Part shown: piece by piece, positions 1 to 64,000 of the stretch
Layout of the letters: every line of letters begins with the position of its first letter
How positions within the stretch are numbered: position 1 is the first letter of the stretch
Source of the DNA: a virus
DNA length: 64,000 bases
Strand: one strand, 5' to 3'
IMG/VR virus record: IMGVR_UViG_3300042924_004713
Span: 64,001 to 128,000 of that record
Notes under the pieces: model-generated
The model's input: the letters and a program-made list of their open reading frames with translations, nothing else
Told to the model about the DNA's origin: nothing
Databases searched by the model: none
Translations under genes and position numbers: made by a program

Positions 1-31
1 ACTCCAGGGCTTTTTGTTTTTTAAGGGAAAA

Positions 32-187
32 ATGAAAGAAAATAACGATGAAAAACTTTTGCATCAGCTCAAGGAGCACGTACTAACAGCAGAACAATTG
101 GCCGAACTTATTGAAGCCAAGCTGGAACGAGCTAGGCTGATGCAACAAGGCTTTAGACAGTTACAACTCGCAAAAAACGTGTTATAA
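32..187 (+). CDS. small hypothetical protein (51 aa, MKENNDEKLLHQLKEHV...)
   Basis: Manual translation; AAGGGA upstream; below the ORF-track length cutoff. Confidence 0.5.
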   Translation: MKENNDEKLLHQLKEHVLTAEQLAELIEAKLERARLMQQGFRQLQLAKNVL

Positions 188-319
188 TTGTTGAGTGTTT
201 AAGGTAACGAGGACCAGTGATTCACTAAAAATCACAAACGGGCGGACAGTACACATGAAAACCCTGGCGGCAACGAGGTGAGTAAGACTACTGGTTGGGG
301 TGTCGACCCCAACATATGG

Positions 320-348
320 TTGACCAATATTTGGCGTTTGTTTATAAT
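320..348 (+). promoter_or_regulatory. sigma70-like promoter TTGACC-N17-TATAAT
   Basis: Near-consensus -35/-10 boxes with 17-nt spacer; same motif recurs across the window. Confidence 0.75.
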
Positions 349-361
349 GCTCAATGTTGGG

Positions 362-464
362 ACCATATTGAAGCACACTAAGCCGAAGGGCGCACGACGG
401 GTGGTAATGCTGTCCGATGCCGACAGTGAGGCGGTTCGAATCCCCTAGTGTGTTTCAATATGGT
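362..464 (+). ncRNA. tRNA-like RNA closed by a 19-bp stem
   Basis: 362-380 pairs with 446-464; internal CTGTC/GACAG arm with 7-nt loop and GGTTCGAATCC T-loop; no CCA end. Confidence 0.55.
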
Positions 465-469
465 TTTGA

Positions 470-668
470 ATCCCGCAGTCCCTTCTGCGTTATTAAAGGG
501 GGTGGTTGGCGTCACCACAATGCCAGGGCTCATACGATGAAAGCCTCAGAACCCGCAGACATGGGTGCCAGAAAAATCGTAGGTGGGTATCACGCCTAGC
601 CAGAAGTAAGTGTGATGGACAGAGTAACAGCTCAGTCAGGGGCTTGAGGGATCAAGTGGCCTGACACC
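470..668 (+). ncRNA. putative structured ncRNA, copy A
   Basis: 5' H-type pseudoknot (CGCAG/CTGCG; TCCCTT/AAGGGG); 3' module shared with 1001-1196. Confidence 0.55.
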
Positions 669-718
669 TAACTACAAGGAGAGTCCATTATGGACAGTGA
701 CAAGAGTGGTAAGATGAA

Positions 719-794
719 GGAGCTATAGTCAAACGGTTAAGACAGCGGACTTTTAATCCGTCAGGTCAGGGTTCGAATCCCTGTGGCTCCACCA
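719..794 (+). tRNA. tRNA-Lys(TTT)
   Basis: Cloverleaf, anticodon loop CTTTTAA, encoded CCA. Confidence 0.95.
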
Positions 795-875
795 TATAAA
801 AACACATTCGAACACATATAGGCGGCCGGCGCTAGGGAAATCTTTACGGAGTTCCTGGAATGTGTTTCTATATGG

Positions 876-904
876 TTGACCAATTAAATTCTTTTTGTTA
901 TACT
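876..904 (+). promoter_or_regulatory. sigma70-like promoter TTGACC-N17-TATACT
   Basis: -35/-10 with 17-nt spacer upstream of tRNA-Met. Confidence 0.7.
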
Positions 905-923
905 AGACAAAATACAATACAGC

Positions 924-1000
924 GGCGGAGGGGAGAAACGGTTTACTCGTTGGTCTCATAAGCCAAAGACATCAGGTTCGATTCCTGTTCTCCGCAACCA
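924..1000 (+). tRNA. tRNA-Met(CAT), initiator-like but atypical
   Basis: CTCATAA loop, 1:72 mismatch, CCGCAACCA end; lacks the three consecutive G-C anticodon-stem pairs. Confidence 0.8.
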
Positions 1001-1196
1001 GTTCCGGTTACTACTTTCCTGAAAGTAGGGGGCGCCACACCATAGTTAGGCCGGTTGGCTAGGCTACCGTTAGCGCAATGCAGAGCAGAGCACCTAGATA
1101 TGCGGACAAAACCGCTAGCACGAGACGCTGAAACAAATGTGGACAGGGTAACCACTCCAGGATAGGGGCGACTGTGGAAAAGCGTGGCCTAACCAA
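1001..1196 (+). ncRNA. putative structured ncRNA, copy B
   Basis: CTACTTT/AAAGTAG pairing at the 5' end; 3' module TGGACAG..GTAAC..CTC..AGGGGC..GTGGCCT shared with copy A. Confidence 0.55.
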
Positions 1197-1313
1197 GATT
1201 TAAAATAAAACAGAAGTGAGCGATCTGTCTCTGAAAAGAGTTTAGCAAGGGTTGATGCGGTATCACAGCTTCGGCATCTGTAACAGCGATTCCTTGTTAG
1301 TTCTCGATTTTAT

Positions 1314-1388
1314 GCACGGTTCGTCTATCGGTTAGGACACAGCCCTTTCAAGGCTGGAAGACGGGTTCGATTCCCGTACCGTGTACCA
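1314..1388 (+). tRNA. tRNA-Glu(TTC)
   Basis: Cloverleaf, loop CTTTCAA, CCA. Confidence 0.95.
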
Positions 1389-1392
1389 AACG

Positions 1393-1588
1393 TTCCAGCG
1401 TCACTGGATACTCTGGTCCCGGAGGATGAGAAGTGTGGTGACACACACGGGCGGTACACTTCTAGCCTAAAGTGCGCTGGCAATGCGAGAACGGTCCCGG
1501 TCGTGGAGCGGGTGGAGGCTGTGTGTGATGGTGCTAGGACTACTTGGTGCTTGATGCAGTATAATTACCGCCGCGGGACGCAGAGCAT
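1393..1588 (+). ncRNA. putative multi-pseudoknot ncRNA
   Basis: Crossing helices CCAGCG/CGCTGG, CTCTG-GTCCC/GGGAC-CAGAG and GGCGGTA/TACCGCC; GC-rich, no credible ORF. Confidence 0.6.
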
Positions 1589-1593
1589 TTTTA

Positions 1594-1753
1594 GATTATA
1601 ACAGCAAGTGCTGATACAGGTAGCGTGACAGGACGCTGTCACTATGCGGGCTCTCCCGGCCGGGGACGGGTCCTGACATAACTGGCCTCGGCTTTGACCT
1701 TGTTAGCGCAAGACGTCTAAATTGGCATTATCTCAGCACTTGCTATTATGATC
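1594..1753 (+). ncRNA. putative ncRNA with long closing stem
   Basis: AGCAAGTGCTGA/TCAGCACTTGCT 12-bp perfect stem plus extension; internal GTGACAG/CTGTCAC hairpin. Confidence 0.55.
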
Positions 1754-1755
1754 TT

Positions 1756-1830
1756 GGTCTCAAAGTGTTCATGGACGCACGTAGGCCTGTCACGCCTAAA
1801 GAAGGGGATCGTTACCCCTTGGGACCGCCA
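1756..1830 (+). tRNA. tRNA-Asp(GTC)
   Basis: Loop CTGTCAC, G73-CCA; non-canonical T-loop ATCGTTA. Confidence 0.9.
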
Positions 1831-1848
1831 AAAACAGTAAATACAGGC

Positions 1849-2094
1849 ATGAAAGAACTACTGAAAAATCTACCGCAGATTCTCAGTGCCCTGCCTGAAA
1901 TCGTAAAATATTTGAAATATCTGCCTGTGATTATGTTGCTGGCTGGTATTGGGTTTGGTGTTTACTATGCTGTGGAAAATAAAAAAGATCCATATGTGTG
2001 TGTAAACAACCATGTGTTTGAGCAACTGCGTGTGGACAGTGATGTCTATGTATTCAAAGGTGGCACCTGCGTGGATGCCAAAGATCTAAAATAA
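1849..2094 (+). CDS. small membrane protein (81 aa)
   Basis: ATG at 1849 follows TAAATA-N5; one hydrophobic segment; the longer ORF start overlaps tRNA-Asp. Confidence 0.7.
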   Translation: MKELLKNLPQILSALPEIVKYLKYLPVIMLLAGIGFGVYYAVENKKDPYVCVNNHVFEQLRVDSDVYVFKGGTCVDAKDLK

Positions 2095-2100
2095 ATTTCA

Positions 2101-2193
2101 GGGTGTCTTGTAGCTATGGCGTGTGCTACACCGGACTGTAAATCCGGTCCCTCGTGGTAAACATTCGCGGTTCGAATCCGTGGACACCCACCA
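2101..2193 (+). tRNA. tRNA-Tyr(GTA)
   Basis: Loop CTGTAAA, long variable region, enlarged D-arm, CCA. Confidence 0.9.
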
Positions 2194-2200
2194 GTGTTAT

Positions 2201-2276
2201 TCCAGCGTAGCTCAGAGGTAGAAGCAGCGGACTGTTAATCCGTTTGTCGTTGGTTCGATCCCAACCGCTGGAGCCA
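2201..2276 (+). tRNA. tRNA-Asn(GTT)
   Basis: Loop CTGTTAA, GCCA end. Confidence 0.95.
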
Positions 2277-2281
2277 ATCAA

Positions 2282-2356
2282 GGGCTGATAGTGATAGCGA
2301 GAGCACACTCGGTTTGCACCCGAGAGGTCGGGGTTTGACTCCCCGTCGGTCCACCA
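2282..2356 (+). tRNA. tRNA-Ala(TGC)
   Basis: Loop TTTGCAC, G3.U70 pair, CCA. Confidence 0.9.
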
Positions 2357-2371
2357 AACAAGGAGAAAATA

Positions 2372-2626
2372 ATGTTGAGAGATTACACACCCAAGATAGC
2401 CAAGGCTGATCTTGAACATGGTGCATATTACACAGGTAGTTGCCGTAATGCCAGCGTAGCTCGTTGGGATAGTAATAAACAATGCTTTGTGCATTGGCGT
2501 TCGAAGTTTGGCGATAGGTTTCTTGAAGAAATACGTCATCCTGAAGATGACTCTGTGTTTGATGTTTTTGTAGTAGAAAGCAAGATTACTCATCCAGTGG
2601 AAGAAATACCACTAGATAGGATTTAA
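2372..2626 (+). CDS. hypothetical phage protein
   Basis: AAGGAG RBS; fills the gap between two tRNAs. Confidence 0.8.
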   Translation: MLRDYTPKIAKADLEHGAYYTGSCRNASVARWDSNKQCFVHWRSKFGDRFLEEIRHPEDDSVFDVFVVESKITHPVEEIPLDRI

Positions 2627-2627
2627 T

Positions 2628-2703
2628 GGTGTCCGTAGTGTAGTGGTCTGCACGGGTGTCTGTGGAACACTCAGCGTCGGTTCAATCCCGATCGGATACC
2701 CCA
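2628..2703 (+). tRNA. tRNA-His(GTG)
   Basis: Loop CTGTGGA, G-1:C73. Confidence 0.92.
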
Positions 2704-2705
2704 AT

Positions 2706-2783
2706 GCATCGGTACCAGAGCGGCCTAATGGCGGAGTCTGCAAAACTCTCGATTCGCTGGTTCAAATCCAGCCCGATGCTCCA
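2706..2783 (+). tRNA. tRNA-Cys(GCA)
   Basis: Loop CTGCAAA, U73-CCA. Confidence 0.93.
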
Positions 2784-2790
2784 AACATAT

Positions 2791-2868
2791 ACCGCTTTAG
2801 CTCAGTTGGATTAGAGCATTGGCCTACGAAGCCAAGGGTCGGGGGTTCGAGTCCCTCAGGCGGTACCA
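2791..2868 (+). tRNA. tRNA-Arg(ACG)
   Basis: Loop CTACGAA, CCA. Confidence 0.93.
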
Positions 2869-2877
2869 TAAAGTTAT

Positions 2878-2951
2878 TCCGGTGTGGTGTAATGGCAGCG
2901 CGGCGGTCTCCAAAACCGTTAGTGGGGGTTCGATTCCCTCCACCGGAGCCA
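2878..2951 (+). tRNA. tRNA-Trp(CCA)
   Basis: Loop CTCCAAA, G73-CCA. Confidence 0.93.
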
Positions 2952-2955
2952 AATT

Positions 2956-3029
2956 GGTCAGTTAGCTCAAAGGTAGAGCACACGGCTGATAACCGTGAGA
3001 CACTGGATCGTTACCAGTACTGACTACCA
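2956..3029 (+). tRNA. tRNA-Ile(GAT)
   Basis: Loop CTGATAA; T-loop ATCGTTA. Confidence 0.9.
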
Positions 3030-3033
3030 TGAT

Positions 3034-3110
3034 GGCGATGTAGCATAGTTGGTCAATGCAGCCGCTTCATACGCGGAAGATCGGGGGCTCGAATCCCTCC
3101 ATCGCTACCA
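3034..3110 (+). tRNA. tRNA-Met(CAT), elongator-type
   Basis: Loop TTCATAC, paired 1:72, A73-CCA; an Ile2 identity cannot be excluded. Confidence 0.85.
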
Positions 3111-3111
3111 T

Positions 3112-3187
3112 GCTGATATAGCTCATTAGGTAGAGCACCGCCTTGGTAAGGCGGAGGTGACCAGTTCGATTCTGGTTATCAGCACCA
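3112..3187 (+). tRNA. tRNA-Thr(GGT)
   Basis: Loop TTGGTAA, CCA. Confidence 0.95.
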
Positions 3188-3191
3188 AAAA

Positions 3192-3279
3192 GGAAGTGTG
3201 CCAGAGAGGTCTATTGGAGCAGTCTTGAAAACTGTCGTATCGCAAGGTACCGTGAGTTCGAATCCCACCACTTCCGCCA
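3192..3279 (+). tRNA. tRNA-Ser(TGA)
   Basis: Loop CTTGAAA, long variable arm, G73. Confidence 0.93.
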
Positions 3280-3316
3280 AATATTTTCTAAAAGCATAGT
3301 GCATACTAACTAAACA

Positions 3317-3433
3317 ATGCGCCCGCTTTTATTTTTTATCTGTTGTATTCCTTTGGTCTGGTACTGGATGTGGCTAGCTCGACGTGTGCCACCCATGCCA
3401 GATCAAGAAGAAGACGACAACCGGCCCCGTTAG
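3317..3433 (+). CDS. small membrane peptide (38 aa, MRPLLFFICCIPLVWYWMWLARR...)
   Basis: Manual translation; hydrophobic N-terminus with acidic tail; stop codon lies inside the 5' end of tRNA-Thr. Confidence 0.5.
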   Translation: MRPLLFFICCIPLVWYWMWLARRVPPMPDQEEDDNRPR

Positions 3434-3497
3434 TTAAACGGTATAACACTTGATTTGTAATCATGGATCGGCAGTTCGATTCTGTCACGGGGCACCA
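3424..3497 (+). tRNA. tRNA-Thr(TGT)
   Basis: Loop TTTGTAA, CCA. Confidence 0.92.
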
Positions 3498-3505
3498 GTT
3501 TTCAC

Positions 3506-3534
3506 TTGATCTAAAATACTATTTGCAGTATACT
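3506..3534 (+). promoter_or_regulatory. sigma70-like promoter TTGATC-N17-TATACT
   Basis: 17-nt spacing, directly upstream of tRNA-Ser. Confidence 0.55.
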
Positions 3535-3542
3535 ACTAACAT

Positions 3543-3634
3543 GGAGCGTTGGCCGAGTGGTCGAAGGCAGCGGTTTGCTAAACCGTCGTATTGAGAAATC
3601 AGTACCATTAGTTCGAATCTAATACGCTCCGCCA
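3543..3634 (+). tRNA. tRNA-Ser(GCT)
   Basis: Loop TTGCTAA, long variable arm, GCCA. Confidence 0.93.
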
Positions 3635-3654
3635 TTTTTTTTTTGAGGTCTAAC

Positions 3655-3843
3655 ATGAAAACTTTGAATCTAGTTCTTCCACTGATCGTACTATTGTTTT
3701 GTGTGGCTGGTATGATTACCGGTTACGGTGCCAACAACATGGCAGCAGTGTATGCAAATGTCACTGCGATGTTTGGCTGGGGCATAGTGGCCATGGATGC
3801 ATGGCGTGAATACAAACAACGGGCTGACTCTGGCGACCTTTAA
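3655..3843 (+). CDS. small two-TM membrane protein
   Basis: GAGG RBS, two hydrophobic helices. Confidence 0.7.
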   Translation: MKTLNLVLPLIVLLFCVAGMITGYGANNMAAVYANVTAMFGWGIVAMDAWREYKQRADSGDL

Positions 3844-3892
3844 TCCTTCCAACGGATAGAGTAGCAGGTTCAATTCCTGTCAAGGCCCGCCA
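3821..3892 (+). pseudogene. degenerate tRNA (Trp CCA-like) overlapped by a CDS end
   Basis: Intact T-arm GCAGGTTCAATTCCTGT, GCCA end and ATCC-TTCCAAC-GGAT arm; D-arm and acceptor stem decayed. Confidence 0.5.
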
Positions 3893-3898
3893 TATAAT

Positions 3899-3973
3899 CG
3901 GTCCGTAGCTCAGCGGAAGAGTTCTGGTCTTCGAAACCAGCTGTCGGGAGTTCGAATCTCTCCGGACCGGCCA
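3899..3973 (+). tRNA. tRNA-Arg(TCG)
   Basis: Loop CTTCGAA, GCCA. Confidence 0.92.
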
Positions 3974-3990
3974 ACTTAAAAGGATTTATT

Positions 3991-4458
3991 GTGCCACGTA
4001 TCGACGTAGATGAAATAAAACAATTTGTAGACAACTGTGGCCCAGGTACTCGTGTATATCTCGGTGCTGATAGTATTAGATATAGAGAAAAAAACATATG
4101 GTACGCTGAATACACTGTTGCGGTTGTGATACACATCAATGGCAACAACGGTTGCAAGATCTTTGGCGAGATCACAAGAGAACGTGACTATGACCACAAG
4201 CTCAGCAAACCTGCCATGCGGTTAATGAATGAAGTATATCGTGTTAGTGAGATGTTTCAGAGGCTAGCACCAGTAATGGGTGACTTTCCAGTTGAAGTAC
4301 ATCTGGATATCAATCCCAATGAAGCACACGGTAGTAGTTGTGTAGTTGGTCAGGCCATTGGCTACATTCGCGGTACTTGTAATGTGATTCCTTTGGTAAA
4401 GCCAAAGGCATTTGCAGCAAGCTATGCAGCAGACAGAATTGCCAATGGAGCATTATAG
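3991..4458 (+). CDS. RNase H-like YkuK/DUF458 family protein
   Basis: Motifs VYLGADS, EVHLDIN, KPKAFAASYAAD. Confidence 0.8.
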   Translation: MPRIDVDEIKQFVDNCGPGTRVYLGADSIRYREKNIWYAEYTVAVVIHINGNNGCKIFGEITRERDYDHKLSKPAMRLMNEVYRVSEMFQRLAPVMGDFPVEVHLDINPNEAHGSSCVVGQAIGYIRGTCNVIPLVKPKAFAASYAADRIANGAL

Positions 4459-4464
4459 ATCTAA

Positions 4465-4539
4465 GCGGCTATGGCGTAGTTGGTAACGCATGTGCTTGCC
4501 AAGCATAAGTCACCGGATCGTACCCGGTTAGCCGCTCCA
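4465..4539 (+). tRNA. tRNA-Gly(GCC)
   Basis: Loop TTGCCAA, U73; T-loop ATCGTAC. Confidence 0.9.
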
Positions 4540-4545
4540 GTAGTT

Positions 4546-4621
4546 GCGGGCGTAGCTCAGTTGGTAGAGCATTTGCCTTCCAAGCAAAATGTCGAGAGTT
4601 CGAACCTCTTCGCCCGCTCCA
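4546..4621 (+). tRNA. tRNA-Gly(TCC)
   Basis: Loop CTTCCAA, U73-CCA. Confidence 0.95.
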
Positions 4622-4627
4622 GTATTA

Positions 4628-4702
4628 CCGACCGTCGTTCAATGGATAGGACATGGAGCTTCTACCTCCAGAATGTGGGTTCGATTCCTGCCGGTCGGGC
4701 CA
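4628..4702 (+). tRNA. tRNA-Arg(TCT)
   Basis: Loop CTTCTAC, GCCA. Confidence 0.92.
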
Positions 4703-4718
4703 GTATAAAGGAAATATT

Positions 4719-4868
4719 ATGCCAATGTATGAAACCACTGTGAAGACTCCGCAGGGAGAAACCAAAGATCGTGTATGGGCAAAAGATTTACAAGAAGCAC
4801 GGCAACTGTTTGAACAGCGTCATGGTCCAAGGAATGTGCCTTATATTCCCAAGATCATACCAAGTTAG
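4719..4868 (+). CDS. small hypothetical protein (49 aa)
   Basis: AAGGA RBS before ATG 4719. Confidence 0.7.
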   Translation: MPMYETTVKTPQGETKDRVWAKDLQEARQLFEQRHGPRNVPYIPKIIPS

Positions 4869-4874
4869 TACTAT

Positions 4875-4950
4875 TGGGGATTCGCCAAGTTGGTAAGGCA
4901 GCGGATTTTGATTCCGCCATGCGGGGGTTCGAGTCCCTCATCCCCTACCA
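4875..4950 (+). tRNA. tRNA-Gln(TTG)
   Basis: Loop TTTTGAT, weak 1:72 pair, CCA. Confidence 0.93.
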
Positions 4951-5032
4951 TATAACCAGGAGACCAATCATGGGGCAATCGTTGTGATAGTTATGATGGT
5001 AGCATTGATTTATGTAATAGACCGGCAGTAAC

Positions 5033-5110
5033 CTCGGTGTAGCGCAGTCTGGGTAGCGCATCTGCTTTGGGAGCAGAGGGTCGGGAGTTCGAATCTCTCC
5101 ACCGAGACCA
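5033..5110 (+). tRNA. tRNA-Pro(TGG)
   Basis: Loop TTTGGGA, C1-G72, ACCA. Confidence 0.95.
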
Positions 5111-5123
5111 ATTAAATACAAGC

Positions 5124-5360
5124 ATGTTGGTTGATCGTCATGCTTTTGTGTACACGGCCACTGTGCCGTGGCCCGCTGGAATCGTACCACAGCTGGACTG
5201 GATTCAAGGCGTTGAACTTGTGGAGTCCTGGCTGCAGACTCATGTTGGCAAACACTATGTGACCTGGGCCTGGAATGACAGTAAATCCTCATATCAACTA
5301 GGTGTGGCATTCAAGTGGGATCAAGATAGATCAATTTTTGTATTAACCTGGGCCCGTTAG
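5124..5360 (+). CDS. hypothetical Trp-rich phage protein
   Basis: ATG follows TAAATA-N5; stop codon overlaps the 5' end of tRNA-Val. Confidence 0.7.
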   Translation: MLVDRHAFVYTATVPWPAGIVPQLDWIQGVELVESWLQTHVGKHYVTWAWNDSKSSYQLGVAFKWDQDRSIFVLTWAR

Positions 5361-5424
5361 TTTAATGGTAGAACTCCGTCTTTACACGGCGGTTACGGCA
5401 GTTCGATTCTGTCACGGGCTACCA
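5351..5424 (+). tRNA. tRNA-Val(TAC)
   Basis: Loop TTTACAC, CCA. Confidence 0.92.
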
Positions 5425-5426
5425 AG

Positions 5427-5502
5427 GCCGACTAAGCTAATCTAGTGAAAGCATGTGTCTGAAGAACACGAGAGCCTGGAGCGTAACCAGGAGTCGGCAC
5501 CA
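5427..5502 (+). tRNA. tRNA-Phe(GAA), non-canonical elbow
   Basis: Loop CTGAAGA; T-loop AGCGTAA; D-loop lacks GG. Confidence 0.87.
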
Positions 5503-5565
5503 TTTCCTTGGCAAAATATAGAATAAATGTTGCAGTGCAATAAATATCCTATATACAAAAAGGAA

Positions 5566-5739
5566 ATGACCATGTCGCAGCTTATAACACATATATTAGA
5601 ACGTTTGAGTGAAATGTTTCCCGAAGAAAGCTATCAGAGTCGTCTGGAAAACTACATCATCAGTAGAGATCCAAAGACTGCTTCGGACATTGAAAAGTTT
5701 GAAAGAGAATTCACCTACGGTTCTAATAGGACTCTTTGA
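5566..5739 (+). CDS. DUF3563-like small protein
   Basis: AAGGA RBS; LENYI...DIEKFEREF pattern resembles betaproteobacterial DUF3563. Confidence 0.55.
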   Translation: MTMSQLITHILERLSEMFPEESYQSRLENYIISRDPKTASDIEKFEREFTYGSNRTL

Positions 5740-5834
5740 TATGTGGCATCGTATCATAAGCGCAGTTATTGATTATCGTCAACGCCAGGCAGATCTATAT
5801 CTGCGCTGCTTAATTTCAACAATTTAAAAACAAA

Positions 5835-5914
5835 GCCCCGGTGGTGGAATGGTAGACACGCTAGTCTTAGGAACTAGTCTTCGGGTGCGAGTTCGAGTCT
5901 CGCCTGGGGCACCA
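5835..5914 (+). tRNA. tRNA-Leu(TAG)
   Basis: Loop CTTAGGA, A73-CCA. Confidence 0.93.
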
Positions 5915-5921
5915 TAATTCT

Positions 5922-5998
5922 GCGGATGTGACGGAACAGGTATACGTATCGGACTTAAAATCCGAGTTTTGAGGGTTCGAGTCCCTCCATCCGTACCA
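5922..5998 (+). tRNA. tRNA-Leu(TAA), short variable loop
   Basis: Loop CTTAAAA, Leu-type D-loop, 5-nt variable region. Confidence 0.9.
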
Positions 5999-6008
5999 AG
6001 GAGTCAAC

Positions 6009-6383
6009 ATGAAAATTCTAGATCAAGATTTTAGATTTGAATGGTTTAGTTCCACTGGTGGCGGTGGACAACATCGCAACAAACATCAGAACTGTTGTCG
6101 TTGTATCCATGTGCCCACTGGCATACAGGCCAATGGCACTTCAAGTCGCAGCAGAGAAGACAATCGCAAGAATGCTCTAGCAGTGTGTCGTGCTAGAGTA
6201 CAACGACATTTTCACAAGGATACCGAACGTTATCGTGCTTCCAATGAACGTGTACGCACATATCATGAAGTAGACAATCGAGTGTATGATCATGCTTCGG
6301 GCTTGACTGACACCTATCAAAATGTCATTGTCAAGGGCAATGTTGACAAACTGATTCAAGCCCGAGCACAAGCTGTAAAATAA
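6009..6383 (+). CDS. truncated class I release-factor-like peptidyl-tRNA hydrolase (GGQ; ArfB/PrfH-like)
   Basis: GGGGQHRNK, HVPTGI, SRSREDNR and RVRTYH...RVYDH motifs of RF domains 3-4; no stop-codon-reading domain. Confidence 0.85.
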   Translation: MKILDQDFRFEWFSSTGGGGQHRNKHQNCCRCIHVPTGIQANGTSSRSREDNRKNALAVCRARVQRHFHKDTERYRASNERVRTYHEVDNRVYDHASGLTDTYQNVIVKGNVDKLIQARAQAVK

Positions 6384-6384
6384 A

Positions 6385-6463
6385 CTCCCTGTGGCTCAGT
6401 CTGGTCTAGAGTGCTGGTCTGGGGGACCAGAGATCGCTGGTTCGAATCCAGCCAGGGAGACCA
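6385..6463 (+). tRNA. tRNA-Pro(GGG)
   Basis: Loop CTGGGGG, C1-G72, ACCA. Confidence 0.92.
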
Positions 6464-6466
6464 AAT

Positions 6467-6545
6467 GCCCCCATGGACAAATTGGCAAAGTCGGCTCTCT
6501 CAAAAGGAGCAGTTGTTCTCCGTTCGAATCGGAGTGGGGGTACCA
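6467..6545 (+). tRNA. tRNA-Leu(CAA), short variable loop
   Basis: Loop CTCAAAA, A73-CCA. Confidence 0.9.
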
Positions 6546-6548
6546 AAG

Positions 6549-6570
6549 AAAAACCCGCCGAAGCGGGCTG
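6549..6570. terminator. hairpin between the tRNA array and pqqA
   Basis: CCCGC-CGAA-GCGGG with an upstream A-run (U-tract on the minus strand). Confidence 0.7.
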
Positions 6571-6589
6571 TCTTGATCACTAACAACTA

Positions 6590-6664
6590 TTAGCGATTAG
6601 CGATATACATGGTGATTTCAAAACCAAAACGCATATCTTGTGCTGAAGGTGTAGTCCATGCCAT
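6590..6664 (-). CDS. pqqA: PQQ precursor peptide PqqA (MAWTTPSAQDMRFGFEITMYIANR)
   Basis: Manual reverse translation; W-x-x-P and RFGFE-x-x-x-Y signature; AAAGGAG RBS; terminator downstream. Confidence 0.95.
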   Translation of the reverse strand: MAWTTPSAQDMRFGFEITMYIANR

Positions 6665-6796
6665 GTTAGTTCTCCTTTGATAAAATTAACATACTGCATT
6701 AGTATGTAGCTCTATTATATGGCACAGGTCATGCTGAATCTTGCGTAATCTGCACAATTATGTATAGTGATTTTCATTAAACTTTAAGGAACCAGT

Positions 6797-7324
6797 ATGC
6801 CTTGGATTCAAAACATTTCATTGAGTGAAGTAATTAGGGGACACCACTACGATCCAGGTGTAAATTCCATGCTGATACAGATAGTGGATCCCGGTGTAGA
6901 GTTTCCTGAGCCCAAATACACATTCAAGGAGCGGCATCAGTTCTTTTTTCTAGACATTGAAGCTACGGATCGTAGCATAGATGAATCCTGGCGTTGTAGT
7001 CCTGAGCAGGCCAAGCAACTAGTAGAGTGCCTGCAACACGCCTTGGCTAATTCCATGAACGTGGTTGTGCATTGCCATGCTGGAGTGTGTCGTAGCGGTG
7101 CTGTTGCAGAAGTTGGAGTACTCATGGGTTTCCAGGATACCGAAGACTTTCGCAGTCCCAATCTCTTGGTCAAGCATCTAATGATGGAAAGTCTTGGCCT
7201 GGGATATGATCCTGAGGAAAAGCACAGCATCAATGGCGTGGCTTTAGCAGAGGATTGGACCACGGACAATGAAAAGGTTTTTATTTTGGCAGATGCCAAA
7301 AAGCAACGTAGGTTGACCAAATAG
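6797..7324 (+). CDS. dual-specificity/tyrosine phosphatase-like protein
   Basis: VHCHAGVCRS (CX5R) motif. Confidence 0.85.
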   Translation: MPWIQNISLSEVIRGHHYDPGVNSMLIQIVDPGVEFPEPKYTFKERHQFFFLDIEATDRSIDESWRCSPEQAKQLVECLQHALANSMNVVVHCHAGVCRSGAVAEVGVLMGFQDTEDFRSPNLLVKHLMMESLGLGYDPEEKHSINGVALAEDWTTDNEKVFILADAKKQRRLTK

Positions 7325-7341
7325 TCCGTTGCTGTTATACT
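7313..7341 (+). promoter_or_regulatory. sigma70-like promoter TTGACC-N17-TATACT
   Basis: Recurrent motif with 17-nt spacer. Confidence 0.7.
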
Positions 7342-7366
7342 ACACAATTAAAGAAAGGAGGGCCTA

Positions 7367-7930
7367 ATGCCTGCTGTTTGGTTAGTGAGTGACACACATT
7401 TTGGTCACGAAAAAACCTGCACGGTGTTCAAGCGAGCAGATGGCTCGCCACTGAGACCATTTACCAGTGCAGAAGAAATGGACGATGAAATGGTACGCCG
7501 CTGGAACGAACGTGTGAGACCCAACGACAAAGTGTATCACCTGGGTGATGTTGTGATTAATCGCAAGGCTCTTAAGACCATGGCACGCCTTAATGGTGAC
7601 AAGGTTCTTATTCGTGGAAATCATGATATCTTTCGTGATGACGAATACCGTGAATACTTTCGTGAACTACGTGCTTATCATGTGATGAACGGAATGATCC
7701 TTAGCCATATTCCAATTCACGAAGAAAGCCTGGCAAGATTTGGTACCAACATACACGGACACCTGCATGCCAATCGAGTCATGAAGAACAACGAGATTGA
7801 TGCTAGGTATCACTGCGTGTGTGTGGAGCATACAGACTTTGCACCCATACTGTTTGAAGATGTTATCAAGCGCATCACAGCAGAAGGTGGCACTATTGGC
7901 TTTCGTAATGGTAACCACGGCGTGAGTTAA
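7367..7930 (+). CDS. calcineurin-like metallophosphoesterase
   Basis: SDTHFGH, HLGD, GNHD, HGHLH motifs. Confidence 0.9.
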   Translation: MPAVWLVSDTHFGHEKTCTVFKRADGSPLRPFTSAEEMDDEMVRRWNERVRPNDKVYHLGDVVINRKALKTMARLNGDKVLIRGNHDIFRDDEYREYFRELRAYHVMNGMILSHIPIHEESLARFGTNIHGHLHANRVMKNNEIDARYHCVCVEHTDFAPILFEDVIKRITAEGGTIGFRNGNHGVS

Positions 7931-7968
7931 ACACAGCCACAATGGTAAATAGTGTTTTAGGACACTAT

Positions 7969-8268
7969 ATGAGAACCATTGTGGCTTGCATTGCCCTGTT
8001 GACAGCAGTGGTATCTCACGCTGAAACAGTACAATCAATCTTGATCTGCGAGAGCTGGCCAGTGGTCAGAGAAGTTATTAACAACAGTGCTGAACGGCCG
8101 TTGTTACGCGGCGTATCAAATCGTGGAATCAATAACGAACTAGTTCAATTTGAAACCATTATTTTTGTCAACCCAGACTCAGGTAGTTTTACTGTGGTAG
8201 AACGCTGGAACGATGAACTGTTTTGTGTGGTGCAATCGGGCGTGAACATGCACACCTATTCTAAATAA
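7969..8268 (+). CDS. hypothetical exported protein
   Basis: Signal-peptide-like N-terminus ending SHA. Confidence 0.65.
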   Translation: MRTIVACIALLTAVVSHAETVQSILICESWPVVREVINNSAERPLLRGVSNRGINNELVQFETIIFVNPDSGSFTVVERWNDELFCVVQSGVNMHTYSK

Positions 8269-8286
8269 CACTTCAAATACCTAGGG

Positions 8287-8315
8287 TTGACATTAGCCCA
8301 AATTTAGTGTATACT
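8287..8315 (+). promoter_or_regulatory. sigma70 promoter TTGACA-N17-TATACT, probably leaderless
   Basis: ATG lies 6 nt after the -10 box, no SD sequence. Confidence 0.7.
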
Positions 8316-8321
8316 CATTGC

Positions 8322-9323
8322 ATGCATAACCAAGATCTGCTAACTTCCTATGGCATAAACCAATCTATGTATCAACAGGTACTAGATCATATGTTCCCAC
8401 TTGACATCTATGAGTACGCAAGTAGAAAAGCCTATCTAGCAGAACGAACCAATCCCAATCGTGATCCAGGCTACGATATTCGCAATCAACAAGCATGGCA
8501 ACGTAGCTATGAAAACATCAAAGATCCCAGCTGGCCTGACTGCGCGACCCCAGATCACTTTGCAAACCTTCCACTACACATTCAACAGGAATGTATCACC
8601 CAACACGGCTTCAGCGCCGACATCTGGTTAGATCCCAATATACCTTTTGAAAAATTCCAAAGAGACCCAACCTGGCAACTTGATGCATTTGATATAGTGA
8701 GACTCAAGCTCGCATTGGTGGATAACCTTGACTCAATCAAACACAGAAAAATCATAGACTTTGGCACACATATTGGCTTGCTAGGCACTGTGTGTTTGCA
8801 CAATGATGCCGAGCACGTGATAGTCACCAACATCAAAAGTGATTGTCTAAGCATCGCTGATGAAATGCTGGCACTGAACAATCCACTGCGCCATCGTTTT
8901 CGTGCAGTGCTGAGTAACATAAACGATCTAGGAGAAACCGAAGCCTTGTGTTATGATCGCGACACAGTGATATTAGCAGCGATCATGAACATTGTTACTG
9001 ATCACTTTGGTATCATGCGTGCTATCACTCGGTCTAGACCCAAAACAATTATCATACAAAACTGGAATCCTCCTGTGATTGCCGCCCATCCAGTGCCACT
9101 GGTTTATTGGTGGTTGGAAGATGCCACTGTGGCCTGGAAAGGCTTTCATCCCACTGACATGGAAACTCGAGTGGGATGCCCAAACAAAGCTTGGTTTGAT
9201 ACCATACTGGGTGATTTTGGTTATCAGTTAAGCAAGTACACCCTGACCGACATCTCCAGTCCTTTTGCTGCGCTGTCACAGCATCAATTTGAATTCATGA
9301 CCTTGGTGTATGAGCTCAAATAA
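8322..9323 (+). CDS. class I SAM-dependent methyltransferase-like protein
   Basis: IIDFGTHIG motif-I-like segment; N-terminal SYENIKDPSWPDC extension. Confidence 0.6.
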   Translation: MHNQDLLTSYGINQSMYQQVLDHMFPLDIYEYASRKAYLAERTNPNRDPGYDIRNQQAWQRSYENIKDPSWPDCATPDHFANLPLHIQQECITQHGFSADIWLDPNIPFEKFQRDPTWQLDAFDIVRLKLALVDNLDSIKHRKIIDFGTHIGLLGTVCLHNDAEHVIVTNIKSDCLSIADEMLALNNPLRHRFRAVLSNINDLGETEALCYDRDTVILAAIMNIVTDHFGIMRAITRSRPKTIIIQNWNPPVIAAHPVPLVYWWLEDATVAWKGFHPTDMETRVGCPNKAWFDTILGDFGYQLSKYTLTDISSPFAALSQHQFEFMTLVYELK

Positions 9324-10857
9324 ACGAACCATTGTGATAGCCAGCTTGCCCTATCAAACTCCGGGATGGCCTGCCACGGCTCCTGCGTTGCTCAGTGCCT
9401 GTCTCAACAAAGCAGGAATCAGTGCAGTGCCAGTGGACCTGGCAGCTGAATTTGTGGCTGACTTTGTGGACAAATGCTACTGGCCAGAACTACTGTTCTA
9501 TATTAGTCAGGGTCCTAATCCAGATCGCAAACTGCCAAGACGTGTGTTTATTGATATACTAAAATGGAATAGACGCAAACTCTTGCAGATCAAACGCGAC
9601 TATGATCCAGACATCATGGGTTTGAGTGTGTTCAGTGTGATGAGTGAAACCTATCTTACCTTGATGTGCTACAGTATTAGAAGGTGGTTGCCGGGCGTAA
9701 AAATACTAGCAGGTGGTCGAGGTCTAGAAATTCTCACACAGGGAGAATACACCGGTGATACACATGCCACTGGCAGCAGAGCACGTTGGCTTGTTGAACA
9801 AGGCATGATTGACTGTGCTGTTACTGGAGATGCAGAAAGCTTTATAATCGACGTAATCAAACAAGACTTATATGGAGTTGTAGATTCACCGCCGCAGACA
9901 TCTGCTGATTTAAATCAGGTTCCTATACCAGACTGGGACAATTATGATTTTGATCTATATCAAAGATTTAATCCATCAGATCGTTATCTACTGATCACAG
10001 ACAGCAAAGGTTGTGTGCGTCGATGCACATTCTGTGATGTTGAGCATCTATGGCCCCGGTATATTTTTAAAGATGGCGAGCTCTTGGCAAAAGAAATGAT
10101 TGAAAGTTATCATCGCACTGGTATTGACTTTTTTAGATTCAGTGGTAACTTGATAAACGGTAGTATACCAAACTATCGCAAAATGAATCAGTATCTAGCT
10201 GATCACTTGCCTCGTACTCTACGCTACAGTGGTTACGCTATATTTCGTGGCAGAGAAAATCAGCCACCTAAAGATTTTGAACTAGCAGGACGTGCAGGTT
10301 GCCTTGAATGGATCATTGGTGTTGAAAGTGGCAGTGAACGCATACGATATGACATGCGCAAGAAGTTCAGTAACGCAGACATAGACTACACTGCCAATCA
10401 ACTACACGACAATGGTATCAACCAGGTATGGTTATTCATGGCTGGCTACCCCATGGAAACCGAAGAAGACTTTGAACAAACGCTTAACCTACTGCGCAAA
10501 TATCGCCATTGGGCCCGAGATGGTAGTTTGCGTGTGGCAATTTCATCGCCATTTACGCTGGGTGATCAAGTGCCATTGACCAATGATGACCGACTACGCA
10601 ACTACTATCACTTTGAACGTGAGCAAGTGGTCAAAGGTTGGAGTCATATTTTTTGGCACACACCAACCAATCCAGACAACACATATGAAACACGTTTTCA
10701 CCGTTATAGAAGATTTCTAGAACTGCAACAGGAACTGGGTTTTGGAGACCGTGACGGGCAAGAAGCAGATCGTATGTTAAGAGAACAGCAGGAAGTATAT
10801 GAACAATATCTTGAAGCCAAAAAATCTAAAAAAACTTTCGCTATACGCAAGATCTAA
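9310..10857 (+). CDS. B12-binding-domain radical SAM protein
   Basis: CVRRCTFC, GVESGS...MRK, GLSVFS and AGG...GDAE cobalamin-domain motifs. Confidence 0.85.
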   Translation: MSSNKRTIVIASLPYQTPGWPATAPALLSACLNKAGISAVPVDLAAEFVADFVDKCYWPELLFYISQGPNPDRKLPRRVFIDILKWNRRKLLQIKRDYDPDIMGLSVFSVMSETYLTLMCYSIRRWLPGVKILAGGRGLEILTQGEYTGDTHATGSRARWLVEQGMIDCAVTGDAESFIIDVIKQDLYGVVDSPPQTSADLNQVPIPDWDNYDFDLYQRFNPSDRYLLITDSKGCVRRCTFCDVEHLWPRYIFKDGELLAKEMIESYHRTGIDFFRFSGNLINGSIPNYRKMNQYLADHLPRTLRYSGYAIFRGRENQPPKDFELAGRAGCLEWIIGVESGSERIRYDMRKKFSNADIDYTANQLHDNGINQVWLFMAGYPMETEEDFEQTLNLLRKYRHWARDGSLRVAISSPFTLGDQVPLTNDDRLRNYYHFEREQVVKGWSHIFWHTPTNPDNTYETRFHRYRRFLELQQELGFGDRDGQEADRMLREQQEVYEQYLEAKKSKKTFAIRKI

Positions 10858-11215
10858 AGGCAATCCAGATGCTATTCAATGGCGAGTGCTGGGAGATCCC
10901 ATGCTTTCAGTTGTGATTGAACCCGGCCTAACAAGATTTGACTTTGAACACAATACCCAATCAATATCTAGCATAGGCATAGAAGTCATAGAAAGAACAG
11001 ACACAGAAAGCGCAGTCGTAGTTGAACTGATAGAACTGGGAGGAGAACCACTTAGAGATCTAGATCACTTTTGTGTATACCGATTACGCAAGGGTGGCAT
11101 CAAACGCAGTTATGGGTATCTTGACGAGCCCGGAGTGTGCATGTTCAAAATAAGATTTGACAGTGTTGCACACAACTTTTTGCTGTACAGCATGCAGGAT
11201 GTCAAGTATCAATGA
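10799..11215 (+). CDS. hypothetical protein
   Basis: ORF coupled to the radical SAM gene. Confidence 0.6.
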   Translation: MNNILKPKNLKKLSLYARSKGNPDAIQWRVLGDPMLSVVIEPGLTRFDFEHNTQSISSIGIEVIERTDTESAVVVELIELGGEPLRDLDHFCVYRLRKGGIKRSYGYLDEPGVCMFKIRFDSVAHNFLLYSMQDVKYQ

Positions 11216-11256
11216 TAGATTTTACTTAAATACACAGCAGTTTACAGGAACAACAT

Positions 11257-11484
11257 ATGAACATGGATCAAGCGGCCTTTTTTCTGGCCTCGAGTATATT
11301 AATTTCAATTACCTCTATTGTGCTTGCAGGGGCTATATTGATAATCAACAACCTAGTTGCAAAATATTGGAAATCATGGGGATGGAAAATAGTCCCATTT
11401 GACGACACAAATGTGCGTTATATAACCAAAGAAGACGCTGAAAAAGTTCGTGCGGCAAAAGAGCAAGAAGCCAAGGCAAAATAA
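11257..11484 (+). CDS. small membrane protein
   Basis: AGGA RBS, one long hydrophobic helix. Confidence 0.7.
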   Translation: MNMDQAAFFLASSILISITSIVLAGAILIINNLVAKYWKSWGWKIVPFDDTNVRYITKEDAEKVRAAKEQEAKAK

Positions 11485-11487
11485 TGT

Positions 11488-12072
11488 ATGATCGTCTATA
11501 TACACGGGGCTAGTGCCACTGCTGAAAGCTTCACACATATCAGACAGTTTGTAAGAGATCAATTCGAAGAACCAGACATCATGCTGGAATATCGAAGTGA
11601 AGATGGGTTTGATCATAACTTACAGACCATGATGGGCACACTTGATGATGCTGAAAGACTGTTTTTTGTCAGTCATAGCCTTGGTGGTATCTACAGCTTG
11701 TATCTGGCTGATCATTATCGCGAGACCACTCGCGGTGGCGTGAGTCTAAGCACACCTTATGGTGGTAGCGAGCAAGCTGACTTTGCCAAGTATTTTTTGC
11801 CTTTCAGTAGACTTATGAAAGACATTGGAACAATGAGTGCACCAATGATGGATAGCCAAAAAATCGCAGCGCCTCCAAATTGGACTCAAATTGTTACTAC
11901 CAAAGGACAAAGTCCTTGGATCAAAGAGCCCAATGATGGTGTTGTGACTATCAAGAGCATGCGCAGTAGACAGGACTTTGAACTTATTGAGATGCCTCTT
12001 AATCACTACGAAGTGGTGTTGAGTAACCAAGTGGTCAACATCATACTTGACAAGATTGGTCAATCATTGTAA
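11488..12072 (+). CDS. alpha/beta hydrolase
   Basis: IHG, SHSLGG nucleophile elbow, NDGVV, NH motifs. Confidence 0.85.
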   Translation: MIVYIHGASATAESFTHIRQFVRDQFEEPDIMLEYRSEDGFDHNLQTMMGTLDDAERLFFVSHSLGGIYSLYLADHYRETTRGGVSLSTPYGGSEQADFAKYFLPFSRLMKDIGTMSAPMMDSQKIAAPPNWTQIVTTKGQSPWIKEPNDGVVTIKSMRSRQDFELIEMPLNHYEVVLSNQVVNIILDKIGQSL

Positions 12073-12084
12073 AGTGTATTAAAT

Positions 12085-12234
12085 ATGATAGTCTGTGTAT
12101 GTAGAAATATCCGTGAATCAGATTTTCAAACCAAAGAAGAATTGGTTAAACGCATCATGGAATTGGATCACAACTGTGGACAGTGTCAGCAATACTGCGA
12201 ACAGCTAAAAGAATTGTTGTATGAAGCAAACTGA
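12085..12234 (+). CDS. Bfd-like [2Fe-2S] protein (49 aa, MIVCVCRNI...NCGQC)
   Basis: Manual translation; CxC...CGxC cysteine pattern of bacterioferritin-associated ferredoxin. Confidence 0.75.
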   Translation: MIVCVCRNIRESDFQTKEELVKRIMELDHNCGQCQQYCEQLKELLYEAN

Positions 12235-12560
12235 AAAGGGTTCTGGACGCGGGTTCGACTCCCGCCTGGTCCACCATAAGGAGATTGTATGCCAGTAGAC
12301 ATGTACTACTATACCGAAAGCGAATGGAACAGATTGGGCTGCGGCCCACTGCCTCCAGAACGCAACATACTTAATCGTCAGTCTCTTTATGATGGGCCAG
12401 ACATGGTTTCGACAGGGTCAAGAGTAGGCAAGCAGACAACACGAGAGTCGACTGACGTAATCAGCGAAACATAGTAACTGCAAACGCAGCTAACGACGAG
12501 GTATTCGCTCTCGCAGCGTAACCTCCGGGGCAGTTATGCCTTGTAACCCAAAATAGCAAG
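12215..12560 (+). ncRNA. ssrA: circularly permuted (two-piece) tmRNA
   Basis: Acceptor piece (T-arm GCGGGTTCGACTCCCGC, CTGGTCCACCA ending 12276) precedes the coding piece (GGGCCAG at 12394, G3.U pair, TTCGAC); tag ORF 12480-12521 ANAANDEVFALAA*; outer ends approximate. Confidence 0.92.
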
Positions 12561-12580
12561 CCCGCTTCGGCGGGCTTTTT
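12558..12580 (+). terminator. intrinsic terminator
   Basis: AAGCCCGC-TTCG-GCGGGCTTTTT. Confidence 0.9.
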
Positions 12581-12597
12581 CATGAATAAATATCAGT

Positions 12598-12798
12598 ATG
12601 TGGATATTGATCATCAGCATGTATTTGGCACAACCTTTGGGACAGACCCAAAGCAAAGGCATTATTCAAGCACCACAACCTGACTATGAAAGCTGTATAC
12701 GTGAACGTGACCGTATAAGAGCCACTTGGTATACAGAGGGATACAAGGTTAGCCCTCGCTGCGTCTACGTCAAACACTATAACTCCCGCGGCATGTAA
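12598..12798 (+). CDS. small hypothetical protein
   Basis: ATG follows TAAATA-N5; hydrophobic N-terminus, two Cys. Confidence 0.65.
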   Translation: MWILIISMYLAQPLGQTQSKGIIQAPQPDYESCIRERDRIRATWYTEGYKVSPRCVYVKHYNSRGM

Positions 12799-12821
12799 TT
12801 TAATTTCTCCAAACTGCCATT

Positions 12822-12850
12822 TTGTAACACAGTTGTAATACCATTGTGTT
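12822..12850 (+). promoter_or_regulatory. Pho-box-like 11-bp-period direct repeats
   Basis: TTGTAAC-ACAG-TTGTAAT-ACCA-TTGTGTT upstream of pstS. Confidence 0.6.
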
Positions 12851-12891
12851 TAAATATTCTTTGTGCATTGCACACAAAATGGAGATTACAC

Positions 12892-13917
12892 ATGAAAAAA
12901 CTTTTGTACGCGGCATTGACGGTGCTGTCATTTAATGCCTGGTCTGCTGATCTAACAGGCGCAGGTGCTACTTTTCCTTATCCTATCTATGCCAAATGGG
13001 CTGAAGCATATAAAGCAGCCACAGGTATTGGTCTAAATTATCAATCAATTGGTTCTGGTGGTGGAATTCGTCAAATCAAAGCCAAGACAGTTGACTTTGG
13101 TGCTAGTGACATGCCACTAAAGCCTGAAGAATTAGACAAAGAAGGTCTAATGCAGTTTCCTGCTATAATTGGCGGAGTTGTGCCTGTTGTTAATCTAGAT
13201 GGTATCGCAGCTGGACAGTTAAAACTAACTAGTGATGTAGTAGCTAACATTCACCTAGGCAAAATTACCAAGTGGAACGACAAAGCAATCACTGATTTGA
13301 ATCCCGGTGTAAATCTACCTGCCATTAATATCACTGTAATTCATCGTGCAGATGGCTCTGGTACAACATTCGTGTGGACCAACTACCTTGGCAAGGCCAA
13401 TGCTGACTTCCAAAAGACAGTGGGCGAAGGCACAGCAGTTAAATGGCCAGTTGGTATAGGCGGCAAAGGCAACGAAGGTGTAGCAGCACAAGTACAACGT
13501 ATCAAAGGTGCCTTTGGTTATGTAGAATATGCTTATGCAAAGAAAAACAAAATTGCTCACGCACAATTGAAAAATCGCGATGGTAACTTTGTTCAACCAA
13601 GCGACGACACATTCAAAGCAGCAGCAGCCAATGCAGATTGGGCTAATGCACCAGGAATGTATCTGTTGTTGACATGGCAAACTGGTAAAGAGGCTTGGCC
13701 TGCAACAGGTGCAAGTTTTATTCTAATGCACAAGCAACAAGCTGATCCGCTTACCGGACGTGCTATTCTTAAATTCTTTGACTGGAGCTACAAGAACGGT
13801 GCAAAAATGAGCGAAGAACTAGAATATGTACACATGCCTCAATCAGTTATTAAACTGATTCAAGATAACTGGCGTAAGGATCTCAAAGGTCCTGATGGTA
13901 ACACAATCTGGAAATAA
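12892..13917 (+). CDS. pstS: phosphate ABC transporter substrate-binding protein
   Basis: GAGATFPYP, YQSIGSGGG, DFGASD, RADGSGTT motifs; signal peptide. Confidence 0.97.
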   Translation: MKKLLYAALTVLSFNAWSADLTGAGATFPYPIYAKWAEAYKAATGIGLNYQSIGSGGGIRQIKAKTVDFGASDMPLKPEELDKEGLMQFPAIIGGVVPVVNLDGIAAGQLKLTSDVVANIHLGKITKWNDKAITDLNPGVNLPAINITVIHRADGSGTTFVWTNYLGKANADFQKTVGEGTAVKWPVGIGGKGNEGVAAQVQRIKGAFGYVEYAYAKKNKIAHAQLKNRDGNFVQPSDDTFKAAAANADWANAPGMYLLLTWQTGKEAWPATGASFILMHKQQADPLTGRAILKFFDWSYKNGAKMSEELEYVHMPQSVIKLIQDNWRKDLKGPDGNTIWK

Positions 13918-13926
13918 GGATCTATT

Positions 13927-15333
13927 ATGAAGACATTTACAAAACTAGCCTTGTCAATAAGTTTGATATTCAGTGTGCCTGCATACGCAGATGAATATTT
14001 GGATACTCTAAATATTCTACGAGACAAAGGCATATTGACACAAAAGGAATATGATGCCAAGGTCAAAGCCTACGAAGACAAAGCGGAAAACAAAAAGTTT
14101 GCAGAACAGCGAATTGACAAAGATGTTAGTGACTCAGTCAAATACAGACAAGCCAGAGCCAACGACGGATCAGTCACAGAAAATGGAATCGGACTCAAAA
14201 GCAAAGATGGAAACAATACCATCCAACTTACAGGTCGATTACACATGGACTATAGACAATACTCACCAGATTACGGTGCAGGTCAAACCACGGATTCGTA
14301 TCAGGACCTAGCTGAAGTTCGTCGTGCTCGATTTGGTGTGCGTGGCCAATTCCAGAAGGATTTCAAATATGAGATCGTGGGGAATCTAGGCAATGACATA
14401 GGTGCAGCAAGTTCCAGTACCACTATGGATGTAGCCTGGGTCAACTACGCTGCTAATCCAGAGGCTCAGTTTCAATTTGGTTTATTCAAGATGCCTTTCA
14501 GCTTAGAGCAACTTACCAGCTCCAACAACATTGATATGATGGAGCGTAGTTTGATTGGTCAAACCGAAGGCGAATTCATTCCTGCCAAAGAAACAGGATT
14601 TATGTTGCATGGTGTGCCAAAGACTGGTCTTACCTATGCTGTGGCAGTAAGTCGTGGCCGTGCCAACAAAGATGCAGTGAATGACGGACTTGATTATATT
14701 GGTCGAGTGACTACTAACATTGCAGACCTGCAAGGCAGCAAGGCCTATGTAGCACACCTAGGCGCGGCATATAGCACAGGTGAGATCAAAGGTGGTGTCG
14801 CACCTGCCAGTGGTCGTACCGAAGCACGCAGTGCAAATGCCTGGTTCACTGGCCCAGCATTAGGAGGTATAACTTCAAGAACACGTCAAGGACTTGAAGC
14901 AGCGTTTGCCTATAATGCCTTGAAAGTACAAGCGGAGCAATTTAACTTCAAGTATGATCCTACCACTGGTAATGATCAAGACATTCGGGGTTATTATGTG
15001 TTGGCAGTGTATAATCTTACCGGTGAAAGCTATAACTACCGTGACGGTGTCTTTGGTTCAATCAAACCAAACAATCCAGTAGACAAAGGTGGCCGTGGTG
15101 CTTGGCAAGTGGGCGTGCGTTTAAGCGAGTTTGATGCCAGTGATATCGCTGTGGCCACAGGTAAATCAAATCGTGCAACAGCCATGACCTATGGTCTAAC
15201 CTGGTTTACCACCGAAAACCTACGCTTTATGATAAACTACGTAGACACTAAGTTTGACAGTCTAGTTGGCAGCTCAGGAAGTCGTGTAAATGGCGATCGT
15301 GCTTTGATGTTTAGAAGTCAATTCAACTTTTAA
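13927..15333 (+). CDS. OprO/OprP family phosphate-selective porin
   Basis: RRARFG, FKMPFSLEQLTSSN...ERS, C-terminal Phe; operonic with pstS. Confidence 0.9.
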   Translation: MKTFTKLALSISLIFSVPAYADEYLDTLNILRDKGILTQKEYDAKVKAYEDKAENKKFAEQRIDKDVSDSVKYRQARANDGSVTENGIGLKSKDGNNTIQLTGRLHMDYRQYSPDYGAGQTTDSYQDLAEVRRARFGVRGQFQKDFKYEIVGNLGNDIGAASSSTTMDVAWVNYAANPEAQFQFGLFKMPFSLEQLTSSNNIDMMERSLIGQTEGEFIPAKETGFMLHGVPKTGLTYAVAVSRGRANKDAVNDGLDYIGRVTTNIADLQGSKAYVAHLGAAYSTGEIKGGVAPASGRTEARSANAWFTGPALGGITSRTRQGLEAAFAYNALKVQAEQFNFKYDPTTGNDQDIRGYYVLAVYNLTGESYNYRDGVFGSIKPNNPVDKGGRGAWQVGVRLSEFDASDIAVATGKSNRATAMTYGLTWFTTENLRFMINYVDTKFDSLVGSSGSRVNGDRALMFRSQFNF

Positions 15334-15347
15334 GTCAGCAGAATGGA

Positions 15348-15372
15348 GAAACTCCCTTTAAGGGAGTTTTTT
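15348..15372 (+). terminator. intrinsic terminator
   Basis: AAACTCCC-TTTAA-GGGAGTTTTTTT. Confidence 0.85.
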
Positions 15373-15407
15373 TGTTCAAAATTCTTAACAATCTTCAATT
15401 TTTATGT

Positions 15408-15415
15408 TATAAATA
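15408..15415 (+). promoter_or_regulatory. T4-late-type promoter TATAAATA upstream of groES
   Basis: Exact T4 late consensus followed by a 5'UTR hairpin. Confidence 0.55.
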
Positions 15416-15483
15416 ACCTTTGCACAGTGCTCAGGTGAGACTGTGCATACTTTCTTGCTTAAATTTAAAGGAGAAGGCAAATC

Positions 15484-15768
15484 ATGAAATTGAAACCTCT
15501 ACATGATCGCGTGATAGTAAGAGTGCAAGACTCCGAAACACGCACCCAAAGTGGCATTGTTATTCCCGACAACGCTAAAGAAAAACCAACCACAGGCGAA
15601 GTTCTTGCTGTTGGCCCTGGTCGCTATGACAACGGTGCTTTTGTTGCTACCACAGTAACCGAAGGTGCACGTATTTTGTTTGGTCAGTTCGCTGGACAAA
15701 AAGTCAAAGTGGAGAACGAGGAATACACTATTCTTCGTGAAGAAGACATTCTTGCAATCTTAGCTTAA
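15484..15768 (+). CDS. groES: co-chaperonin GroES
   Basis: [28 protein letters not shown]. Confidence 0.97.
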
Positions 15769-17403
<1,635 letters not shown>

Positions 17404-17406
17404 AAC

Positions 17407-17431
17407 AAAGCCCGCCCTAGGCGGGTTTTGT
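17407..17431 (+). terminator. intrinsic terminator
   Basis: CCCGCC-CTA-GGCGGG followed by a T-tract. Confidence 0.85.
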
Positions 17432-17497
17432 TTATCAGTTGAGTTGTGAAATCTGTGTTTTGCTGCTACAATTGATAACTATGAAATTGGAGGTCAT

Positions 17498-17755
17498 ATG
17501 CAGCACAAACACACCAGAGACGAAATCAGTCTTAGCAGCCAAGATACTGCTGCTAAAATTGGCAACCTATTTGACACTGTTTTAGTTTTAAGCCAGCGTA
17601 TTAGAGAAATCAAGTGCGGACATGCTGCCATGGTAAATCAAGGCACGTCGCCCTTGAGCACTGCTATGCATGAAATAGCCGCAGGCAAAGTCACAAGATC
17701 GTGGTTAAACCGCGAACCTCCCGAAAACAACTCCAGAAGGAAATACCACAAATGA
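17498..17755 (+). CDS. RNA polymerase omega subunit-like protein
   Basis: IGNLFDTVLVLSQRIREI...TAMHEIAAGKV resembles RpoZ NRF-LVL-AA-RAR...ALREIA-G. Confidence 0.65.
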   Translation: MQHKHTRDEISLSSQDTAAKIGNLFDTVLVLSQRIREIKCGHAAMVNQGTSPLSTAMHEIAAGKVTRSWLNREPPENNSRRKYHK

Positions 17756-17925
17756 AAGCCAACAAACATTTCAAACTCAGCAAGAGCAGTAAAATGATGG
17801 CAGCAACTATTCTAAATGCCGAGCGTCGCAATCACTTCCTACGCTCAATGGTGCAAGCAGAAATTGTCAGCAGAATGGCACCACCTAGGATGAACAAAAA
17901 TGAACGTAAGGAATCACACTCATGA
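17752..17925 (+). CDS. small basic hypothetical protein
   Basis: ATGA-coupled on both sides. Confidence 0.65.
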
Positions 17926-19217
17926 CAGACTATAAAGTAGCCGATATCAGTCTAGCAGACTGGGGCAGAGCAGAGATTGAAATTGCCGAGCACGAGATGC
18001 CAGGTTTGATGTCTATACGAGAAAAATATCGCGACAGCAAGCCACTGACAGGCGCTAGAATTGCTGGTAGTCTACACATGACTATTCAAACTGCTGTACT
18101 GGTTGAAACCTTGGTAGACCTAGGCGCAGAGGTACGCTGGAGTAGCTGTAATATTTTCAGCACACAAGATCATGCTGCGGCTGCTTTAGCAGCTCGAGGT
18201 ATTCCTGTGTTTGCCTGGAAAGGTGAGACCGAAGAAGAATATTGGTGGTGCATAGAGCAGACTCTTACAGGACCCAATGATTGGCGACCCAACATGCTGT
18301 TGGATGATGGGCATGACCTTACTGGATTCGTACACGATCACAGACCAGACTTACTTGACGGCATTGTGGGCGTCAGCGAGGAGACCACCACAGGTATTCA
18401 CAAACTAGTGGAACGTGTGCGAGCTGGCACTCTGCGTTTGCCTGCTATCAATGTAAATGATAGTGTGACCAAGGCAAAATTTGACAATCTTTATGGTTGT
18501 CGTGAAAGCCTGGTTGATGCCATCAAGCGTGCCACTGATGTAATGATTGCTGGTAAAACCGCTGTGGTCTGTGGCTATGGTGATGTAGGCAAAGGATCAG
18601 CACAGGCACTGCGAGCTCTGGGTGCTATTGTATGGGTCACTGAAATAGATCCAATCTGCGCTCTCCAAGCTGCCATGGAAGGCTACAAAGTTACCACAAT
18701 GAAGTATGCAGCTGACAAAGCTGATATCTATGTAACTGCCACAGGCAATATTAATGTGATCACCCGCGAACACATGGAACGCATGAAGAACAATGCTATT
18801 GTGTGCAACATTGGTCATTTTGACAGTGAAATAGACATCGCTGGCATACAAGATCTTGAATGGCGCGAGATCAAGCCCTTGGTTGATCATGTGATCTTCC
18901 CCAATGGCAAACGACTGATTGTATTGGCCAAGGGACGCTTGGTGAATCTTGGTTGTGCCACGGGTCATCCCAGTTATGTAATGAGCAACAGTTTTACCAA
19001 TCAGGTGTTAGCACAGATTGAACTATGGCAGCATCGCGATGACAAAAAGTATGCAGCTGGAGAAATCTATCTACTGCCCAAACACATAGACGAAGAAGTT
19101 GCCAGACTTCATCTTGCTCATGTTGGTGCCAAACTAACCGAACTCAGCGCAGACCAGGCCGCCTATATTGGTGTGCCAGTGCAAGGGCCATTCAAGCCTG
19201 ACACATATCGTTATTAA
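17922..19217 (+). CDS. ahcY: adenosylhomocysteinase
   Basis: [39 protein letters not shown]. Confidence 0.97.
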
Positions 19218-19235
19218 ATCAGCAACTTCCCACGG

Positions 19236-19264
19236 TTGACCATTAAATCCAAAAAGTCTACAAT
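19236..19264 (+). promoter_or_regulatory. sigma70-like promoter TTGACC-N17-TACAAT
   Basis: Recurrent motif. Confidence 0.75.
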
Positions 19265-19294
19265 CACGATATTGAGACTTTTTGGAGGTTAACT

Positions 19295-19576
19295 ATGTCG
19301 CAACTCACAATCCAAGATATCAATGCTGCCATTATTGGCGGTTCATTCACTAACGAGCAGCTGAACAGCATTGTTGACGCTGTGAAATATGCTCGTGCTA
19401 ATCTTGTAAAACAAGCTCGTTACTCTATCAAGCCCGGCACGGATGTGCAATTCTATAGCGAAAAACGCAACAGCACTATTCGTGGAAAAGTTGCTAAAAT
19501 TGCACTAAAATATGCCACAGTGACTACCCCGCAGGGCACTTGGAAAGTTCCTATGAATATGTTAACAGTTGCATAA
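19295..19576 (+). CDS. hypothetical phage protein
   Basis: GGAGG RBS, own promoter. Confidence 0.8.
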   Translation: MSQLTIQDINAAIIGGSFTNEQLNSIVDAVKYARANLVKQARYSIKPGTDVQFYSEKRNSTIRGKVAKIALKYATVTTPQGTWKVPMNMLTVA

Positions 19577-19591
19577 CAACCAACTTTTTGG

Positions 19592-19620
19592 TTGACCAAT
19601 ATTTTCCATTTCTGTACAAT
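19592..19620 (+). promoter_or_regulatory. sigma70-like promoter TTGACC-N17-TACAAT
   Basis: Recurrent motif. Confidence 0.75.
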
Positions 19621-19650
19621 AGTGGTACATTAACTAAGAAGGAGTTGTAA

Positions 19651-20028
19651 ATGTCAAAACTTTTTGCTTATGCGGGTACTTGTGTTGTTAATGGTGCAAC
19701 TGTTTACAAATTTGCTAACGACGAGGGTCGTGCAGCGGTGCTAGCCAAACTGGGTGCGACCGACGTAAACATGCTCAAGCTGCCGTTTACCATGGGCAAA
19801 GAAGCTGCTGTTGAATGGCTTGCTGCGCAGGGCATCACCGCTGGCAAGGCACCGCGTGTTGCAAAAGTTGCAAAGCCAGCAAAAGTTGCAAAAACCACAA
19901 CGGTTGCTGTTCCTGTAACCAAGAGCCGTCGTGTGGGCGACAAACCGCGCAAGGGTCAAGATCCCGCGGAGTTTGTAGAAGAATGGTTTGCTGACAAGGC
20001 AGCAAAACTTGCTAAAAAAGCAGCATAA
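19651..20028 (+). CDS. Ala/Lys-rich hypothetical protein
   Basis: AAGGAG RBS; AKVAKPAKVAK repeat. Confidence 0.8.
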   Translation: MSKLFAYAGTCVVNGATVYKFANDEGRAAVLAKLGATDVNMLKLPFTMGKEAAVEWLAAQGITAGKAPRVAKVAKPAKVAKTTTVAVPVTKSRRVGDKPRKGQDPAEFVEEWFADKAAKLAKKAA

Positions 20029-20030
20029 AC

Positions 20031-20054
20031 AAGCGGCCCCAGGGCCGCTTTTTT
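20031..20054 (+). terminator. intrinsic terminator
   Basis: AAGCGGCCC-CA-GGGCCGCTTTTTT. Confidence 0.85.
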
Positions 20055-20055
20055 C

Positions 20056-20084
20056 TTGACCAAAAATATCCATTTTCGTATAAT
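20056..20084 (+). promoter_or_regulatory. sigma70-like promoter TTGACC-N17-TATAAT
   Basis: Recurrent motif. Confidence 0.75.
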
Positions 20085-20114
20085 AATAGAATAGTAAACA
20101 ACACGGAGCATAGC

Positions 20115-20435
20115 ATGAAATTAGTAATAATTACCCAAGTTTACGAAAACTACGCCTGGATGGAAGATGGTTCTATAGGTACCGGCGATGCGGCCTACTG
20201 GAAAGCCAAGGGCGGCGATGATTATGTTATTCGTAATTTTGATCCTACCCGTTATGCTCCAGGTATCATTGTAGAACAAGTGCGTGGTCGCATTGAATCC
20301 GATAATGATTACATGCGTGAACACATTGTGGATTGGGCTGTAGTTGAAGATGACTACCTTACTGAGCATGAACAAAACCAACTTGCGTTTGACGGTAAGA
20401 TAACTTACCCAGCGAAAGAACTTGAACTAGCATAA
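20115..20435 (+). CDS. hypothetical phage protein
   Basis: GGAG RBS; TQ..ENY...YWKAKGG motif. Confidence 0.8.
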   Translation: MKLVIITQVYENYAWMEDGSIGTGDAAYWKAKGGDDYVIRNFDPTRYAPGIIVEQVRGRIESDNDYMREHIVDWAVVEDDYLTEHEQNQLAFDGKITYPAKELELA

Positions 20436-20445
20436 AGAGGAGATC

Positions 20446-20631
20446 ATGCGTATTTGGAGAAAAGGTGAACATGTTTGGTTTAAAACAAAAACTCATGGCA
20501 ACTTAGTCGGTGAAGTGCTTCGTAAGAGATTGAACTATGTCAAAGTTGGTGTATTAGGACTGGGTTGGTATGTCTGGGTTCACGCCGATAAATTGAACAA
20601 AATGGAGTACCAAAGTCAGAGCACAGGCTGA
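20446..20631 (+). CDS. small hypothetical (SH3-like) protein
   Basis: GAGGAG RBS. Confidence 0.65.
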   Translation: MRIWRKGEHVWFKTKTHGNLVGEVLRKRLNYVKVGVLGLGWYVWVHADKLNKMEYQSQSTG

Positions 20632-20811
20632 CTCTATAGTGCCCTGTGACACTAGCGACAGTGAGCAGTGGTAGCAAGCAAGCCACCAGCGAGAATGAGC
20701 CGTAGCTTGACCATGGCATCCCGGCAAGAAAAGCGCAGGATGGGAATGGCGGACCCTAAACTCAACTAACGACGGTCCTTGTTAGTTTTTAAATATTGTA
20801 ATGGAGGTAGC

Positions 20812-21033
20812 ATGAGAGTAGCACATGATTTTGGTCTAGTACGTATCGTACACGATGGTTCGCCATTTGATACAGCCTATGATATAAAAGTGGAATGGGT
20901 GGTAAACGGTAAATGGGAACTGTATCACGGCTTTAATAGTCTTAGTGATGATTGGGCTCATACCAATGCCAAAGAAGCCGCAGGTCGTGCTATAGCAAAA
21001 ATAGCAGCAGAAGCCGCAAAGGCAATGTCATGA
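20812..21033 (+). CDS. hypothetical protein
   Basis: GGAGG RBS. Confidence 0.75.
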   Translation: MRVAHDFGLVRIVHDGSPFDTAYDIKVEWVVNGKWELYHGFNSLSDDWAHTNAKEAAGRAIAKIAAEAAKAMS

Positions 21034-21254
21034 AACTTGAAATTTCAGGTCTTACTGCCAAGCAGGCAGCACTGTGTGATATTATGTGGGCAATAGAAAC
21101 GCAAGAAGGTGTTGAAAGTTTTATCAGTACCTTGCCTACGCAGGATCAACGTGACTGCCGTAGCCTTATTGAAATGATGAAGCTGGCTTTTATTGACGAA
21201 ATTAACAGTACTGACCTTGCTCAAGAGGTTCTGATCAAATGGACAAAATCTTGA
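21030..21254 (+). CDS. hypothetical protein
   Basis: ATGA coupling to the upstream gene. Confidence 0.7.
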   Translation: MKLEISGLTAKQAALCDIMWAIETQEGVESFISTLPTQDQRDCRSLIEMMKLAFIDEINSTDLAQEVLIKWTKS

Positions 21255-21904
21255 CCGACGGATGGACAGCGGATCAGGTCTGGGCTGCCGCAGTTAGAGC
21301 CAGCCGTATAAACAATGACGAGTATCTACGCAACGACGAATGGGTACCAGATCCTCAGAATCCTGAAGAAGCCAAACTAGGGCGCAAGGCCAATAGATAC
21401 TGGATTAACGAAAGTCTAACTAATCTTGATCTGCTGGAAGCGCAAGATTACGAAGACGGTAGACAGGCTCGAGCGTTTTTTCAAAAGCAATACACGTTTC
21501 GTGTGCTGCGGCAAGATCTGAATGGCTTTGAACAACGCATGGCAAAGACCCTAGGCATAGAACAATTTTATCCTAGTATGTCCACTGAGTATTCAGTAAT
21601 TGCAAGTCAAATTCCTAGATGGCGTGCGAGTTGCATCGAACAGGAAATTCTCAAAGACGCTGTGGCCACGCCCTTGGCCACAGTGGGAGAACGTATCCAA
21701 AGACAGGTAACCGTGGCTCGAGCTGTGTATAGCGAAAAATACAATATGAATTTTCTAACTGGGCGTACCAATTGCGGTCACCGAGTGATGTTTGGATACA
21801 AGACCAAATTGGAATTGGGGCGAACCTACAGCATACTGGGCACAGTAAAAGAACACAGATCGGACTGTACCCAATTGAATCGTGTGAAAGTGATTGACCA
21901 TTAA
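21239..21904 (+). CDS. hypothetical protein (C-terminal OB-fold-like)
   Basis: GTVKEH...TQLNRVK C-terminus. Confidence 0.7.
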   Translation: MDKILTDGWTADQVWAAAVRASRINNDEYLRNDEWVPDPQNPEEAKLGRKANRYWINESLTNLDLLEAQDYEDGRQARAFFQKQYTFRVLRQDLNGFEQRMAKTLGIEQFYPSMSTEYSVIASQIPRWRASCIEQEILKDAVATPLATVGERIQRQVTVARAVYSEKYNMNFLTGRTNCGHRVMFGYKTKLELGRTYSILGTVKEHRSDCTQLNRVKVIDH

Positions 21905-21922
21905 AACACTTTTTTATATAAT
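21894..21922 (+). promoter_or_regulatory. sigma70-like promoter TTGACC-N17-TATAAT
   Basis: Recurrent motif. Confidence 0.7.
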
Positions 21923-21951
21923 ACTAGATGTAATGTTAACTAGGAGCCAAA

Positions 21952-23043
21952 ATGTCTGAGACACGTACCGTAACAATCAAGCAAGCACGCCGCAGCATCA
22001 ACAAAGCCTTTGCTGTGAAACGTCCGATCTTTCTGTGGGGGCCTCCAGGTATCGGCAAGAGTGAGTTAGTTGAAGGTATCACCAAGGAGCTTGGTGGTTT
22101 TATGATCGACCTGCGATTGGGTCAAATGGAACCCACTGACATTCGTGGTATCCCGTTTTACAACAAAGAGCTTGGCAAGATGGATTGGGCTCCACCTATT
22201 GATTTGCCTGATGAGGAATTGGCCAGTCAGTATCCTGTGGTTGTGTTGTTCTTGGACGAACTTAACTCTGCGGCACCAGCTGTACAAAGTGCAGCGTATC
22301 AGCTGATTTTGAATAGACGTGTAGGAAAGTATCGCTTGCCTGATAATGTTGTAATGATTGCAGCAGGCAACCGTGAGTCGGACAAAGGCGTTACATACCG
22401 TATGCCTACTCCTTTGGCTAACCGGTTTATTCACCAAGAACTCAAGCAGGACTTTGCATGTTGGCACGAGTGGGCTGTTGAAAACAAGATTCATCAAGAT
22501 GTTGTTGGTTATCTGAGCTTTGCCAAGCAAGACCTATATGACTTTGATGCAAAGAGTGCTAGCCGAGCTTTTGCAACACCGCGTTCCTGGACCTTTGTCA
22601 GCGAGATTCTTGTGGACGAAGATCTTGATGAGGACACTGCTACAAATCTTATTGCTGGTACCGTTGGTGAAGGTCTGGCAGTAAAGTTTGCAGCACATCG
22701 CAAGGTCGCAGCCAAGATGCCCAAGCCAGAAGACATTCTTGCTGGCAAGGTCAAAGAGCTCAAGGTCAAAGAAGTTTCAGCGATGTACTCCTTGGTGACT
22801 TCTATGTGTTATGAACTCAAGGACGCACATGAAAATGGCGCAGACGAAAAAGTGTTCAATGGCATGGCAGACAACTTCTTCCGTTTCATGATGGACAATT
22901 TTGAAACTGAGATTGTTGTGATGGGTGCTCGTGTTGCGCTGACCACATATGATCTACCGTTCCAGCCCAGCAAGCTCAAGAACTTTGATGAGTTCCACGA
23001 GCGTTATGGCAAGTACATTCTGAGTGCTAGTTCGAATTCCTAA
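21952..23043 (+). CDS. MoxR-like AAA+ ATPase
   Basis: GPPGIGKS Walker A, LFLDE Walker B, AAGN, LANRF, TPRSW. Confidence 0.9.
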   Translation: MSETRTVTIKQARRSINKAFAVKRPIFLWGPPGIGKSELVEGITKELGGFMIDLRLGQMEPTDIRGIPFYNKELGKMDWAPPIDLPDEELASQYPVVVLFLDELNSAAPAVQSAAYQLILNRRVGKYRLPDNVVMIAAGNRESDKGVTYRMPTPLANRFIHQELKQDFACWHEWAVENKIHQDVVGYLSFAKQDLYDFDAKSASRAFATPRSWTFVSEILVDEDLDEDTATNLIAGTVGEGLAVKFAAHRKVAAKMPKPEDILAGKVKELKVKEVSAMYSLVTSMCYELKDAHENGADEKVFNGMADNFFRFMMDNFETEIVVMGARVALTTYDLPFQPSKLKNFDEFHERYGKYILSASSNS

Positions 23044-23968
23044 TTCTAGCTAGATCTGCGGTGGCACAGTGTATGCCCAGATCCCAGAATGTTTGATGAC
23101 GCAGGGGTGCTACTAGAAGGTGGCACCCTTTTTGTTTCAATAGGTCTCTGAGTTCAGGATGATCTTGACCTGTAATCACCAGAGTATGATCAATGATCAA
23201 GATATTGATTTCAAACACAGTTTCAGCGGCGCAGCCTACCCAAGAAGGTATCGTGGCATTGACCCACTGTGCGAATTCACTGTGAGGCGGATGTTGGTCA
23301 CTATGCCATTTTCTATCCAGAGTACCTGCAAAGGTTTCATTGAGATATAGCACCGTATGATCCGGAAAATGCTGTTTGAAGAAAAATTTCTGAAGAGCAT
23401 GCTGCGCATGATCTCTACTGGCAGCGATTACACCAGGTGTGGGTATGCACCACCAACCATCAAGGTGCCCGGTGTTATAGTATCTGCGTCTGGGCTTGGC
23501 TACGTATTGCTCAAACCAGTGTTCGGCTTGGGGGAGATCTTCTATATGGTCAACGCTGTAGTACACACAGTCTGGAAGATCAAGAACGTTGGCACCATGT
23601 ATGTCCGGTGCACTGGGTCTGGTTATAATCACATCCTGACCACGTGCAAGGTCCACAATGTGCTGATATCCAGGAGCTCGTGAATTGGACTGTACACACA
23701 AACGATTGTGCAAGAGTATTAGATCGTCTCGTGGTGCCACAGGTGGCAACACTGAGTTTGGAACACAGTCCAGATTGGGTCTAAGAACCTGTACACCAAG
23801 TGTGACCAAAAGTGATGCTAGAGCATCTAGATCTTCCTGTGTTTCTTGTGCTATAATTTCAAGATGCTGACGTACATGATAGTCAACCCAGTCAAATCTT
23901 GATGGACTCCAACATGAGCCAACAACTGCTGTGGTTAGTCTATCCCATGGCGAGTCTACTGAAAACAT
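23027..23968 (-). CDS. amidinotransferase (pentein) family protein
   Basis: PRDD, GHLD, GIHCAT catalytic motifs; start placed at the ATG following TAAATA-N5. Confidence 0.8.
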   Translation of the reverse strand: MFSVDSPWDRLTTAVVGSCWSPSRFDWVDYHVRQHLEIIAQETQEDLDALASLLVTLGVQVLRPNLDCVPNSVLPPVAPRDDLILLHNRLCVQSNSRAPGYQHIVDLARGQDVIITRPSAPDIHGANVLDLPDCVYYSVDHIEDLPQAEHWFEQYVAKPRRRYYNTGHLDGWWCIPTPGVIAASRDHAQHALQKFFFKQHFPDHTVLYLNETFAGTLDRKWHSDQHPPHSEFAQWVNATIPSWVGCAAETVFEINILIIDHTLVITGQDHPELRDLLKQKGCHLLVAPLRHQTFWDLGIHCATADLARIRNSN

Positions 23969-23991
23969 GATGTTATTTAGAGTCAACAAAC

Positions 23992-24234
23992 ATGAACGCA
24001 GAATTTCCCATAACCATTCGTAGACAATTCGTACCTTACAGTCATCATCAAGTATCCGATCTGTTGAAAGCCATGCGTAAGACTTTTGGACCACCTGGCC
24101 CTACTAGACGTTGGATATTCAAAGTTCCATTGGATGAACATGGCGCCAACGCATGGCAAATTGACTTGTTTTTTAGAGATAGGAACGATAGTTTGATCTT
24201 TTGTCTTAAATATCTTGGTGAAACAAATGAATAA
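23992..24234 (+). CDS. hypothetical phage protein
   Basis: ORF; C-terminal F-x-L-K-Y motif. Confidence 0.6.
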   Translation: MNAEFPITIRRQFVPYSHHQVSDLLKAMRKTFGPPGPTRRWIFKVPLDEHGANAWQIDLFFRDRNDSLIFCLKYLGETNE

Positions 24235-24616
24235 ATCAAAATGGAAATGTACCAAGCTAGATGCTAGATACAATTACAAAAAATACTTTGGATACATGAT
24301 TGAGGTTCAAGGTATAGGTAACTCAGCGTTGAAAGCAGTGGAATTTAATCGAGTAAAACAATGGTTTGAACAAACCTATGGACACAGTGCCGAGGTTAGA
24401 GATTGGGTCAACATTGTTGGTTACTTTAATTTTACACAGGCCGCTAGTACTCTTTGGCGTAAAAAACTACCAGTACAACAGGAAGAAATGCCATTGGACA
24501 TAATCAGCGAACACTGGAGTTGGACCAACGGACGTGATGGCGAGGATCATAGAATCTACTGTGCCAGCGAAAAGGAAGTGGCGTTTTTCCGCTTGGCGCA
24601 CAAGCTTGACCAATAA
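24227..24616 (+). CDS. hypothetical phage protein
   Basis: ORF coupled to the upstream gene. Confidence 0.7.
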   Translation: MNKSKWKCTKLDARYNYKKYFGYMIEVQGIGNSALKAVEFNRVKQWFEQTYGHSAEVRDWVNIVGYFNFTQAASTLWRKKLPVQQEEMPLDIISEHWSWTNGRDGEDHRIYCASEKEVAFFRLAHKLDQ

Positions 24617-24634
24617 TTCATTATTTGCTATAAT
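24606..24634 (+). promoter_or_regulatory. sigma70-like promoter TTGACC-N17-TATAAT
   Basis: Recurrent motif. Confidence 0.75.
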
Positions 24635-24659
24635 GTGTGCATAGTTACTAGGAGAGAAC

Positions 24660-25928
24660 ATGGCACAGACCACAGAAAACACCAAAGAAATTGCTAAGAA
24701 GTTCCAGAATCTTATCGGCCCCAGCCCTGCTGGACGCGAGCTTGAAAGTGTTGTTGAATTGCTAAGAACTGCTCGTATTGGCCTGTTGTTGAAAAGTAGC
24801 TTTTTCGGCAACCTTGCTACTCGACTAAAGTTGGTACCTGCTGATGAATGGTGCTCCACTGCTGCCACTGACGGTCGCAACTTTTATTTCAACTCTAAGT
24901 TTATCAAGATGCTGCAACCGCGTGAGCTAGAGTTTTTGTTTGGTCACGAAGTATTGCATGTGGTTTATGATCACTTTGGACGTCGCGGTTCTCGCAATCC
25001 ACAGTTGTGGAACGTGGCCAATGACTATTGTGTAAACTCCGACTTGAAAAAACATCATGTTGGGCAGTTCATTACCACTGTGCCCTGTTTGTATGACAGC
25101 AAATATGACGGCATGAGTTCAGAAGAGGTGTATGACCTTTTGTATGAAAACGCTGAAAAGATTGATATCGAAACCTTGGTAGATCGTTTGTTAGACGATC
25201 ACATGGAAGACCAAGGTGATGGTAATGAAGACAGTGAAGGTAAAGGACGCCCCAAGATCAGTGACGAGGAACGTGCAAAGATACGCGACGAAATCAAAGA
25301 AGCAATTCTAAACGCAGCCAGTACGTCCGAAGCAGGCAACATTCCGCTAGGAGTAAGACGCCTGATCAAGGATCTCACTGAGCCTGCACTGAACTGGCGT
25401 GAACTGTTGAGGTTAAATCTAGAAAGCACTATCAAGAGCGACTTTAGTTGGATGCGAGCCAGCCGCAGAGGTTGGCACATGGATGCTATCATGCCTGGCA
25501 TGCGCAACGACGAACAAATTGATATCGCAATTGCTATTGATGCATCTGGATCTATCAGTGAACTCATGCTGCGCGACTTCCTAAGTGAGGTACAAGGTAT
25601 CATGGATCAGTTCCAAACGTTCCGCATTCACTTGGTAACCTTTGACACCGAAGCCTACAATCCTGTTACATACAATTCGGACAATCTGGATACTATTTGT
25701 GACTATGAAATTGAAGGCGGTGGCGGCACTGATTTTGATTGTGTGTTTGAGTACCTAAAGAAAGAGCACATTGAGCCCAAACGTTTGATTGTGTTTACAG
25801 ACGGTTATCCGTTTGGTTCGTGGGGCGATGAGAACTACGCCGACACACTGTGGATCTTACACGGTACCAAAGAAATTGTGCCTCCCTGGGGACAATACGC
25901 TTACTACGAACAGCCCGGCAAAAGCTGA
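24660..25928 (+). CDS. VWA-like/putative metallopeptidase (DUF2201-type) partner of MoxR
   Basis: TAATDG, HEVLH, DASGS MIDAS, GGGGTDF, FTDG. Confidence 0.88.
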   Translation: MAQTTENTKEIAKKFQNLIGPSPAGRELESVVELLRTARIGLLLKSSFFGNLATRLKLVPADEWCSTAATDGRNFYFNSKFIKMLQPRELEFLFGHEVLHVVYDHFGRRGSRNPQLWNVANDYCVNSDLKKHHVGQFITTVPCLYDSKYDGMSSEEVYDLLYENAEKIDIETLVDRLLDDHMEDQGDGNEDSEGKGRPKISDEERAKIRDEIKEAILNAASTSEAGNIPLGVRRLIKDLTEPALNWRELLRLNLESTIKSDFSWMRASRRGWHMDAIMPGMRNDEQIDIAIAIDASGSISELMLRDFLSEVQGIMDQFQTFRIHLVTFDTEAYNPVTYNSDNLDTICDYEIEGGGGTDFDCVFEYLKKEHIEPKRLIVFTDGYPFGSWGDENYADTLWILHGTKEIVPPWGQYAYYEQPGKS

Positions 25929-26002
25929 TCAGTTTTGCCAAAAACACCGCAGATTTTACATCTGCGGTTTTTTCTTGGTTAAATATCTACAGGGAGATAA
26001 AC

Positions 26003-26266
26003 ATGGAACAAACAACTATTGAAGCAACAAATGACACCACAGTTCAAGAACACCAAGAACCACCATCAGTAAACGTACAGGACTTACAAGTACTAAGATC
26101 GTGCATTCAAATAGCTTGCACACGAGGTGCTTATCGAGCAGAAGAAATGCTCACAGTAGGTACTGCCTTTAACCGGTTGGATTCATTTTTGAAACACGTG
26201 GAAAACGCACAACCATCAGAAGCACAGGCGCCGGCCAGTACCACTGAACCCACACAAGGAGAATAA
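26003..26266 (+). CDS. hypothetical protein
   Basis: GGGAG RBS downstream of TAAATA. Confidence 0.75.
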   Translation: MEQTTIEATNDTTVQEHQEPPSVNVQDLQVLRSCIQIACTRGAYRAEEMLTVGTAFNRLDSFLKHVENAQPSEAQAPASTTEPTQGE

Positions 26267-26267
26267 C

Positions 26268-26978
26268 ATGTTTGTTAAACATATTGGAAAACACAACGAC
26301 CGTAAGGTTGCTGTGGTATTCCGCACTATTCCAGGCATGGATCATATGTGCTTGGTTATCTACCCAGAGACGCTTCCAGCTCATTGGCATGATGCTATTA
26401 TGAAAGTGCTTGAAAGCGATGTTGGGCAACAGGCTGAGGAATTCGCAGATGCGCTGCATCGTAATCTACTGCCCGATGGTCGCAACATTCTTGAAACTCT
26501 ACATCGAGAAGGTATGTTGAAAAAAGTCAATACTGAGCAAATCATTATGACACCAAGTACCACTAGCACTGTTAGACTAGATGAACTAAACAAGATATTG
26601 ACTGAAATGAAAACAGGCGAAGAGGCTAGAAAAAAACTAGCTGCCACCGACGCTAATCGCGGCCTAGTAGATGCGCCAACCAAACGTGCTGCTGAAGCGG
26701 ACTACAAAGCCAGTCGTGCTGCCTCTCAGCCACCTATGCAAGCCACTGCTAGCTCTGCTTTGTCAGATCAAGATCTGGCCAATAACATGTTAGCTCAGGC
26801 CAAACGCATGGAGGTGGAAGCACAGTCAATGATCCAAGAAGCCAAGCGCATGAAAAAAGAAGCTGAAAATCTTTATCCAAATGCTTTCCCCAAGGAGATC
26901 GTGCAAGACACCGTTACCAAACCACGTCCAGTAGGACGCCCTAAAAAACAGGTAGCAGTGGCACATGAATCTCAGTGA
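26268..26978 (+). CDS. hypothetical protein (coiled coil, C-terminal GRPKK hook)
   Basis: AAGGAG RBS. Confidence 0.8.
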   Translation: MFVKHIGKHNDRKVAVVFRTIPGMDHMCLVIYPETLPAHWHDAIMKVLESDVGQQAEEFADALHRNLLPDGRNILETLHREGMLKKVNTEQIIMTPSTTSTVRLDELNKILTEMKTGEEARKKLAATDANRGLVDAPTKRAAEADYKASRAASQPPMQATASSALSDQDLANNMLAQAKRMEVEAQSMIQEAKRMKKEAENLYPNAFPKEIVQDTVTKPRPVGRPKKQVAVAHESQ

Positions 26979-27273
26979 TGACTTTTTTGAAAGGTGGGAA
27001 CACATCATATCTGGTATTGACGAAAAAACAGCAATACCACTTGAATGTATCAAGAAGGTCATCATTAGACTTGATGGACGTCGCCGAAAAACCATAAACT
27101 TTCAGACCTTGAAAAAACAGGGTCTGGCTTTGGAAGAAATAGAAATACTGATCACAAGGCAACTGGCTGAACTGTCAGATGAAGTACATGATGTAGAATT
27201 TGTACTTGACATTCCAGCAGTTGCCGAAATGGTTCAACCTCATACCAACAAAATCCTTAACGGACTAAAATGA
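26965..27273 (+). CDS. hypothetical protein
   Basis: Overlap-coupled ORF. Confidence 0.75.
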   Translation: MNLSDDFFERWEHIISGIDEKTAIPLECIKKVIIRLDGRRRKTINFQTLKKQGLALEEIEILITRQLAELSDEVHDVEFVLDIPAVAEMVQPHTNKILNGLK

Positions 27274-27923
27274 AAGTAAAATTGATCAGCTATAGCCAGC
27301 CGGTAGAAATACCGGGTGTGCTAGATGCTCAGGAACTCATTGCCTTTTGTGCTCGTGTTAGTAATCCTAGCAACCAGACCAACAGTGAGACCAGTGAAAA
27401 ATTGATTGGTTACTTGATCAAGCACCAACACTGGAGTCCATTGGAAATGGTTTCTGCTTGCCTTGAGATTACAACCACCCGAGACATAGCCCGACAAATT
27501 CTACGACATCGCAGTTTTAGCTTTCAAGAGTTCAGTCAACGTTATGCTGATCCCACAAAGGATCTAAACTTTGTGACCAGAGAAGCCCGATTACAGGATC
27601 CCAAGAATCGCCAAAACTCTATTGAAACTGACAACACTGACTTACAAGAACACTGGGCAGCACGCCAACGTTTCGTAATTGAAGCAGCACGTCAGGCCTA
27701 TACCTGGGCTATTGAAAATGGCATTGCTAAAGAACAAGCTAGAGCAGTGTTGCCCGAAGGCCTAACAGAAAGTAGATTGTACATGAATGGTACTCTAAGA
27801 TCTTGGGTACACTACATTGATCTACGCAGAGCGCATGGCACACAAAAAGAACATCAAGAAATCGCACTGGCCTGTGCAGAAGTCATTGCCAAGATATTTC
27901 CTTTGATTCAACAAACAACCTAA
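27270..27923 (+). CDS. thyX: FAD-dependent thymidylate synthase
   Basis: HWSPLE, RHRSFSFQEFSQRY signature. Confidence 0.96.
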   Translation: MKVKLISYSQPVEIPGVLDAQELIAFCARVSNPSNQTNSETSEKLIGYLIKHQHWSPLEMVSACLEITTTRDIARQILRHRSFSFQEFSQRYADPTKDLNFVTREARLQDPKNRQNSIETDNTDLQEHWAARQRFVIEAARQAYTWAIENGIAKEQARAVLPEGLTESRLYMNGTLRSWVHYIDLRRAHGTQKEHQEIALACAEVIAKIFPLIQQTT

Positions 27924-27932
27924 GGTGTACAC

Positions 27933-28586
27933 ATGCCAAACCCCGACTTTGGTATGTGGAAAGACTATCAACAGCTGGCCAAGATCAAGTCTGGCGGCGC
28001 AAGAGTAGCGGATAGGCAGTTCTGGGCTGTTGGTTGTAGTATCACACATGGCGTGGGTGTGGCTACCGAACAAACCTGGAAACACTTGGTCAGTAACACA
28101 CTTGCCCTGCCCTATACAGATCTAAGTGCTTCTGGTAGCAGCGTATTATGGCAAAGCGATCAAATCTGTCAGAGTCAAATACAATCTGGCGATTTGGTTC
28201 TTTGGGCTATCACAGTTCCTCCGAGACTGCCTGTGATTCGCAATCAAGATCTATTTCATCTTACGCCCGGTGAATATCATCATGATCCACAGATAAATCA
28301 GGAGTTTCCAATTGACTTGCTCACCCATCCCACTCTAGTGTATCATAACATACAAGCAGTTCGCCGTGCAGAAAATATTTGTAAACTGGTTGGTGCAAGG
28401 TTGATTGTGCAAAGTGTGTTGTATGATTTTGATAATGCTCGCGATCTATATGGTGTGCGTGATTACTGTGCATCCTGTTCTAGCCCAGACCAATGGCAAG
28501 ATCTTGGAACCGATAGCATGCATCCAGGTCCCAAACAACATGAAATTTTTGCCAAGACTTTTTTAACTTTAATAGATCCAAATTGA
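27933..28586 (+). CDS. SGNH/GDSL-like hydrolase
   Basis: GCSITHG and D-x-x-HP motifs. Confidence 0.65.
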   Translation: MPNPDFGMWKDYQQLAKIKSGGARVADRQFWAVGCSITHGVGVATEQTWKHLVSNTLALPYTDLSASGSSVLWQSDQICQSQIQSGDLVLWAITVPPRLPVIRNQDLFHLTPGEYHHDPQINQEFPIDLLTHPTLVYHNIQAVRRAENICKLVGARLIVQSVLYDFDNARDLYGVRDYCASCSSPDQWQDLGTDSMHPGPKQHEIFAKTFLTLIDPN

Positions 28587-28828
28587 AACTGACTTTCCAT
28601 ACATTTACACTAGGCGATGTATCAGACGTAGAAATCTATGCTGGTGCGGCCATACATGAATGGCAGAATACTGCCCATGGACAATGGGTCATGGAAAACG
28701 CACAAGATCTTGTATGGACCACTCTACACGATCCTCAATCATTTGGACACAAAGTTCGTATCCTTGGTAAACTAAACGATCCTCGTAAAGTAACTGAATA
28801 CTATCTAAAATGGCCCGAAAAATCATAG
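28583..28828 (+). CDS. hypothetical protein
   Basis: TTG start overlapping the upstream stop; YYLKW C-terminus. Confidence 0.65.
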   Translation: MKLTFHTFTLGDVSDVEIYAGAAIHEWQNTAHGQWVMENAQDLVWTTLHDPQSFGHKVRILGKLNDPRKVTEYYLKWPEKS

Positions 28829-29436
28829 TTGTATCAGCCCACCCGGATGACCTTGAAATAGGCTGCGCAGGTTCTCTGCGTCGCTGGCAGCAGGAAGGCG
28901 CAGAAATTGTCAGTATTATCACAGTGCGCCCCAGTGTTGAAGACAATCGTCGACGTACAAAAGAAATGGTATGGCGTGAACTCAATGCCAGTTACGACAT
29001 CAGTGGTTGGCAGTGTTTGGTTATGAACACTGACTTGCATGCCAATGGGCGTCCTAATCTTGTATGTGACAATGTCACAATGACTGCACTTGGAAATTTT
29101 ATATCAACATGTGATCTTGCTATCTTACCAAGTCCAGAAGACAGTCATCAAGATCATAGAAACACCTACCACTTGGCGTTGCCTTTGTTACGCAACCGAG
29201 CCAAGGAAATCTGGACCATGAGTCATTGGCCTTACAATGCTTGGCATGATTCTAGACCGCGTATCACTGTAGGAATAAGTCAACAATGGGACTTTAAGCA
29301 GACTCTGCTGGAGTGTTATAGCAGTTACCTAGATACAGACGATATTGAAAGTATTCGCAGAGACAACATGGCAGCTGGTGTCAAACATGGATTTAGATAC
29401 GCAGAAACATTTGACCTAGTGAGCCGGCATGAATAA
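28810..29436 (+). CDS. PIG-L/LmbE family N-deacetylase
   Basis: AHPDDLE and HQDH motifs. Confidence 0.88.
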   Translation: MARKIIVVSAHPDDLEIGCAGSLRRWQQEGAEIVSIITVRPSVEDNRRRTKEMVWRELNASYDISGWQCLVMNTDLHANGRPNLVCDNVTMTALGNFISTCDLAILPSPEDSHQDHRNTYHLALPLLRNRAKEIWTMSHWPYNAWHDSRPRITVGISQQWDFKQTLLECYSSYLDTDDIESIRRDNMAAGVKHGFRYAETFDLVSRHE

Positions 29437-30472
29437 AATCACACTGTTTCAAAATCAACGTAATTGGCAACAAATACGCAATCAGGTATTTGATCTAGTG
29501 GATCAAGACAGTGCTACCGGCCAGGCACAGAATACAAAATTAGTGATCAAACTTGAACAGCGTCTAGCAGAACAGTATGATAGAAGATATTGTGTTACCA
29601 CTGCTAGTTGCACAGACGCATTGATAATTGCATTGACATGTCTGAACCTGCCTCCTCGCAGTGTGGTAGCGGTTTCTAACTATACATTTGTGGCCACTGC
29701 TCATGCAATCTCCCGAGCAGGATACACAGTCAAACCAGTGGATGTTATGTCAAACTATTGTATTGATGCCGACCAAATACCACAAGAAGCCAAGGCTGTG
29801 GTTGTTGCGGACATGTTTGGCAACATGAGCGATTGGAGCCGGCTGCAAAAACTCAACATTCCTATCATCAATGACGCGGCTCAGAGCATGGAAAGTTGGC
29901 ATGGTGCATACAGTGCCAGCTTTGGCGATATCAGTTGTGTGAGTTTTAGTCCTAGTAAACCCATATCCAGTTGGGGTAGCGGTGGTGCGCTATTCACTGA
30001 TGACATTGATGTGGCTATCAAAGCCAAATCACTTAGACTGCACGGTAGATACAACAAACAACACACTTCGCATCACGCAGGTATGAATTCGATGTTGAGT
30101 GGATTTGAAGCAGCCTGCATCTGGGCTGCATTAGACAGATCAGAGCAGTGGCGTGATAGGCGTCAACAGATTGCCGAGCAGTTGATTAGCAGTGCAAAAC
30201 TACCCACAGCCACTGACCCAGCTATCATGAAACATGGTTATCAAAAACTTGTGTTTCAAAGTTTTGATCGCGACGGCTATCTACAGCATCTAAGTGATCA
30301 TGGTATCGCTACTGCCATACACTATAACAATTTAGTAAACGACGAACCGTTGTATCATAGTAGTATGATGTTGCCACAGAGTTCACAGTTAAAAGAAATA
30401 TCTTTTACAGTTCCCAATCAACATTCATTAACTGATGAAGAAGTTGAGCAAATTGCAAAGGCATTAAAATGA
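29429..30472 (+). CDS. DegT/DnrJ/EryC1/StrS sugar aminotransferase
   Basis: DAAQS, SFSPSKP, GGAL motifs. Confidence 0.9.
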   Translation: MNKITLFQNQRNWQQIRNQVFDLVDQDSATGQAQNTKLVIKLEQRLAEQYDRRYCVTTASCTDALIIALTCLNLPPRSVVAVSNYTFVATAHAISRAGYTVKPVDVMSNYCIDADQIPQEAKAVVVADMFGNMSDWSRLQKLNIPIINDAAQSMESWHGAYSASFGDISCVSFSPSKPISSWGSGGALFTDDIDVAIKAKSLRLHGRYNKQHTSHHAGMNSMLSGFEAACIWAALDRSEQWRDRRQQIAEQLISSAKLPTATDPAIMKHGYQKLVFQSFDRDGYLQHLSDHGIATAIHYNNLVNDEPLYHSSMMLPQSSQLKEISFTVPNQHSLTDEEVEQIAKALK

Positions 30473-31434
30473 AAATACTTGTACTTGGGGGTCATGGTTT
30501 CATAGGACACCATATCACAAAAATGTTAATTAATCAAGGACATGACGTACATGTTGTTGATTGTCATCATGACTATGGTGAATATCCCAAGTGGGAATTT
30601 GATTCTGTAATGAATCAACGAGTAGATTTCATAGGTGATCATGCTATATGGTTTGGTGATGTAACCAATGCAGATTTCATGAATCGTGTGTTCATGGAAG
30701 TGCAGCCCGAACGTGTGATAGACTTGGCTACCTATCCCAATGCCAAGATGGTCAAGAAGAATGTAGTTGATGCCACAGTGAACATGATTGCTGCTACTGC
30801 TCTTGCTCTTGAACTTTGTGTGCGTTACAAAGTCAACAGATTCGTTTTGGCCAGCAGTTCCATGGTGTACGGAGATTTCAACAAGTTTGATGGACAGCCC
30901 AACGAAGAGTCCTTCTGTGATCCTCTCACACTCTATGGCAGTTATAAACTTCAAACAGAACGCATGTGCAAAATATGGCACAAAGAATATGGCTTGAATT
31001 ACACTATTCTCAGGCCCAGCGCATTGTACGGACCACGAGACATGGTAGTGCGAGTGATATCAAAAATGACCGTGTCAGCAATGACTGATCGTGTAATTGA
31101 AGTTCACGGTGCAGACAACCGCCTGGATTTTAGTTATGTTACTGATGTGGCTGCTGCGTTTGTCACAGCAGCTCTACACGATGATGCTGTGAATCAGATC
31201 TATAATTGTACTCGCGGACGTGGACGTACTATAGGTGAAGCCGCAGAAATCATTCAAAGCAGAATTCTAAGTCGTATTGAATACAAACCAGCCGACGACT
31301 TTTATCCTAACCGGGACACTCTAGATAGTTCCAAACTTACCAAGCTAGGCTGGCAACCAAAGGTTGACATCGAGCAAGGTATTGAAAACTATCTTGATTG
31401 GTTTCTTGAGCAAAAATACATATCAAGATTCTAA
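30469..31434 (+). CDS. NAD-dependent epimerase/dehydratase
   Basis: GGHGFIG, SSSMVYG, YGSYK. Confidence 0.9.
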   Translation: MKILVLGGHGFIGHHITKMLINQGHDVHVVDCHHDYGEYPKWEFDSVMNQRVDFIGDHAIWFGDVTNADFMNRVFMEVQPERVIDLATYPNAKMVKKNVVDATVNMIAATALALELCVRYKVNRFVLASSSMVYGDFNKFDGQPNEESFCDPLTLYGSYKLQTERMCKIWHKEYGLNYTILRPSALYGPRDMVVRVISKMTVSAMTDRVIEVHGADNRLDFSYVTDVAAAFVTAALHDDAVNQIYNCTRGRGRTIGEAAEIIQSRILSRIEYKPADDFYPNRDTLDSSKLTKLGWQPKVDIEQGIENYLDWFLEQKYISRF

Positions 31435-33030
31435 CCAGAGCTCGCGGCCATATTTGGCACGATAGTAATCTTGACACCATTGCCAATCAAAGCTGAGCTT
31501 GAGCATTTCTAGATCGCCATTCACGCTTTGATAATAGTCAACACCGTCTTGGGCACCTTGTAAACAGTATTCTGCGTTTTGTCCTTGAGCCTTGGTGCAC
31601 CATACTTCTAGTCTGTGTTCAATTTCAATGTCTGCTCCAAGATCCACTTCACGTCTGAGTTTCATGGTTTCTCTAAAAGCACTACGCCAAGTGATCCACG
31701 GATCAGTGTTAAAGCGAGATATACTGGCAACAATTGGCACCACTGTGTGAGCAGCACTAAGTGTAAAATCTAGTCCAGGCACAGTGTCCAACACCAACTG
31801 ACGATTGTACAAATTAATGTTCATGGCACCGTATTCAAGGCCATTGAGAGGATTACGACTATGAAAGATGTAGTGCTTGGGCTGTTGCATTCTATCAGGT
31901 TGAAAGTCAAAGGCAAATTCAGGCAACACTTCTGTCTTGGCAAACACTGCAAAGAACCAAGGAGTTGTGCTTGACCTAGCTGCTGCTTTGTATGCAGCTT
32001 CCCTTCCAGTTACACCTTCACTGCGTCGGGCACGTGGACAGAGTTTCACAAGAGTCTGCCAATTTTCTTCGGCCATGGGCTCACCATTGCTGATAAACAC
32101 CACGTCCTGTGGTTGATCAATCACACGATCCTGATAGGTTTTATTGATATATGGATAGTCATACAACTGCGTTTTGATGTAAGGAATAGAACGTTGAGGT
32201 ACCAGCACGCTGGATGCGCCTTTACTGAGAGGTGTGATGGTTTGACTCTGTTCTCTCCAAAGACTCACAGTGGGTATGTCCACCTGATCAATATTCACAC
32301 AGGTAAACAATTCAATAGGTGCAGAAAATTCATGCTGTTTTACGGACTGCACATGACTGTCTTGTTGATGCCAATTCACAGGCACATGATGTCTTGGCAC
32401 TGATATATCAGACACAAAGTTTACTGGAGCCCAGTCTAATAGTTCTGCTGTGGCTAGATTTTTTTTGGCCATGGCAACATCTAGATAAAAAGTGTCACCA
32501 AACTTTTGTTCATCGCTAGCAAACACATGTATCATGTTATCTTGCCATGGCTCAGGATGCCAACTAAAGTCAAAGTTCTTGTAATCACAAACACTGCTAA
32601 CTATCCAGAGTTTTGATTGAGTTGCTGTGTTACAGATTCGTCTGAGTGTGTCTAGGTAGCTGTTAGCGAATCTTACTTGTTTTGAATATTCAACAGAAAC
32701 AGAGTTATTGTTGCCGTGATTTATCATGATCACGTCACTCATGGGCTTGCGTGGTACAACTTGGGAATGATAATTAGTGTCGTTGAAACCTTGTTTGGGC
32801 ACCAAGCAGGTACCACCATCAACCTGCCATTGGCTGGGCCACACATGACGTTGATCTTTTTCCCATGGTACTGGTTCCCAAAGAAAATCAAAACCAGTGT
32901 AGTCCGATAAGTAGTTCACTACCCAGAAAAATCTTGTGTTACACATTTCCTGTGCATGTTGTAAATCTCGAGCAGCTCGCTCGTGAGCAAACAAATTAGG
33001 TTTTTTGTCAAAATAAAATACATCAAACAT
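31423..33030 (-). CDS. glycosyltransferase-like repeat protein
   Basis: Repeated FDFxWxP...HV modules; C-terminal DVVFISNGE...WRSAFRE domain paralogous to 48449-49345. Confidence 0.6.
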   Translation of the reverse strand: MFDVFYFDKKPNLFAHERAARDLQHAQEMCNTRFFWVVNYLSDYTGFDFLWEPVPWEKDQRHVWPSQWQVDGGTCLVPKQGFNDTNYHSQVVPRKPMSDVIMINHGNNNSVSVEYSKQVRFANSYLDTLRRICNTATQSKLWIVSSVCDYKNFDFSWHPEPWQDNMIHVFASDEQKFGDTFYLDVAMAKKNLATAELLDWAPVNFVSDISVPRHHVPVNWHQQDSHVQSVKQHEFSAPIELFTCVNIDQVDIPTVSLWREQSQTITPLSKGASSVLVPQRSIPYIKTQLYDYPYINKTYQDRVIDQPQDVVFISNGEPMAEENWQTLVKLCPRARRSEGVTGREAAYKAAARSSTTPWFFAVFAKTEVLPEFAFDFQPDRMQQPKHYIFHSRNPLNGLEYGAMNINLYNRQLVLDTVPGLDFTLSAAHTVVPIVASISRFNTDPWITWRSAFRETMKLRREVDLGADIEIEHRLEVWCTKAQGQNAEYCLQGAQDGVDYYQSVNGDLEMLKLSFDWQWCQDYYRAKYGRELWLES

Positions 33031-34126
33031 GATTAGAATTGAAGAGATATATGCCAATACGTTTTGGTCCTATCTCCGTCGGAACGTTCCACGAACAAGG
33101 CTTTGGTTTCTAGATCCACCGGGGCATGTAGGAGTTGAATATTTAAGGAGTTATGCATCATCCGGTGGAGAATTAAATTATCTGCTGGCTTTTGATCAAG
33201 AACCTCTTGAAATGTCAAGAATTATGCCTATAGCCAATCATATCTGTGATTTTGAAAACAACACGCTCACGGGACCAGGAGTAGGCGGGATCATCACCAG
33301 CGAGTACAACAGTAACACAGTTCGTAGACTTTGTCAACTACTTGGTTGGCAAAGTTTCTACTATTTTTTCAACGGCTGGGCAGCACTGGATTGGTTCAGA
33401 GGTTACAATAGAACTTTTGTGGTTGAACCTTTTGATAGCAGAAATATTACCAAAACATTCTTGTCGCCTAATCGTATCGTTGCAGGTGAAAGATCTCATA
33501 GGCTAGTGCTGATGTATCATATTCTAAAACACAAACTCGCTCATAACCACATCAGTTTTCCGTTGATATGCCCTGCTGAAAACGTTTCAGTGTATACTGC
33601 GTCAGAAAAACTTTTATCAGTATATCCAGACATTCATGCTGTGTTTGAATCCGCTGGCTTGCCTCTGGCTTTTGATGAGCCCGCAGTTCCAAGTTATGCA
33701 AGTGCCAGATTAGACCTACACGAGCAGGCCAGTGAAAGTCTAGTTTATGTTATAAACGAAACAGTAGGCACTGGACAAAGGCAACACCTCACAGAAAAAA
33801 CCTTCAAACCAATTTGTATGCAAATGCCATTTGTAATGGCTAGTACTGCACACAGTTTGAGTTATCTTCGTCAGTATGGATTTGAAACATTCAGCAGTGT
33901 GTGGAACGAAAGTTACGATCAAGAAACTAACGATCTAAAACGCATGCAACTTGTGGCTGATTTATTAGCATGGTTAGAACACAGTGATCATACCAAGGTG
34001 TTTGCACAGTGCCGTGATATAGTCCTACACAATTACAATCATTTTTACAACGGTGGCTTTGAAGCTATCTTGTGGCAAGAACTTGAGATGATGCTTGATG
34101 ATATACGCTCTAAACTTTTTGTTTGA
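33029..34126 (+). CDS. TEK-x-x-KPI family glycosyltransferase-like protein (paralog 1)
   Basis: ET...LTEKTFKPI...PF...LRQYGFETF...ESYD. Confidence 0.6.
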   Translation: MIRIEEIYANTFWSYLRRNVPRTRLWFLDPPGHVGVEYLRSYASSGGELNYLLAFDQEPLEMSRIMPIANHICDFENNTLTGPGVGGIITSEYNSNTVRRLCQLLGWQSFYYFFNGWAALDWFRGYNRTFVVEPFDSRNITKTFLSPNRIVAGERSHRLVLMYHILKHKLAHNHISFPLICPAENVSVYTASEKLLSVYPDIHAVFESAGLPLAFDEPAVPSYASARLDLHEQASESLVYVINETVGTGQRQHLTEKTFKPICMQMPFVMASTAHSLSYLRQYGFETFSSVWNESYDQETNDLKRMQLVADLLAWLEHSDHTKVFAQCRDIVLHNYNHFYNGGFEAILWQELEMMLDDIRSKLFV

Positions 34127-35288
34127 TCGTTGGCAAGACAAAAAACCCTATCCTAACCTGATGCCCATGGGCGACCTAAGCAATGGCTACGGAGAGTTGG
34201 GTCAACAGTTTCCCTTTGTGGTCCCGCTACGATTGTTTTATTACAGTGCTGATCATGGTTTTCCTCTGTATACATTTGATCTTGAGTCTGAGTTACCACA
34301 GCCTTGTTTCTATCCCATAGCTCTGGGCTTTTTTAACTTTGACATTGACTACTTTGATCTAGTTCCAACTAGAGTAATGAATCTGGTTAAAAACCGTAGT
34401 GTTAGAATACTTTTTTATTACCACGAAGGAGACAATCCTCAGCAGGAGCAAATTAGACTTGATGAATTATGCAGCACACATAACCTTGATCCGGACTGCT
34501 ATCGATTTGTGAGTGGCAACACTGCGGCAAAGTCAATTGATCGCTTTGTTTACTTTCCTGATCATGAGTTGTTTTATTGGAGAGCCAACAAAAAACAACC
34601 AGCACTAACATGGAATGATGCACCTAGATTAAAAAACTCCACTGCGTTGAGTAGAATACACAAATGGTGGCGAGCTACTGTAATGGCAGATCTGCATCGC
34701 AGAGGTTATCTTGATCAAAGTTTTTGGAGCTACAATCTGCTGGATGTAAGTGATCAGCCTACTGACAATCCTATTGAGGTTGCCTGGTTCCCCGGACTAG
34801 AAAGCTATATTGAAAATTTTTTAGCCAACGCTCCATATCGCTGCGATGATCTCACGGCAGAACAACACAACCGCCATCACACTTTGGTACCAGGACATTT
34901 TCAAGAAAGTTACTTTAACATTGTGTTAGAAACCATGTTTGATGCAGATCAAAGTGGAGGAACTTTTTTAACAGAAAAAACTTTCAAACCTATCAAACAT
35001 GCACAGCCATTTGTGCTTTTTGCTCCTAAAAACAGTTTGGTCACACTGCGTGAACTTGGATATCGTACCTACGATCATGCTATCATGAACTACTATGACT
35101 CTGTGGAAGACAATACACAGAGATATCTACATGCACAGGCTGCTGTGCATGTTTTGATGTCACAGGACCTTTTTAGATGGTCTCAACAGTGCAAACAGGA
35201 TGCTGTGTTTAACCAACAGCACTTTTTGTCATCAAAATTTGACAGATTAAATAACCTTGCTAAATTACTGTATGACTCCATTAGTTAA
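34098..35288 (+). CDS. TEK-x-x-KPI family glycosyltransferase-like protein (paralog 2)
   Basis: IVLET...FLTEKTFKPI...LGYRTY. Confidence 0.6.
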   Translation: MIYALNFLFDRWQDKKPYPNLMPMGDLSNGYGELGQQFPFVVPLRLFYYSADHGFPLYTFDLESELPQPCFYPIALGFFNFDIDYFDLVPTRVMNLVKNRSVRILFYYHEGDNPQQEQIRLDELCSTHNLDPDCYRFVSGNTAAKSIDRFVYFPDHELFYWRANKKQPALTWNDAPRLKNSTALSRIHKWWRATVMADLHRRGYLDQSFWSYNLLDVSDQPTDNPIEVAWFPGLESYIENFLANAPYRCDDLTAEQHNRHHTLVPGHFQESYFNIVLETMFDADQSGGTFLTEKTFKPIKHAQPFVLFAPKNSLVTLRELGYRTYDHAIMNYYDSVEDNTQRYLHAQAAVHVLMSQDLFRWSQQCKQDAVFNQQHFLSSKFDRLNNLAKLLYDSIS

Positions 35289-36300
35289 CTCTTATACCAG
35301 TTGGCAACCACTGCGTGAATGCATTGTTGGTCGTGCGTATGATCCAGATTACTTTGACTTTATTGACAACGCTCAGGTGAGACATCAACTCCAGCAGATA
35401 TTACAAGAAACCGCAGAAGATCTTGACAATCTACAGCGAACAATTGAAAGCTATGGTGCCAAAGTGTATAGACCAGAACTGCCTGATCGTGACTGGTTTC
35501 AGCGTAATCAGATCAGCGATCAAGGTGTGCCATTACCGCCATTAACTCCAAGAGATTGGCAAATCACTCTAGGACAAAAACTTCTACGCATACTGCCTTT
35601 GCCAGAACTCAACACAATATGTGCTCAATATGGACACAGTGTTATTAGTCCACATGGATCCACCTGGGATCCAAACTGTGTTCTAAATGGTGCCAGTGCA
35701 AGTTGCATTGTGAGAGTAGGGCGTGATGTGTTTTTTGACAACAGTGATTTCCTACGTCCAGAACAGACTCGCTGGATTGTGGAAAATGTATTAGGAGATC
35801 AATATCGTATTCACGAAGCTGTTACAGATGGCCACGGTGATGCTGTGTTTGCCATACTCAAACCAGGTGTGATACTCAGTAGCAAACACGATGACAAACT
35901 GGATCTAGCTGGAGACTTTCCTGGATGGGAAGTTTGCAAAATATGGGATAGTAGTATTTGGGCAGCTATGGAAGTTGGCAAGTTCCGTTATGAAGAGTCA
36001 CCAGGAGCATGGTATGTACAAGGTCAAACTCCCACACCAGAATTCACTGAATATGTTAATACCTATCTAAACAAATGGACTGGCTATGTTGCAGAAACTG
36101 TGTTTGATGTAAACTGCTTGGTACTAGATGAATCAAATGTTATCTTTAGTGCATACAACAAAACTGTGTTTGACTTCTGCGAGCGGCATCATATCAATCC
36201 AATCATATGCGAGCTCAGACACAGTTACTTCTGGGATGGTGGTATCAGTTGCTGCACACAAGACATAAATCGTGAAGGCGGTTTAGAATCTTATCTCTAG
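35272..36300 (+). CDS. amidinotransferase (StrB1/AGAT-like)
   Basis: W-x-PLRECIVGR, PRD, GHGD, WDGGISCCT. Confidence 0.85.
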   Translation: MTPLVNSYTSWQPLRECIVGRAYDPDYFDFIDNAQVRHQLQQILQETAEDLDNLQRTIESYGAKVYRPELPDRDWFQRNQISDQGVPLPPLTPRDWQITLGQKLLRILPLPELNTICAQYGHSVISPHGSTWDPNCVLNGASASCIVRVGRDVFFDNSDFLRPEQTRWIVENVLGDQYRIHEAVTDGHGDAVFAILKPGVILSSKHDDKLDLAGDFPGWEVCKIWDSSIWAAMEVGKFRYEESPGAWYVQGQTPTPEFTEYVNTYLNKWTGYVAETVFDVNCLVLDESNVIFSAYNKTVFDFCERHHINPIICELRHSYFWDGGISCCTQDINREGGLESYL

Positions 36301-37790
36301 GTACATACTCGTACGCCGTAAAGTTGTGAAAACTCTCTAGCATCATATCTATCATTGACCATGGGCTTGCCTCTTATGTTTAATGAAGTGTTTAACAACA
36401 TAGGGCATCCAGTCAACAAGTACCATTGTTCTAATAACTGTCTGATCCCTGACCCATCCGCCGGAACCGTTTGTACTCTACTGGTCCCATCAACATGGCA
36501 GATAGCAGGAAAACGGTCAGGATACCTACACTCAGCGACTGACTGCATATAACGGCTAATACGCCACCCAGGGCTGAAATTAAAGTACTCTTCAGCCACT
36601 TCTTCCAATATAACAGGGGCGAAAGGTCTAAACTTTTGTCGTTGTTTAATCGCATTGACTCTATCCTTAATGTCCGAGCCTCTTGGATCGGCCAACAAAC
36701 TACGATTGCCCAGCGCACGTGGGCCAAATTCTGCATGACCTGATGCAACACCTACAATTTGATTTTTAATCAATTCATCCAGCAGTGTTTTAACAGGATA
36801 ATCACCGTTGATAAAATGTCCAAGATATGCATCTTTCCAGTTAAGCCTTTGACCATAACTCAAGGCCGCGGCTCCAAGACTAGCACCAGCATCACCAGGA
36901 TTAGGCATGATCCAGAGTTTGTCAAACATATAGCCCAGTTGATGATTGGCCACACAGTTTAAGGCTACACCGCCGCCGTAACAAAGATTACTCTCGCCTG
37001 TAAGACTGCGGGCAAGTAGTGCAATAGAATGCACCATTTGTTGTGTGAGAGTTTGTACAGCACCTGCCATGTCTTCTGGGTCATAGGGGTACTCGTTGGG
37101 ATCAAGCCCTATGTGCAGATTTCTTAAGAAAGTTGCTGTAGCGGCATCCTCAATCAGTTGCTGTTCCATTTGTTGTGCCACAATATATTTCTTATGACTA
37201 GCATAGGCGCTCATGCCCATGGTCACATATTCATCCTCCATGGGTTTTAGACCAATGTGTTTGGTCACTGCGGAATAAAACAAGCCAACTGAATGAGGAT
37301 ATAAGTGACGCCATACACGTCGGTACTGTGCCCGACCATTCTGATCATAACTGGCATGATAGATGGAAATTGTGTCTAGTTCTCCAATAGCGTCAATCAC
37401 AACCACGGCTGCACTGTCAAAGCTTGACGTTTGAAATGCTGCCGCTGCATGACTAAGATGATGTGGATAATTCACAAGCACAGGTGAATGTTTGTTCAAC
37501 CAACCTGGTGGCAACAACTCACGTAGTCTTCCTCGAAGTGTCCATGCAGTGAGATTATTTTGTCCGCTGATCAACTGTTGAACATTGTGTAACCATGGAC
37601 GTTCATAGAAAGCCACTGTGTGAATATCATAGTCCTTGATATCACGCAGCATGTCAGGACTTATGCCGGCATCATTTTTCAGTTTGCTAAAGCGTTCACT
37701 GTGAGCAGCAAACACTATGTCGCCTTGACCGTCGACTACGGCAATAGCACCGTCGTGAAAACCTGCACTTACTCCTAGTATGTGTTTCAT
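36297..37790 (-). CDS. NodU/CmcH/TobZ family carbamoyltransferase
   Basis: HHLSHAA, GGVALNC, EFGPRALGNRS, FRPFAP, LNTSLN. Confidence 0.95.
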   Translation of the reverse strand: MKHILGVSAGFHDGAIAVVDGQGDIVFAAHSERFSKLKNDAGISPDMLRDIKDYDIHTVAFYERPWLHNVQQLISGQNNLTAWTLRGRLRELLPPGWLNKHSPVLVNYPHHLSHAAAAFQTSSFDSAAVVVIDAIGELDTISIYHASYDQNGRAQYRRVWRHLYPHSVGLFYSAVTKHIGLKPMEDEYVTMGMSAYASHKKYIVAQQMEQQLIEDAATATFLRNLHIGLDPNEYPYDPEDMAGAVQTLTQQMVHSIALLARSLTGESNLCYGGGVALNCVANHQLGYMFDKLWIMPNPGDAGASLGAAALSYGQRLNWKDAYLGHFINGDYPVKTLLDELIKNQIVGVASGHAEFGPRALGNRSLLADPRGSDIKDRVNAIKQRQKFRPFAPVILEEVAEEYFNFSPGWRISRYMQSVAECRYPDRFPAICHVDGTSRVQTVPADGSGIRQLLEQWYLLTGCPMLLNTSLNIRGKPMVNDRYDAREFSQLYGVRVCT

Positions 37791-37918
37791 TCTGGTTTTA
37801 ACCAACTAAGCATGCCCCAATACGCTACGACCACCATGAGAAAACCTATCCAGTCGCCTAGACGTATTGAAGCCAGGATCGCAAAGTAAAAATACAGGTT
37901 AAGGAAGAAAAAGTTCAT
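37787..37918 (-). CDS. small membrane protein (43 aa, MNFFFLNLYFYF...)
   Basis: Manual translation; ATGA-coupled on both sides. Confidence 0.6.
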   Translation of the reverse strand: MNFFFLNLYFYFAILASIRLGDWIGFLMVVVAYWGMLSWLKPE

Positions 37919-38016
37919 TTGTATATAAATGGATCACGTTTTCTTAGTTCACGTAGTTTTTTGCGATATCTAATTTCAAGCAGCAATCTTTTCCATGCAG
38001 TGACTATCCACTTCAT
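37915..38016 (-). CDS. small basic peptide (33 aa, ...RKKLRELRKRDPFIYK)
   Basis: Manual translation; ATGA-coupled on both sides. Confidence 0.7.
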   Translation of the reverse strand: MKWIVTAWKRLLLEIRYRKKLRELRKRDPFIYK

Positions 38017-39071
38017 ACCTGTCCCTTTGATGAATGATCGTAACCTGGACGTAGTTGTGCAATCTGTTGTTGCTTGTAATCAGAGTCGGTCCAACAATAA
38101 TCATACTCACCAACTACCCCGTCAACTTCTACTCTAAACACATCAAGATGGTCACTTAGAGTTGGCCATATTTTCTGATAATCCTTGCTGCCAAAGCTTG
38201 CCTGCAGATCAACGCTGGCTATTGGCAAGTATCCAAGACTGAGTTTGGGATCACGATAGTCAAGACCATTTGATTCTAACCACTCATAAAAGCCATCTAC
38301 TTCAAATCGCCACCAATCATGAGAGTCATAACGTATATCGTTGCCCCATTCTATGTCAAACTCACCGCTGTAGTATTCTAGATGTGTAATGGCTTCGCAT
38401 ACTGTTTGTGTTAGTTCGGGTGCACCTTCATCACGATAAACTTCAAACAGTGTTTTGCCAATCTGTGCCCAATGCATATATACCTCGCCTAGATGTCGAT
38501 CATAACAATCTATGCTCCAGGGTCTACGATGCTGCTCTTGTAGTTGGTATCTTGGTGCGTTGAGCCAGGTATTGATCTGACTCAGGCGTACCCATTCAGG
38601 TGCTGTGCGTTCTCTTAATTTGCTGAGCACAAGACTCTCAAGTTCATGGCACACTGTGTTCAGCTGACGTATAGCATACTTGGTTTCGTAGTCAGCACGC
38701 CTATAGTAATCACTGAGATGATTAACAGTGCCTTGTAAGATTTCAAAATGATTATGAACTTGATTTAGTATAGTTTTGTCAACTATAAGTTCTGAAGCAC
38801 TCACACGATCACTGATATGATAGTCGAGGTCGCTGTGATTAATCGTGTCCACGGCTGAGTTGAGTTCATCGCACAGATAATCAAGACTACGAGCTCCGTT
38901 GGGGAAGCCCATGAAACAAAAGTTTTTTTCAATTTTATTGTTTTTGAGCAAAATCTTGAGTGCATCAATCCAGTCACGTGCCAAGAGTGTGTCATGGACC
39001 CGGATGATCACTTCCACAGTGCTGCTCTTTTGCACTGGATTTCGTAAAATCATTTTAACTAGAGATGTCAT
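38013..39071 (-). CDS. hypothetical protein
   Basis: Long ORF within the operon. Confidence 0.8.
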   Translation of the reverse strand: MTSLVKMILRNPVQKSSTVEVIIRVHDTLLARDWIDALKILLKNNKIEKNFCFMGFPNGARSLDYLCDELNSAVDTINHSDLDYHISDRVSASELIVDKTILNQVHNHFEILQGTVNHLSDYYRRADYETKYAIRQLNTVCHELESLVLSKLRERTAPEWVRLSQINTWLNAPRYQLQEQHRRPWSIDCYDRHLGEVYMHWAQIGKTLFEVYRDEGAPELTQTVCEAITHLEYYSGEFDIEWGNDIRYDSHDWWRFEVDGFYEWLESNGLDYRDPKLSLGYLPIASVDLQASFGSKDYQKIWPTLSDHLDVFRVEVDGVVGEYDYCWTDSDYKQQQIAQLRPGYDHSSKGQV

Positions 39072-40365
39072 GCCACCATGCCTCTAACACTGGATTCTGT
39101 TTGACTATGTCTGCCATGATCAATTTATCTTTACGTATTTTCTCTAATTGTAACACAGTTTGCCGACCTTTTTGCACAGCATCTGGATAAACGTCGGGCC
39201 ATGTTTCTTCAAAAGTTGGACGTTCAAGAAGTTGTTGCAGCAAATCACGCATCACTGTGGTTTGACATTGAGCCAACAAAGGCCGTACTATTGCATCAAG
39301 CGCAGGCCTAGGCAGAATCAAAGGACTCCAGATGTTATCTGGTGTAAAAGCAAACACGGTTTTGGCAAGCAAGCCACAGCCAAGTTCCTTGGCCAACTGT
39401 TCAATAGCCAAGACTTCAGTCAAGCCAGGTAGAGTAAGAGTGAAATCTATGCGCATCTGTCTGGCATGCTTTGCATAACTCATTCCTTCTTTGAAATTTT
39501 GTAGCCATGTTTGATAATCAAGACCGTATCTAATATATTCTCCGACACTGCCGGTTCCGTCGAGGCTAGCGCAGATTTGCCAGTCTCTAACCTTCGCCAA
39601 AATGTCTTTGAAAAGACCAACGCCAAGATGATTAATCCTGCTAAGATTTGTATTATACCTTGCGTAAACACTGGGACCGTCTCCTAGTTCAATAATGCGC
39701 TGCATGTACCGCCAGTGTTGCTCGTACATCAAGGGTTCGCCGCCTACCCAATAGACTTCTTCCACACGGTGTTGTTCTACTGCATCAGAGAATTCTTGTT
39801 CTATTACACTGTCTTGAAATGCAGTGATTTGTTTTTTGATTTCTGGACGCATCCAGTGGTTACGGTTGTCAGTCCAGTCCACAAGATCATGCTGTTTGCG
39901 CTCACTTTCCCATGCACTGCTCAACATGTCTCCACACATACGGCATTTAAAATTGCATAGGTTGGTAAATCTATAGTCCCAACTAACTGGCTGCATGGTT
40001 GTGGCACCTGATTCGTCAGTGGAGCTCTGTACTTCAGGCCATTTGTGCGCAAACAAATGATTAAAATAGTCACGATAAACATCAGTGTTCAATAATTTGT
40101 TGTTGCACACTTCACATTCAGGCAGTGTTTCACCTGCTAACATGCGACGACGCACACTGCGCATGTGGTCTCCATTCCAGTGTTGTTCAAGCGTAATGGG
40201 TATGTAACGACCGGTGCCTGCTGCTGTGTCAATATACTGTTGAAAATTCTGTGCAGGTTCACGACTGGCACAACACATTCTACGTTCGGTCTGCGGTGAC
40301 AGATACGTGTGTGTCCAAGGTGCCATGCACAAAGTATCAGGCTTAGGAGTAGTCAACTGGGCCAT
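39055..40365 (-). CDS. N-terminal twitch/SPASM radical SAM protein
   Basis: CMAPW...CC...CEVC followed by CNFKCRMC and GGEP. Confidence 0.88.
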   Translation of the reverse strand: MAQLTTPKPDTLCMAPWTHTYLSPQTERRMCCASREPAQNFQQYIDTAAGTGRYIPITLEQHWNGDHMRSVRRRMLAGETLPECEVCNNKLLNTDVYRDYFNHLFAHKWPEVQSSTDESGATTMQPVSWDYRFTNLCNFKCRMCGDMLSSAWESERKQHDLVDWTDNRNHWMRPEIKKQITAFQDSVIEQEFSDAVEQHRVEEVYWVGGEPLMYEQHWRYMQRIIELGDGPSVYARYNTNLSRINHLGVGLFKDILAKVRDWQICASLDGTGSVGEYIRYGLDYQTWLQNFKEGMSYAKHARQMRIDFTLTLPGLTEVLAIEQLAKELGCGLLAKTVFAFTPDNIWSPLILPRPALDAIVRPLLAQCQTTVMRDLLQQLLERPTFEETWPDVYPDAVQKGRQTVLQLEKIRKDKLIMADIVKQNPVLEAWWHDISS

Positions 40366-41578
40366 CGTAGTTTATGATATATGCTAGATCAGGACAAGCG
40401 TCTGCAAGATTCTGTTGTCGTACAGTGTCTAATCTGCTGATCTCGTAGGTCAAGGTACCGCCTTTACCTACACCCATCCAACCTTCTTTGGCTCGCATAA
40501 ACGCAATGATGTTCTTACGATCTTCTGCATAGGGATGATCTATACGTTCTCTTAACAGTTGACTGATAATTCGTTCTTTGATGGCTTCCACAACATTTTG
40601 CACACACCATACTGGTGAATCGTGTAGATAATTCCAATAAACAAAGTCCCAAGGAAAGGATGCTGCCCACTGAGCTATGGTATTAAAGTATAGAACGTTC
40701 CAAATGCTAATGGTACAGCAGAGTTGCAACTGAATATTAGAGCTGGCTTCTCTTAGTTGTCTAAACTTTTCTAGGTTGTTCATTACCTCTGGCCACTTGG
40801 CACCTGTGCGCTGATATTCAAATCGTTGACCTATGTCATCAATGCTGAGTGCAATTTCTACTAATTTAAAATGGGGCCAGAGTTCTACGCCTTGTTCTGG
40901 ATAGTGTGTGCCATTGGTGTTGTAGTGTATTTCAATATTGTGTGCCAAACCACGATCTACAAGAGTCTGCAAAAAGTCAAAGTGTTCTTGAATCATAAAT
41001 GGCTCACCGCCCGTGAATTCAAGATACCGTATCTGTTCAGCAAATTCATCTAACTGCTGCCAGAACACAGTGCTTTCTTTGGGCCATCGACCTTCTCTCA
41101 ACATTTTGTACGCATAGGTTTGCTTACGGTCCAAGGTCATTATTTGACCAACCTCTTCACTGGCAAATGTACTACTACTCCATGGCCCACATATTCTACA
41201 CTTGAGATTACAGATGTTGCCTAGTTTAAGATCTAAAAAAATTAGATCATTGGCATCTTCTGTCCATGTCATGTCTGTGATTAAGTGTTTTAATCGCTCC
41301 AGTGTGTGTTGTCGTTTGGAGGTTCCTCCACTGGCTTCAACTGACCAACAACGCTCACACGTGGCCGGAAGTTCACCTGCAATGAATGCACGTCGGAGTT
41401 CGCGCATGTGACTGCTATCTCGTATTTGATCGAAGGTCGCAGAGGTAAGTTGGTATTTGTCATTGTGTTCATCTACTATTTCATCCTTGGCCAAACAACA
41501 TGGGCGTACAGTACCAATTGGGCTGGTTTCCAAACTTACCCATGGCAGTATACAAAAAGTTTTATTGGGCAGTGTCAT
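40343..41578 (-). CDS. N-terminal twitch/SPASM radical SAM protein
   Basis: CILPW...PCC...CERC followed by CNLKCRIC and GGEP. Confidence 0.88.
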   Translation of the reverse strand: MTLPNKTFCILPWVSLETSPIGTVRPCCLAKDEIVDEHNDKYQLTSATFDQIRDSSHMRELRRAFIAGELPATCERCWSVEASGGTSKRQHTLERLKHLITDMTWTEDANDLIFLDLKLGNICNLKCRICGPWSSSTFASEEVGQIMTLDRKQTYAYKMLREGRWPKESTVFWQQLDEFAEQIRYLEFTGGEPFMIQEHFDFLQTLVDRGLAHNIEIHYNTNGTHYPEQGVELWPHFKLVEIALSIDDIGQRFEYQRTGAKWPEVMNNLEKFRQLREASSNIQLQLCCTISIWNVLYFNTIAQWAASFPWDFVYWNYLHDSPVWCVQNVVEAIKERIISQLLRERIDHPYAEDRKNIIAFMRAKEGWMGVGKGGTLTYEISRLDTVRQQNLADACPDLAYIINYDGPVDYS

Positions 41579-42858
41579 AGATCTTGCAGTTCGGGTAACA
41601 CGGATAACATGCTCTCTCCACGAATCTCGTCTAGTTGTTGAGACTTAGCCCAAAACTCAGGCAATTTTTCGCTGTTGTCTCTACTGTCCATAAAAGTTAT
41701 AGCACTTTCAAATCCTTGACTTGCACGTTTAAAGGGATCCAAAGGCTGTAACCATTCGATGTGTTCACGAAACTTGGCACGCAGCTGATCTTTATATCGC
41801 GCACTGGCCACATCTATTCTATAGTGCGGAGGATCTTGCAGAATGTTTACGTTTAGGTCTTGAGCTCTGATCAACCCTCGACTTACCCAATCACGGTGAA
41901 AGTCTGGCAGATGCCAGGCATTCATTAAACTTAGAGTAGGACTTATGTAAAAGTCAACATTGGGGCATATCTCTAGCATGCGTTCACGATTGCGTTCAAC
42001 TGTGTCCCAGTCTGTGCCTTTGCGAATGTATTCTGCTCGTTCGCCCATGGCATCAAGGCTAGCACCCACACTCACTGAATCAAAACGTCGCCAATAGTCA
42101 AAAACTGATCTTGATTTGAGTTTGGTCTGCGTAAAGTTAGTGTTGTAGATCAGTCTTACATCAAACCTACCTCTGCGCTCCAACTCTTCAAGAATGTTAT
42201 AATGCTCCTCCATCATGAGTGGCTCACCGCCAGCAAAGTAAATTTGTTCTACATAGTCAAGATGCGGTAACAATTGTTCCCACATGTCGGTTTCAGTACG
42301 TCCCGCATAGTTCATAGCTGGAAATAGTTTGCCCCACTCAGGTCCTGCTAGCTTGACTTGATCAGCATACCAACTACTGGAAAATATAAAACCGCAGCTA
42401 CGACATCTTAAATTACAGAGATTACTAAAACGTATATCCCAGTATGTCATTTCAAATCTGTCAAGCCGGCCAGTTGAATCTGTTTCATCAACACGATTGA
42501 TATGATGACCATGATGCTTGTTGGCTGCTTGTCGTCCGCTCATGAAACCGGTTTTTTCCTGTTCATAGCATCTTACACACCCTGCGCTTTCACGTTCTTC
42601 TAACATGTTCTGGCGCAGATTGCGCATTGGAGCTTGATTCCAAATTTCTTTTAATGTGTTCTTTTTACAGTGTCCTACTGATTGCCACATGGTGCTGTGA
42701 CAGCACGGATGCGCTTCACCAGTTGGATAGGTATGCAAATGTATCCATGGATAGATACAAAAAGTTTTACTCTCGGTTAGCAGGAACTTTTGACGATCTG
42801 TTAGAGAATCAAAATTTATCTTGACAGGGCGAGGATCGTTGTAGTCAGATTTGGTCAT
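41575..42858 (-). CDS. N-terminal twitch/SPASM radical SAM protein
   Basis: CIYPW...PCC...CVRC followed by CNLRCRSC and GGEP. Confidence 0.88.
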   Translation of the reverse strand: MTKSDYNDPRPVKINFDSLTDRQKFLLTESKTFCIYPWIHLHTYPTGEAHPCCHSTMWQSVGHCKKNTLKEIWNQAPMRNLRQNMLEERESAGCVRCYEQEKTGFMSGRQAANKHHGHHINRVDETDSTGRLDRFEMTYWDIRFSNLCNLRCRSCGFIFSSSWYADQVKLAGPEWGKLFPAMNYAGRTETDMWEQLLPHLDYVEQIYFAGGEPLMMEEHYNILEELERRGRFDVRLIYNTNFTQTKLKSRSVFDYWRRFDSVSVGASLDAMGERAEYIRKGTDWDTVERNRERMLEICPNVDFYISPTLSLMNAWHLPDFHRDWVSRGLIRAQDLNVNILQDPPHYRIDVASARYKDQLRAKFREHIEWLQPLDPFKRASQGFESAITFMDSRDNSEKLPEFWAKSQQLDEIRGESMLSVLPELQDL

Positions 42859-44179
42859 ACCATTGTCCTATTTCTTTAAAAGTTTCTGCAAAGTTTTTTC
42901 CTCGTCTTGTATCATACTGTTGATAGAAACGTTTGAAATCTTGCCTTAATACAGGCAAATCAAAAGCTTCGCTGTGTGGAGTTTTAACTACGTCAAGGTA
43001 ATCAATCAAACGTTGCACATGATTGCGTTCATGTGGCTGTAGGAAAACGTGACGATCAAATGTATTTAACCATGACTGCAACTGATCGCGGTACTTGGTG
43101 CGTAGATAATCAGGTAGTACCAAGGGACTTTGAAAACTTGGAAAACGCAGTATGTTTAGTGTGAAATTAGGAAAGTCTGCGCCGTATTGACTTTTCCAAG
43201 TCAACATCAGTGTAAGGAACTCTGGCAAACTTTCTAAACACAATGCATTGACTGTACACATCATGTGCAGTCCACGTAGTTGATCATGATGATTTTGAAT
43301 AATATGTTCTACTTTAGTAACCCAATCATTCCATTCAAGACCGTCACGAATGTATTCAGCGTGTGCGCCCATGCTTTCGTTACTGGTATAAAGATCTATA
43401 GGAGCATCAATACTAGCAAACAGCCTATCTATGTCAACCTGACTGCCTAGGTTGCTGTTGATTGCCAGTCTGGTCTTGCTCCGACCTTTATTGTGTTTGA
43501 ACCAATCTAATAACTTCCAGGTATACCCAGACATCAAAGGCTCACCGCCGGTGATACGTAGTTCGTCAAGTGTTAGGTGTAGGTCAGATTCCCACCAGGA
43601 GAAAAAGGCGTCCACGTAAGGATTGCTTTCACCGAATCTATAAAGTTGAGCGCCAGCGTGATCATGAGTGAAATGATTGCGACCGTCGCTTGCCAGTCCC
43701 ACATAGGGCCCATTTTGATGTATGTCGCGTACCCATGTGCTGCTAAAGGCGGGATTGCAATAACTACAAGCAAATTGACAAGTACGATCAAAACTAATCT
43801 CCAGAGTTCGGAGATTGATATCTTCCGTGATTGGTGCGTGCTGTGCATAGGTTATGTCCTCTATGGTGTAAATTTTGGACTTGTATACACGATCACTTAC
43901 AGCATCGCGTCCCATGTCCTCTATTTTCCAACAATATTCGCATCCTGCTGGACGTTGGCCACGTTGCATCTTCTCGCGGTCTTGTTTTTTCTGTGGCGTA
44001 TTGTGCAGTAACTTAGGGTTAGCACGGACATTATCAGTGTCCACTAAATGAGCAGGCGGGTGGTGACATGATGTGGTCATGCCTGAACCCAGCCAAATGG
44101 TTGCATTGTACCACTTTGCTGCACAAAAACTTTGAGAAATAGGATCAAGTATCCTATTCTTGAATTCTAAATCATTCAT
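42845..44179 (-). CDS. N-terminal twitch radical SAM protein
   Basis: CAAKW...SCHHPP...CEYCW followed by CQFACSYC and GGEP. Confidence 0.88.
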   Translation of the reverse strand: MNDLEFKNRILDPISQSFCAAKWYNATIWLGSGMTTSCHHPPAHLVDTDNVRANPKLLHNTPQKKQDREKMQRGQRPAGCEYCWKIEDMGRDAVSDRVYKSKIYTIEDITYAQHAPITEDINLRTLEISFDRTCQFACSYCNPAFSSTWVRDIHQNGPYVGLASDGRNHFTHDHAGAQLYRFGESNPYVDAFFSWWESDLHLTLDELRITGGEPLMSGYTWKLLDWFKHNKGRSKTRLAINSNLGSQVDIDRLFASIDAPIDLYTSNESMGAHAEYIRDGLEWNDWVTKVEHIIQNHHDQLRGLHMMCTVNALCLESLPEFLTLMLTWKSQYGADFPNFTLNILRFPSFQSPLVLPDYLRTKYRDQLQSWLNTFDRHVFLQPHERNHVQRLIDYLDVVKTPHSEAFDLPVLRQDFKRFYQQYDTRRGKNFAETFKEIGQWYDQI

Positions 44180-45333
44180 CTTGTCAGTTTGTTGTCTCTT
44201 ATAAACTGTATAAATCTTTCAGGAAACTCTTGTCGAACTTTTTCTCGCATGTTCCATAGGTGTTTTTGATTATACTCGCAAACAGGTCTTGCTGCTGCTA
44301 AAAAGTCTTTGAGATTCGCTGTACTCTTGCAAAGATCTACAACAATATCTCTTATTCGTGTGATTCGATCCATGTCATTGTCAATAGTGTCAAATGTTTC
44401 ATCAATGATATGATCAAATGTGCGAAAACCCAAGCTACGCATATCTCTGTAATAACCAACATTGGCGACCGCTATCCATGGGTGCCCAATGGCAATTGGT
44501 TTCCAAATTTTTTCAGTTCTAAAACTATATGGATAGCTAAACACAGTTTCAGTTACCAGACTAAAGTAAGTATCAATATAAGGCTTAGGCTCTATATAAA
44601 TCTCGCCCCACTCTAATTTGTTGTTAAAATCAAAAAGTTGATCTTTTACAAAACCAGGTACTAGATCAGATTTTAAATTTTTACGATACCTGTCAACTTC
44701 ATATTGCTCTGGTAGCAATTGAACTGGTATTGTTTCTGCTACTAAATCTACTCCATTATGAATAAGTTTAAGGTCTTGTGTTCTCCCTGCGAATGTATCC
44801 AAGTTAGTCCACAAGCTTTGATCCAACAGCCCGGATAATTTAAAACTTTGCAACAAATATTTTCTATGAGGTCTACTCCGTCCATTCAAAAACAAAAATT
44901 TATAAGGTTTGTCTGTTGTATTGTAAATGTCATCGGTGTACTCGTACACATTTTTATTTTTTGGCACGTCAAAAATTTGAGGCAAAAAACTTTCATATTG
45001 CAAATGATTAAATTGCGATTCTATATCGCCGCCACCTATTAACAGCATCCGACCTTGAACATTGTATTCTTTCAGCCCCAACTCAGTGACTTGCCATTTA
45101 AGTGTATCTGCGCCTTCAGTGGGATTACTGACTATGATAAAGGACTTACCGCTTTCAATTGTTTCTCTAACTTTGTCAATGTTATGATTTGTCTGTGCTC
45201 GCCCAAGTACATAGATCGCATTTTCAATCAGTGTCTCTTTGCCAAAATCCCAGAATGTTCCATCAGTATACTCTTTGATCAAATCTGTAATCTCTGAGTA
45301 AATATCAACAAATAGTTTTTTTCTACCAATCAT
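44176..45333 (-). CDS. TEK-x-x-KPI family glycosyltransferase-like protein (paralog 3)
   Basis: FLFLNGRSRPHR, TET...FRTEKIWKPI. Confidence 0.6.
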   Translation of the reverse strand: MIGRKKLFVDIYSEITDLIKEYTDGTFWDFGKETLIENAIYVLGRAQTNHNIDKVRETIESGKSFIIVSNPTEGADTLKWQVTELGLKEYNVQGRMLLIGGGDIESQFNHLQYESFLPQIFDVPKNKNVYEYTDDIYNTTDKPYKFLFLNGRSRPHRKYLLQSFKLSGLLDQSLWTNLDTFAGRTQDLKLIHNGVDLVAETIPVQLLPEQYEVDRYRKNLKSDLVPGFVKDQLFDFNNKLEWGEIYIEPKPYIDTYFSLVTETVFSYPYSFRTEKIWKPIAIGHPWIAVANVGYYRDMRSLGFRTFDHIIDETFDTIDNDMDRITRIRDIVVDLCKSTANLKDFLAAARPVCEYNQKHLWNMREKVRQEFPERFIQFIRDNKLTR

Positions 45334-45396
45334 TTGGTGTGCCTTTTGTATTCCTGCCAGAACATCATCTCTGGATTCGTATTCACGGTTTGAATT

Positions 45397-46539
45397 CTAA
45401 ATCATCCATTGATTGTTGTTTAGTAATTTGAAAAACTTATCAGGAAAGTCTTTGTTGATCTGTTCCCTAAGGTGTATCATGTGATCTTGATTATATTTAC
45501 AGATGTCTCTAGCAGCTTCGAGGAATTCACGCGGTGATTTACAGATATCTATTATAACATTGATCACTCCTCGAAGTCTTGCATGATTATCTTCAATGTT
45601 GTCAAAACTTTCATCTATAATGCCATGAAAGGTTCTAAATCCCATGTTTCGAAGATCACGATTGAATCCGGCATTGGCTACACATACCCAAGGATGCCCA
45701 ATGGCTATTGGTTTCCAGATTTTTTCTGTTCTAAAACTAAAAGGCTTGTCGTGTACTGTTTCGGTTACAATGCTAAAATAGGTATCAACATAGGTATCCA
45801 GATTTAGGTAAATGGCTCCCCATTCTTCATTGAACAGAGTAGGCATAGCATACTTTTGATCACTAAACTGCATGTCAACTCTGTTTTGATAACGTTGCAC
45901 TTCATACTTACTGGGTAATAGTTTGATAGACCTTGGCCTGTTCATCAAATCTATACCATGTTGTTCTAGACACAAAGATCCATCATCAATGAAATTTGGA
46001 TCCAACCAAGTCCATAGTGCTTGATCAAGCAGTCCAAGATAGTCTAACTGTTCAACCATCCACTTGCGATGTGGCCTGGCCCTGCCGTTCAAAAACAAAA
46101 ATTTATATGGCTTATTGATTTTGGTATAGATCTGATCACTGTGTTGTATTACTTCTAAGTTTTCTGGAAAATGATGAACTTTGCTAATAAAATGATCATG
46201 TCTAAGATAATCACAATCAACACGTATGTCACCACCGCTGATCAAAAGTATCTTCTTTGAAAGCAGTAGATCTTCAAAACGCAGTTTGCGTATGATGTAA
46301 TGCAGAGTTTCACTGCCTTCAAACGGATTACTGTATACCACTCGAATGTTGGAATCAACCAACTGTCTGATCAATCTATTGTACTTGGCGAATTGTTTGC
46401 GGCCAAACACATATACCCGGTTGGGTGTTGGTAACACTGTGGCAAAGTCGTGAAATGTTTCTGTTGCCCAAGGACGTAGTAATTCTGTGGTCTCACAGCC
46501 TTCGTCAAGTGATAGATTGAGCGTTGGCATGTGATTCAC
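45397..46539 (-). CDS. TEK-x-x-KPI family glycosyltransferase-like protein (paralog 4)
   Basis: FLFLNGRARPHR, TET...FRTEKIWKPI; close paralog of 44176-45333. Confidence 0.6.
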   Translation of the reverse strand: MNHMPTLNLSLDEGCETTELLRPWATETFHDFATVLPTPNRVYVFGRKQFAKYNRLIRQLVDSNIRVVYSNPFEGSETLHYIIRKLRFEDLLLSKKILLISGGDIRVDCDYLRHDHFISKVHHFPENLEVIQHSDQIYTKINKPYKFLFLNGRARPHRKWMVEQLDYLGLLDQALWTWLDPNFIDDGSLCLEQHGIDLMNRPRSIKLLPSKYEVQRYQNRVDMQFSDQKYAMPTLFNEEWGAIYLNLDTYVDTYFSIVTETVHDKPFSFRTEKIWKPIAIGHPWVCVANAGFNRDLRNMGFRTFHGIIDESFDNIEDNHARLRGVINVIIDICKSPREFLEAARDICKYNQDHMIHLREQINKDFPDKFFKLLNNNQWMI

Positions 46540-47890
46540 ACTCTAACCAAAAGCTGGTCATTTCAGGAAATACCTGTTGAAACGCATTTGAATCATTGAA
46601 CATCCTTCTGCTGTACTCGCTGAAAAATCTGTAGAAGTCAGCTCTAGCCATGGTGATTTCATCTGTGTTTTGTGGCTCACTCATCCAGGCCAAGGCTCGC
46701 TCCATGCGCTGTACTTCATAGTCTTTGAATCCCACAAAACTGTTGTCTTCCATCATGTTATCACGCATAAAGTCAATGGCCTGACGCATTCTGCGTTGAT
46801 AGGATTCAGGTAATATCTGTAAGCTCTGCCAACGAGGATTACGCAACACCGGAGTATCAAACCAAACTTTTTGATAGGTTTTTGAATATCTGGATCTGAG
46901 TTCCAAGATATAATCTAGCAGTGCATCTATGCCTACTATACTCAAGTTGTTCAAGGTCACAATAAAAGTCAGGCTGTTTTTTTCTTGAACATTGTCAAGG
47001 TAACTGTTGACATTGGCCAAGAACTGAGTTGAATGCATGCCACGTCTGATGTATGCTGCCTGTGTCCAGTCTCCTGTGTCAATACTAACATACTGCATGA
47101 AGTGTTCAATCTTGGTCGCACATAGCTTTTTTATATACTCTAGGTACCCTAGAAAAATCTCTGTTGGCACACTGAAATTACTAGTGACATCTATGTGCAA
47201 TTCAGGATGTGGCGATGCCAGTATGTAATCAAAAACCTTGTAGGTGTTTTTGTCTAGTATTGGCTCACCACCAGTCATACGGAAATGACGCAGACGTGGA
47301 TAAAGTTGTGGCCACCACCGCCAAAACGCATCTAGATAAGGATTGTGTTCTCGCACAGGTATAGGTCTTTTGCGTCCTTTGAAGTGCGCAGGATCGTTGT
47401 GAGGTATTCGAGTAGGAAAGGCACCATGCCTCTGCGCATCTTCCATCCAGGTAGAACTAAACTGTGGACTGCAATAGCTACAGGCTAGATTACAAACATT
47501 GCTAAAATTAACTTCAACGTAACTGGGTATTATATCTTCGTCGCCAGACAATGCGTCCAAATCAATCTCAGCCCAGGGTTCGCCAGATCGATAGTGACGA
47601 TCACTAAGTTCGCCAAGATCCTCCATGTTCCAGCAGTACTGACATTCACTAGGTCGCTCATTACGCAGCATGATTTTGCGCTGTGTTTTTTTATAAGGCG
47701 TGTTGTGCAAGGCACTGGGATTGTCAGCCAAAAGCGATACATCTATTTCGTGCAATGGCGGATGGTAACAACTATTGGTCATGCCCGTGGTCAGGTGCAG
47801 ACTTACCTGCTTCCATTTAGCGTAGCAACGTGCAGGACCTAGCTTGTCGCGCATCTCTTCTGCGTTGTTTAGAAAAACACTTTTAGACAT
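46505..47890 (-). CDS. N-terminal twitch radical SAM protein
   Basis: CYAKW...SCYHPP...CQYCW followed by CNLACSYC and GGEP. Confidence 0.88.
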   Translation of the reverse strand: MSKSVFLNNAEEMRDKLGPARCYAKWKQVSLHLTTGMTNSCYHPPLHEIDVSLLADNPSALHNTPYKKTQRKIMLRNERPSECQYCWNMEDLGELSDRHYRSGEPWAEIDLDALSGDEDIIPSYVEVNFSNVCNLACSYCSPQFSSTWMEDAQRHGAFPTRIPHNDPAHFKGRKRPIPVREHNPYLDAFWRWWPQLYPRLRHFRMTGGEPILDKNTYKVFDYILASPHPELHIDVTSNFSVPTEIFLGYLEYIKKLCATKIEHFMQYVSIDTGDWTQAAYIRRGMHSTQFLANVNSYLDNVQEKNSLTFIVTLNNLSIVGIDALLDYILELRSRYSKTYQKVWFDTPVLRNPRWQSLQILPESYQRRMRQAIDFMRDNMMEDNSFVGFKDYEVQRMERALAWMSEPQNTDEITMARADFYRFFSEYSRRMFNDSNAFQQVFPEMTSFWLECESHANAQSIT

Positions 47891-48449
47891 CTAGTTCCTG
47901 TTGTAAAAGATTGTACAAAACCGCAGTGCCTTGCGCAGATAGATGCCCATCAGGCAATCTATGATTGGGAGCAATAAAAGGCATCAATAACCGATGTTGA
48001 GTGTCACGGTTTTCCCACGTAAAGCCCACAGCAATTTTGTTTTGTAAAAAGCTCATTGTGGTGTCAATTAACATGTTGCTTAAATTATCACTGTAGGGAG
48101 GACCAAACACAGTGTAAAAGTATTTGTAAACTTCCTGGCTCGCCGTATCCAGCTGTTGATTGCTGATACCAAGCCCCTGACCGTGCCAACCAGCAAAAAA
48201 ATCTATGTCATGATCTTGATACTTGATACCAAACCTTGATGAATACGTCCATCCTAGAACAAATACATCGTGACCACTGACATTTTGGTACACATCATAA
48301 GCAATGGCCATGTTACTTTTACCAGGACGGGATCCATCGGTGACTGTGTATCCCCCCTGACTAGCAAACATTGACCCTAGACTTTGCTCACGTGGCAATC
48401 CATGACCGTATGTAAGACTACATCCATCAATATACATACGTAGAGACAT
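47883..48449 (-). CDS. SGNH/GDSL-like protein
   Basis: GCSLTYG, GKSN, DGHL; start placed at MSLRMY. Confidence 0.6.
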   Translation of the reverse strand: MSLRMYIDGCSLTYGHGLPREQSLGSMFASQGGYTVTDGSRPGKSNMAIAYDVYQNVSGHDVFVLGWTYSSRFGIKYQDHDIDFFAGWHGQGLGISNQQLDTASQEVYKYFYTVFGPPYSDNLSNMLIDTTMSFLQNKIAVGFTWENRDTQHRLLMPFIAPNHRLPDGHLSAQGTAVLYNLLQQELDV

Positions 48450-49345
48450 TACTCGCGTTCCATAATGCCTTTGTTGTTCCAGTTGGCACGATAATGATGT
48501 TTGAAAAATGCACTGCCCTCGGCGGTTAGTGTGCATATTGGCAAAGACAACTGTGTGTGCAAATCATTACTCACACGACCAGAAACAATGTCTGGATGTG
48601 TATCCTTGATAGTGTCCCAGAGTTTTACTAATTCATCAAAGTCTTGAACTTGTCTATAGTCCCAATTAGTCAGCATGGTCATGTAGGTGCCCATTCTAGA
48701 GCCTGCCATGGCCCACAGCCCATTGTCAACGTCGGCGCCTACATTGTGCCAAATAGTAAGATTATCAAGATTACGCTGTGCCACTCTCTGTTGAAACTCA
48801 CTTAGACTTGGTCTACGTCCGCGATCCAGGCACATCTTTACACCTTCGCGGAACCCAGCACGCCAGGCTTGAAAGTCTGTGGCATTGATATAGGTTGTTG
48901 AGTAACAGTCATGCATGGCCCAATATTGTGGATGGAAACAAAATTCTACAGTGGTTTCATCTGTGCCATCACTGGCTTCATGTGTACGCATGTTCATCAC
49001 ATACTCTTTGGTCCAGCAACTTATACCTCCGTTGCCATACATCAAGCCATTAACATTATTCCTAGCCCGCCAGCGAAATACACAATCAGAGTTAGTGCTA
49101 TCCAATACCAGCTGACTTGAAAAGAAGCTAATATCAGGGATATTATCGCCATCAAGTAACACAAAACGATCAGTGGTCGAAGCCATCGCTGCTGCCTTGT
49201 GGGCGGCGTCTGACCCTTTAATACCATCCACTCGTCTTGCCCAGGGTACCATGTTCCGAACACGTACCCAATTTTCCTCAGCATTTGGTTCATCATAGGT
49301 TAGAAATATACAGTCTAAATCAGCAATATCAACTATCTCAGTCAT
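48449..49345 (-). CDS. glycosyltransferase-like protein (GT-A fold)
   Basis: IFLTYDEP, AHKAAA, LDGDN (DxD), AWRAGFREG. Confidence 0.65.
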   Translation of the reverse strand: MTEIVDIADLDCIFLTYDEPNAEENWVRVRNMVPWARRVDGIKGSDAAHKAAAMASTTDRFVLLDGDNIPDISFFSSQLVLDSTNSDCVFRWRARNNVNGLMYGNGGISCWTKEYVMNMRTHEASDGTDETTVEFCFHPQYWAMHDCYSTTYINATDFQAWRAGFREGVKMCLDRGRRPSLSEFQQRVAQRNLDNLTIWHNVGADVDNGLWAMAGSRMGTYMTMLTNWDYRQVQDFDELVKLWDTIKDTHPDIVSGRVSNDLHTQLSLPICTLTAEGSAFFKHHYRANWNNKGIMERE

Positions 49346-49673
49346 AGTATTTTAAATTCCATTTTTGATGCGGTTCAATGTCAGTGATCACAATCACGTT
49401 GTTAGCATGGCATGCCTGTCCAGCTTCTGCTGGCGCTAGCTTAGAACTAACTGGTGTCTTAATTGGTACCAACTCGCTATTGACCACACGCACACGAGTA
49501 TTAGAACGTTCGTAGGTCTCTCTGTCAATCTCTAAATAGTTACCAGGCCGATCCTCCATGCTATAAAATAGCACCTGCCCGTGATCGTCGTAGTACACTC
49601 GATAGGAAATCTTAGAAACAACTTCCGGTTCAAGATGTTTTTCTACTTCACGCCAAAATTCTAATAGGTCCAT
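49338..49673 (-). CDS. hypothetical protein
   Basis: Overlap-coupled ORF. Confidence 0.7.
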   Translation of the reverse strand: MDLLEFWREVEKHLEPEVVSKISYRVYYDDHGQVLFYSMEDRPGNYLEIDRETYERSNTRVRVVNSELVPIKTPVSSKLAPAEAGQACHANNVIVITDIEPHQKWNLKYYD

Positions 49674-50392
49674 GTTTTTTTATGATAGTGCACCGCACCC
49701 CATTGAGCCACAGTATTGATACGTAAGGGATCCGTTTCCCAAACTAGTTCTTTGGTCCAGTCTGGTGTGTGAGTGCCCAGGATGTGTTGCTTGAAATGCG
49801 AGATTTTGGGAAATGTGGACCAGGGCATTGTGACATTTTCTGGCCCAACGATTTGAGCTGCCATAGCATATACAAAATCAGTACTGGGCTCTGGATCTGC
49901 AAATGCTACTAGTTTTTTGTACTCTTGCCACTGAGTAAAAATCCTGCGACACCAAGTGAAGAAATCATGTGCTAGTTGACTGGCTCTCCAATAGGTGATG
50001 GCATTGTACACATCAGCAAGACGATTGTTGTCAAGAAACTTGCGATAATATCTTGAATTGGCGATGTTGCCATAGAAGTCTCGGCATCCTGTGGAAATAC
50101 AAAGATCACGATGTTGCATGATGTCAAACCAATGCATACATGGACCAGCCATTAACATATCAGCTTCTAGTTTAATGGTCTGGCGATAAGGACTTAGTTT
50201 GTAGGCAAAGTAGTCCAGTGCTTGTCCTTGTAGTTCAGTCTGAGGTAAATCCTGATTGGTTAAAACAGTGACTTCGGCCGAGGGATGATAATACAAAATG
50301 CTTTGAGCAAGCCTACGTGCGCAGGCTTCATAATCAACATCTTGAGTGTTAAATGCGGGAATAACAAATCCACGTTCAGATTTGATTGGCAA
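49661..50392 (-). CDS. GT8-like glycosyltransferase
   Basis: LSPYRQTIKLEAD, HFK, HYH. Confidence 0.6.
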   Translation of the reverse strand: MPIKSERGFVIPAFNTQDVDYEACARRLAQSILYYHPSAEVTVLTNQDLPQTELQGQALDYFAYKLSPYRQTIKLEADMLMAGPCMHWFDIMQHRDLCISTGCRDFYGNIANSRYYRKFLDNNRLADVYNAITYWRASQLAHDFFTWCRRIFTQWQEYKKLVAFADPEPSTDFVYAMAAQIVGPENVTMPWSTFPKISHFKQHILGTHTPDWTKELVWETDPLRINTVAQWGAVHYHKKTWTY

Positions 50393-51170
50393 TTATCTTC
50401 TCCAAATAACTTTTTCCCATGGCGTGAAAATCTTGATTTTTGATTGTGATATATCGTTGGCGTTTTCCGTCTTGCCATTCTAACACAAACTTATCATGAT
50501 CAAAGGTCAACTGATCTTCTGGTAACACACTCACAAGGTTCCAAGGTATATCAGTGGTTTGTAGTGTGTTGCCTGATTCCAATGTCAAAGCAATGCTCAA
50601 AGCATGATCATTTCTAAACGCTGCTCGATTGATACCATAGAGATTTCTATAGTGTGACCAATGCTGCTGTACCATTTGCATGGTATTGAATATGACCTGG
50701 CTCTTGAGACTAGCACGGTAACATATCACAGTGGCCCAATACATCGGCATATGATACTTGCCAAATGTGGTATTGAACTTATCACCTGTTCTGGCATTCA
50801 CAGCATATCTATGACACACAAAATCTTGATCTATAGCCAACAAATCACGCAGTTGATTGCTGTTGACTATGTAATCAACATCCAGCAGTAGTGTTTGATC
50901 AAACGGCGACAACAGTGCAGAATGACTTCGATCATGATTGTGCCAATCAACCACTTGGTCTAGATCATGAAAGTATCTTGAACCCGACTGTGGCTTGCTG
51001 CGATGTATTACCTGATCAAAACAGTGAATTTTGGGATGATCAACACAGTCTGTGACCACTGCCACAGGCAAGTCAAGATAGTGTTTTATACGTTGTGCGT
51101 TCCACGCAGCAATGTTTACATAGTCAACTTGCTGATTGTTGAACGCTACTAGAAGAACACCTTGTGTCAT
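50376..51170 (-). CDS. GT8-like glycosyltransferase
   Basis: LSPFDQTLLLDVD (DxD), FRND, HAMGK. Confidence 0.65.
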   Translation of the reverse strand: MTQGVLLVAFNNQQVDYVNIAAWNAQRIKHYLDLPVAVVTDCVDHPKIHCFDQVIHRSKPQSGSRYFHDLDQVVDWHNHDRSHSALLSPFDQTLLLDVDYIVNSNQLRDLLAIDQDFVCHRYAVNARTGDKFNTTFGKYHMPMYWATVICYRASLKSQVIFNTMQMVQQHWSHYRNLYGINRAAFRNDHALSIALTLESGNTLQTTDIPWNLVSVLPEDQLTFDHDKFVLEWQDGKRQRYITIKNQDFHAMGKSYLEKIIANQI

Positions 51171-51475
51171 CGTTTTTGACCAAGTTCCTGATGTTCCAAC
51201 AACCACGCATTCATGCACTCTTGCCAGCGTTGTGCTGCCATGTTCCAGAGTTCCTTGGTATTGATCTGTACCGGATTATGGTACAAGTCTAAAAGTACAA
51301 CTGGCTTGTCCATTACGCAACAGTTCAAGGTGCTTAACAGTTCGGGTCCAGCACGCCACATACCGCCTGCATGAGCAAACAGCATCTTGGCTTCGTACTT
51401 TTCTCTCAATAATTTTTTAGCCGATTCGTGATCAAATCTTGATCGAGCGTAGGCAACTAGGTCGTTAGAATCCAT
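51167..51475 (-). CDS. hypothetical protein
   Basis: MDSNDL start 6 nt after a TATATT -10-like box. Confidence 0.7.
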   Translation of the reverse strand: MDSNDLVAYARSRFDHESAKKLLREKYEAKMLFAHAGGMWRAGPELLSTLNCCVMDKPVVLLDLYHNPVQINTKELWNMAAQRWQECMNAWLLEHQELGQKR

Positions 51476-51505
51476 GCTGATAATATAACATAAAAATTGA
51501 TAAAA

Positions 51506-51530
51506 GTAAAGGGCCAATTGGCCCTTTACC
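51506..51530 (-). terminator. palindromic terminator-like hairpin
   Basis: GTAAAGGGCCAATTGGCCCTTTAC perfect inverted repeat after the structural operon. Confidence 0.7.
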
Positions 51531-51548
51531 TGACTTATGTCAACAAAG

Positions 51549-52517
51549 TTAAGTGGTTGTTGCTGCCACAGTGGGTGTACCCCACGCGGCAGATGTTAGA
51601 AAAGTAGAACTTGGTGGGAAGTATGTAACGATTGTGGCTGGGGCTGTGCCAAACGAAGCACCCGAAGGCGATGTGCCGCCACTGATAATATCACCTTCAG
51701 CATTGTACCAAGTGGTAGTGAGGTCCAGCGTGGTGCCTGTGTTGCCAGTTTTGGCCTGTAGACGAATATAGTTGCCTGTATAAGGTGAAGTATCTGCTGC
51801 TTGTTCGTACAAAGTTGTATTACTAGTTGTGAGCTGATACCAGCCTGTGGTAGTTGCCAAAGTAGTAGGAGTACCTGTGCCGCCTGTTTTGGTTGTGCCT
51901 GTGTAACTTGTACCTGCAATATTAGCTGTTTGACCGTTGACTCTGCCTGTGATTGATATTGTGCCGCTTAGTGTGCCGGCCAAGTCGTTCCATTCTGGAT
52001 CACCATCATTGCCAGTGGAGCTTTTACCCACTTGCCATCTTATGATGCCACCAGCATTGAAAAAATATCTAGCTGCATTAGCATTGGCAAAAGTAATTGT
52101 GTGAGTGAACACAATGGTGGATCCAGCACCGCTGGTGTTGGTAGTTTTACCTGAAGTGCCGGTCCATCCAGTAAACTGTGATCCAGATGCCACTGCGTTT
52201 CCACGGTTAGTAGTAAGGTTGGTTAGATCAGTATTAACATTAGCCAAAACAGAAATTAGATCGCCTGAAGTTGGTGCTGATCTTGATGTTATAGTAGTGC
52301 CTGTGTGACTACCTAGAGAACTCAAACGGTTTACCAAAGTGGCCCAGTTGGTAGCGGTCACAGTAGAAGCCACACTTACGTTGGCAACTGCTGATTCACC
52401 GTAACCTTTGTCACCTGATCCCACACTCCAGATGTCATTGATGTTAGCATTGGCAGTGCCAGATACAAAGCCATTATAGTCAGTGGCTTCAATTAAACTA
52501 CCGCTAGAATACGTCAT
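51549..52517 (-). CDS. virion structural protein (tail fibre-associated)
   Basis: Thr/Gly/Ser-rich; ARYFFNAGG motif; AAGGA RBS. Confidence 0.7.
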   Translation of the reverse strand: MTYSSGSLIEATDYNGFVSGTANANINDIWSVGSGDKGYGESAVANVSVASTVTATNWATLVNRLSSLGSHTGTTITSRSAPTSGDLISVLANVNTDLTNLTTNRGNAVASGSQFTGWTGTSGKTTNTSGAGSTIVFTHTITFANANAARYFFNAGGIIRWQVGKSSTGNDGDPEWNDLAGTLSGTISITGRVNGQTANIAGTSYTGTTKTGGTGTPTTLATTTGWYQLTTSNTTLYEQAADTSPYTGNYIRLQAKTGNTGTTLDLTTTWYNAEGDIISGGTSPSGASFGTAPATIVTYFPPSSTFLTSAAWGTPTVAATTT

Positions 52518-52530
52518 TTGTTATTCCTTT

Positions 52531-53913
52531 TTACTTGATCATTACAATTGCTTCAACAATGCCTTCATCGGGGGATTTTTTGTCTGCAAGAGCGCGACCA
52601 ATTGTGTTAAATGCTGTGGCTTCACCTGGAAGTGCAGCTCTAGCAAGTCCGCTGCCTGCTGAAACAAGGCGATCGCCTTTGTTGATAGTGCCAACGCAGC
52701 GTACTGGCACACGACCTGTGACTGCCACTGGGGGGTGAGTGTCGTCATCGCCTGCGCCGCCGTTCATTAGGAAGGCTGCACGAGTACTTATGACTCCAAA
52801 AACATTTTCTGATAGCTCTAATTTAGCAATAGTGATTTCTTTGGTGCCACCTAGTTCTACAACTGTACCAGGTTCCAACACTTCATCAGCAGCAAAACGT
52901 TCTGCAACGTCAGCATAAAGTGCTGTGGTAGCAGTTGCAAACACTCGGTTAAAATAGTTGCTGGCTGAGCCAATATTACCAACCGCGTTGGTTCCAGACT
53001 TTGTGATTGAAGACACTGAAAAGTTTGCAAACACAGCAGCAGCATTAGCACCATCAAGTGTAAGCACTGTGGTAGTCACACCACCATCATTTACTCTAAA
53101 CACAATGTTACCATCTTGTGTTTGGTTGTCAACTTGTACAGTGGTGCCACTTACACTGACTCTGAAGTCGCTGTCGCTACCAACTGTGAATCCTGAATCA
53201 GTTAGAACGCCCAAAGTGGTGCTCATGGTTTGACCTGTACCACTATTGCGTATAAATCCTGTGCTGGCCACACCATTCAGCAACACTGCGTTGGCAGCGG
53301 TGCCTTGGAACAGTGGAGTCTGACCGTTTACTGTACTGGCCAAATTTAAACCAGGTTTAATAGTAGCAAATCCAGGTACCCCAGCACCAGCAGGTGTAAA
53401 TTCTGCGTCTGCGCTGATAATGCCAACCACAGCGTCAGAGATTGTGAGTTCAATCACAGTGTGAGTGATACCAGCAGGAGTGTCAGTGATAGTAGCAGGC
53501 ACAGCGCCTGTTGTACCACCGCCGCCTGTGCTTTGAGGACCAACTAGAATAAAGGCCGAGCCGTTGTAGACTTTGAGCTGCTGATTGGTGATATCATACC
53601 AAAGGTCACCAGTGACATTACTTGATGGCTGAGTGGTAGACGCTGTGGCTGCACTGATGGTTTTAAATGTGGTGCCGTTGTAGACTTTGAGCAAATTATT
53701 GGATTTGTCCCACCAAAGCTGACCAGTCAGCGGATTGCCAGGAGGACTGATAGCAGCCGAATTCTCCAGCAAGTGTACAAAGTTAGTGTCGAGGAATTCC
53801 CCGTAACCTGCATAGTTTTTACCAACCAAAACCATGCTGCTTGACGTGTTAATTGTACCATCTGCGATAGTTGCAAATGGAGTACCGTCGGTTAGATTAA
53901 TCTGATAAGCCAT
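52531..53913 (-). CDS. tail fibre protein with C-terminal intramolecular-chaperone-like domain
   Basis: GKNYAGYG...GQLWWD N-terminus; YADVAE...GRVPV...KGDRLVS C-terminus. Confidence 0.75.
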   Translation of the reverse strand: MAYQINLTDGTPFATIADGTINTSSSMVLVGKNYAGYGEFLDTNFVHLLENSAAISPPGNPLTGQLWWDKSNNLLKVYNGTTFKTISAATASTTQPSSNVTGDLWYDITNQQLKVYNGSAFILVGPQSTGGGGTTGAVPATITDTPAGITHTVIELTISDAVVGIISADAEFTPAGAGVPGFATIKPGLNLASTVNGQTPLFQGTAANAVLLNGVASTGFIRNSGTGQTMSTTLGVLTDSGFTVGSDSDFRVSVSGTTVQVDNQTQDGNIVFRVNDGGVTTTVLTLDGANAAAVFANFSVSSITKSGTNAVGNIGSASNYFNRVFATATTALYADVAERFAADEVLEPGTVVELGGTKEITIAKLELSENVFGVISTRAAFLMNGGAGDDDTHPPVAVTGRVPVRCVGTINKGDRLVSAGSGLARAALPGEATAFNTIGRALADKKSPDEGIVEAIVMIK

Positions 53914-53961
53914 GTTAGTCTACAGTCCTTTTAGTATTTAGCACCTTTAATCTGCTAATAT

Positions 53962-54567
53962 TTATGCGTTGCTGCTAAGGTTAGTTAGAGTTTGAATCCT
54001 TAGCGTGTAATCAATTTGTATCTGTCTGTTGAGACTCTTTTGTACCGGGTGGAAGATCACATGAGTAATCAAACGCAGATCTGTGGCACTGCCATTCCAG
54101 GTCTTGAGTCCAAGTTCGTCAAATACAAATTCTCCACTAAAGTTAGTGGAATTGTCAAAAGCCTGTTGTCCCGCGGGTTCACCGTAGTCAAGCAAACAGG
54201 TTACTAAAATATCAGTGTAAAACTTACCCGGAGTATGAAGCACTGTCATGCGATTGTTCACAGGATCAGTGTTGTCTGCACTGGCATCATCCACAATTTT
54301 CTGGTAAGTTTGATTGTACAAGCTGGCGTTTTGGCCCACGGTGTTTGGAGGCAAATAGGTAATCACTCCAGTGGGATCCACTGAACTACCGCCGTTACCA
54401 AAAGCCATTTGATAGATATATCCAGTGTTTCTATCAGCTAGTGTTTGCGCCATGCCTACTGAGATATTTTCGTAGTGAATAGCGTTGTGTTTGTCTACAA
54501 ACACTTCTTGTGTTCTGGGGTCAAAAATCTTGAGAAACCCGTCAATTTTGAACTGTCCGTTGGTCAT
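53962..54567 (-). CDS. virion structural (baseplate-associated) protein
   Basis: MAFGNGG, FDELGL, THVIFHPVQKS; structural gene context. Confidence 0.65.
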   Translation of the reverse strand: MTNGQFKIDGFLKIFDPRTQEVFVDKHNAIHYENISVGMAQTLADRNTGYIYQMAFGNGGSSVDPTGVITYLPPNTVGQNASLYNQTYQKIVDDASADNTDPVNNRMTVLHTPGKFYTDILVTCLLDYGEPAGQQAFDNSTNFSGEFVFDELGLKTWNGSATDLRLITHVIFHPVQKSLNRQIQIDYTLRIQTLTNLSSNA

Positions 54568-54713
54568 GCTCTGCCCTCGTGATATACCTGCTTGGTGTTG
54601 GGATCATGAATTCTCACGAATTCGTCCACATGCACCTTGCCGCTGTCATTGGGACGTTTTTCAACCTCTTTGGGATCAGGCGCTGCGCCGGTATTGTTTG
54701 TCTGTGTTTCCAT
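54564..54713 (-). CDS. small protein (49 aa, METQTNN...VHVDEFVRIHDPNTKQVYHEGRA)
   Basis: Manual translation; TAAATA upstream; ATGA overlap with the next gene; similar to that gene's N-terminus. Confidence 0.75.
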   Translation of the reverse strand: METQTNNTGAAPDPKEVEKRPNDSGKVHVDEFVRIHDPNTKQVYHEGRA

Positions 54714-54751
54714 GATCGTATATTTAGCTATGTTAAATCCAGTGGCTTTGC

Positions 54752-57700
54752 TTACTCGTCATTCCTTAAGAACTTAGCAGCTGACGTGTTTTGCAACTGC
54801 AAAGGCACACCGTCGCTTGGCTCAAATGCACCAGGCTGATACCAGCTTTGAGCACGCTTAACTGCTAGAGTCACCAAGCGTCCAGCAGCTGGTGCATCAT
54901 AGAAGCGCACTGTGGCTGGATTAGCATTTAGGAACTGATAAGCAGTTGGAGGCTGTATTATACCGCCCACACTCACAATCAAGGCCTCGAGCCATTCAGT
55001 GCTGTCTATTCCAGTCAAGTTAATATTTGGTGCTGTGAACTGTACCTGAGATCCATTGGCTTTGACACTGGTTTGTACCACATAGTCTTGATAACCACCA
55101 CCTGACAATAGATTCTCTCTACCTATGTTGTACACCAAATCTCCTGCAAAATGATTGGCTATGGCAGTGCCAGCAGTACCTCGTAGCAGTCCGGATAGAG
55201 TGTTGTTTTCTAGATCGCGATATCTAAACGCAATACGCTCACCATTGATAGTTACCACACCAAGATAGTTTGCTGGTATATTTGGTTCACCGCAGGCCAA
55301 TACATTTTCAACATAAATTATGTCATCGTCCACTGAAAGATCACTTAACAACCTTGTGGTAGTGTTATCAGTGATACGATATGTAAGCTGCACGCCGCGC
55401 ATGTCTTGGAAAATACGGAAAGCCATGGCATTGGGAACTATTTGATTGGTATACAGCGTGGCCACAACAACATCAGTGACTGCAATAGGACCAGACAGCA
55501 GTTCTAGATAAGTGGTTGGGTCGCCTGATTCAACGTCAGAAACCACTGTGTAATCAAGTCCCGGGAACAACAGTCGTCCATTCAGGCTTACTATCATTCT
55601 TTCAGATTCTTGCACTGGTCTACGTAGATCAAAGTCGTTTTCTTGAACAGTGATACCCTCGCTGAAGTCAAAACTTCCTGGTTCATTGTTCACTGACCCC
55701 GAGTCAAATGGCAGAAAATCAAAACCTTCGCTGGCTATGGCTCCCTTGGTGATAGGTCCAACCCAGACAATCTGCACAATATTCTGTTGACTGGTATCGT
55801 TGTATGTTGTGACTGAAACCACATCTCCTGGGAACACACCAAACGATCCACTAGGTCTAAATGTGATTTGATTACCAGAAATAATGTAATCAGCGCGAGT
55901 GTTTACACAAATCAGCACTCTATCACCGATGTTGGGCACATAGCTAAGAATAATTGATCGTCTGCTGAATCCATCCCATGGAACCACAGTGAAATCGCTG
56001 CCTAGTACCTGCGGTACATCATTCACGTATACATTAACTTCATTATCAGCTACAAGACCCTGACTGTATCCACCACGCTCTGGAAACAAGAATTCTGCAC
56101 TGCTACCATCACCATACCATTCAATACCTTGGCTTGGTCTAGCTCTAAAACCATTTACTGTAACGTAAGCGTTGTTGGGGTTAGATCCCTGTAGGCTGTT
56201 GGTTAGTGTATAGGTCAGCTGTGCTGTGGAACTTGGTGATAGTTCTGCAATCGTAAAGGTCTGAACTGTGGGCAAACTCCAGGAATATTGTGGAGTCTGG
56301 AAGCCCATTACAGTTAGATTAACAGCATCCAAGCTGGTTAATATCACGGAAAAATTGATTCGTGTTATAGTTGGAGCTATGGATTCAAAAGTGTAATCTG
56401 TGGTTGGTAGCAAACGTGTGCCGTTGACAAAGATTACCAGTTCATAAATGTCGCTGAACTTGACTGGAATCTCAAGCTGAGTACCGATGTCTGCTCCATT
56501 GTAGTTGGCTCGTAGCAGTTGATTACCGCCCCCAACTTCATAGATATTGATTACCAATAGATCATCATCATTGACTCCACTTAGAACTGTGATAGTTTGA
56601 TTTACCCAATCCACGGTGTATTGACTAGGTGCAAGATCACTAGACAACAGGCTACTGCCATTTGGTCCTGCATTGCTTACACGTATCGCGGCAGGATAAA
56701 TTTCATGCGTTTGATACTGTGCAATCTGTGCCCAACTGATTGTAGAATCAGCACTGTTGTAAGTCGCACGCAGTGACAAGATATCAAAGCCGTGTCCTAG
56801 TCCATTCCAATCTGATCCTGGTCGGACATACACACGAAAGTCCATGGTATCAAATTCACTGCCAGGCACTAGCTCTTCTGGTGCATGACTTGAATAGGTA
56901 TCAACAAATGCACCACCATCAACCACAACATCATTCACACCAGTGCCAAGATATTGGTCTATGAATTCACTTTCATATACACTGTCAATCAGTGTTTCAC
57001 TGTAGGTTGGGAGACCGCTGGCATCAAAGTCTAGATTATCCCATGGAGTCATGTCAAATGGCCCGCGGTCAAAGCCAGTGTCTTGATTGAAATTCAGACC
57101 TTTGACTTGTACACCTGGATAATCAGTACCAGTGATAAGCAGTGGAAGCTCACGTCCTGGTTGATCTGCCAATGCCACATAGTAACCCATGGTACGATCA
57201 ACACCACTAAGCTCGCCAACCGGCACTAAAATCCAGTCCTCAGGAATGAATTCTGCTGTGTTGACGCCGGTGCTATCAGGACTGTCAGCTTCCCAGATGC
57301 GTCCTCCAAAGCGTACCAATTGACCATTGTCAAATGTTATGTTTGGTTGCCATTCTTCAATATTGCTTTCGTACTGGTATCTGTCATATTTCAATGTGGT
57401 CTTAATACTACGCACTAGACCATTGTTTAATATAGCAATGGCCTTGGCACCAGTACCGTTACCGCCGGTTATAGTCACACTTGGAGTGGTCAAGTATCCC
57501 TCACCAGGATCTGTTACCACTAGGCTATTCACCTGTCCAGCACTGTTGATAACTGCAATGGCTGTGGCATTGCGTACAGCCACGCCAGATATGGTCACTG
57601 TGGGTGCAGTGGTGTAACCTGTGCCACCAGTAACTAGAATCAACTCCTGCAGTTCTAATTTGTAGTTGTCAAACCACTGGTCATAGGGCTGTGTTTGCCA

Positions 57701-60700
57701 TATGATATTGTTGCTGGCAGCATCACTGGGCGAATTTTCAACATCTGTAAGTATTGGACTGATGTATTCTTGCAAACTTGCATTGTAGTAAGCAGGGATA
57801 TCAAAGTCGGCTATATCACCATTGAACAGATCTTGTCCAGCATACTTTAGGTTAAATTCTCTAATCTGTACATGATAAGGCTTGACCTCAGACAGGTAGT
57901 CTAGCACAAAGTCTTGGTTATCTCGTCTGTAGGTTTGATATGGCAACAGTTCACGAATGTTGTGTTGCACATCAATCAGACTGGTTTTCATCAACCAGTC
58001 CGGTGTTAACTGCTCGGTCAAGATGTAGTTAAACATTAGAATCAGCAGATTGTTTCTTTCAATCAACAATTCATCAATGAAAAGTTCTTGATTGATACCT
58101 TGAATAATTTTGCGTGTTTCGGCTTGAGGTGCTTGATCAAAGTATTGAGCATCAAACACTTCACCGTCAAAGCCTAATCTACCCAATTGATAATCATAGA
58201 TGGCAGGTGATATTTTGATAGTACCATCCTGCAGACCCACACGATTCCATCCTGAATCCAACAGCTGATATACTTCAAACTTGCCCTGGCTATTAGCAGT
58301 GACCAATGCCACTGTGCCCACTGCTACCTGTTGTGCTATCAATGCAGCATATGATGGGACTTCAATTGCAGGAGTTGTGTCTGGATTGAACCCAGGCGCA
58401 TACCAGTTGATATAATCCCAGTATTCATTGGTACGATAATTTTGTACTCTGATCAGTCGCAGACTGTAGATGTTGTTTTCAAATATGGTTTCATAGATGG
58501 TCCATCTACCATTGTTGTTGCTGTCGCTGAGCACAAGATACCTGTAGCCCACTGGTACAATAAGAATATTTTGCCAGCTGAGTTCTTCAAGGTTAGCAAC
58601 TTCTTGATTCCAATTCGTAACTAGAATATTGCCCACTGTGGTCTGTTGCAATGGCACAGGCTCTTCGCTGTTGAGCAAGGTCAAGTTACGACTTTCTGCA
58701 ATAGGATACAGTGCCAACACACTATTGGTTCTGTCAATGTAGTTTTGCAGCGCACGGAATCTATCCACGAACATGCTTTGGCGTGGACGGAATTGAACAC
58801 CATATTTCTCTGCCACGGTCAAACTAGGATCTGGCACGGAGAGACCACTTTGATCTTCACCAGCAAAGCTATCCTGTAGTTTGCGATACAGCGGTGGAGT
58901 TAAGAACGCATCTGCTTTGCCCTGGGCCAGCAGCTGGAACTCAGTGTGGATATTATCAGTATTGGGAGTTTGATCAAATTCAATATGAATGATAGTGTCA
59001 AACGCCTTGATATAACTGCTACAGTTGTACAAGGCCACAGTGCTAGAGTTCAGTGGTGCCATGAATGGAATACCACTGGCAATTGGATTGGCCAAATATT
59101 GCGCGATTGCCACTGTGCTTAGAGTTTTATTACCTGTGGTTGGTAATGTGTCTATGCCTCTGACCCAGAAATAATAATTTGACACAAACACATTGTTTTG
59201 TGTTAGTGCGGTTGTTACTGTGTAGTCAATAAAGTTCAAGGGCGTACCAGGACCAGTGTAGTTGGCTGGTGGTACTGTGCTTTCTACCCACTGATAGATA
59301 TCAACACGACTGCCAGGAAATATCTGTCCCCACTTACGACTTGCATACGCAAGCTCATCTTGAGTGACGTCAAGATATCTGACACTGCTGGTATCCCACC
59401 AGATTTGCCCCACATGATTTTTGCCCCAACTATTGCCCTGCACACTGGTAAGTCCAGTGTTGTAGAAAGCCGGATCGTTTGTTGAAACATAATCAATATT
59501 TTGTCTTGCGGCGCCTAGGACTTTGCCCTGTTGCGGATTGAAGAAGTCAAGAAACTGTGTTCTAGGACTTTGTAATCTATCATACAGCAGTGCATTGTTG
59601 ATACTATAGATATCAACAGCAGGCACTTGTTCACGTTTGGCTACCCAGCTAGGAGTTCGATCAGCATTGATAAATGCTGACATCGCACCATTGTTTGTAG
59701 TGGTACTTACTGTGGCGTTTGGTGATCCTACTAGAGTATATGCCCAGGCCTGACTCACGCTTTCTCCAAATCGTTCAGCTGTGGTACTTTCAGGCGAATA
59801 CAGTTGTTGGCCAAAGTTAAACAGTCCTGGATTCAACGAAGAAGGATTTACTGATGGCAAGTAGTCAAATTCATACACCACACCAGATTGATGTAGATCA
59901 GTATAAAAAGTGGTGCTTCCCGAATCAAAGAAAGTGGTGCCATTGTCAAAAGTAACGTTCAAATGCGCTGTACCACCAGGAGCACCTATTATCACGTCTT
60001 CTTGTGCTGATGTTAGTGACCATCCAAAGTTAGCACCATCGGTGGGATAAGGACTGCTTAAAGTTTGACTAAACTCAAAGCTGTTGAATCCTAGGTCACC
60101 ATATGCTGTGCCAATGGCACCTGGTAACACAGACAATCTGTTGTAAGGTGTTGTAGCAGCCTCGTTAATTACGTCAATCACCAACAGACCACTAGATGTT
60201 ACTGCCGCAGTTACATTGGGTATACCACTGTTGACAATAGCATTGGCTAGTCCTGCAACTGTGTTGTTTGGTGCCGCAGGTACAGCGATTTCTTGATAGT
60301 TTATCTGTAGAGTATGGCCAGCAGTCAACACAGGGTTTGCCACGGTGCTGGTTATTGTGCCATAGGTTAAAGGTTGATTCACAAACATCTTTACCGAACC
60401 AGCCTGTGGTACTTGGCTTGCTTGGCTATCATAAGGACTGCCAACTGCTAGTTGACTATCACTCAACACAAACTGCACACTATGACCAAATTCTGCACGT
60501 TCTTGTGGAATGTCGCTTTCAAGTTTGTGTACAGGTCTAAAGAAGTTTGCTTCAATTTCAACAACATCACCAATATTCAACGGTTGATTAACGGTCACAC
60601 TAATTGGAGCTTCAGGACTCACTGAATAGTTCACGGTATAGGTATTGTTTCTTAGTGTGCCATACTGTGCAGTGTTATTAAGGAATTCACCGTTGACCTT

Positions 60701-63700
60701 AACCGACACCGGCAGAGTCAATGGAGCTGCTGTGGTAAAGGTTGTAGGTGCTGTGGTAGCTGTGGTAATAATACGACTTTCTACATCTCGGTTAAAGTAA
60801 TATACAGAACCAGCTCTAAACGTCCCGTTGATATTTTCGTTAGGACATCCAATGGCCAGTTGTCTGCCATCATGACTTGTCGCAACTGAAGCACCAAATT
60901 TAGCGTCTGATGCCAGCCCTGGTCTAGTTAGAACTTGGCATAGTTGATAGTATGTTGGAGCATACGCCATTATGGTAGCACCAATAGCAGGTGAGTTTAC
61001 AAATACCAAATCATAATCATTTAGTGTGCTGTCAGGCAATGAGCTATCGCTCTTAAGCCATTCGTAATCAATCTTAGGACGTTGAACAGTGCCATTGACT
61101 TCTACTCGTACTGAATTGATATTTGTGGCAGTAAACAATGATTCTCTAACTGCAAATCGATCAGTGACTGACAGGCGTCCTCCTGACACTGTGTAGTCTA
61201 AAATAGCACCAGCAAAGCTAACATCAGTTACAGTGATAACACAGTCTTCAGCAGGACTTGAGCCACCAATTTGAGTGCCTTTAATGGTCAACACTTCACC
61301 AATACTGTAGTTTGTGCCAGCGTTTAATAGATCAACAGAATAAAGACCACGCACAACTTCAACGTCCCACAAAGCACTAGTGCCAAGACCAGTTGTGGTG
61401 CTGGCAGTGATATTATAATATTCCTGGAAATCCAACTGCACTGACTGACGTCTTGATATTACCACAGTTTGATTTTTACTTGGTGCTGTAAAGAACTCAA
61501 TAAAACTACCAGTAGCAGAATAATCAATATTCAGTCTTTGAGGTAATCCAGATACCACCACTTCAAGTTGTTGTACATTATCATACTGTATGGTAACAGT
61601 AGAGAATCTACGTGTGGTACCAGTGGTAGGATATGATATAGACTGCGTGGGCACTGGCACTTGACCATATGCATACACTCGGTTCAACTCAGGTGCGCCA
61701 ACATACAACCAACGTTCATCGCCACTCATGGCCAGACTGCTACCAAATTTTGCAGGACCAGGCTGATCTAGTCCCAATAACAATTGGCTTACAGTGAAAG
61801 CCTCAAAGTCGCCGTTGTAATTAATGATTGCGGTATAACCAACGTCTGACAGACTATTAGGAGCACCCACTGCACCCCAAAGATTGTTGCCCACAGTCAT
61901 TGTTGCACCAAAATTACTGACTTGGGCTGCATTCAGGCTGATTGAACCACCATCTTGTAATGTGCCGGCAGGATTTACTCCATATTGGAACACAATGCCA
62001 GTGCTGGCTCCGGGAGCTGATGCCAACATCAGTGTGTTGTTTTCGGTCTGTGCCACAGCACTAGCCCAATAACTGTTCACTGACCGCAAAGGCTCAAGAC
62101 GTTGATTGTAAACAAACGGTTCAGTTCTTTCTAATACTTGCCATCTATCAAAACCATTGTTGTCAACCCAAACTAGGCTCTTAGCTGTGACATTGTTGAT
62201 ATATGGTAAATTGGCAATATCGCTGGGCTGGTCTACTCTAATAGTTTCTAAAACTAGACATACACCTTGTCCTAATAATTCAATCTGATCGTTTGGAATC
62301 GCGAACTCAATCACAATTGATGTCAATGAAGGTACTTCAAGCACACGATAAGCACCGTTGACGTCGGTTGAGAAAGATTTAATTACTATAATGTCATTTA
62401 CAGACAAGTTGTGTTGCTGACTGAATCCGGCTAAAGATGTGCCATTGAAATTGTCTGTGATACTTTGAATGTTACCTGGAACTGCTGAACATCTGTAAAC
62501 ATTCCAATCATGACTGTTGACCTTGGCAATCCACACTGTGGTACCTACTCCAACACTGTCTATGTTAGCATTGATATTTGTAGGATCAATGATTTCAAAT
62601 TCTGTGATATCAACATCATCAAGATTTACATAACCAGCAGTAGGTAGATCCAAATCTCGCCTTGGTGTCACTGCCACAGGCAATATTTCTGGGGAAGTAA
62701 CGTTCCAACTGCTGCGCCATAGATCACCAATCTGCACAGTTTGATCTGCAAAAGACTGTTCAAAAGGCACTATCACCTGTACCGTGCTTGGATTTGAAGT
62801 TAGCAGTGCTTGATTTATTCTTATGTCAAAGAATCTACGATTAGCCTGCGCTCCATAGATTCCTTTGAGAACTGCCCAGTTTTCAAATATACTGTAGTCA
62901 GCAACTTCTTTGTCAAAACTTGCAGTGCCAAACAAGTCCACACTGAACTTTGTACCTTTGGTACTCAAGAACTGTTTGTACACGTTCACTTGACTTACAT
63001 CATCAAGATTTAGATTGGCCATGTACTCTCTGGGTCTAAAACCAATCAGACCGTAGGCCAATAGATCCTGATCACGTTCAAGGTTGGCTCCCACCGTGTT
63101 ATAGGTCTGCTGAATCAAATCTGCTTTGTTGGCAAGATTAGGCAATAGACCTTTTTTGATTTGATTATAATCGCTTAGGGTCCAGTCAACATAGTCAAAT
63201 TCTTGTTTGGGCTGTACAATAGTCAGCGCACTGTAGTACTGATTCTTAAACTTTACAATTTGACCCTTGGTATAGGTTACGTTTGGTTGCCAATCAACAA
63301 TGTTGTCTTGATTTAGAATGAAACCACGTGCATCCAACTGACCATTCCAGTCAGTGCTGGTGCCTGCTATTAGTTGCATGCGTCCCTGACGTGCAGCAGT
63401 GATTGGGTCATATATCAAGTCACCAAACACGCTGGCATTTTTAAACACCATGATATGTTCATATGCAGTGAATCTTAGATCAGCATAGTTGATGGTTTGC
63501 TCTGTTAATGATGTGATCTTGAAATCGTTATCAATACGTTCAACAATTAGATCGTTGATAAGAATCTTGCGTTTGTTTTGATCTTGTATGCTGGTTGTAG
63601 TATCTCGTTCTATGATACTGTCAACAATTGCCCCGGGCCTACTGACCATGAGCGAAGTGCTAGCAGGATTTAAGTTGATAACACTACCTGGTCCCCAGCC

Positions 63701-64000
63701 TTGTCCACTCCAATACAGAAATTCCTGCGCCATCTGACGCCAGTTCAAGGTCAAACCATTTTCCACACTGTCAAAGATCATGCCTTGAGATTCTAACAGT
63801 GCACCGTAGCTGAACAAGAAGTCACATACAGCATTGTCATTGCTAAAGGTATAGCCATAAGGAATCTGTGTTACGATGTCACTGTAGGTAGTGGGTACTG
63901 CAACGGTTTTTCCGCCTGCTGACAGAGTAATTTTTGGTCCAGCTACCTTGCTTACTAGAATCTCAAAGTAGGGATTCACAACATCGTAACCAAAAACTTG
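54752..64000 (-). CDS. giant virion structural protein (baseplate wedge-like), 5' end outside the window
   Basis: >3075 codons open to the window edge; FG-GAP-like repeats (FG-S...VGAP), VNG...DY repeats, KPYH motif. Confidence 0.8.
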   Translation of the reverse strand, partial: QVFGYDVVNPYFEILVSKVAGPKITLSAGGKTVAVPTTYSDIVTQIPYGYTFSNDNAVCDFLFSYGALLESQGMIFDSVENGLTLNWRQMAQEFLYWSGQGWGPGSVINLNPASTSLMVSRPGAIVDSIIERDTTTSIQDQNKRKILINDLIVERIDNDFKITSLTEQTINYADLRFTAYEHIMVFKNASVFGDLIYDPITAARQGRMQLIAGTSTDWNGQLDARGFILNQDNIVDWQPNVTYTKGQIVKFKNQYYSALTIVQPKQEFDYVDWTLSDYNQIKKGLLPNLANKADLIQQTYNTVGANLERDQDLLAYGLIGFRPREYMANLNLDDVSQVNVYKQFLSTKGTKFSVDLFGTASFDKEVADYSIFENWAVLKGIYGAQANRRFFDIRINQALLTSNPSTVQVIVPFEQSFADQTVQIGDLWRSSWNVTSPEILPVAVTPRRDLDLPTAGYVNLDDVDITEFEIIDPTNINANIDSVGVGTTVWIAKVNSHDWNVYRCSAVPGNIQSITDNFNGTSLAGFSQQHNLSVNDIIVIKSFSTDVNGAYRVLEVPSLTSIVIEFAIPNDQIELLGQGVCLVLETIRVDQPSDIANLPYINNVTAKSLVWVDNNGFDRWQVLERTEPFVYNQRLEPLRSVNSYWASAVAQTENNTLMLASAPGASTGIVFQYGVNPAGTLQDGGSISLNAAQVSNFGATMTVGNNLWGAVGAPNSLSDVGYTAIINYNGDFEAFTVSQLLLGLDQPGPAKFGSSLAMSGDERWLYVGAPELNRVYAYGQVPVPTQSISYPTTGTTRRFSTVTIQYDNVQQLEVVVSGLPQRLNIDYSATGSFIEFFTAPSKNQTVVISRRQSVQLDFQEYYNITASTTTGLGTSALWDVEVVRGLYSVDLLNAGTNYSIGEVLTIKGTQIGGSSPAEDCVITVTDVSFAGAILDYTVSGGRLSVTDRFAVRESLFTATNINSVRVEVNGTVQRPKIDYEWLKSDSSLPDSTLNDYDLVFVNSPAIGATIMAYAPTYYQLCQVLTRPGLASDAKFGASVATSHDGRQLAIGCPNENINGTFRAGSVYYFNRDVESRIITTATTAPTTFTTAAPLTLPVSVKVNGEFLNNTAQYGTLRNNTYTVNYSVSPEAPISVTVNQPLNIGDVVEIEANFFRPVHKLESDIPQERAEFGHSVQFVLSDSQLAVGSPYDSQASQVPQAGSVKMFVNQPLTYGTITSTVANPVLTAGHTLQINYQEIAVPAAPNNTVAGLANAIVNSGIPNVTAAVTSSGLLVIDVINEAATTPYNRLSVLPGAIGTAYGDLGFNSFEFSQTLSSPYPTDGANFGWSLTSAQEDVIIGAPGGTAHLNVTFDNGTTFFDSGSTTFYTDLHQSGVVYEFDYLPSVNPSSLNPGLFNFGQQLYSPESTTAERFGESVSQAWAYTLVGSPNATVSTTTNNGAMSAFINADRTPSWVAKREQVPAVDIYSINNALLYDRLQSPRTQFLDFFNPQQGKVLGAARQNIDYVSTNDPAFYNTGLTSVQGNSWGKNHVGQIWWDTSSVRYLDVTQDELAYASRKWGQIFPGSRVDIYQWVESTVPPANYTGPGTPLNFIDYTVTTALTQNNVFVSNYYFWVRGIDTLPTTGNKTLSTVAIAQYLANPIASGIPFMAPLNSSTVALYNCSSYIKAFDTIIHIEFDQTPNTDNIHTEFQLLAQGKADAFLTPPLYRKLQDSFAGEDQSGLSVPDPSLTVAEKYGVQFRPRQSMFVDRFRALQNYIDRTNSVLALYPIAESRNLTLLNSEEPVPLQQTTVGNILVTNWNQEVANLEELSWQNILIVPVGYRYLVLSDSNNNGRWTIYETIFENNIYSLRLIRVQNYRTNEYWDYINWYAPGFNPDTTPAIEVPSYAALIAQQVAVGTVALVTANSQGKFEVYQLLDSGWNRVGLQDGTIKISPAIYDYQLGRLGFDGEVFDAQYFDQAPQAETRKIIQGINQELFIDELLIERNNLLILMFNYILTEQLTPDWLMKTSLIDVQHNIRELLPYQTYRRDNQDFVLDYLSEVKPYHVQIREFNLKYAGQDLFNGDIADFDIPAYYNASLQEYISPILTDVENSPSDAASNNIIWQTQPYDQWFDNYKLELQELILVTGGTGYTTAPTVTISGVAVRNATAIAVINSAGQVNSLVVTDPGEGYLTTPSVTITGGNGTGAKAIAILNNGLVRSIKTTLKYDRYQYESNIEEWQPNITFDNGQLVRFGGRIWEADSPDSTGVNTAEFIPEDWILVPVGELSGVDRTMGYYVALADQPGRELPLLITGTDYPGVQVKGLNFNQDTGFDRGPFDMTPWDNLDFDASGLPTYSETLIDSVYESEFIDQYLGTGVNDVVVDGGAFVDTYSSHAPEELVPGSEFDTMDFRVYVRPGSDWNGLGHGFDILSLRATYNSADSTISWAQIAQYQTHEIYPAAIRVSNAGPNGSSLLSSDLAPSQYTVDWVNQTITVLSGVNDDDLLVINIYEVGGGNQLLRANYNGADIGTQLEIPVKFSDIYELVIFVNGTRLLPTTDYTFESIAPTITRINFSVILTSLDAVNLTVMGFQTPQYSWSLPTVQTFTIAELSPSSTAQLTYTLTNSLQGSNPNNAYVTVNGFRARPSQGIEWYGDGSSAEFLFPERGGYSQGLVADNEVNVYVNDVPQVLGSDFTVVPWDGFSRRSIILSYVPNIGDRVLICVNTRADYIISGNQITFRPSGSFGVFPGDVVSVTTYNDTSQQNIVQIVWVGPITKGAIASEGFDFLPFDSGSVNNEPGSFDFSEGITVQENDFDLRRPVQESERMIVSLNGRLLFPGLDYTVVSDVESGDPTTYLELLSGPIAVTDVVVATLYTNQIVPNAMAFRIFQDMRGVQLTYRITDNTTTRLLSDLSVDDDIIYVENVLACGEPNIPANYLGVVTINGERIAFRYRDLENNTLSGLLRGTAGTAIANHFAGDLVYNIGRENLLSGGGYQDYVVQTSVKANGSQVQFTAPNINLTGIDSTEWLEALIVSVGGIIQPPTAYQFLNANPATVRFYDAPAAGRLVTLAVKRAQSWYQPGAFEPSDGVPLQLQNTSAAKFLRNDE

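What the first reader, a model, noticed from the sequence alone, without database searches (positions are those of the whole stretch)
470..1196. Two diverged copies of an unannotated ~200-nt structured RNA among the tRNAs
Seen: 616-665 and 1140-1194 share TGGACAG-RGTAAC-NN-CTC-(C)AG-[stem..AGG]-GGC-[variable hairpin]-GTGG-[CCT..stem]. The stem sequences differ but still pair (GTCAGG/CCTGAC versus GGATAGG/CCTAACC). Both ~200-nt units begin with a pyrimidine tract that pairs to a downstream purine tract, which looks pseudoknot-like. Inference: a paralogous ncRNA family with covariation inside one genome. Known tRNA-associated phage RNAs include GOLLD, ROOL and manA, but I cannot assign these copies to any of them by eye.
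Basis: partly seen in the sequence, partly recalled or inferred. Interest (0 to 1): 0.72.

Follow-up and report, generated by a model that had tools for sequence, protein, structure and literature searches.

The report
Four-pseudoknot RNA in phage tRNA arrays
The two flagged stretches are real, diverged copies of a roughly 200-base, intricately knotted non-coding RNA that more than a hundred uncultured phage contigs carry among their tRNA genes; it matches no family in Rfam 15, and its job is still unknown.

Summary
Observation confirmed and extended. Window 467-672 (copy A) and 998-1201 (copy B) belong to one RNA family. A covariance model built without copy B or its class still finds B (E 4e-12).

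An 18-base core pattern pulled 117 IMG/VR contigs, and 113 share the full downstream architecture. Units are 190-215 nt and co-oriented with tRNAs. They often fill the gap between two tRNAs exactly, but some stand alone behind their own promoter.

The conserved fold is four consecutive H-type pseudoknots followed by a nearly invariant 3' module. That module is UGGACAGRGUAAC-NN-CUC plus a hairpin with a GG/URG internal loop. In class A, 91% of cells pair against 35-47% in slid controls, and 32 of 39 pairs show changes on both sides.

There are two deep classes. Complete genomes carry one copy; this phage and a few others carry one of each class.

Nothing matched in Rfam 15 even at E 10, in 50,697 GenBank phages, in GTDB representative genomes, or in the papers searched. 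T4 rnaC/rnaD are analogues, not homologues.

The function is inferred only. Most likely it is a stable trans-acting RNA released by tRNA processing, in which a rigid pseudoknot scaffold presents a conserved binding module.

The scan has met this family before on other DNA; those notes also found no function.

The parts
467..672 (+). Copy A, a class-A unit of about 205 nt. It lies between a tRNA-like element (362-464) and tRNA-Lys (719-794).
   Evidence: Model R1 scores it 149.4 bits, E 2.8e-49, over the full model length. Model R2 scores it 148.8 bits.
474..501 (+). Copy A, pseudoknot 1. S1 is CGCAG 474-478 with CTGCG 485-489. S2 is TCCCTT 479-484 with AAGGGG 496-501.
   Evidence: Coordinates. 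In the family, S2 is 99.7% paired and all 5 of its pairs show changes on both sides. S1 is short and only 66% paired in alignment A5, but it has variants such as CAGAG/CTCTG and CGGGC/GCCCG.
501..526 (+). Copy A, pseudoknot 2. S3 is GGTG 501-504 with CACC 513-516. S4 is TTGGCG 506-511 with TGCCAG 521-526.
   Evidence: S3 is 98% paired, with a GC-to-CG swap in 22 of 68 sequences. A helix of at least 4 bp for S4 is found in 88% of sequences against 41% of shuffles, with many sequence variants.
527..581 (+). Copy A, pseudoknot 3. S5 is GGCT 527-530 with AGCC 542-545. The S5 loop strand TACGAT 533-538 pairs with ATCGTA 576-581 to form S6. An inserted hairpin Px (ACCC 551-554 with GGGT 563-566) and an A-rich linker lie between the S6 strands.
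   Evidence: S5 is 100% paired. S6 is 89% paired and all 5 of its pairs show changes on both sides. Px is 84-92% paired.
582..617 (+). Copy A, pseudoknot 4. S7 is GGTGGG 582-587 with CCTAGCC 595-601 and has one bulge. The S7 loop strand TATCA 588-592 pairs with TGATG 613-617 to form S8. The A-rich linker is 602-612.
   Evidence: S8 is 84% paired, and 4 of its 5 pairs show changes on both sides. S7 is 77-86% paired, with changes on both sides.
616..665 (+). Copy A, invariant 3' module. The core is TGGACAGAGTAACAGCTCAG 616-635. It contains mini-hairpin Ha (A621-U632, G622-C631, A623.G630) with hexaloop GUAACA 624-629. Hairpin Hb follows: outer stem 635-640 with 660-665, internal loop GG 641-642 opposite UGG 657-659, inner stem 643-647 with 652-656, and loop GGGA 648-651.
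   Evidence: The core is invariant across alignment A2. Hb is 98-100% paired, and 8 of its 11 pairs show changes on both sides. The third Ha pair covaries as A.G / G.A / A-U / G-C. The first Ha pair changes from A-U to G-C in 2 sequences.
998..1201 (+). Copy B, a class-B unit of about 200 nt. It starts right after the CCA end of tRNA-Met (925-996) and lies 113 nt upstream of tRNA-Glu (1314-1388).
   Evidence: Model R1, whose seed holds no class-B sequence, scores it 39.9 bits, E 4e-12, over the full model length. It aligns with 36 other class-B units in A6.
1006..1140 (+). Copy B, pseudoknots 1-4.
- PK1: S1 is GG 1006-1007 with CC 1018-1019; S2 is CTACTTT 1011-1017 with AAAGTAG 1022-1028.
- PK2 is weak: S3 is GG 1029-1030 with CC 1040-1041; S4 is GGC 1031-1033 with GCC 1050-1052.
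- PK3: S5 is CGGT 1052-1055 with ACCG 1066-1069; S6 is CTAGG 1059-1063 with CCTAG 1093-1097.
- PK4: S7 is GCGG 1102-1105 with CCGC 1112-1115; S8 is only ACA 1106-1108 with TGT 1138-1140; an extra hairpin AGC 1117-1119 with GCT 1127-1129 sits in the linker.
   Evidence: The class-B four-pseudoknot structure is 90.2% paired against 33-41% when slid, and 21 pairs show changes on both sides. PK2 and S8 of this particular copy are short and were read by eye.
1140..1194 (+). Copy B, invariant 3' module. The core is TGGACAGGGTAACCACTCCAG 1140-1160. Ha is A1145-U1156, G1146-C1155, G1147.A1154, with loop GUAACC 1148-1153. Hb has outer stem 1160-1166 with 1188-1194 (one A.A mismatch), internal loop GG opposite UGG, inner stem 1169-1173 with 1181-1184 (bulged A1171), and loop GUGGAAA 1174-1180.
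   Evidence: The loop GUGGAAA is the same as in most class-B units.
320..348 (+). Promoter-like site (TTGACC, 17 nt spacer, TATAAT) that would drive the tRNA-like element, copy A and tRNA-Lys.
   Evidence: It matches 11 of 12 consensus positions. No terminator-like site lies in 1-1800.
876..904 (+). Promoter-like site (TTGACC, 17 nt spacer, TATACT) that would drive tRNA-Met, copy B and tRNA-Glu.
   Evidence: It matches 10 of 12 consensus positions, with TG before the second hexamer.

Best explanation
**What it is (shown).** Each unit is a gene for a stable non-coding RNA of about 200 nt, from a phage-only family absent from Rfam 15.

**How it is made (inferred).** It is transcribed on the tRNA strand, usually inside a tRNA operon. 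Its ends are then set by the enzymes that mature the neighbouring tRNAs: RNase P at the 5' end of the next tRNA, and the 3' tRNA trimming pathway after the previous CCA.

**Fold (shown).**
- The 5' three quarters fold into four consecutive H-type pseudoknots. In each, a short hairpin's loop pairs with the strand just downstream.
- The 3' strand of each pseudoknot abuts the next hairpin, so the helices can stack into one rigid body.
- This part is conserved in structure but hardly in sequence.
- The last ~57 nt are nearly invariant in sequence. They comprise UGGAC, a 3-bp hairpin with hexaloop GUAACN, and a long hairpin with a purine-rich GG/URG internal loop and a GUGG or GGGA loop.

**Function (inferred, not shown).** The pseudoknot body is a nuclease-resistant scaffold, and the invariant 3' module is the working end. 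It would act in trans by binding a conserved partner, most probably a protein or RNA of the translation or tRNA machinery, during infection.
For: **The family is real and widespread**
- 113 of 117 IMG/VR contigs pulled by the 18-base core share the full downstream architecture.
- Model R1 gives 107 hits in 100 sources, including copies that lack the exact core.

**Fold**
- Class A, helices S2, S3, S6, Px, S8, Ha and Hb: 91.2% of cells pair against 35-47% when slid. The covariation score is 0.597 against 0.07-0.13. 32 of 39 pairs change on both sides. No shuffle of 500 reaches the observed values.
- Crossing helices S1, S4, S5 and S7: 85% paired overall. S5 is 100% and S7 is 77-86%. S4 is supported by a per-sequence test, 88% against 41%.
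- Class B with all four pseudoknots: 90.2% paired against 33-41% when slid.

**Strand**
- All tRNAs within 1.5 kb of 116 units are co-oriented; none lies on the other strand.
- Many G.U pairs would become C.A on the other strand; one Hb pair is U.G in 55 of 68 sequences.

**Release by tRNA processing**
- 55 units abut an upstream tRNA, 41 abut a downstream tRNA, and 25 abut both, giving 193-212 nt between tRNAs.
- No terminator-like site lies between the units and the tRNAs in this window.

**An independent gene rather than a spacer**
- Units sit anywhere in an array, with a mean of 13 tRNAs upstream and 7 downstream.
- L025 has its own TTGACA/TATAAT promoter and no tRNA within 4.6-8 kb; L068 has one and no tRNA upstream (the nearest lies 366 nt downstream); L009 has one with tRNAs close by.
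- Three complete or near-complete genomes of 168-345 kb carry exactly one copy each.

**Working end in the 3' module**
- Nearly all invariant columns lie there. The pseudoknot body keeps pairing while its sequence changes.
Against: - No experiment or expression data were available, so transcript ends, stability and trans action are inferred from gene arrangement alone.
- No partner was identified. The nearby genes tried differ between phages: a PF04308 RNase H-like protein (in 17 of the 117 loci), an RF-1 domain protein, a coiled-coil protein and an RNA polymerase omega-like protein.
- S1 and S4 are short, and the model alignments do not put them in good register (66% and 63% paired).
- In copy B, pseudoknot 2 and helix S8 are only 2-3 bp.
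- An elaborate invariant core would fit a ribozyme as well as a binding platform.
Confidence: 0.55

Rival explanations
1. It is a cis-acting operon element. It would be a structured spacer that guides processing of the flanking tRNAs, or a leader that makes RNA polymerase resistant to termination through the long tRNA array, as put RNA or the rrn leader does.
For: - Units are embedded in tRNA operons and often abut tRNAs on both sides.
- Several units lie a few bases after a sigma-70-like promoter, in L009, L025, L068 and the L058/L062/L067/L081 group.
- In this window both copies lie within about 150 nt of a promoter-like site.
Against: - There is usually one unit per genome of 168-345 kb, while dozens of tRNAs are processed without one.
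- Units sit mid-array on average, with 13 tRNAs upstream, and next to many different tRNAs.
- L025 carries one with no tRNA nearby.
- A spacer would not need about 30 invariant bases and four pseudoknots.
Confidence: 0.13
2. It is a ribozyme. It would either cleave itself at its boundaries to free the flanking tRNAs, in the manner of the HDV-like theta ribozymes next to phage tRNAs, or act on tRNAs in trans in the manner of RNase P.
For: - It has a compact multi-pseudoknot fold and a strictly invariant core of about 20 nt, including a single-stranded UGG that could pair with a CCA end.
- It keeps a constant association with tRNA genes.
- Its boundaries coincide with tRNA ends in many loci.
Against: - No match to any Rfam ribozyme model, even at E 10.
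- The order of helices is a simple series of H-type knots, not the nested double knot of HDV-like ribozymes.
- Many units are not adjacent to a tRNA on one or both sides.
Confidence: 0.12
3. It is the subunit of an RNA-only multimeric assembly, like the GOLLD and ROOL cages that also sit by phage tRNA genes. The class A and class B copies in one phage would co-assemble.
For: - It shares the genomic niche of GOLLD and ROOL, which are reported to form homo-oligomeric complexes (abstract of PMC12286853, listed).
- It has a rigid stacked body.
- Seven sources, including this window, hold one class-A and one class-B copy.
Against: - At 200 nt it is much smaller than GOLLD or ROOL.
- No conserved self-complementary loop was seen.
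- Complete genomes carry a single copy of either class, so a hetero-pair is not required.
- No test of assembly was possible.
Confidence: 0.07
4. It is a diverged member of a described RNA family (tmRNA piece, RNase P RNA, group I intron, T-box, GOLLD/ROOL/manA) or a short protein-coding gene.
For: - A string of pseudoknots recalls tmRNA.
- The core reads NUG-GAC-AGR-GUA-ACN, so three variable positions fall on third codon positions.
- The window lists short ORFs over the units, for example 506-664.
Against: - No Rfam family matches the units at E up to 10, whereas the phage's true permuted tmRNA at 12163-12582 is found at 127-128 bits.
- The units have no tRNA-like domain and no tag reading frame.
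- The mini-ORF is not conserved: compensatory stem changes (CUCAU..GUGAG to CUCCU..GGGAG) remove its stop codon, and its length runs from 8 to more than 20 codons.
- Variation follows base pairing, not codons.
Confidence: 0.03

Closest known systems
Phage T4 small stable RNAs, species 1 (rnaC, 139 nt) and species 2 (rnaD, 119 nt)
   Same: They are non-tRNA stable RNAs encoded at the end of a phage tRNA cluster on the tRNA strand, adjacent to tRNA-Arg (annotation of NC_000866). From my own knowledge, not checked here, they are excised from the tRNA precursor and their function is still unknown. The genomic logic is the same.
   Different: They are not homologous. Model R1 with filters off gives no hit on rnaC or rnaD, the GGACAGRGUAAC core is absent, and they are shorter. 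Whether they have pseudoknots was not examined.
GOLLD and ROOL, large ornate RNAs of phages and prophages
   Same: They are orphan, highly structured phage RNAs often found next to tRNA genes. No function is reported in the abstract read (PMC12286853).
   Different: From my own knowledge they are about 3-4 times larger. The units here give no match to any Rfam model. GOLLD and ROOL form RNA-only multimers, which was not tested here.
tmRNA (ssrA), including the permuted form this phage carries at 12163-12582
   Same: It is a stable RNA with a series of H-type pseudoknots, encoded by the same phage near the tRNA array and linked to translation.
   Different: The units have no tRNA-like domain, no resume codon or tag frame, and no match to the tmRNA models. 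All four pseudoknots are consecutive, with no mRNA-like segment after the first.
Helix 44 of 23S rRNA (GTPase-associated centre, E. coli 1090-1104)
   Same: The E. coli hairpin AGC[GUAAUA]GCU-CAC resembles the family's AGR[GUAACN]NCU-CAG. The stem ends, the hexaloop GUAA and the following CA are the same, about 12 of 15 positions.
   Different: Only this one small hairpin matches. The neighbouring helix 43 and the three-way junction are not reproduced, and the third stem pair is a purine-purine pair here. A match of this size could be chance or a shared loop fold. It is a lead, not a membership claim.
Upstream pseudoknot domain of tobacco mosaic virus and the intergenic IRES of dicistroviruses
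   Same: They are viral RNAs of similar size built from consecutive stacked pseudoknots that engage translation factors or the ribosome. This comes from my own knowledge.
   Different: They are eukaryotic RNA-virus elements acting in cis on the viral genome, with no sequence relation. The comparison is functional analogy only.

Membership tests
Any Rfam 15 family (GOLLD, ROOL, manA, RNase P, group I intron, T-box, riboswitches, known ribozymes) | Score at or above the family's gathering threshold, or at least a consistent sub-threshold match | tested here: not met
   No match overlaps 467-672 or 998-1201 at the gathering threshold. At E up to 10 on 7 kb and on 751 bases, and for a top-scoring homologue, only chance micro-hits appear: FTX_1, mir-1994 and lysM-Actino at 13-17 bits.
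tmRNA | tRNA-like domain (acceptor stem with CCA, T arm) joined to the pseudoknots | tested here: not met
   ARAGORN and the Rfam tmRNA models find only the tmRNA at about 12163-12612. The units end in A/U-rich tails such as CACUUUAU.
tmRNA | Conserved tag reading frame after the first pseudoknot | tested here: not met
   Pseudoknots 1 to 4 follow each other without a coding segment. The only recurring mini-frame, in the core, is not conserved in length or stop codon.
T4 rnaC / rnaD | Sequence and structure homology to the T4 species 1 or 2 RNAs | tested here: not met
   Model R1 with filters off over the T4 tRNA region gives no hit at rnaC or rnaD; the best hit elsewhere is 6.3 bits.
T4 rnaC / rnaD (as a kind: stable RNA excised from a phage tRNA operon) | Encoded on the tRNA strand inside or beside the cluster, bounded by tRNA ends | tested here: met
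   114 of 116 units have a same-strand tRNA within 1.5 kb, and 25 fill the gap between two tRNAs exactly.
T4 rnaC / rnaD (as a kind) | Accumulates as a discrete stable RNA in infected cells | not testable with these tools
   No expression data were available for these uncultured phages.
HDV-like / theta ribozymes next to phage tRNAs | Nested double pseudoknot (P1, P2, P3, P1.1, P4) starting at the cleavage site just after a tRNA | tested here: not met
   The helix order is S1a-S2a-S1b-S2b and so on, a series of simple H-type knots. No Rfam HDV-type match was found.
New family defined here (four-pseudoknot tRNA-array RNA) | Core UGGACAGRGUAAC-NN-CUC followed by a hairpin with a GG/URG internal loop | tested here: met
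   Both window copies carry it, as do 113 of 117 contigs found by the pattern.
New family defined here | Four consecutive H-type pseudoknots upstream of the core | tested here: met
   Copy A fits all helices. Class A statistics are and class B. In copy B, pseudoknot 2 and S8 are only 2-3 bp.

The most novel reading that the evidence does not exclude
The RNA is a trans-acting device that grips tRNAs or the ribosome, as a functional counterpart of T-box Stem I or the RNase P specificity domain, or as a decoy for a factor that reads the 23S GTPase-associated centre. Its invariant single-stranded UGG would pair with tRNA CCA ends. Its AGR[GUAACN]NCU hairpin would copy rRNA helix 44. Lake phages would use it to sense, sequester or process tRNAs, or to divert a host translation or defence factor.
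Probability: 0.15. Interest if true: 0.88.

Novelty: new variant of a known kind. Interest (0 to 1): 0.66.

Why it matters
Phage tRNA clusters have been known since T4 to hold extra stable RNAs whose purpose was never solved. This family gives that old problem a much better handle.

- It has more than 100 natural variants.
- Its four-pseudoknot fold is clearly defined and supported by compensatory changes.
- It has a sharply conserved 57-nt module that can be mutated, used as bait or solved structurally.
- It occurs in phages from about 168 kb to about 345 kb, which also carry 20-40 tRNAs; this one additionally carries a tmRNA and a release-factor-like gene. It is therefore likely to be part of how large phages take over or protect translation.
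- It is an obvious candidate for a new Rfam entry, and its absence from annotation leaves about 200-nt holes in phage tRNA arrays that are easily misread as spacers or small ORFs.

Tried and rejected
**Alignment and folding that did not help**
- Plain MAFFT of the two units was uninformative.
- Single-sequence MFE folds have no signal, with z-scores of -0.96 and +1.21, because the fold is pseudoknotted.
- A crude all-against-all column covariation screen on MAFFT alignments was too noisy.

**Searches that found nothing**
- The GTDB genome scan with the core pattern gave 95 hits. None is a convincing family member: one (L149) passed the crude downstream pattern filter and I judged it spurious by eye. 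The count is below the roughly 500 expected by chance (my own estimate).
- GenBank phages gave no match in blastn distant mode with a class-A and a class-B query.
- Literature: no paper holds the core string except as unrelated primers. Two topical searches gave nothing specific.
- The 2023 catalogue of about 10,000 viral candidate RNAs (PMC10690425) may contain the family. Its supplementary files are not held, so this could not be checked.

**Ideas considered and set aside**
- Small-ORF reading of the core: rejected (see rivals).
- boxA/boxB/boxC-like antitermination signal: the G of GCUC varies with its pairing partner, so it is not boxA.
- tRNA D-arm mimicry (GCUCAGU): rejected for the same reason.
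- Kink-turn or loop-E reading of the Hb internal loop: the sequence does not fit either consensus.
- Leader-of-the-array idea: units sit mid-array.
- Partner protein by neighbourhood: no gene is consistently adjacent.
- Similarity of Hb to rRNA helix 43, or a permuted GTPase-centre mimic: the topology does not match.
Full report
**Setting.** The window is bases 64001-128000 of a 166 kb IMG/VR viral contig, estimated to be 48% complete. Its first 6.5 kb are an array of 28 co-oriented tRNA genes with a few small ORFs, and a permuted tmRNA follows at about 12.2 kb. The flagged span 470-1196 lies at the start of the array.

**Check of the observation.**
- The 12-mer GGACAGRGTAAC occurs without mismatch only at 617 and 1141.
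- The two ~200-nt units align locally with score 56, against 32 +/- 5.4 for shuffles.
- Single-sequence folding gives no signal. This is expected for a pseudoknotted RNA.

**Relatives.**
- In 113 of them the next 40 nt follow the same plan: a 4-7 bp stem, GGGC, a hairpin, GURGC, and the return stem. The stems differ in sequence between contigs.
- The same pattern in 596 Gb of representative bacterial and archaeal genomes gave only chance hits, none a convincing family member.
- Neither class matched any of 50,697 GenBank phage records.
- On this evidence the family is confined to uncultured phages.

**Genomic anatomy.**
- ARAGORN on the oriented loci shows that 114 of 116 units have a same-strand tRNA within 1.5 kb, and none has an opposite-strand tRNA.
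- 55 units begin right after a tRNA and 41 end right before one. In 25 the unit fills the space between two tRNAs, giving a length of 193-212 nt.
- Units lie anywhere in the arrays, with a mean of 13 tRNAs upstream and 7 downstream.
- Some units follow a protein gene or a sigma-70-like promoter directly. L025 has one with its own promoter and no tRNA nearby.
- In this window, promoter-like sites at 320-348 and 876-904 precede the two copies, and no terminator-like site intervenes.
- Three complete or near-complete genomes of 168, 169 and 345 kb hold a single copy. The 166 kb contig here holds exactly two.

**Fold.** Reading bounded units from four subtypes showed one architecture: four consecutive H-type pseudoknots, then the invariant core, then a hairpin.
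- In each pseudoknot a short hairpin (S1, S3, S5, S7) has loop bases that pair with the strand just downstream (S2, S4, S6, S8). The next hairpin starts immediately after.
- Pseudoknot 3 carries an inserted hairpin (Px).
- Pseudoknot 4 has a long A-rich linker.

I built model R1 with S2, S3, S6, Px, S8 and the 3' hairpins. I built model R2 with the crossing set S1, S4, S5 and S7.
- On 68 class-A sequences aligned to R1, 91.2% of cells pair against 35-47% when partners are slid. 32 of 39 pairs show changes on both sides. The covariation score is 0.597 against at most 0.13. No shuffle of 500 reaches these values.
- On the R2 alignment, S5 pairs in 100% of cells and S7 in 77-86%. S1 and S4 pair in only about 65%, because these 3-5 bp helices slip register.
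- A per-sequence test finds an S4 helix of at least 4 bp in 88% of sequences against 41% of shuffles, with many different helix sequences.
- These alignments were fitted to the structures, which inflates pairing somewhat. The slid controls and the many double changes argue that the signal is real.
- For class B, a plain MAFFT alignment of 37 units with all four pseudoknots drawn by hand gives 90.2% pairing against 33-41% when slid, and 21 pairs with double changes.
- Frequent G.U pairs fix the strand.

**The 3' module.**
- The core UGGACAGRGUAAC-NN-CUC is invariant except at R and NN.
- R covaries with the second N: A.G 78, G.A 19, A-U 6, G-C 1. The flanking A-U becomes G-C in two sequences.
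- The core therefore forms a 3-bp hairpin, Ha, with hexaloop GUAACN.
- The following hairpin, Hb, has 6 + 5 bp with rich covariation, an invariant GG/URG internal loop, and a GUGG-type or GGGA loop.
- Almost all invariant positions of the RNA lie here. The pseudoknot body conserves pairing, not sequence.

**The two window copies.**
- Copy A (467-672) is class A. It scores 149 bits and fits every helix.
- Copy B (998-1201) is class B. It scores 39.9 bits (E 4e-12) with a model that holds no class-B sequence.
- In copy B, pseudoknot 2 and S8 are only 2-3 bp, and it has an extra small hairpin in the last linker.
- Six other loci also hold one class-A and one class-B copy. The classes are therefore old alternatives that sometimes coexist, not a recent duplication.

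**What it is not.**
- No Rfam 15 family matches at any threshold tried.
- It is not tmRNA: it has no tRNA-like domain and no tag frame.
- It is not homologous to T4 rnaC or rnaD.
- It is not coding. The only recurring mini-frame loses its stop codon through compensatory stem changes.
- No paper in the library holds the core sequence. A 2023 catalogue of viral candidate RNAs could not be checked.
- Earlier notes of this scan describe what is very probably the same family in other genomes. They also found no catalogue entry and no function. They are not independent evidence.

**Mechanism.**
- Shown: a conserved, pseudoknotted RNA gene on the tRNA strand.
- Inferred: excision by tRNA-processing enzymes, stability from the stacked knots, and action in trans through the invariant module.
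- I favour a binding platform or decoy for a translation or tRNA-related partner (0.55). The reasons are that sequence constraint is concentrated in loops and an internal loop typical of recognition sites, that the gene is single-copy and movable within genomes, and that the carrier phages invest heavily in translation. This one carries tRNAs, a tmRNA and an RF-1 domain gene at 6009-6383.
- Two leads could make this concrete but are weak. Ha resembles 23S rRNA helix 44 of the GTPase-associated centre in about 12 of 15 positions, with the same stem and loop boundaries (the E. coli sequence was verified). The single-stranded UGG could pair with CCA ends.
- The rivals remain open: a cis processing or antitermination element, a ribozyme, and an RNA-only assembly.

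**Verdict.** This is a real, widespread structured RNA family that matches nothing in Rfam 15 or the papers searched. The function is unknown.

Noticed in passing
window 362-464: A tRNA-like element lies directly after the promoter-like site at 320-348 and directly before copy A. A 19-bp stem (362-380 with 446-464) encloses a degenerate T arm (GGCGGTTCGAATCCCC). ARAGORN and Rfam do not call it a tRNA.
   Followed up: partly
window 791-876: A long hairpin (ACCATATAAAAACACATTC ... GAATGTGTTTCTATATGGT) starts at the CCA end of tRNA-Lys, and its arms resemble those of the 362-464 stem. Both are followed by TTGACCAAT promoter-like sites. They may be processing or termination cassettes.
   Followed up: no
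window 3991-4458; also L006, L007, L009, L012, L016, L029, L030, L032, L041, L056, L064, L076, L079, L087, L093, L107, L117: A 155-aa PF04308 'RNase H-like' protein (phrog_11311) is encoded inside the tRNA array. It recurs in 17 of the 117 related loci, and in L056 it lies directly upstream of the RNA. It is a recurrent tRNA-array gene of unknown role and a possible but unproven partner.
   Followed up: partly
window 6009-6383: A 124-aa ORF inside the tRNA array has an RF-1 (GGQ) domain (Pfam E 7e-16). It looks like an ArfB-like peptidyl-tRNA hydrolase or ribosome rescue factor, and it sits next to the phage's tRNAs and tmRNA.
   Followed up: partly
window 5427-5499: Rfam calls a tRNA here (42.9 bits) that ARAGORN did not list.
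   Followed up: no
window 686-705: Just after copy A, a short hairpin (GTCCATTATGGAC) contains ATGGACAGTGAC. This partly repeats the core ATGGACAGAGTAAC and may be a remnant of a duplication.
   Followed up: no
L118 3328-4132 (minus strand) and many class-A loci: In many T1/T2-type phages the RNA starts right after the stop codon of a conserved 191-aa coiled-coil protein with no family match. That gene is preceded by an 82-aa RNA polymerase omega (Rpb6)-like gene.
   Followed up: partly
window 1393-1588: Another G+C-rich, ORF-poor stretch lies between tRNA-Glu and tRNA-Asp. Models R1 and R2 do not match it.
   Followed up: no

Follow-up and report, generated by a model that had tools for sequence, protein, structure and literature searches.

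The DNA analysed here, a 64,000-nucleotide stretch of a viral record from IMG/VR (the window), encodes a 24-residue PqqA whose promoter contains a 17-bp palindromic box that matches one in the pqqA promoters of Burkholderiales, placed at the spacing found in those hosts. Judged by this promoter architecture, the viral pqqA is most likely a host-regulated precursor-supply gene and not a plain gene for use after host shut-off.

The viral pqqA gene and its genomic context

PqqA was read by translation of the window at 6590-6664 on the minus strand, as originally predicted, and was confirmed in profile searches by scores above the cut-offs of both PF08042 (39.4 bits against 21.1; E 5.7e-10) and TIGR02107 (38.4 against 20 bits). 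The E-x-x-x-Y core is present near the C-terminus as E16 and Y20 and the leader is intact; by sequence, the peptide is a genuine PqqA. Searches for a solved structure and for a PHROG returned none for this peptide. The gene lies where an array of 28 tRNA genes ends and, in agreement with the antisense orientation first described, both of its neighbours, a tRNA-Leu (6467-6545) and a dual-specificity-phosphatase-like ORF (6797-7324), are on the plus strand. The dedicated ribosome binding site and terminator of the original prediction were also recovered, and an AGGAG-like site is found upstream of most viral pqqA copies. The cassette, of approximately 230 bp, most likely constitutes a self-contained auxiliary metabolic gene (AMG) unit. 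The features of the locus are:

6590-6664, minus strand: pqqA ORF, 24 amino acids, E16-x3-Y20 (translation, PF08042/TIGR02107, pS versus pN)
6672-6678, minus strand: Shine-Dalgarno site (sequence)
6552-6569, minus strand: intrinsic terminator, stem and T-run, converging on the tRNA operon (sequence; kept in relative G356)
6689-6707, minus strand: predicted 5' leader hairpin with a 7-bp stem and a 5-nt loop (folding)
6703-6708, minus strand: TACATA, a late-promoter-like hexamer that differs from TAAATA at one position and follows the box at 55 nt (sequence; putative function)
6714-6719, minus strand: TATAAT, a -10 box of sigma70 type that follows the palindromic box at 44 nt and has no recognisable -35 (sequence)
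6764-6780, no strand assigned: 17-bp palindromic pqqA box, centred at about -65 from the inferred start (match to the Burkholderiales pqqA promoter box)

The viral record is linear, 166,408 bp long and 48% complete according to CheckV. Among its products are a T4-type major head protein, which shares 67% identity with its counterparts in jumbo phages such as PA5oct, a portal, a prohead protease and a DNA polymerase. From this gene content, the carrier of pqqA is a T4-like jumbo phage and the locus is viral, not host contamination. The same peptide, ribosome binding site and terminator were found unchanged in five further assemblies of the phage, and the pqqA locus is therefore not chimeric. 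A relative, G356, is colinear with the record across 114 kb at approximately 77% identity; the pqqA cassette itself is 95% identical between the two and the flanks 70-84%. The concern that the contig might be cellular or chimeric at this point is thus answered by the phage genes, the five assemblies and the colinear relative. G341, a second record, shares the capsid module at 90% and continues for about 150 kb where the present record stops, so that it probably represents the missing half; both derive from one sample, which, to judge by the sample numbers, is probably part of a time series from a lake.

Genes for pqqB, a pqqC fold, pqqD, a true pqqE and PQQ dehydrogenases, whether adjoining pqqA as in a pqqABCDE operon or elsewhere in the genome, were not found in the 166-kb record (48% complete), and PqqB, C, D and E found no match in the record, G356 or G341. 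No PqqD or PQQ dehydrogenase was detected in 15 pqqA-bearing viral records, four of them at least 90% complete; a TIGR02111 (pqqC) search of 15 viral records was also negative, but had no positive control. The reported lack of pqqBCDE in the window thus holds and extends to the rest of the 166 kb, which supports the idea of a stand-alone viral pqqA that would rely on host PqqB-E.

Prevalence and selection of viral pqqA

A pattern scan of IMG/VR identified pqqA in at least 117 viral contigs, with approximately 70 distinct PqqA peptides among the matches listed. None of 92 dereplicated viral loci has pqqB downstream, in contrast to 89 of 111 cellular copies. Nine records of cultured Methylophilales/Methylophilaceae phages contain pqqA, left unannotated or labelled as a hypothetical protein; every cultured Methylophilales phage returned carries it, and it also occurs in phages of 35-44 kb. 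At some viral loci (L016, L076, L091, L046) the pqqA stop codon is followed by recurrent short conserved sequences unlike simple terminators, possibly structured RNAs, which are absent from the window.

The novelty implied for a phage PqqA was not borne out, since viral PqqA had been published before. The available text of Coutinho et al. (2020; PMC7678222 / 10.1101/2020.04.02.019802) reports it for the Lake Baikal population VP_266, and pqqA has been named as a viral AMG in reservoir sediments (PMC13188868). As described in that text, VP_266 resembles the present case in carrying pqqA on a T4-like freshwater phage, as a proposed AMG feeding host PQQ synthesis; it differs in encoding a methanol dehydrogenase, which was not found in the present record (48% complete), and in its assignment to Methylophilaceae, and the text contains no analysis of promoter or regulator. 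Viral pqqA is an established AMG, frequent and mostly left unannotated.

The viral coding sequence is under purifying selection. When compared with 48 viral copies with the same C-terminus, pS was 0.48 and pN 0.065, and in the columns not fixed by the search pattern pS was 0.45 versus a pN of 0.145. Pro6 did not vary in 100 distinct sequences, in which all four of its codons are used.

Probable host

The prediction of a PQQ-making host was supported, and the predicted host is a Burkholderiales bacterium. The last 15 residues of the peptide are identical to those of 120 sampled cellular copies (19-21/24 overall), which belong to Comamonadaceae (Limnohabitans, Rhodoferax, Polaromonas), Limnobacter and Rhodocyclaceae. 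This C-terminal type was absent from 201 genomes of the Methylophilaceae-type family, and the exact N-terminal pattern had no match in GTDB genomes. The tRNAs reach identities of 79-95%, the top full-length match being a tRNA-Gly of Methylophilaceae type (93-94%). PstS reaches at best 69-70% within Burkholderiales genomes, with 58% in Limnohabitans DM1 and mostly 52-61% in Methylophilaceae-type genomes, values that do not discriminate between the families. A Comamonadaceae-like host is somewhat favoured; a member of the Methylophilaceae is a rather unlikely choice, and a host elsewhere in the Burkholderiales slightly less likely again. The Comamonadaceae candidates encode one to three PQQ dehydrogenases of the methanol/ethanol family (TIGR03075).

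A two-piece (permuted) tmRNA of betaproteobacterial type lies at 12163-12612 on the plus strand of the window (128 bits, RF01850), whereas Limnohabitans-type genomes have the one-piece form. Because the two-piece form is common to many related phages, it is no host marker. Many viral loci have a related tmRNA in the vicinity of pqqA. A permuted tmRNA that resembles the phage type is also present on a 51%-GC stretch of a Burkholderiales MAG (L260:1522-1917), possibly a mis-binned phage contig.

A pqqA box shared by hosts and phages

In Burkholderiales pqqA promoters the palindrome CTCATGA-N3-TCATGAG is found, typically 44 nt before the -10; a second, weaker copy follows the palindrome some 23 nt downstream. 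The box is rare in host genomes, where its top matches lie before pqqA or pqqB, and it is nearly confined to pqq promoters; the sole site within one mismatch in the 4.9-Mb genome of Limnohabitans DM1 is that of pqqA. It also precedes pqqA in four RuMP-positive Methylophilaceae-type genomes outside the training set. A description of this palindrome, or of a phased host box, was not found in the literature, of which few subscription papers were searchable. In one Methylophilaceae-type genome of 1.3 Mb, an 18-bit box-like site (L541:2498) precedes a pair of genes whose N-termini look rhodopsin-like on visual inspection and which may share the regulon.

A matrix built from 38 host sites only was applied to the viral loci with a threshold of at least 7 bits. 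The box was found upstream of pqqA in 39 of 92 loci, versus 1.5 expected from shuffles and 4 of 270 control upstream regions of the same loci; the other 53 copies have no box. When the loci are clustered by their flanking DNA, 14 of 32 clusters contain box-bearing copies. Among cultured phages with pqqA, Melnitz has a box that scores 10.6 and P19250A a weaker one of 5.4. Their upstream genes represent 26 families among 35 and are co-directional in 25 of the 35. From this distribution the box is independent of the upstream gene and goes with pqqA, including in G356. It also follows the type of peptide: among host pqqA genes with Ala two residues before the conserved Asp, 47 of 49 have the box, versus none of 41 with an aromatic residue there, and the viral counts are 38 of 75 for the Ala type versus 1 of 17 for the aromatic type. 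The window peptide is of the Ala (Ala8) type.

With the matrix from bacterial pqqA promoters only, the window box scores 8.3 bits and ranks eighth of approximately 166,000 positions, so that seven sites in the record outscore it and the match, taken by itself, is modest. The box of G356 ranks first in its own record with the host matrix, and a 23-bit site lies inside a coding region of G341. A TTGAC -35 is present at other promoter-like sites nearby, unlike at the pqqA -10.

Phasing of the box with a late-promoter-like element

The distance from box to -10 is 44 nt in hosts and 44 or 22 nt in phages. TAAATA occurs 56 times in the record, is present in 23 ORF upstream regions, and appears to be the phage late promoter. 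A hexamer that differs from TAAATA at no more than one position begins precisely 22, 33 or 55 nt past the box in 34 of 39 box-bearing viral promoters; when the register was shifted by 1-5 nt, 0-3 such hexamers remained. Three layouts were distinguished: the late-like hexamer at 22 nt (17 cases), the -10 at 22 nt with the late-like hexamer at 33 nt (13 cases), and the -10 at 44-45 nt with the late-like hexamer at 55 nt (5 cases, including the window). Host promoters have no phased late-like element.

In the latter two layouts the hexamer overlaps an arm of the leader hairpin, in the window the 5' arm, and TACATA could thus be conserved for the sake of the hairpin and not as a promoter element. 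The whole unit folds at z -3.6, and a stem of varying sequence occurs at the same place in most of the box-bearing copies folded; the leader folded by itself has a weak alternative structure.

The viral gene thus shares with cellular pqqA (Comamonadaceae, Limnobacter, Rhodocyclaceae and orphan Methylophilaceae copies) the C-terminus, Ala8, the box and the 44-nt spacing, and departs from it in the late-like element added to its promoter. We tentatively suggest, at somewhat less than even confidence, that an undescribed Burkholderiales-wide operator controls pqqA, and that phages of diverse kinds have joined it to their own late-type element as well as to sigma70 promoters, at distances (22, 33 or 55 nt) that keep the helical phase.

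Candidate regulator and proposed mechanism

Divergently from pqqA, Limnohabitans DM1, an Albidiferax MAG and strain MiE-M12 have an operon for a prolyl aminopeptidase, a kinase of the HAMP-HisKA_3 type and a response regulator of the NarL/LuxR type (WP_090142752.1 in DM1). Apart from the query genome, 15 hosts have close homologues (50-77%); these occur in box-bearing hosts, among them Methylophilaceae-type genomes of 1.3 Mb. Limnobacter has only a 40% match to the regulator, and Limnobacter promoters have no box. No homologue was found in five phage records. From adjacency and co-occurrence only, this regulator is the best candidate for the protein that would bind the box. Regulators of the NarL/LuxR type control quinoprotein genes in Pseudomonas and Methylobacterium, and the PedS2/PedR2, EraSR and MxcQE systems resemble the candidate in pairing a HAMP-HisKA_3 kinase with a LuxR-type regulator tied to PQQ metabolism (PMC6115532, which gives no binding motif). 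In several Comamonadaceae (L543:13084-16183, L544:7206-10214) the prolyl aminopeptidase heads the operon diverging from pqqA; the L544 protein exceeds the TIGR01249 cut-off and is possibly linked to PqqA processing or recycling.

The viral pqqA promoter carries a host regulon motif at the host-type position, as do host-controlled phage genes of the Pho-box type. Since the spacing is precisely that of the host, the regulator of the infected cell probably switches pqqA on. A -10 without a -35, combined with this box and a late element that is one mismatch from TAAATA, argues for control by a host activator and leaves the proposal of expression after host transcription is shut off unsupported. 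The closest parallels are the PhoBR-dependent cyanophage genes (pstS of P-SSM2 and genes of S-PM2d, PMC10976474), in which a phage auxiliary gene has a site for a host two-component system; the present case differs in the regulator, the motif and the pathway, which supplies a cofactor precursor, and its site is known from sequence alone. Phage boxes predicted for a host regulator are not always bound (PMC10976474).

In the proposed mechanism, the host activator, for which the NarL/LuxR-type regulator is the candidate, would bind the viral box when PQQ is needed and would drive the -35-less sigma70 promoter early, the degenerate late element perhaps being active later. The product would be a short, stable mRNA with hairpins protecting both ends. 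One PqqA is consumed per PQQ made, the PQQ enzymes are reusable, and extra orphan pqqA copies are typical of bacteria with a high PQQ demand. Viral PqqA would be consumed by host PqqD, E, B and C as extra substrate, topping up PQQ for periplasmic dehydrogenases of the alcohol/methanol family and so sustaining respiration in infection. The benefit would apply only while the PQQ regulon of the cell is on. PqqB and PqqC have been proposed as limiting for PQQ (PMC9851590), and PqqA supply may not be the limit.

If this mechanism is correct, a host two-component regulator would activate a viral cofactor-precursor gene, and the phage would read the alcohol/methanol-oxidation state of its host. Host-sensor control of phage genes would then extend from phosphate to carbon and cofactor metabolism, and the arrangement suggests that a host activator may act on a phage late-type promoter. 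The promoter also names a candidate operator and regulator of PQQ precursor synthesis for abundant freshwater bacteria in which PQQ regulation is poorly defined. Viral support of PQQ probably reaches past obligate methylotrophs to Limnohabitans-like hosts.

Alternative explanations

A genuine precursor-supply gene could also be expressed by the phage programme alone, with the box as a relic of capture. The late-like hexamer, the departure of the window box from the host consensus, and the perfect TAAATA found within 100 nt in 11 of the 53 box-less viral copies are in line with this. It is nevertheless unlikely: relatives differ in the DNA that separates box and -10 but have kept the box and its spacing, and most box-bearing copies have a degenerate late element. 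Moreover, the box has been moved by two whole helical turns and paired with a phage-type element in 34 of 39 promoters, which argues against a passive relic. It is much less probable that another protein, of the Fur family or of the phage, binds the site, or that the box is the -10 or leader of the divergent phosphatase gene. The AT-rich variants of the phage box do resemble a Fur 7-1-7 core, and a plus-strand TATAGT that shortly precedes ORF 6797-7324 overlaps the site. A Fur box was rejected because only 13 of 19 positions match the 19-bp consensus, a level also reached at 41 sites in the record, and the centre is T-rich and not TAA. The divergent-promoter reading was rejected because pqqA keeps the box where its upstream gene runs in the same direction or is a different one, as in G356; a variant two bases away also lies 44 nt before the -10-like hexamer of a cellular orphan pqqA (L506).

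Extra PQQ might instead serve as an antioxidant or be secreted to block competitor phages that use a PQQ receptor, or the peptide or box might titrate PqqD or the regulator. PQQ blocks a PqqU-targeting phage in E. coli (PMC12124388), and the box was not found before most host dehydrogenase genes. These roles were considered marginally more improbable than a different binder, given that E16, Y20 and the leader are intact, fitting a substrate and not a decoy, and that pqqA occurs in every cultured Methylophilales phage returned. Least probable is a viral RiPP, with the peptide as a substrate of the phage's own radical-SAM/SPASM enzymes. Several radical-SAM genes do lie at 39-48 kb of the window, two of them with SPASM, and another at 9310-10857 has a weak B12-binding match. 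This reading was rejected because no PqqD/RRE was found in the record (48% complete) and no enzyme resembles PqqE, host PqqE giving no tblastn match and TIGR02109 only 17 bits versus a cut-off of 381; the peptide is also a canonical PqqA that recurs in the 35-44 kb phages.

Other features of the window

The radical-SAM cluster itself extends over 39055-47890 on the minus strand, and the SPASM domain of two members is N-terminal; the record has no RRE. A 124-residue stand-alone GGQ release-factor domain is encoded within the tRNA array (6009-6383, plus strand), with no DNA match at the syntenic place in G356. At 12892-15333 on the plus strand lie pstS and a gene for a phosphate-selective porin; PstS has many relatives at 84-92% identity, several of them on large contigs. 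Upstream of pstS (12822-12856, plus strand) are two Pho-box-like half-sites 11 nt apart, followed after a further 11 nt by a perfect TAAATA, a second instance in this phage of a host-regulator-like box before a late element.

Follow-up and report, generated by a model that had tools for sequence, protein, structure and literature searches.

Here, we analysed a 64,000-nucleotide window (positions 64,001 to 128,000 of the IMG/VR virus record IMGVR_UViG_3300042924_004713) from a giant lake phage, in which a 24-kb set of genes for sugar-making, sugar-transferring and radical enzymes lies behind the tail-fibre genes. All encoded proteins are soluble, none of them with a transmembrane segment. A previous sequence-only reading had described this enzyme island as a run of tightly coupled genes beside the tail fibre, which we confirmed: the ORFs are at the positions it had given, neighbours on the minus strand mostly overlap by 4-35 nt, and the island adjoins tail-fibre-like genes and the gene of a 3075-aa virion structural protein. 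Since the contig represents about 48% of the genome, claims of absence depend on relatives. Two small ORFs of the island are conserved, one of 81 aa (28583..28828, plus strand; homologs in 50/72 relatives) without a match in the family search and one of 111 aa (49338..49673, minus strand; 60/80 relatives) without a match in Pfam/PHROG-type searches.

The 3075-aa protein (54752..63979, minus strand; phrog_10938, 1e-134) heads a minus-strand block that also includes a tail-fibre-like protein (52531..53913) with a C-terminal intramolecular-chaperone-like domain (Pfam Peptidase_G2, 2e-4) and PHROG matches to tail-fibre and virion structural proteins. Next to it is a fibre-like protein (51549..52517, minus strand) containing 21% Thr, 11% Ser, 13% Gly and no Cys, which is syntenic in relatives and a candidate glycan acceptor. 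The small conserved ORF directly after this fibre gene (51167..51517, minus strand; 48/80 relatives) had no match in family searches and possibly encodes a fibre chaperone. No gap longer than 207 nt and no terminator above chance interrupts the block, which runs on from the genes for the giant virion protein and the fibres. Two TAAATA promoter-like motifs (53934..53965, minus strand) precede the fibre gene at distances of 21 and 45 nt, and another one (35247..35254, plus strand) lies in front of the amidinotransferase gene. The motif is conserved upstream of 10/12 fibre gene and 78/96 amidinotransferase orthologs, occurs in front of at most 8% for most downstream island genes, and is orientation-specific (27 sense vs 4 antisense occurrences upstream of ORFs). 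The minus-strand island genes are probably transcribed together with the fibre genes, while the sugar-nucleotide module, two GT-B genes and the amidinotransferase gene are on the plus strand, outside the fibre operon. TAAATA was also observed in the tRNA and auxiliary-gene region.

Pfam and PDB profiles recovered all of the sugar and tailoring families previously listed for the island. A PIG-L/LmbE-family de-N-acetylase (28810..29436, plus strand; PF02585, 8e-11), nearest to BshB1 in NCBIfam with a score under that model's cut-off, is a variable accessory present in 9/72 relatives. The DegT-family PLP sugar aminotransferase (29429..30472, plus strand; Pfam 3e-58) is closest to 4-aminotransferases of NDP-4-keto-6-deoxyhexoses, its best NCBIfam models (PseC, dTDP-4-amino-4,6-dideoxygalactose transaminase, LegC and DesI) all scoring below the equivalog cut-offs. 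The NAD epimerase proposed before belongs to that family (30469..31434, plus strand; Pfam Epimerase, 7e-43), but the nearest relatives of this SDR are NDP-hexose 4,6-dehydratases, with dTDP-glucose 4,6-dehydratase (8e-36) and LegB as best NCBIfam models, both below their cut-offs. An amidinotransferase of the AGAT/StrB1/SxtG family (AmT347; 35257..36300, plus strand) had no Pfam match; its profile A4 matched AGAT (3e-25), SxtG (1.5e-21), StrB1 (1.6e-20) and HsvA (7e-19) in PDB, and C332 is invariant inside a C-terminal GGxxC motif. A second paralog of this superfamily (355 aa; 23027..24094, minus strand) lies beyond the originally delimited region, has a C-terminal Cys motif, aligns with A4 (hhalign probability 99.9%, E 1e-32) and shares phrog_25854 with AmT347. 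The NodU/CmcH/TobZ-type carbamoyltransferase (36297..37805, minus strand; Carbam_trans_N 6e-38, Carbam_trans_C 2e-47), scoring below the NodU equivalog cut-off, was found in 60/72 and 67/80 relatives in two counts. Membership in these families suggests that the product may carry guanidino and carbamoyl groups. Both SGNH-like proteins of the earlier inventory (27933..28586, plus strand; 47883..48536, minus strand) were supported by profile A11 (TesA esterase 6.5e-4, acetyl-xylan esterase 0.07) and by GxS and DxxH blocks, which in the first are GCS/GDS block I and DxxHPG block V. They are variable accessories: the first occurs in 8-11 relatives and the second in three only, and SGNH genes in at most 11/72.

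About eight glycosyltransferase-like proteins had been listed, and eight were found: four of the GT-B type, two of the GT-A type and two with weak resemblance to GT8. The GT-B paralogs 1 (33029..34126, plus strand) and 2 (34095..35288, plus strand) belong to the TEK-motif family, whose alignment (A1) has R, E and EK as invariant residues; paralog 3 (44176..45333, minus strand) is 41% identical to paralog 4 (45397..46539, minus strand), on whose model the fold of this family was established. The presence of GT folds had been set beforehand as a test, and the AF2 model of paralog 4 (pLDDT 93.9) matched GT-B enzymes in VIA with Z 11-13.5; its top identity was 13-14%, to an H. pylori alpha-1,3-fucosyltransferase, and BFVD matches included Mimivirus L138 and GT10-type proteins. 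The GT-A-fold protein p298 (48449..49345, minus strand) was modelled with moderate confidence only (pLDDT 74) and matched RmlT (4e-4), SunS and PBCV-1 A64R in Foldseek; its DGD motif is invariant and its mean column identity across relatives is 71%. A p298-like GT-A domain also forms the C-terminal part of a 544-aa protein (31423..33057, minus strand; residues 316-506 vs alignment A12, hhalign probability 98.2%, E 3e-14), whose N-terminal domain is internally repeated and has no assigned function. This protein is present in 72 related loci, and nearly all clusters that resemble it in the ESM Atlas are viral. The remaining two are paralogs of each other with weak GT assignment, one of 243 aa (49661..50392, minus strand) that matched the glycogenin N-terminus only (E 0.18), and one of 280 aa (50376..51218, minus strand; hhalign to A5, probability 98.9%) with an invariant DxD (D113, D115).

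T4 beta-/alpha-glucosyltransferases matched the GT-B model about as well as other GT-B enzymes (Z 11.6-13.1), and carbamoyltransferases and glycosyltransferases are known from DNA hypermodification clusters, reportedly including those in a preprint by Pyle et al. Together with thyX, which adjoins the island, this might suggest hypermodified phage DNA bearing tailored sugars, in the manner of T4 glucosyl-hydroxymethylcytosine or TET-linked glycan/carbamoyl modifications. We consider this highly improbable. No ThyA-family hydroxymethylase or C5 DNA methyltransferase was found in the contig or in four relatives that are 95-100% complete, while positive controls worked; the TET/JBP search had no match either, but its control was silent too. 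Moreover, ThyX makes ordinary dTMP and is part of a separately conserved frame, unlinked to the module in Ralstonia phage RsoM2USA, and the island genes are in the structural region.

Five twitch radical SAM enzymes had been reported for the island, and all five matched NF033640 (280-405 bits; cut-off 170 bits), but they carry the twitch domain at the N-terminus, whereas BtrN has it at the C-terminus, and they are not BtrN-type. They are encoded on the minus strand at 39055..40365 (paralog 1; 4e-83, 280 bits; SPASM match at residues 13-88, radical SAM domain at 132-316), 40343..41578 (paralog 2; 3e-100), 41575..42858 (paralog 3; 4e-121), 42845..44179 (paralog 4; 1e-83) and 46505..47890 (paralog 5; 1e-86). 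Each paralog is conserved among relatives at 50-67% identity, and orthologs of paralog 3 were found in 191 viral stretches (64-91% identity). A 352-aa protein (u352; 38013..39071, minus strand), whose gene invariably separates those of radical SAM 1 and the carbamoyltransferase, had no match in Pfam, PHROG, NCBIfam, PDB or Atlas; it forms 678 representative clusters in the metagenome library and has invariant His, His, Asn and Lys residues.

Most characterised SPASM/twitch enzymes act on peptides or proteins, the island radical SAMs weakly matched peptide maturase models of NCBIfam, and their genes lie directly behind the fibre genes. They might thus modify the fibre proteins themselves, by crosslinking them, epimerising residues or adding hydroxyl handles, and the sites so prepared would then be glycosylated by the transferases. 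Such a role appears rather improbable. The lack of Cys in the fibre-like protein excludes thioether chemistry on it, and relatives have 9-16 copies of N-terminal-twitch radical SAMs spread across the genome. In addition, such enzymes are interleaved with GT8 and GT4 in Vibrio phage K566, and GT2 genes were their commonest non-radical-SAM neighbours in 16 bacterial loci, rather than precursor peptides, proteases or peptide exporters. As we know of no NF033640 member with a known reaction, a carbohydrate substrate is suggested by these gene neighbourhoods.

More than 190 uncultured phage contigs share the island. Their fixed order is p298, radical SAM 5, radical SAMs 4-3-2, radical SAM 1, u352 and carbamoyltransferase, and the transferases and tailoring genes vary on this scaffold, with at least 39 gene orders among 55 relatives. 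The order fibre gene, GT-A, GT-A, p298 and radical SAM persists at 27-43% identity across lineages from freshwater, the sea and soil. Accessory genes in relatives, such as those for FkbM and other methyltransferases, cupins, SDRs, hexapeptide acyltransferases, B12 radical SAMs and SAM synthetase, are typical of sugar tailoring. One cultured phage, RsoM2USA, has a mini version of the island that retains homologs of p298 (43% identical) and the 280-aa protein, and a sole radical SAM of the paralog 5 type (36% identical). Its glyco-genes are interspersed with genes of virion proteins that mass spectrometry confirmed and are not beside thyX or the VWA gene. Its giant protein (>288 kDa), which mass spectrometry identified as a virion protein (PMC8504454), has the same position relative to the mini-module as the 3075-aa protein here, with a weak local match (E 1e-4).

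Aminoglycoside pathways use the same family set (BtrD, BtrS/StsC, StrB1, TobZ and BtrN), and every island enzyme is soluble, as might be expected if the product were a free aminoglycoside-like or glycosylated small molecule that would act against competitors as an antibiotic, serve as a signal or inhibit host functions. A similar gene trio was labelled 'antibiotic synthesis genes' in a cyanophage paper (PMC12801897), and a DHQ-synthase-like sugar-phosphate cyclase is within the island of one distant relative (L140). On the other hand, the contig and the four near-complete relatives contained no cyclitol synthase, and no exporter or self-resistance gene is evident, given the lack of transmembrane segments throughout the island. 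A glycan chain accounts better than a defined metabolite for the eight transferases and their strongly varying copy number, and with radical SAMs of reversed domain order we regard this product as quite unlikely. The comparison with aminoglycosides held for shared families, but DegT, SDR, PIG-L and GT are generic sugar-tailoring ones; "aminoglycoside-like" is an analogy, not membership.

Modification of the host surface (O-chain or capsule) during infection, which could block superinfection or reduce sticking of progeny to debris, is unlikely, although somewhat easier to envisage. Lipopolysaccharide synthesis commonly uses GT8-like and GT2-like families, and the gene content of the island is hypervariable, as in O-antigen loci. 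Zaragoza-Solas et al. proposed host O-chain modification as the role of the glycosyltransferases in the marine counterpart, the pelagimyophage "host recognition cluster" (PMC7029224). However, besides the solubility of the island proteins, no Bac_transf (initiating phosphoglycosyl transferase), WecA/MraY-type enzyme or Wzx flippase was found in the contig and the four near-complete relatives, while control genomes were positive, and the minus-strand genes follow the promoter-like motif of the fibre gene.

A cytoplasmic glycan pathway is well supported, and its product is most likely an unusual decorated sugar chain. We infer the reactions, their order and the acceptor as follows. The SDR 4,6-dehydratase-like enzyme and the DegT aminotransferase would convert a host sugar nucleotide to an NDP-4-amino-4,6-dideoxyhexose, and the chain would be put together by the transferases, four GT-A-like and four GT-B-like. 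In this phage, PIG-L may additionally free the amine of a GlcNAc-type sugar after its transfer. Amines or hydroxyls would become guanidino and carbamoyl groups through the amidinotransferase and carbamoyltransferase, and esters might be added or removed by the SGNH proteins. The five orthologously conserved radical SAMs and u352 may act on the sugars in a fixed sequence of radical steps (oxidation, epimerisation, deoxygenation or C-C/C-methyl chemistry).

The earlier interpretation is thus partly supported: the amino-sugar tailoring toolkit stands, and virion attachment is the best-supported target on circumstantial evidence. It is favoured by the strand and promoter-like motif common with the fibre gene, the solubility of the enzymes, the lack of lipid-carrier and DNA-base-hydroxymethylation genes in the genomes searched, and the interleaving with virion genes in RsoM2USA, although conserved genome order could by itself account for adjacency to the fibre genes and co-transcription with them. 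We tentatively regard the phage's own virion proteins as the most likely target; with the same reserve, the best explanation of the whole island is a cytoplasmic pathway that would build and tailor an oligosaccharide for Thr/Ser-rich fibre or virion proteins of the phage.

The IMG/VR contig that holds the window is 166,408 bp long and has a CheckV completeness of ~48%. The whole phage genome is therefore probably ~350 kb, in line with near-complete relatives (332-349 kb). ORFs pack the flagged stretch (27933-51475) with hardly any gaps. A plus-strand block (24660-31434, +) leads from a VWA/metallopeptidase gene through ThyX to the SDR gene, and a single minus-strand gene for a 544-aa protein (31423-33057, -) separates it from a short plus-strand block (33029-36300, +). 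A long minus-strand block then extends from 63979 down to 36297, with the gene for a 3075-aa protein first and the carbamoyltransferase gene last. Its neighbours mostly overlap by 4-35 nt, and gaps of more than 60 nt occur only twice. These two largest gaps (54568-54751 and 37900-38012, both -) each hold a short open frame: the former a candidate frame of ~49 aa whose end forms an ATGA at the next gene, the latter a candidate basic 33-aa peptide. PHROG assigns the 3075-aa protein to the virion structural proteins, and a fragment of it had one match among GenBank phages, weak and unannotated. A 460-aa protein that adjoins the island resembles tail fibres at its ends, and Thr makes up 21% and Ser 11% of its 322-aa neighbour (51549-52517, -). 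No GenBank phage matched the island in a Megablast search.

The sequence-only reading had proposed five twitch radical SAM proteins, and all five (radical SAM 1-5, 39055-47890, -) were confirmed as members of NF033640 (N_Twi_rSAM) at 280-405 bits (279.7, 336, 405, 281.3 and 291.2 bits, respectively; curated cut-off 170 bits). The cysteines of the CxxxCxxC core (C148, C152 and C155) are invariant, as are the N-terminal C53, C94 and C97, and C34 is nearly so. A SPASM/twitch-like Cys domain precedes this core, and the Pfam SPASM matches lie N-terminal to the radical SAM matches. The parallel with BtrN drawn in that reading was not borne out: these proteins belong to another family, NF033640, and have their domains in the opposite order. 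The literature searched contained neither a description of the reaction catalysed by any N-terminal-twitch radical SAM nor a characterized NF033640 member. The family scored above its cut-off in none of 14 control genomes. In this clade, every island contains the family as five fixed lineages of orthologs, and near-complete relatives contain 9, 16, 10 and 13 copies, many of them beyond the island. One such relative, the complete 347-kb genome G002 (related to the locus L134), has 16 N-terminal-twitch radical SAM genes at scattered positions, one with an in-frame TAG. A search with radical SAM 3 yielded >7,400 protein clusters with E values of 1e-10 or lower, and the metagenomic homologs found with it were solely close phage orthologs with uninformative names. 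Many of these metagenomic orthologs (P0002, P0003, P0005 and many others) were called at 550-580 aa versus ~427 aa, which may reflect an N-terminal extension or a gene-calling artefact.

Pfam supported the PIG-L deacetylase (8e-11), the DegT aminotransferase (3e-58), the NAD epimerase/dehydratase (7e-43) and the carbamoyltransferase (Carbam_trans_N, 131.5 bits; Carbam_trans_C, 161.6 bits; both past cut-off), all of which had been named before. The last protein reached 138 bits with the NodU equivalog (cut-off 1000), so that it belongs to the NodU/CmcH/TobZ family without being NodU itself. The nearest NCBIfam entries were 4-aminotransferases (PseC, WecE-like, LegC and DesI) for the DegT protein, and dTDP-glucose 4,6-dehydratase and LegB for the SDR. 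Because every one of these matches lies below its equivalog cut-off, both proteins are settled at the family level only. The 347-aa amidinotransferase had no match in a Pfam search. A profile of this protein and seven relatives agreed with the original assignment by matching L-arginine:glycine amidinotransferase (AGAT, 3.4e-25), SxtG (1.5e-21), StrB1 (1.6e-20) and also HsvA, and in the comparison with AGAT, StrB1 and SxtG the likeness spans the whole domain. Its alignment contains an invariant C332, H193 and several Asp residues, which are candidate counterparts of the AGAT triad. A second, diverged gene of the amidinotransferase superfamily lies outside the flagged stretch, upstream of the VWA gene (23027-24094, -); the two genes are 27% identical, and hhalign gave E 1e-32. 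For the two 217-aa proteins read as SGNH-like, a joint profile pointed to SGNH esterases (TesA, 6.5e-4). They align with relatives that have GDS/GCS and DxxHPG blocks, G34, S36, G68 and S70 are conserved, and D..HPG is present in type 1; block I Gly-x-Ser, block V Asp-x-x-His and profile likeness were thus all found, with weak support for type 2. Every reaction that we ascribe to the island is a prediction from family membership.

About eight glycosyltransferase-like proteins had been expected, and eight were found: a GT-B fold was modelled, GT-A folds were matched, and a pair of 243 and 280 aa is the weakest part of the set. Four are GT-B paralogs of 365, 397, 385 and 380 aa that have in common an invariant Arg and a Thr-Glu-Lys motif (R158, E272 and K273, invariant across 44 sequences of the family). 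These 44 members had no real match in Pfam and none to GT10, a PDB profile search with the family was empty, and tblastn of one paralog gave no match. The AlphaFold model of one paralog (pLDDT 93.9) has the two-Rossmann GT-B fold and resembles many GT-B structures with Z 11-13.5 over 265-300 residues, the top identity (13-14%) being with the Helicobacter alpha-1,3-fucosyltransferase (H. pylori FucT). Among the viral look-alikes were Mimivirus L138 and GT10-type proteins. R158, E272 and K273 are candidate counterparts of the donor-binding Arg and Glu-Lys of GT10.

The GT-A-like protein of 298 aa (p298, 48449-49345, -) gave a model of moderate quality (pLDDT 74), which Foldseek matched to RmlT (3.8e-4), SunS and PBCV-1 A64R, all GT-A; a PDB profile search with p298 was empty. 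Its D65-G-D67 (DGD) is invariant. In the 544-aa protein, the C-terminal half is paralogous to p298 (probability 98%), and both are classed as GT-A folds with a DxD motif. The 243-aa and 280-aa proteins are paralogs of each other, and their sole profile signal was a weak one to the glycogenin N-terminus (E 0.18-1), so that GT8-like would be the softest of the eight assignments. PDB profile searches were also empty for the 352-aa protein (38013-39071, -), and the ESM Atlas gave nothing usable for it. This protein is represented by 678 representative clusters in metagenomes. In fused forms of 712-775 aa (P0208, P0214, P0215, P0219, P0222, P0231 and P0254), the 352-aa part stands behind an unrelated ~400-aa domain, which matches no profile built from the island and is not a radical SAM.

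Two IMG/VR scans retrieved 191 and 73 related stretches, which revealed a common frame. It starts with VWA, two small genes and ThyX, followed by a small ORF and the sugar-nucleotide module, and continues with the 544-aa protein, two GT-B genes, the amidinotransferase, the carbamoyltransferase and the 352-aa protein. Radical SAMs 1-4, a GT-B gene, radical SAM 5 and a variable slot come next, and p298, a small ORF, two GT-A-like genes, a further small ORF and the fibre genes complete it. For each of the radical SAM paralogs there is a separate set of orthologs (50-67% identity). The sugar-nucleotide module occurs in two versions: one as here, with PIG-L and close DegT and SDR proteins (9 loci), and the other without PIG-L and with a distant DegT/SDR pair (~30% and 36% identity). 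Between p298 and the carbamoyltransferase, 55 relatives display at least 39 gene orders, with 0-4 GT-B genes and 0-6 accessory genes; the order of the radical SAMs is fixed, in 5-7 copies. The accessory pool comprises 106 families, including FkbM-type methyltransferases (21 loci), additional radical SAMs (18), an AMP-binding enzyme (11) and SAM synthetase (8), as well as other methyltransferases, cupins, SDRs, hexapeptide acyltransferases and B12-binding radical SAMs. This is what a glycan locus looks like when diversifying pressure acts on it around a conserved radical core. The S-adenosylmethionine synthetase gene is a full one, located inside the island at L067:15517-16617 (+) and at seven other loci; its presence there fits a heavy SAM demand of the radical SAM array.

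The T4 late promoter TATAAATA ends in the hexamer TAAATA, of which the 166-kb contig contains 56 copies. Within 80 nt upstream of ORF starts, 27 copies are in sense and 4 in antisense orientation, and this strong bias suggests that TAAATA is a candidate phage promoter element. Copies in the window include those at 24206, 35247, 53934, 53958 and 54720; relative to genes, the motif is found 21 and 45 nt upstream of the fibre gene, ~18 nt upstream of where the amidinotransferase gene probably starts, and also before the first ORF of the plus-strand block. In relatives, it is retained upstream of 10 of 12 fibre genes and 78 of 96 amidinotransferase genes, and it is found before radical SAM 4 in 39 of 87, before DegT in 15 of 60 and before other island genes in at most 8%. 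The exact T4 late promoter is present once in the window, which is not above chance, and scans for sigma-70-type promoters and terminators remained at chance level. Given the TAAATA pattern and terminators not above chance, the simplest reading is that the minus-strand island would be transcribed with the fibre gene.

Beyond the clade, nine contigs assigned to bacterial MAGs in a genome collection (L156, L157 from Haliscomenobacter, and L158-L164) carry the whole or part of the gene set; the bins concerned are Haliscomenobacter, Legionellales, TMED bins, Rickettsiales and others. Since all or part of the same gene set is present, they are probably mis-binned phage contigs. Three marine MAG contigs have, in this conserved order, the fibre gene, the two GT-A-like genes, p298 and radical SAMs 5, 4, 3 and 1/2, at 27-60% identity. 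Among 50,697 GenBank phage records, p298 was detected in one, the cultured Ralstonia jumbo phage RsoM2USA. Its mini-module consists of a fibre-like N-terminus, two GT-A-like genes, a small gene, p298 (43%), one radical SAM of type 4/5 (36% identity) and a second p298-like gene, with an SDR gene a few genes upstream. It is located directly after a giant protein, and the VWA gene is ~45 kb off. Proteins around this mini-module were found in virions by mass spectrometry (PMC8504454). The position beside virion genes and ~45 kb away from VWA implies that the module moves together with the fibre region rather than the ThyX frame. Four N-twitch radical SAMs are present in Vibrio phages K566 and K567; in K566, two GT8 genes and a GT4-like gene lie interspersed among them. 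At 16 bacterial loci (mostly Bdellovibrionota, Bacteroidota and Myxococcota), the commonest neighbour other than radical SAMs is GT2, followed by DegT, GT1-like and PMT_2 genes.

The transferase genes lie in the structural block in the same orientation as the virion genes, here and in RsoM2USA, and none of the island proteins has a transmembrane-like segment. Virion glycosylation by virus-encoded enzymes occurs in giant viruses and a few mycobacteriophages. The Mimivirus fibril cluster includes the R141 dehydratase, the L136 aminotransferase and the L137-L140 transferases, PBCV-1 glycosylates its capsid with A64R and other enzymes, and glycosylation of mycobacteriophage capsids and tail tubes was reportedly described by Freeman et al. 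in 2023. The island resembles these systems in its soluble, virus-encoded cytoplasmic transferases that use no lipid carriers, in the pairing of a 4,6-dehydratase with a DegT aminotransferase for 4-amino-4,6-dideoxy sugars, in its clade-specific content, in the placement of genes in or near structural modules and in the fold matches to A64R and Mimivirus L138. To our knowledge, none of them has a radical SAM, an amidinotransferase or a carbamoyltransferase. These are added in the island, whose virion glycan is, unlike theirs, a predicted one. By analogy, the closest functional models for the island would be the clusters for virion glycosylation in Mimivirus, chloroviruses and mycobacteriophages, and we know of no described system that joins transferases with an amidinotransferase, a carbamoyltransferase and a radical SAM array.

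The host surface is another potential target. Within the structural region of T4-like aquatic myophages, the pelagimyophage/cyanomyophage host recognition cluster is a hypervariable island that follows a giant structural protein and tail fibres and contains glycosyltransferases (GT8 being the commonest) and radical SAM cassettes (PMC7029224). It was described at the annotation level by Zaragoza-Solas et al. (2020), who favour modification of the host O-chain (PMC7029224). Our island corresponds to this cluster in position and content, while the N-terminal-twitch family, the fixed radical SAM scaffold and the amidino- and carbamoyltransferases were unrecognised in that description (PMC7029224). 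In the contig and four relatives (95-100% complete), we found no Bac_transf (PF02397), WecA/MraY-type (PF00953) or Wzx (PF01943) protein, with positive controls; hence, the phage itself is unable to start or flip a lipid-linked glycan. With regard to glycosylation of DNA, neither the ThyA family (PF00303) nor C5 DNA methyltransferase (PF00145) was present in the contig and four near-complete relatives (controls positive), and thus the known hydroxymethyl-pyrimidine routes are missing. A search for TET/JBP (PF12851) was without match, and its control was silent too.

Aminoglycoside pathways, such as those of butirosin (BtrC/S/N/M/D), streptomycin (StrB1) and tobramycin (TobZ), have PIG-L deacetylase, DegT, amidinotransferase, carbamoyltransferase, GT-B and twitch radical SAM families in common with the island. 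The island differs from them in lacking a cyclitol synthase of the DHQ-synthase family and resistance or export genes, in its far more numerous transferases, in radical SAMs of another family with reversed domain order and in its location in a phage structural operon. No DHQ-synthase-family protein (PF01761) was found in the contig and four relatives 95-100% complete (control positive in 11 genomes), which removes the first committed step of 2-deoxystreptamine-type aminoglycosides. The aminoglycoside likeness of the sequence-only reading thus stands for the shared enzyme families; the comparison is an analogy, as two defining features, the cyclitol synthase and the BtrN-type enzyme, fail. A distant relative encodes a DHQ-synthase-like sugar-phosphate cyclase in its island (L140:4139-5278, -; Pfam 7e-37), among six accessory genes, and this is the sole hint of cyclitol chemistry. 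'Antibiotic synthesis genes' have been reported for cyanophage S-SCSM2R, with a DegT/AHBA-synthase-like aminotransferase, a radical SAM and an inosamine-type amidinotransferase side by side (PMC12801897). It is likewise a T4-like aquatic phage, for which three genes were listed only (PMC12801897), whereas the present island covers ~24 kb and is syntenic in hundreds of contigs. It is very unlikely that cells infected by these jumbo phages, abundant in lakes and oceans, produce a free oligosaccharide of aminoglycoside type that bears guanidino and carbamoyl groups and has a core from a fixed five-step radical SAM line; if they did, phages would represent a major hidden reservoir of antibiotic-like natural products.

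As the likeliest mechanism, we propose that the dehydratase-like SDR and the aminotransferase would supply an NDP-4-amino-4,6-dideoxyhexose, and the GT-A and GT-B enzymes would assemble an oligosaccharide on a cytoplasmic acceptor, most likely the Thr/Ser-rich fibre or another virion protein. The deacetylase, amidinotransferase, carbamoyltransferase and SGNH proteins would tailor amines and hydroxyls, and the five radical SAMs with the 352-aa protein would perform a conserved series of radical steps on sugars. Judging from the gene content, assembly and tailoring of a glycan in the cytoplasm is quite probable; the full statement, with the virion as target, we advance tentatively, doubt slightly outweighing confidence.

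RsoM2USA, cultured and with its mini-module, makes the question open to bench work. If the product is on tail fibres, new radical carbohydrate chemistry would be exposed there, by a family that has no characterized member in the literature searched and yet 9-16 copies per relative genome. It could also influence how some of the most abundant large aquatic phages recognise hosts and withstand their defences.
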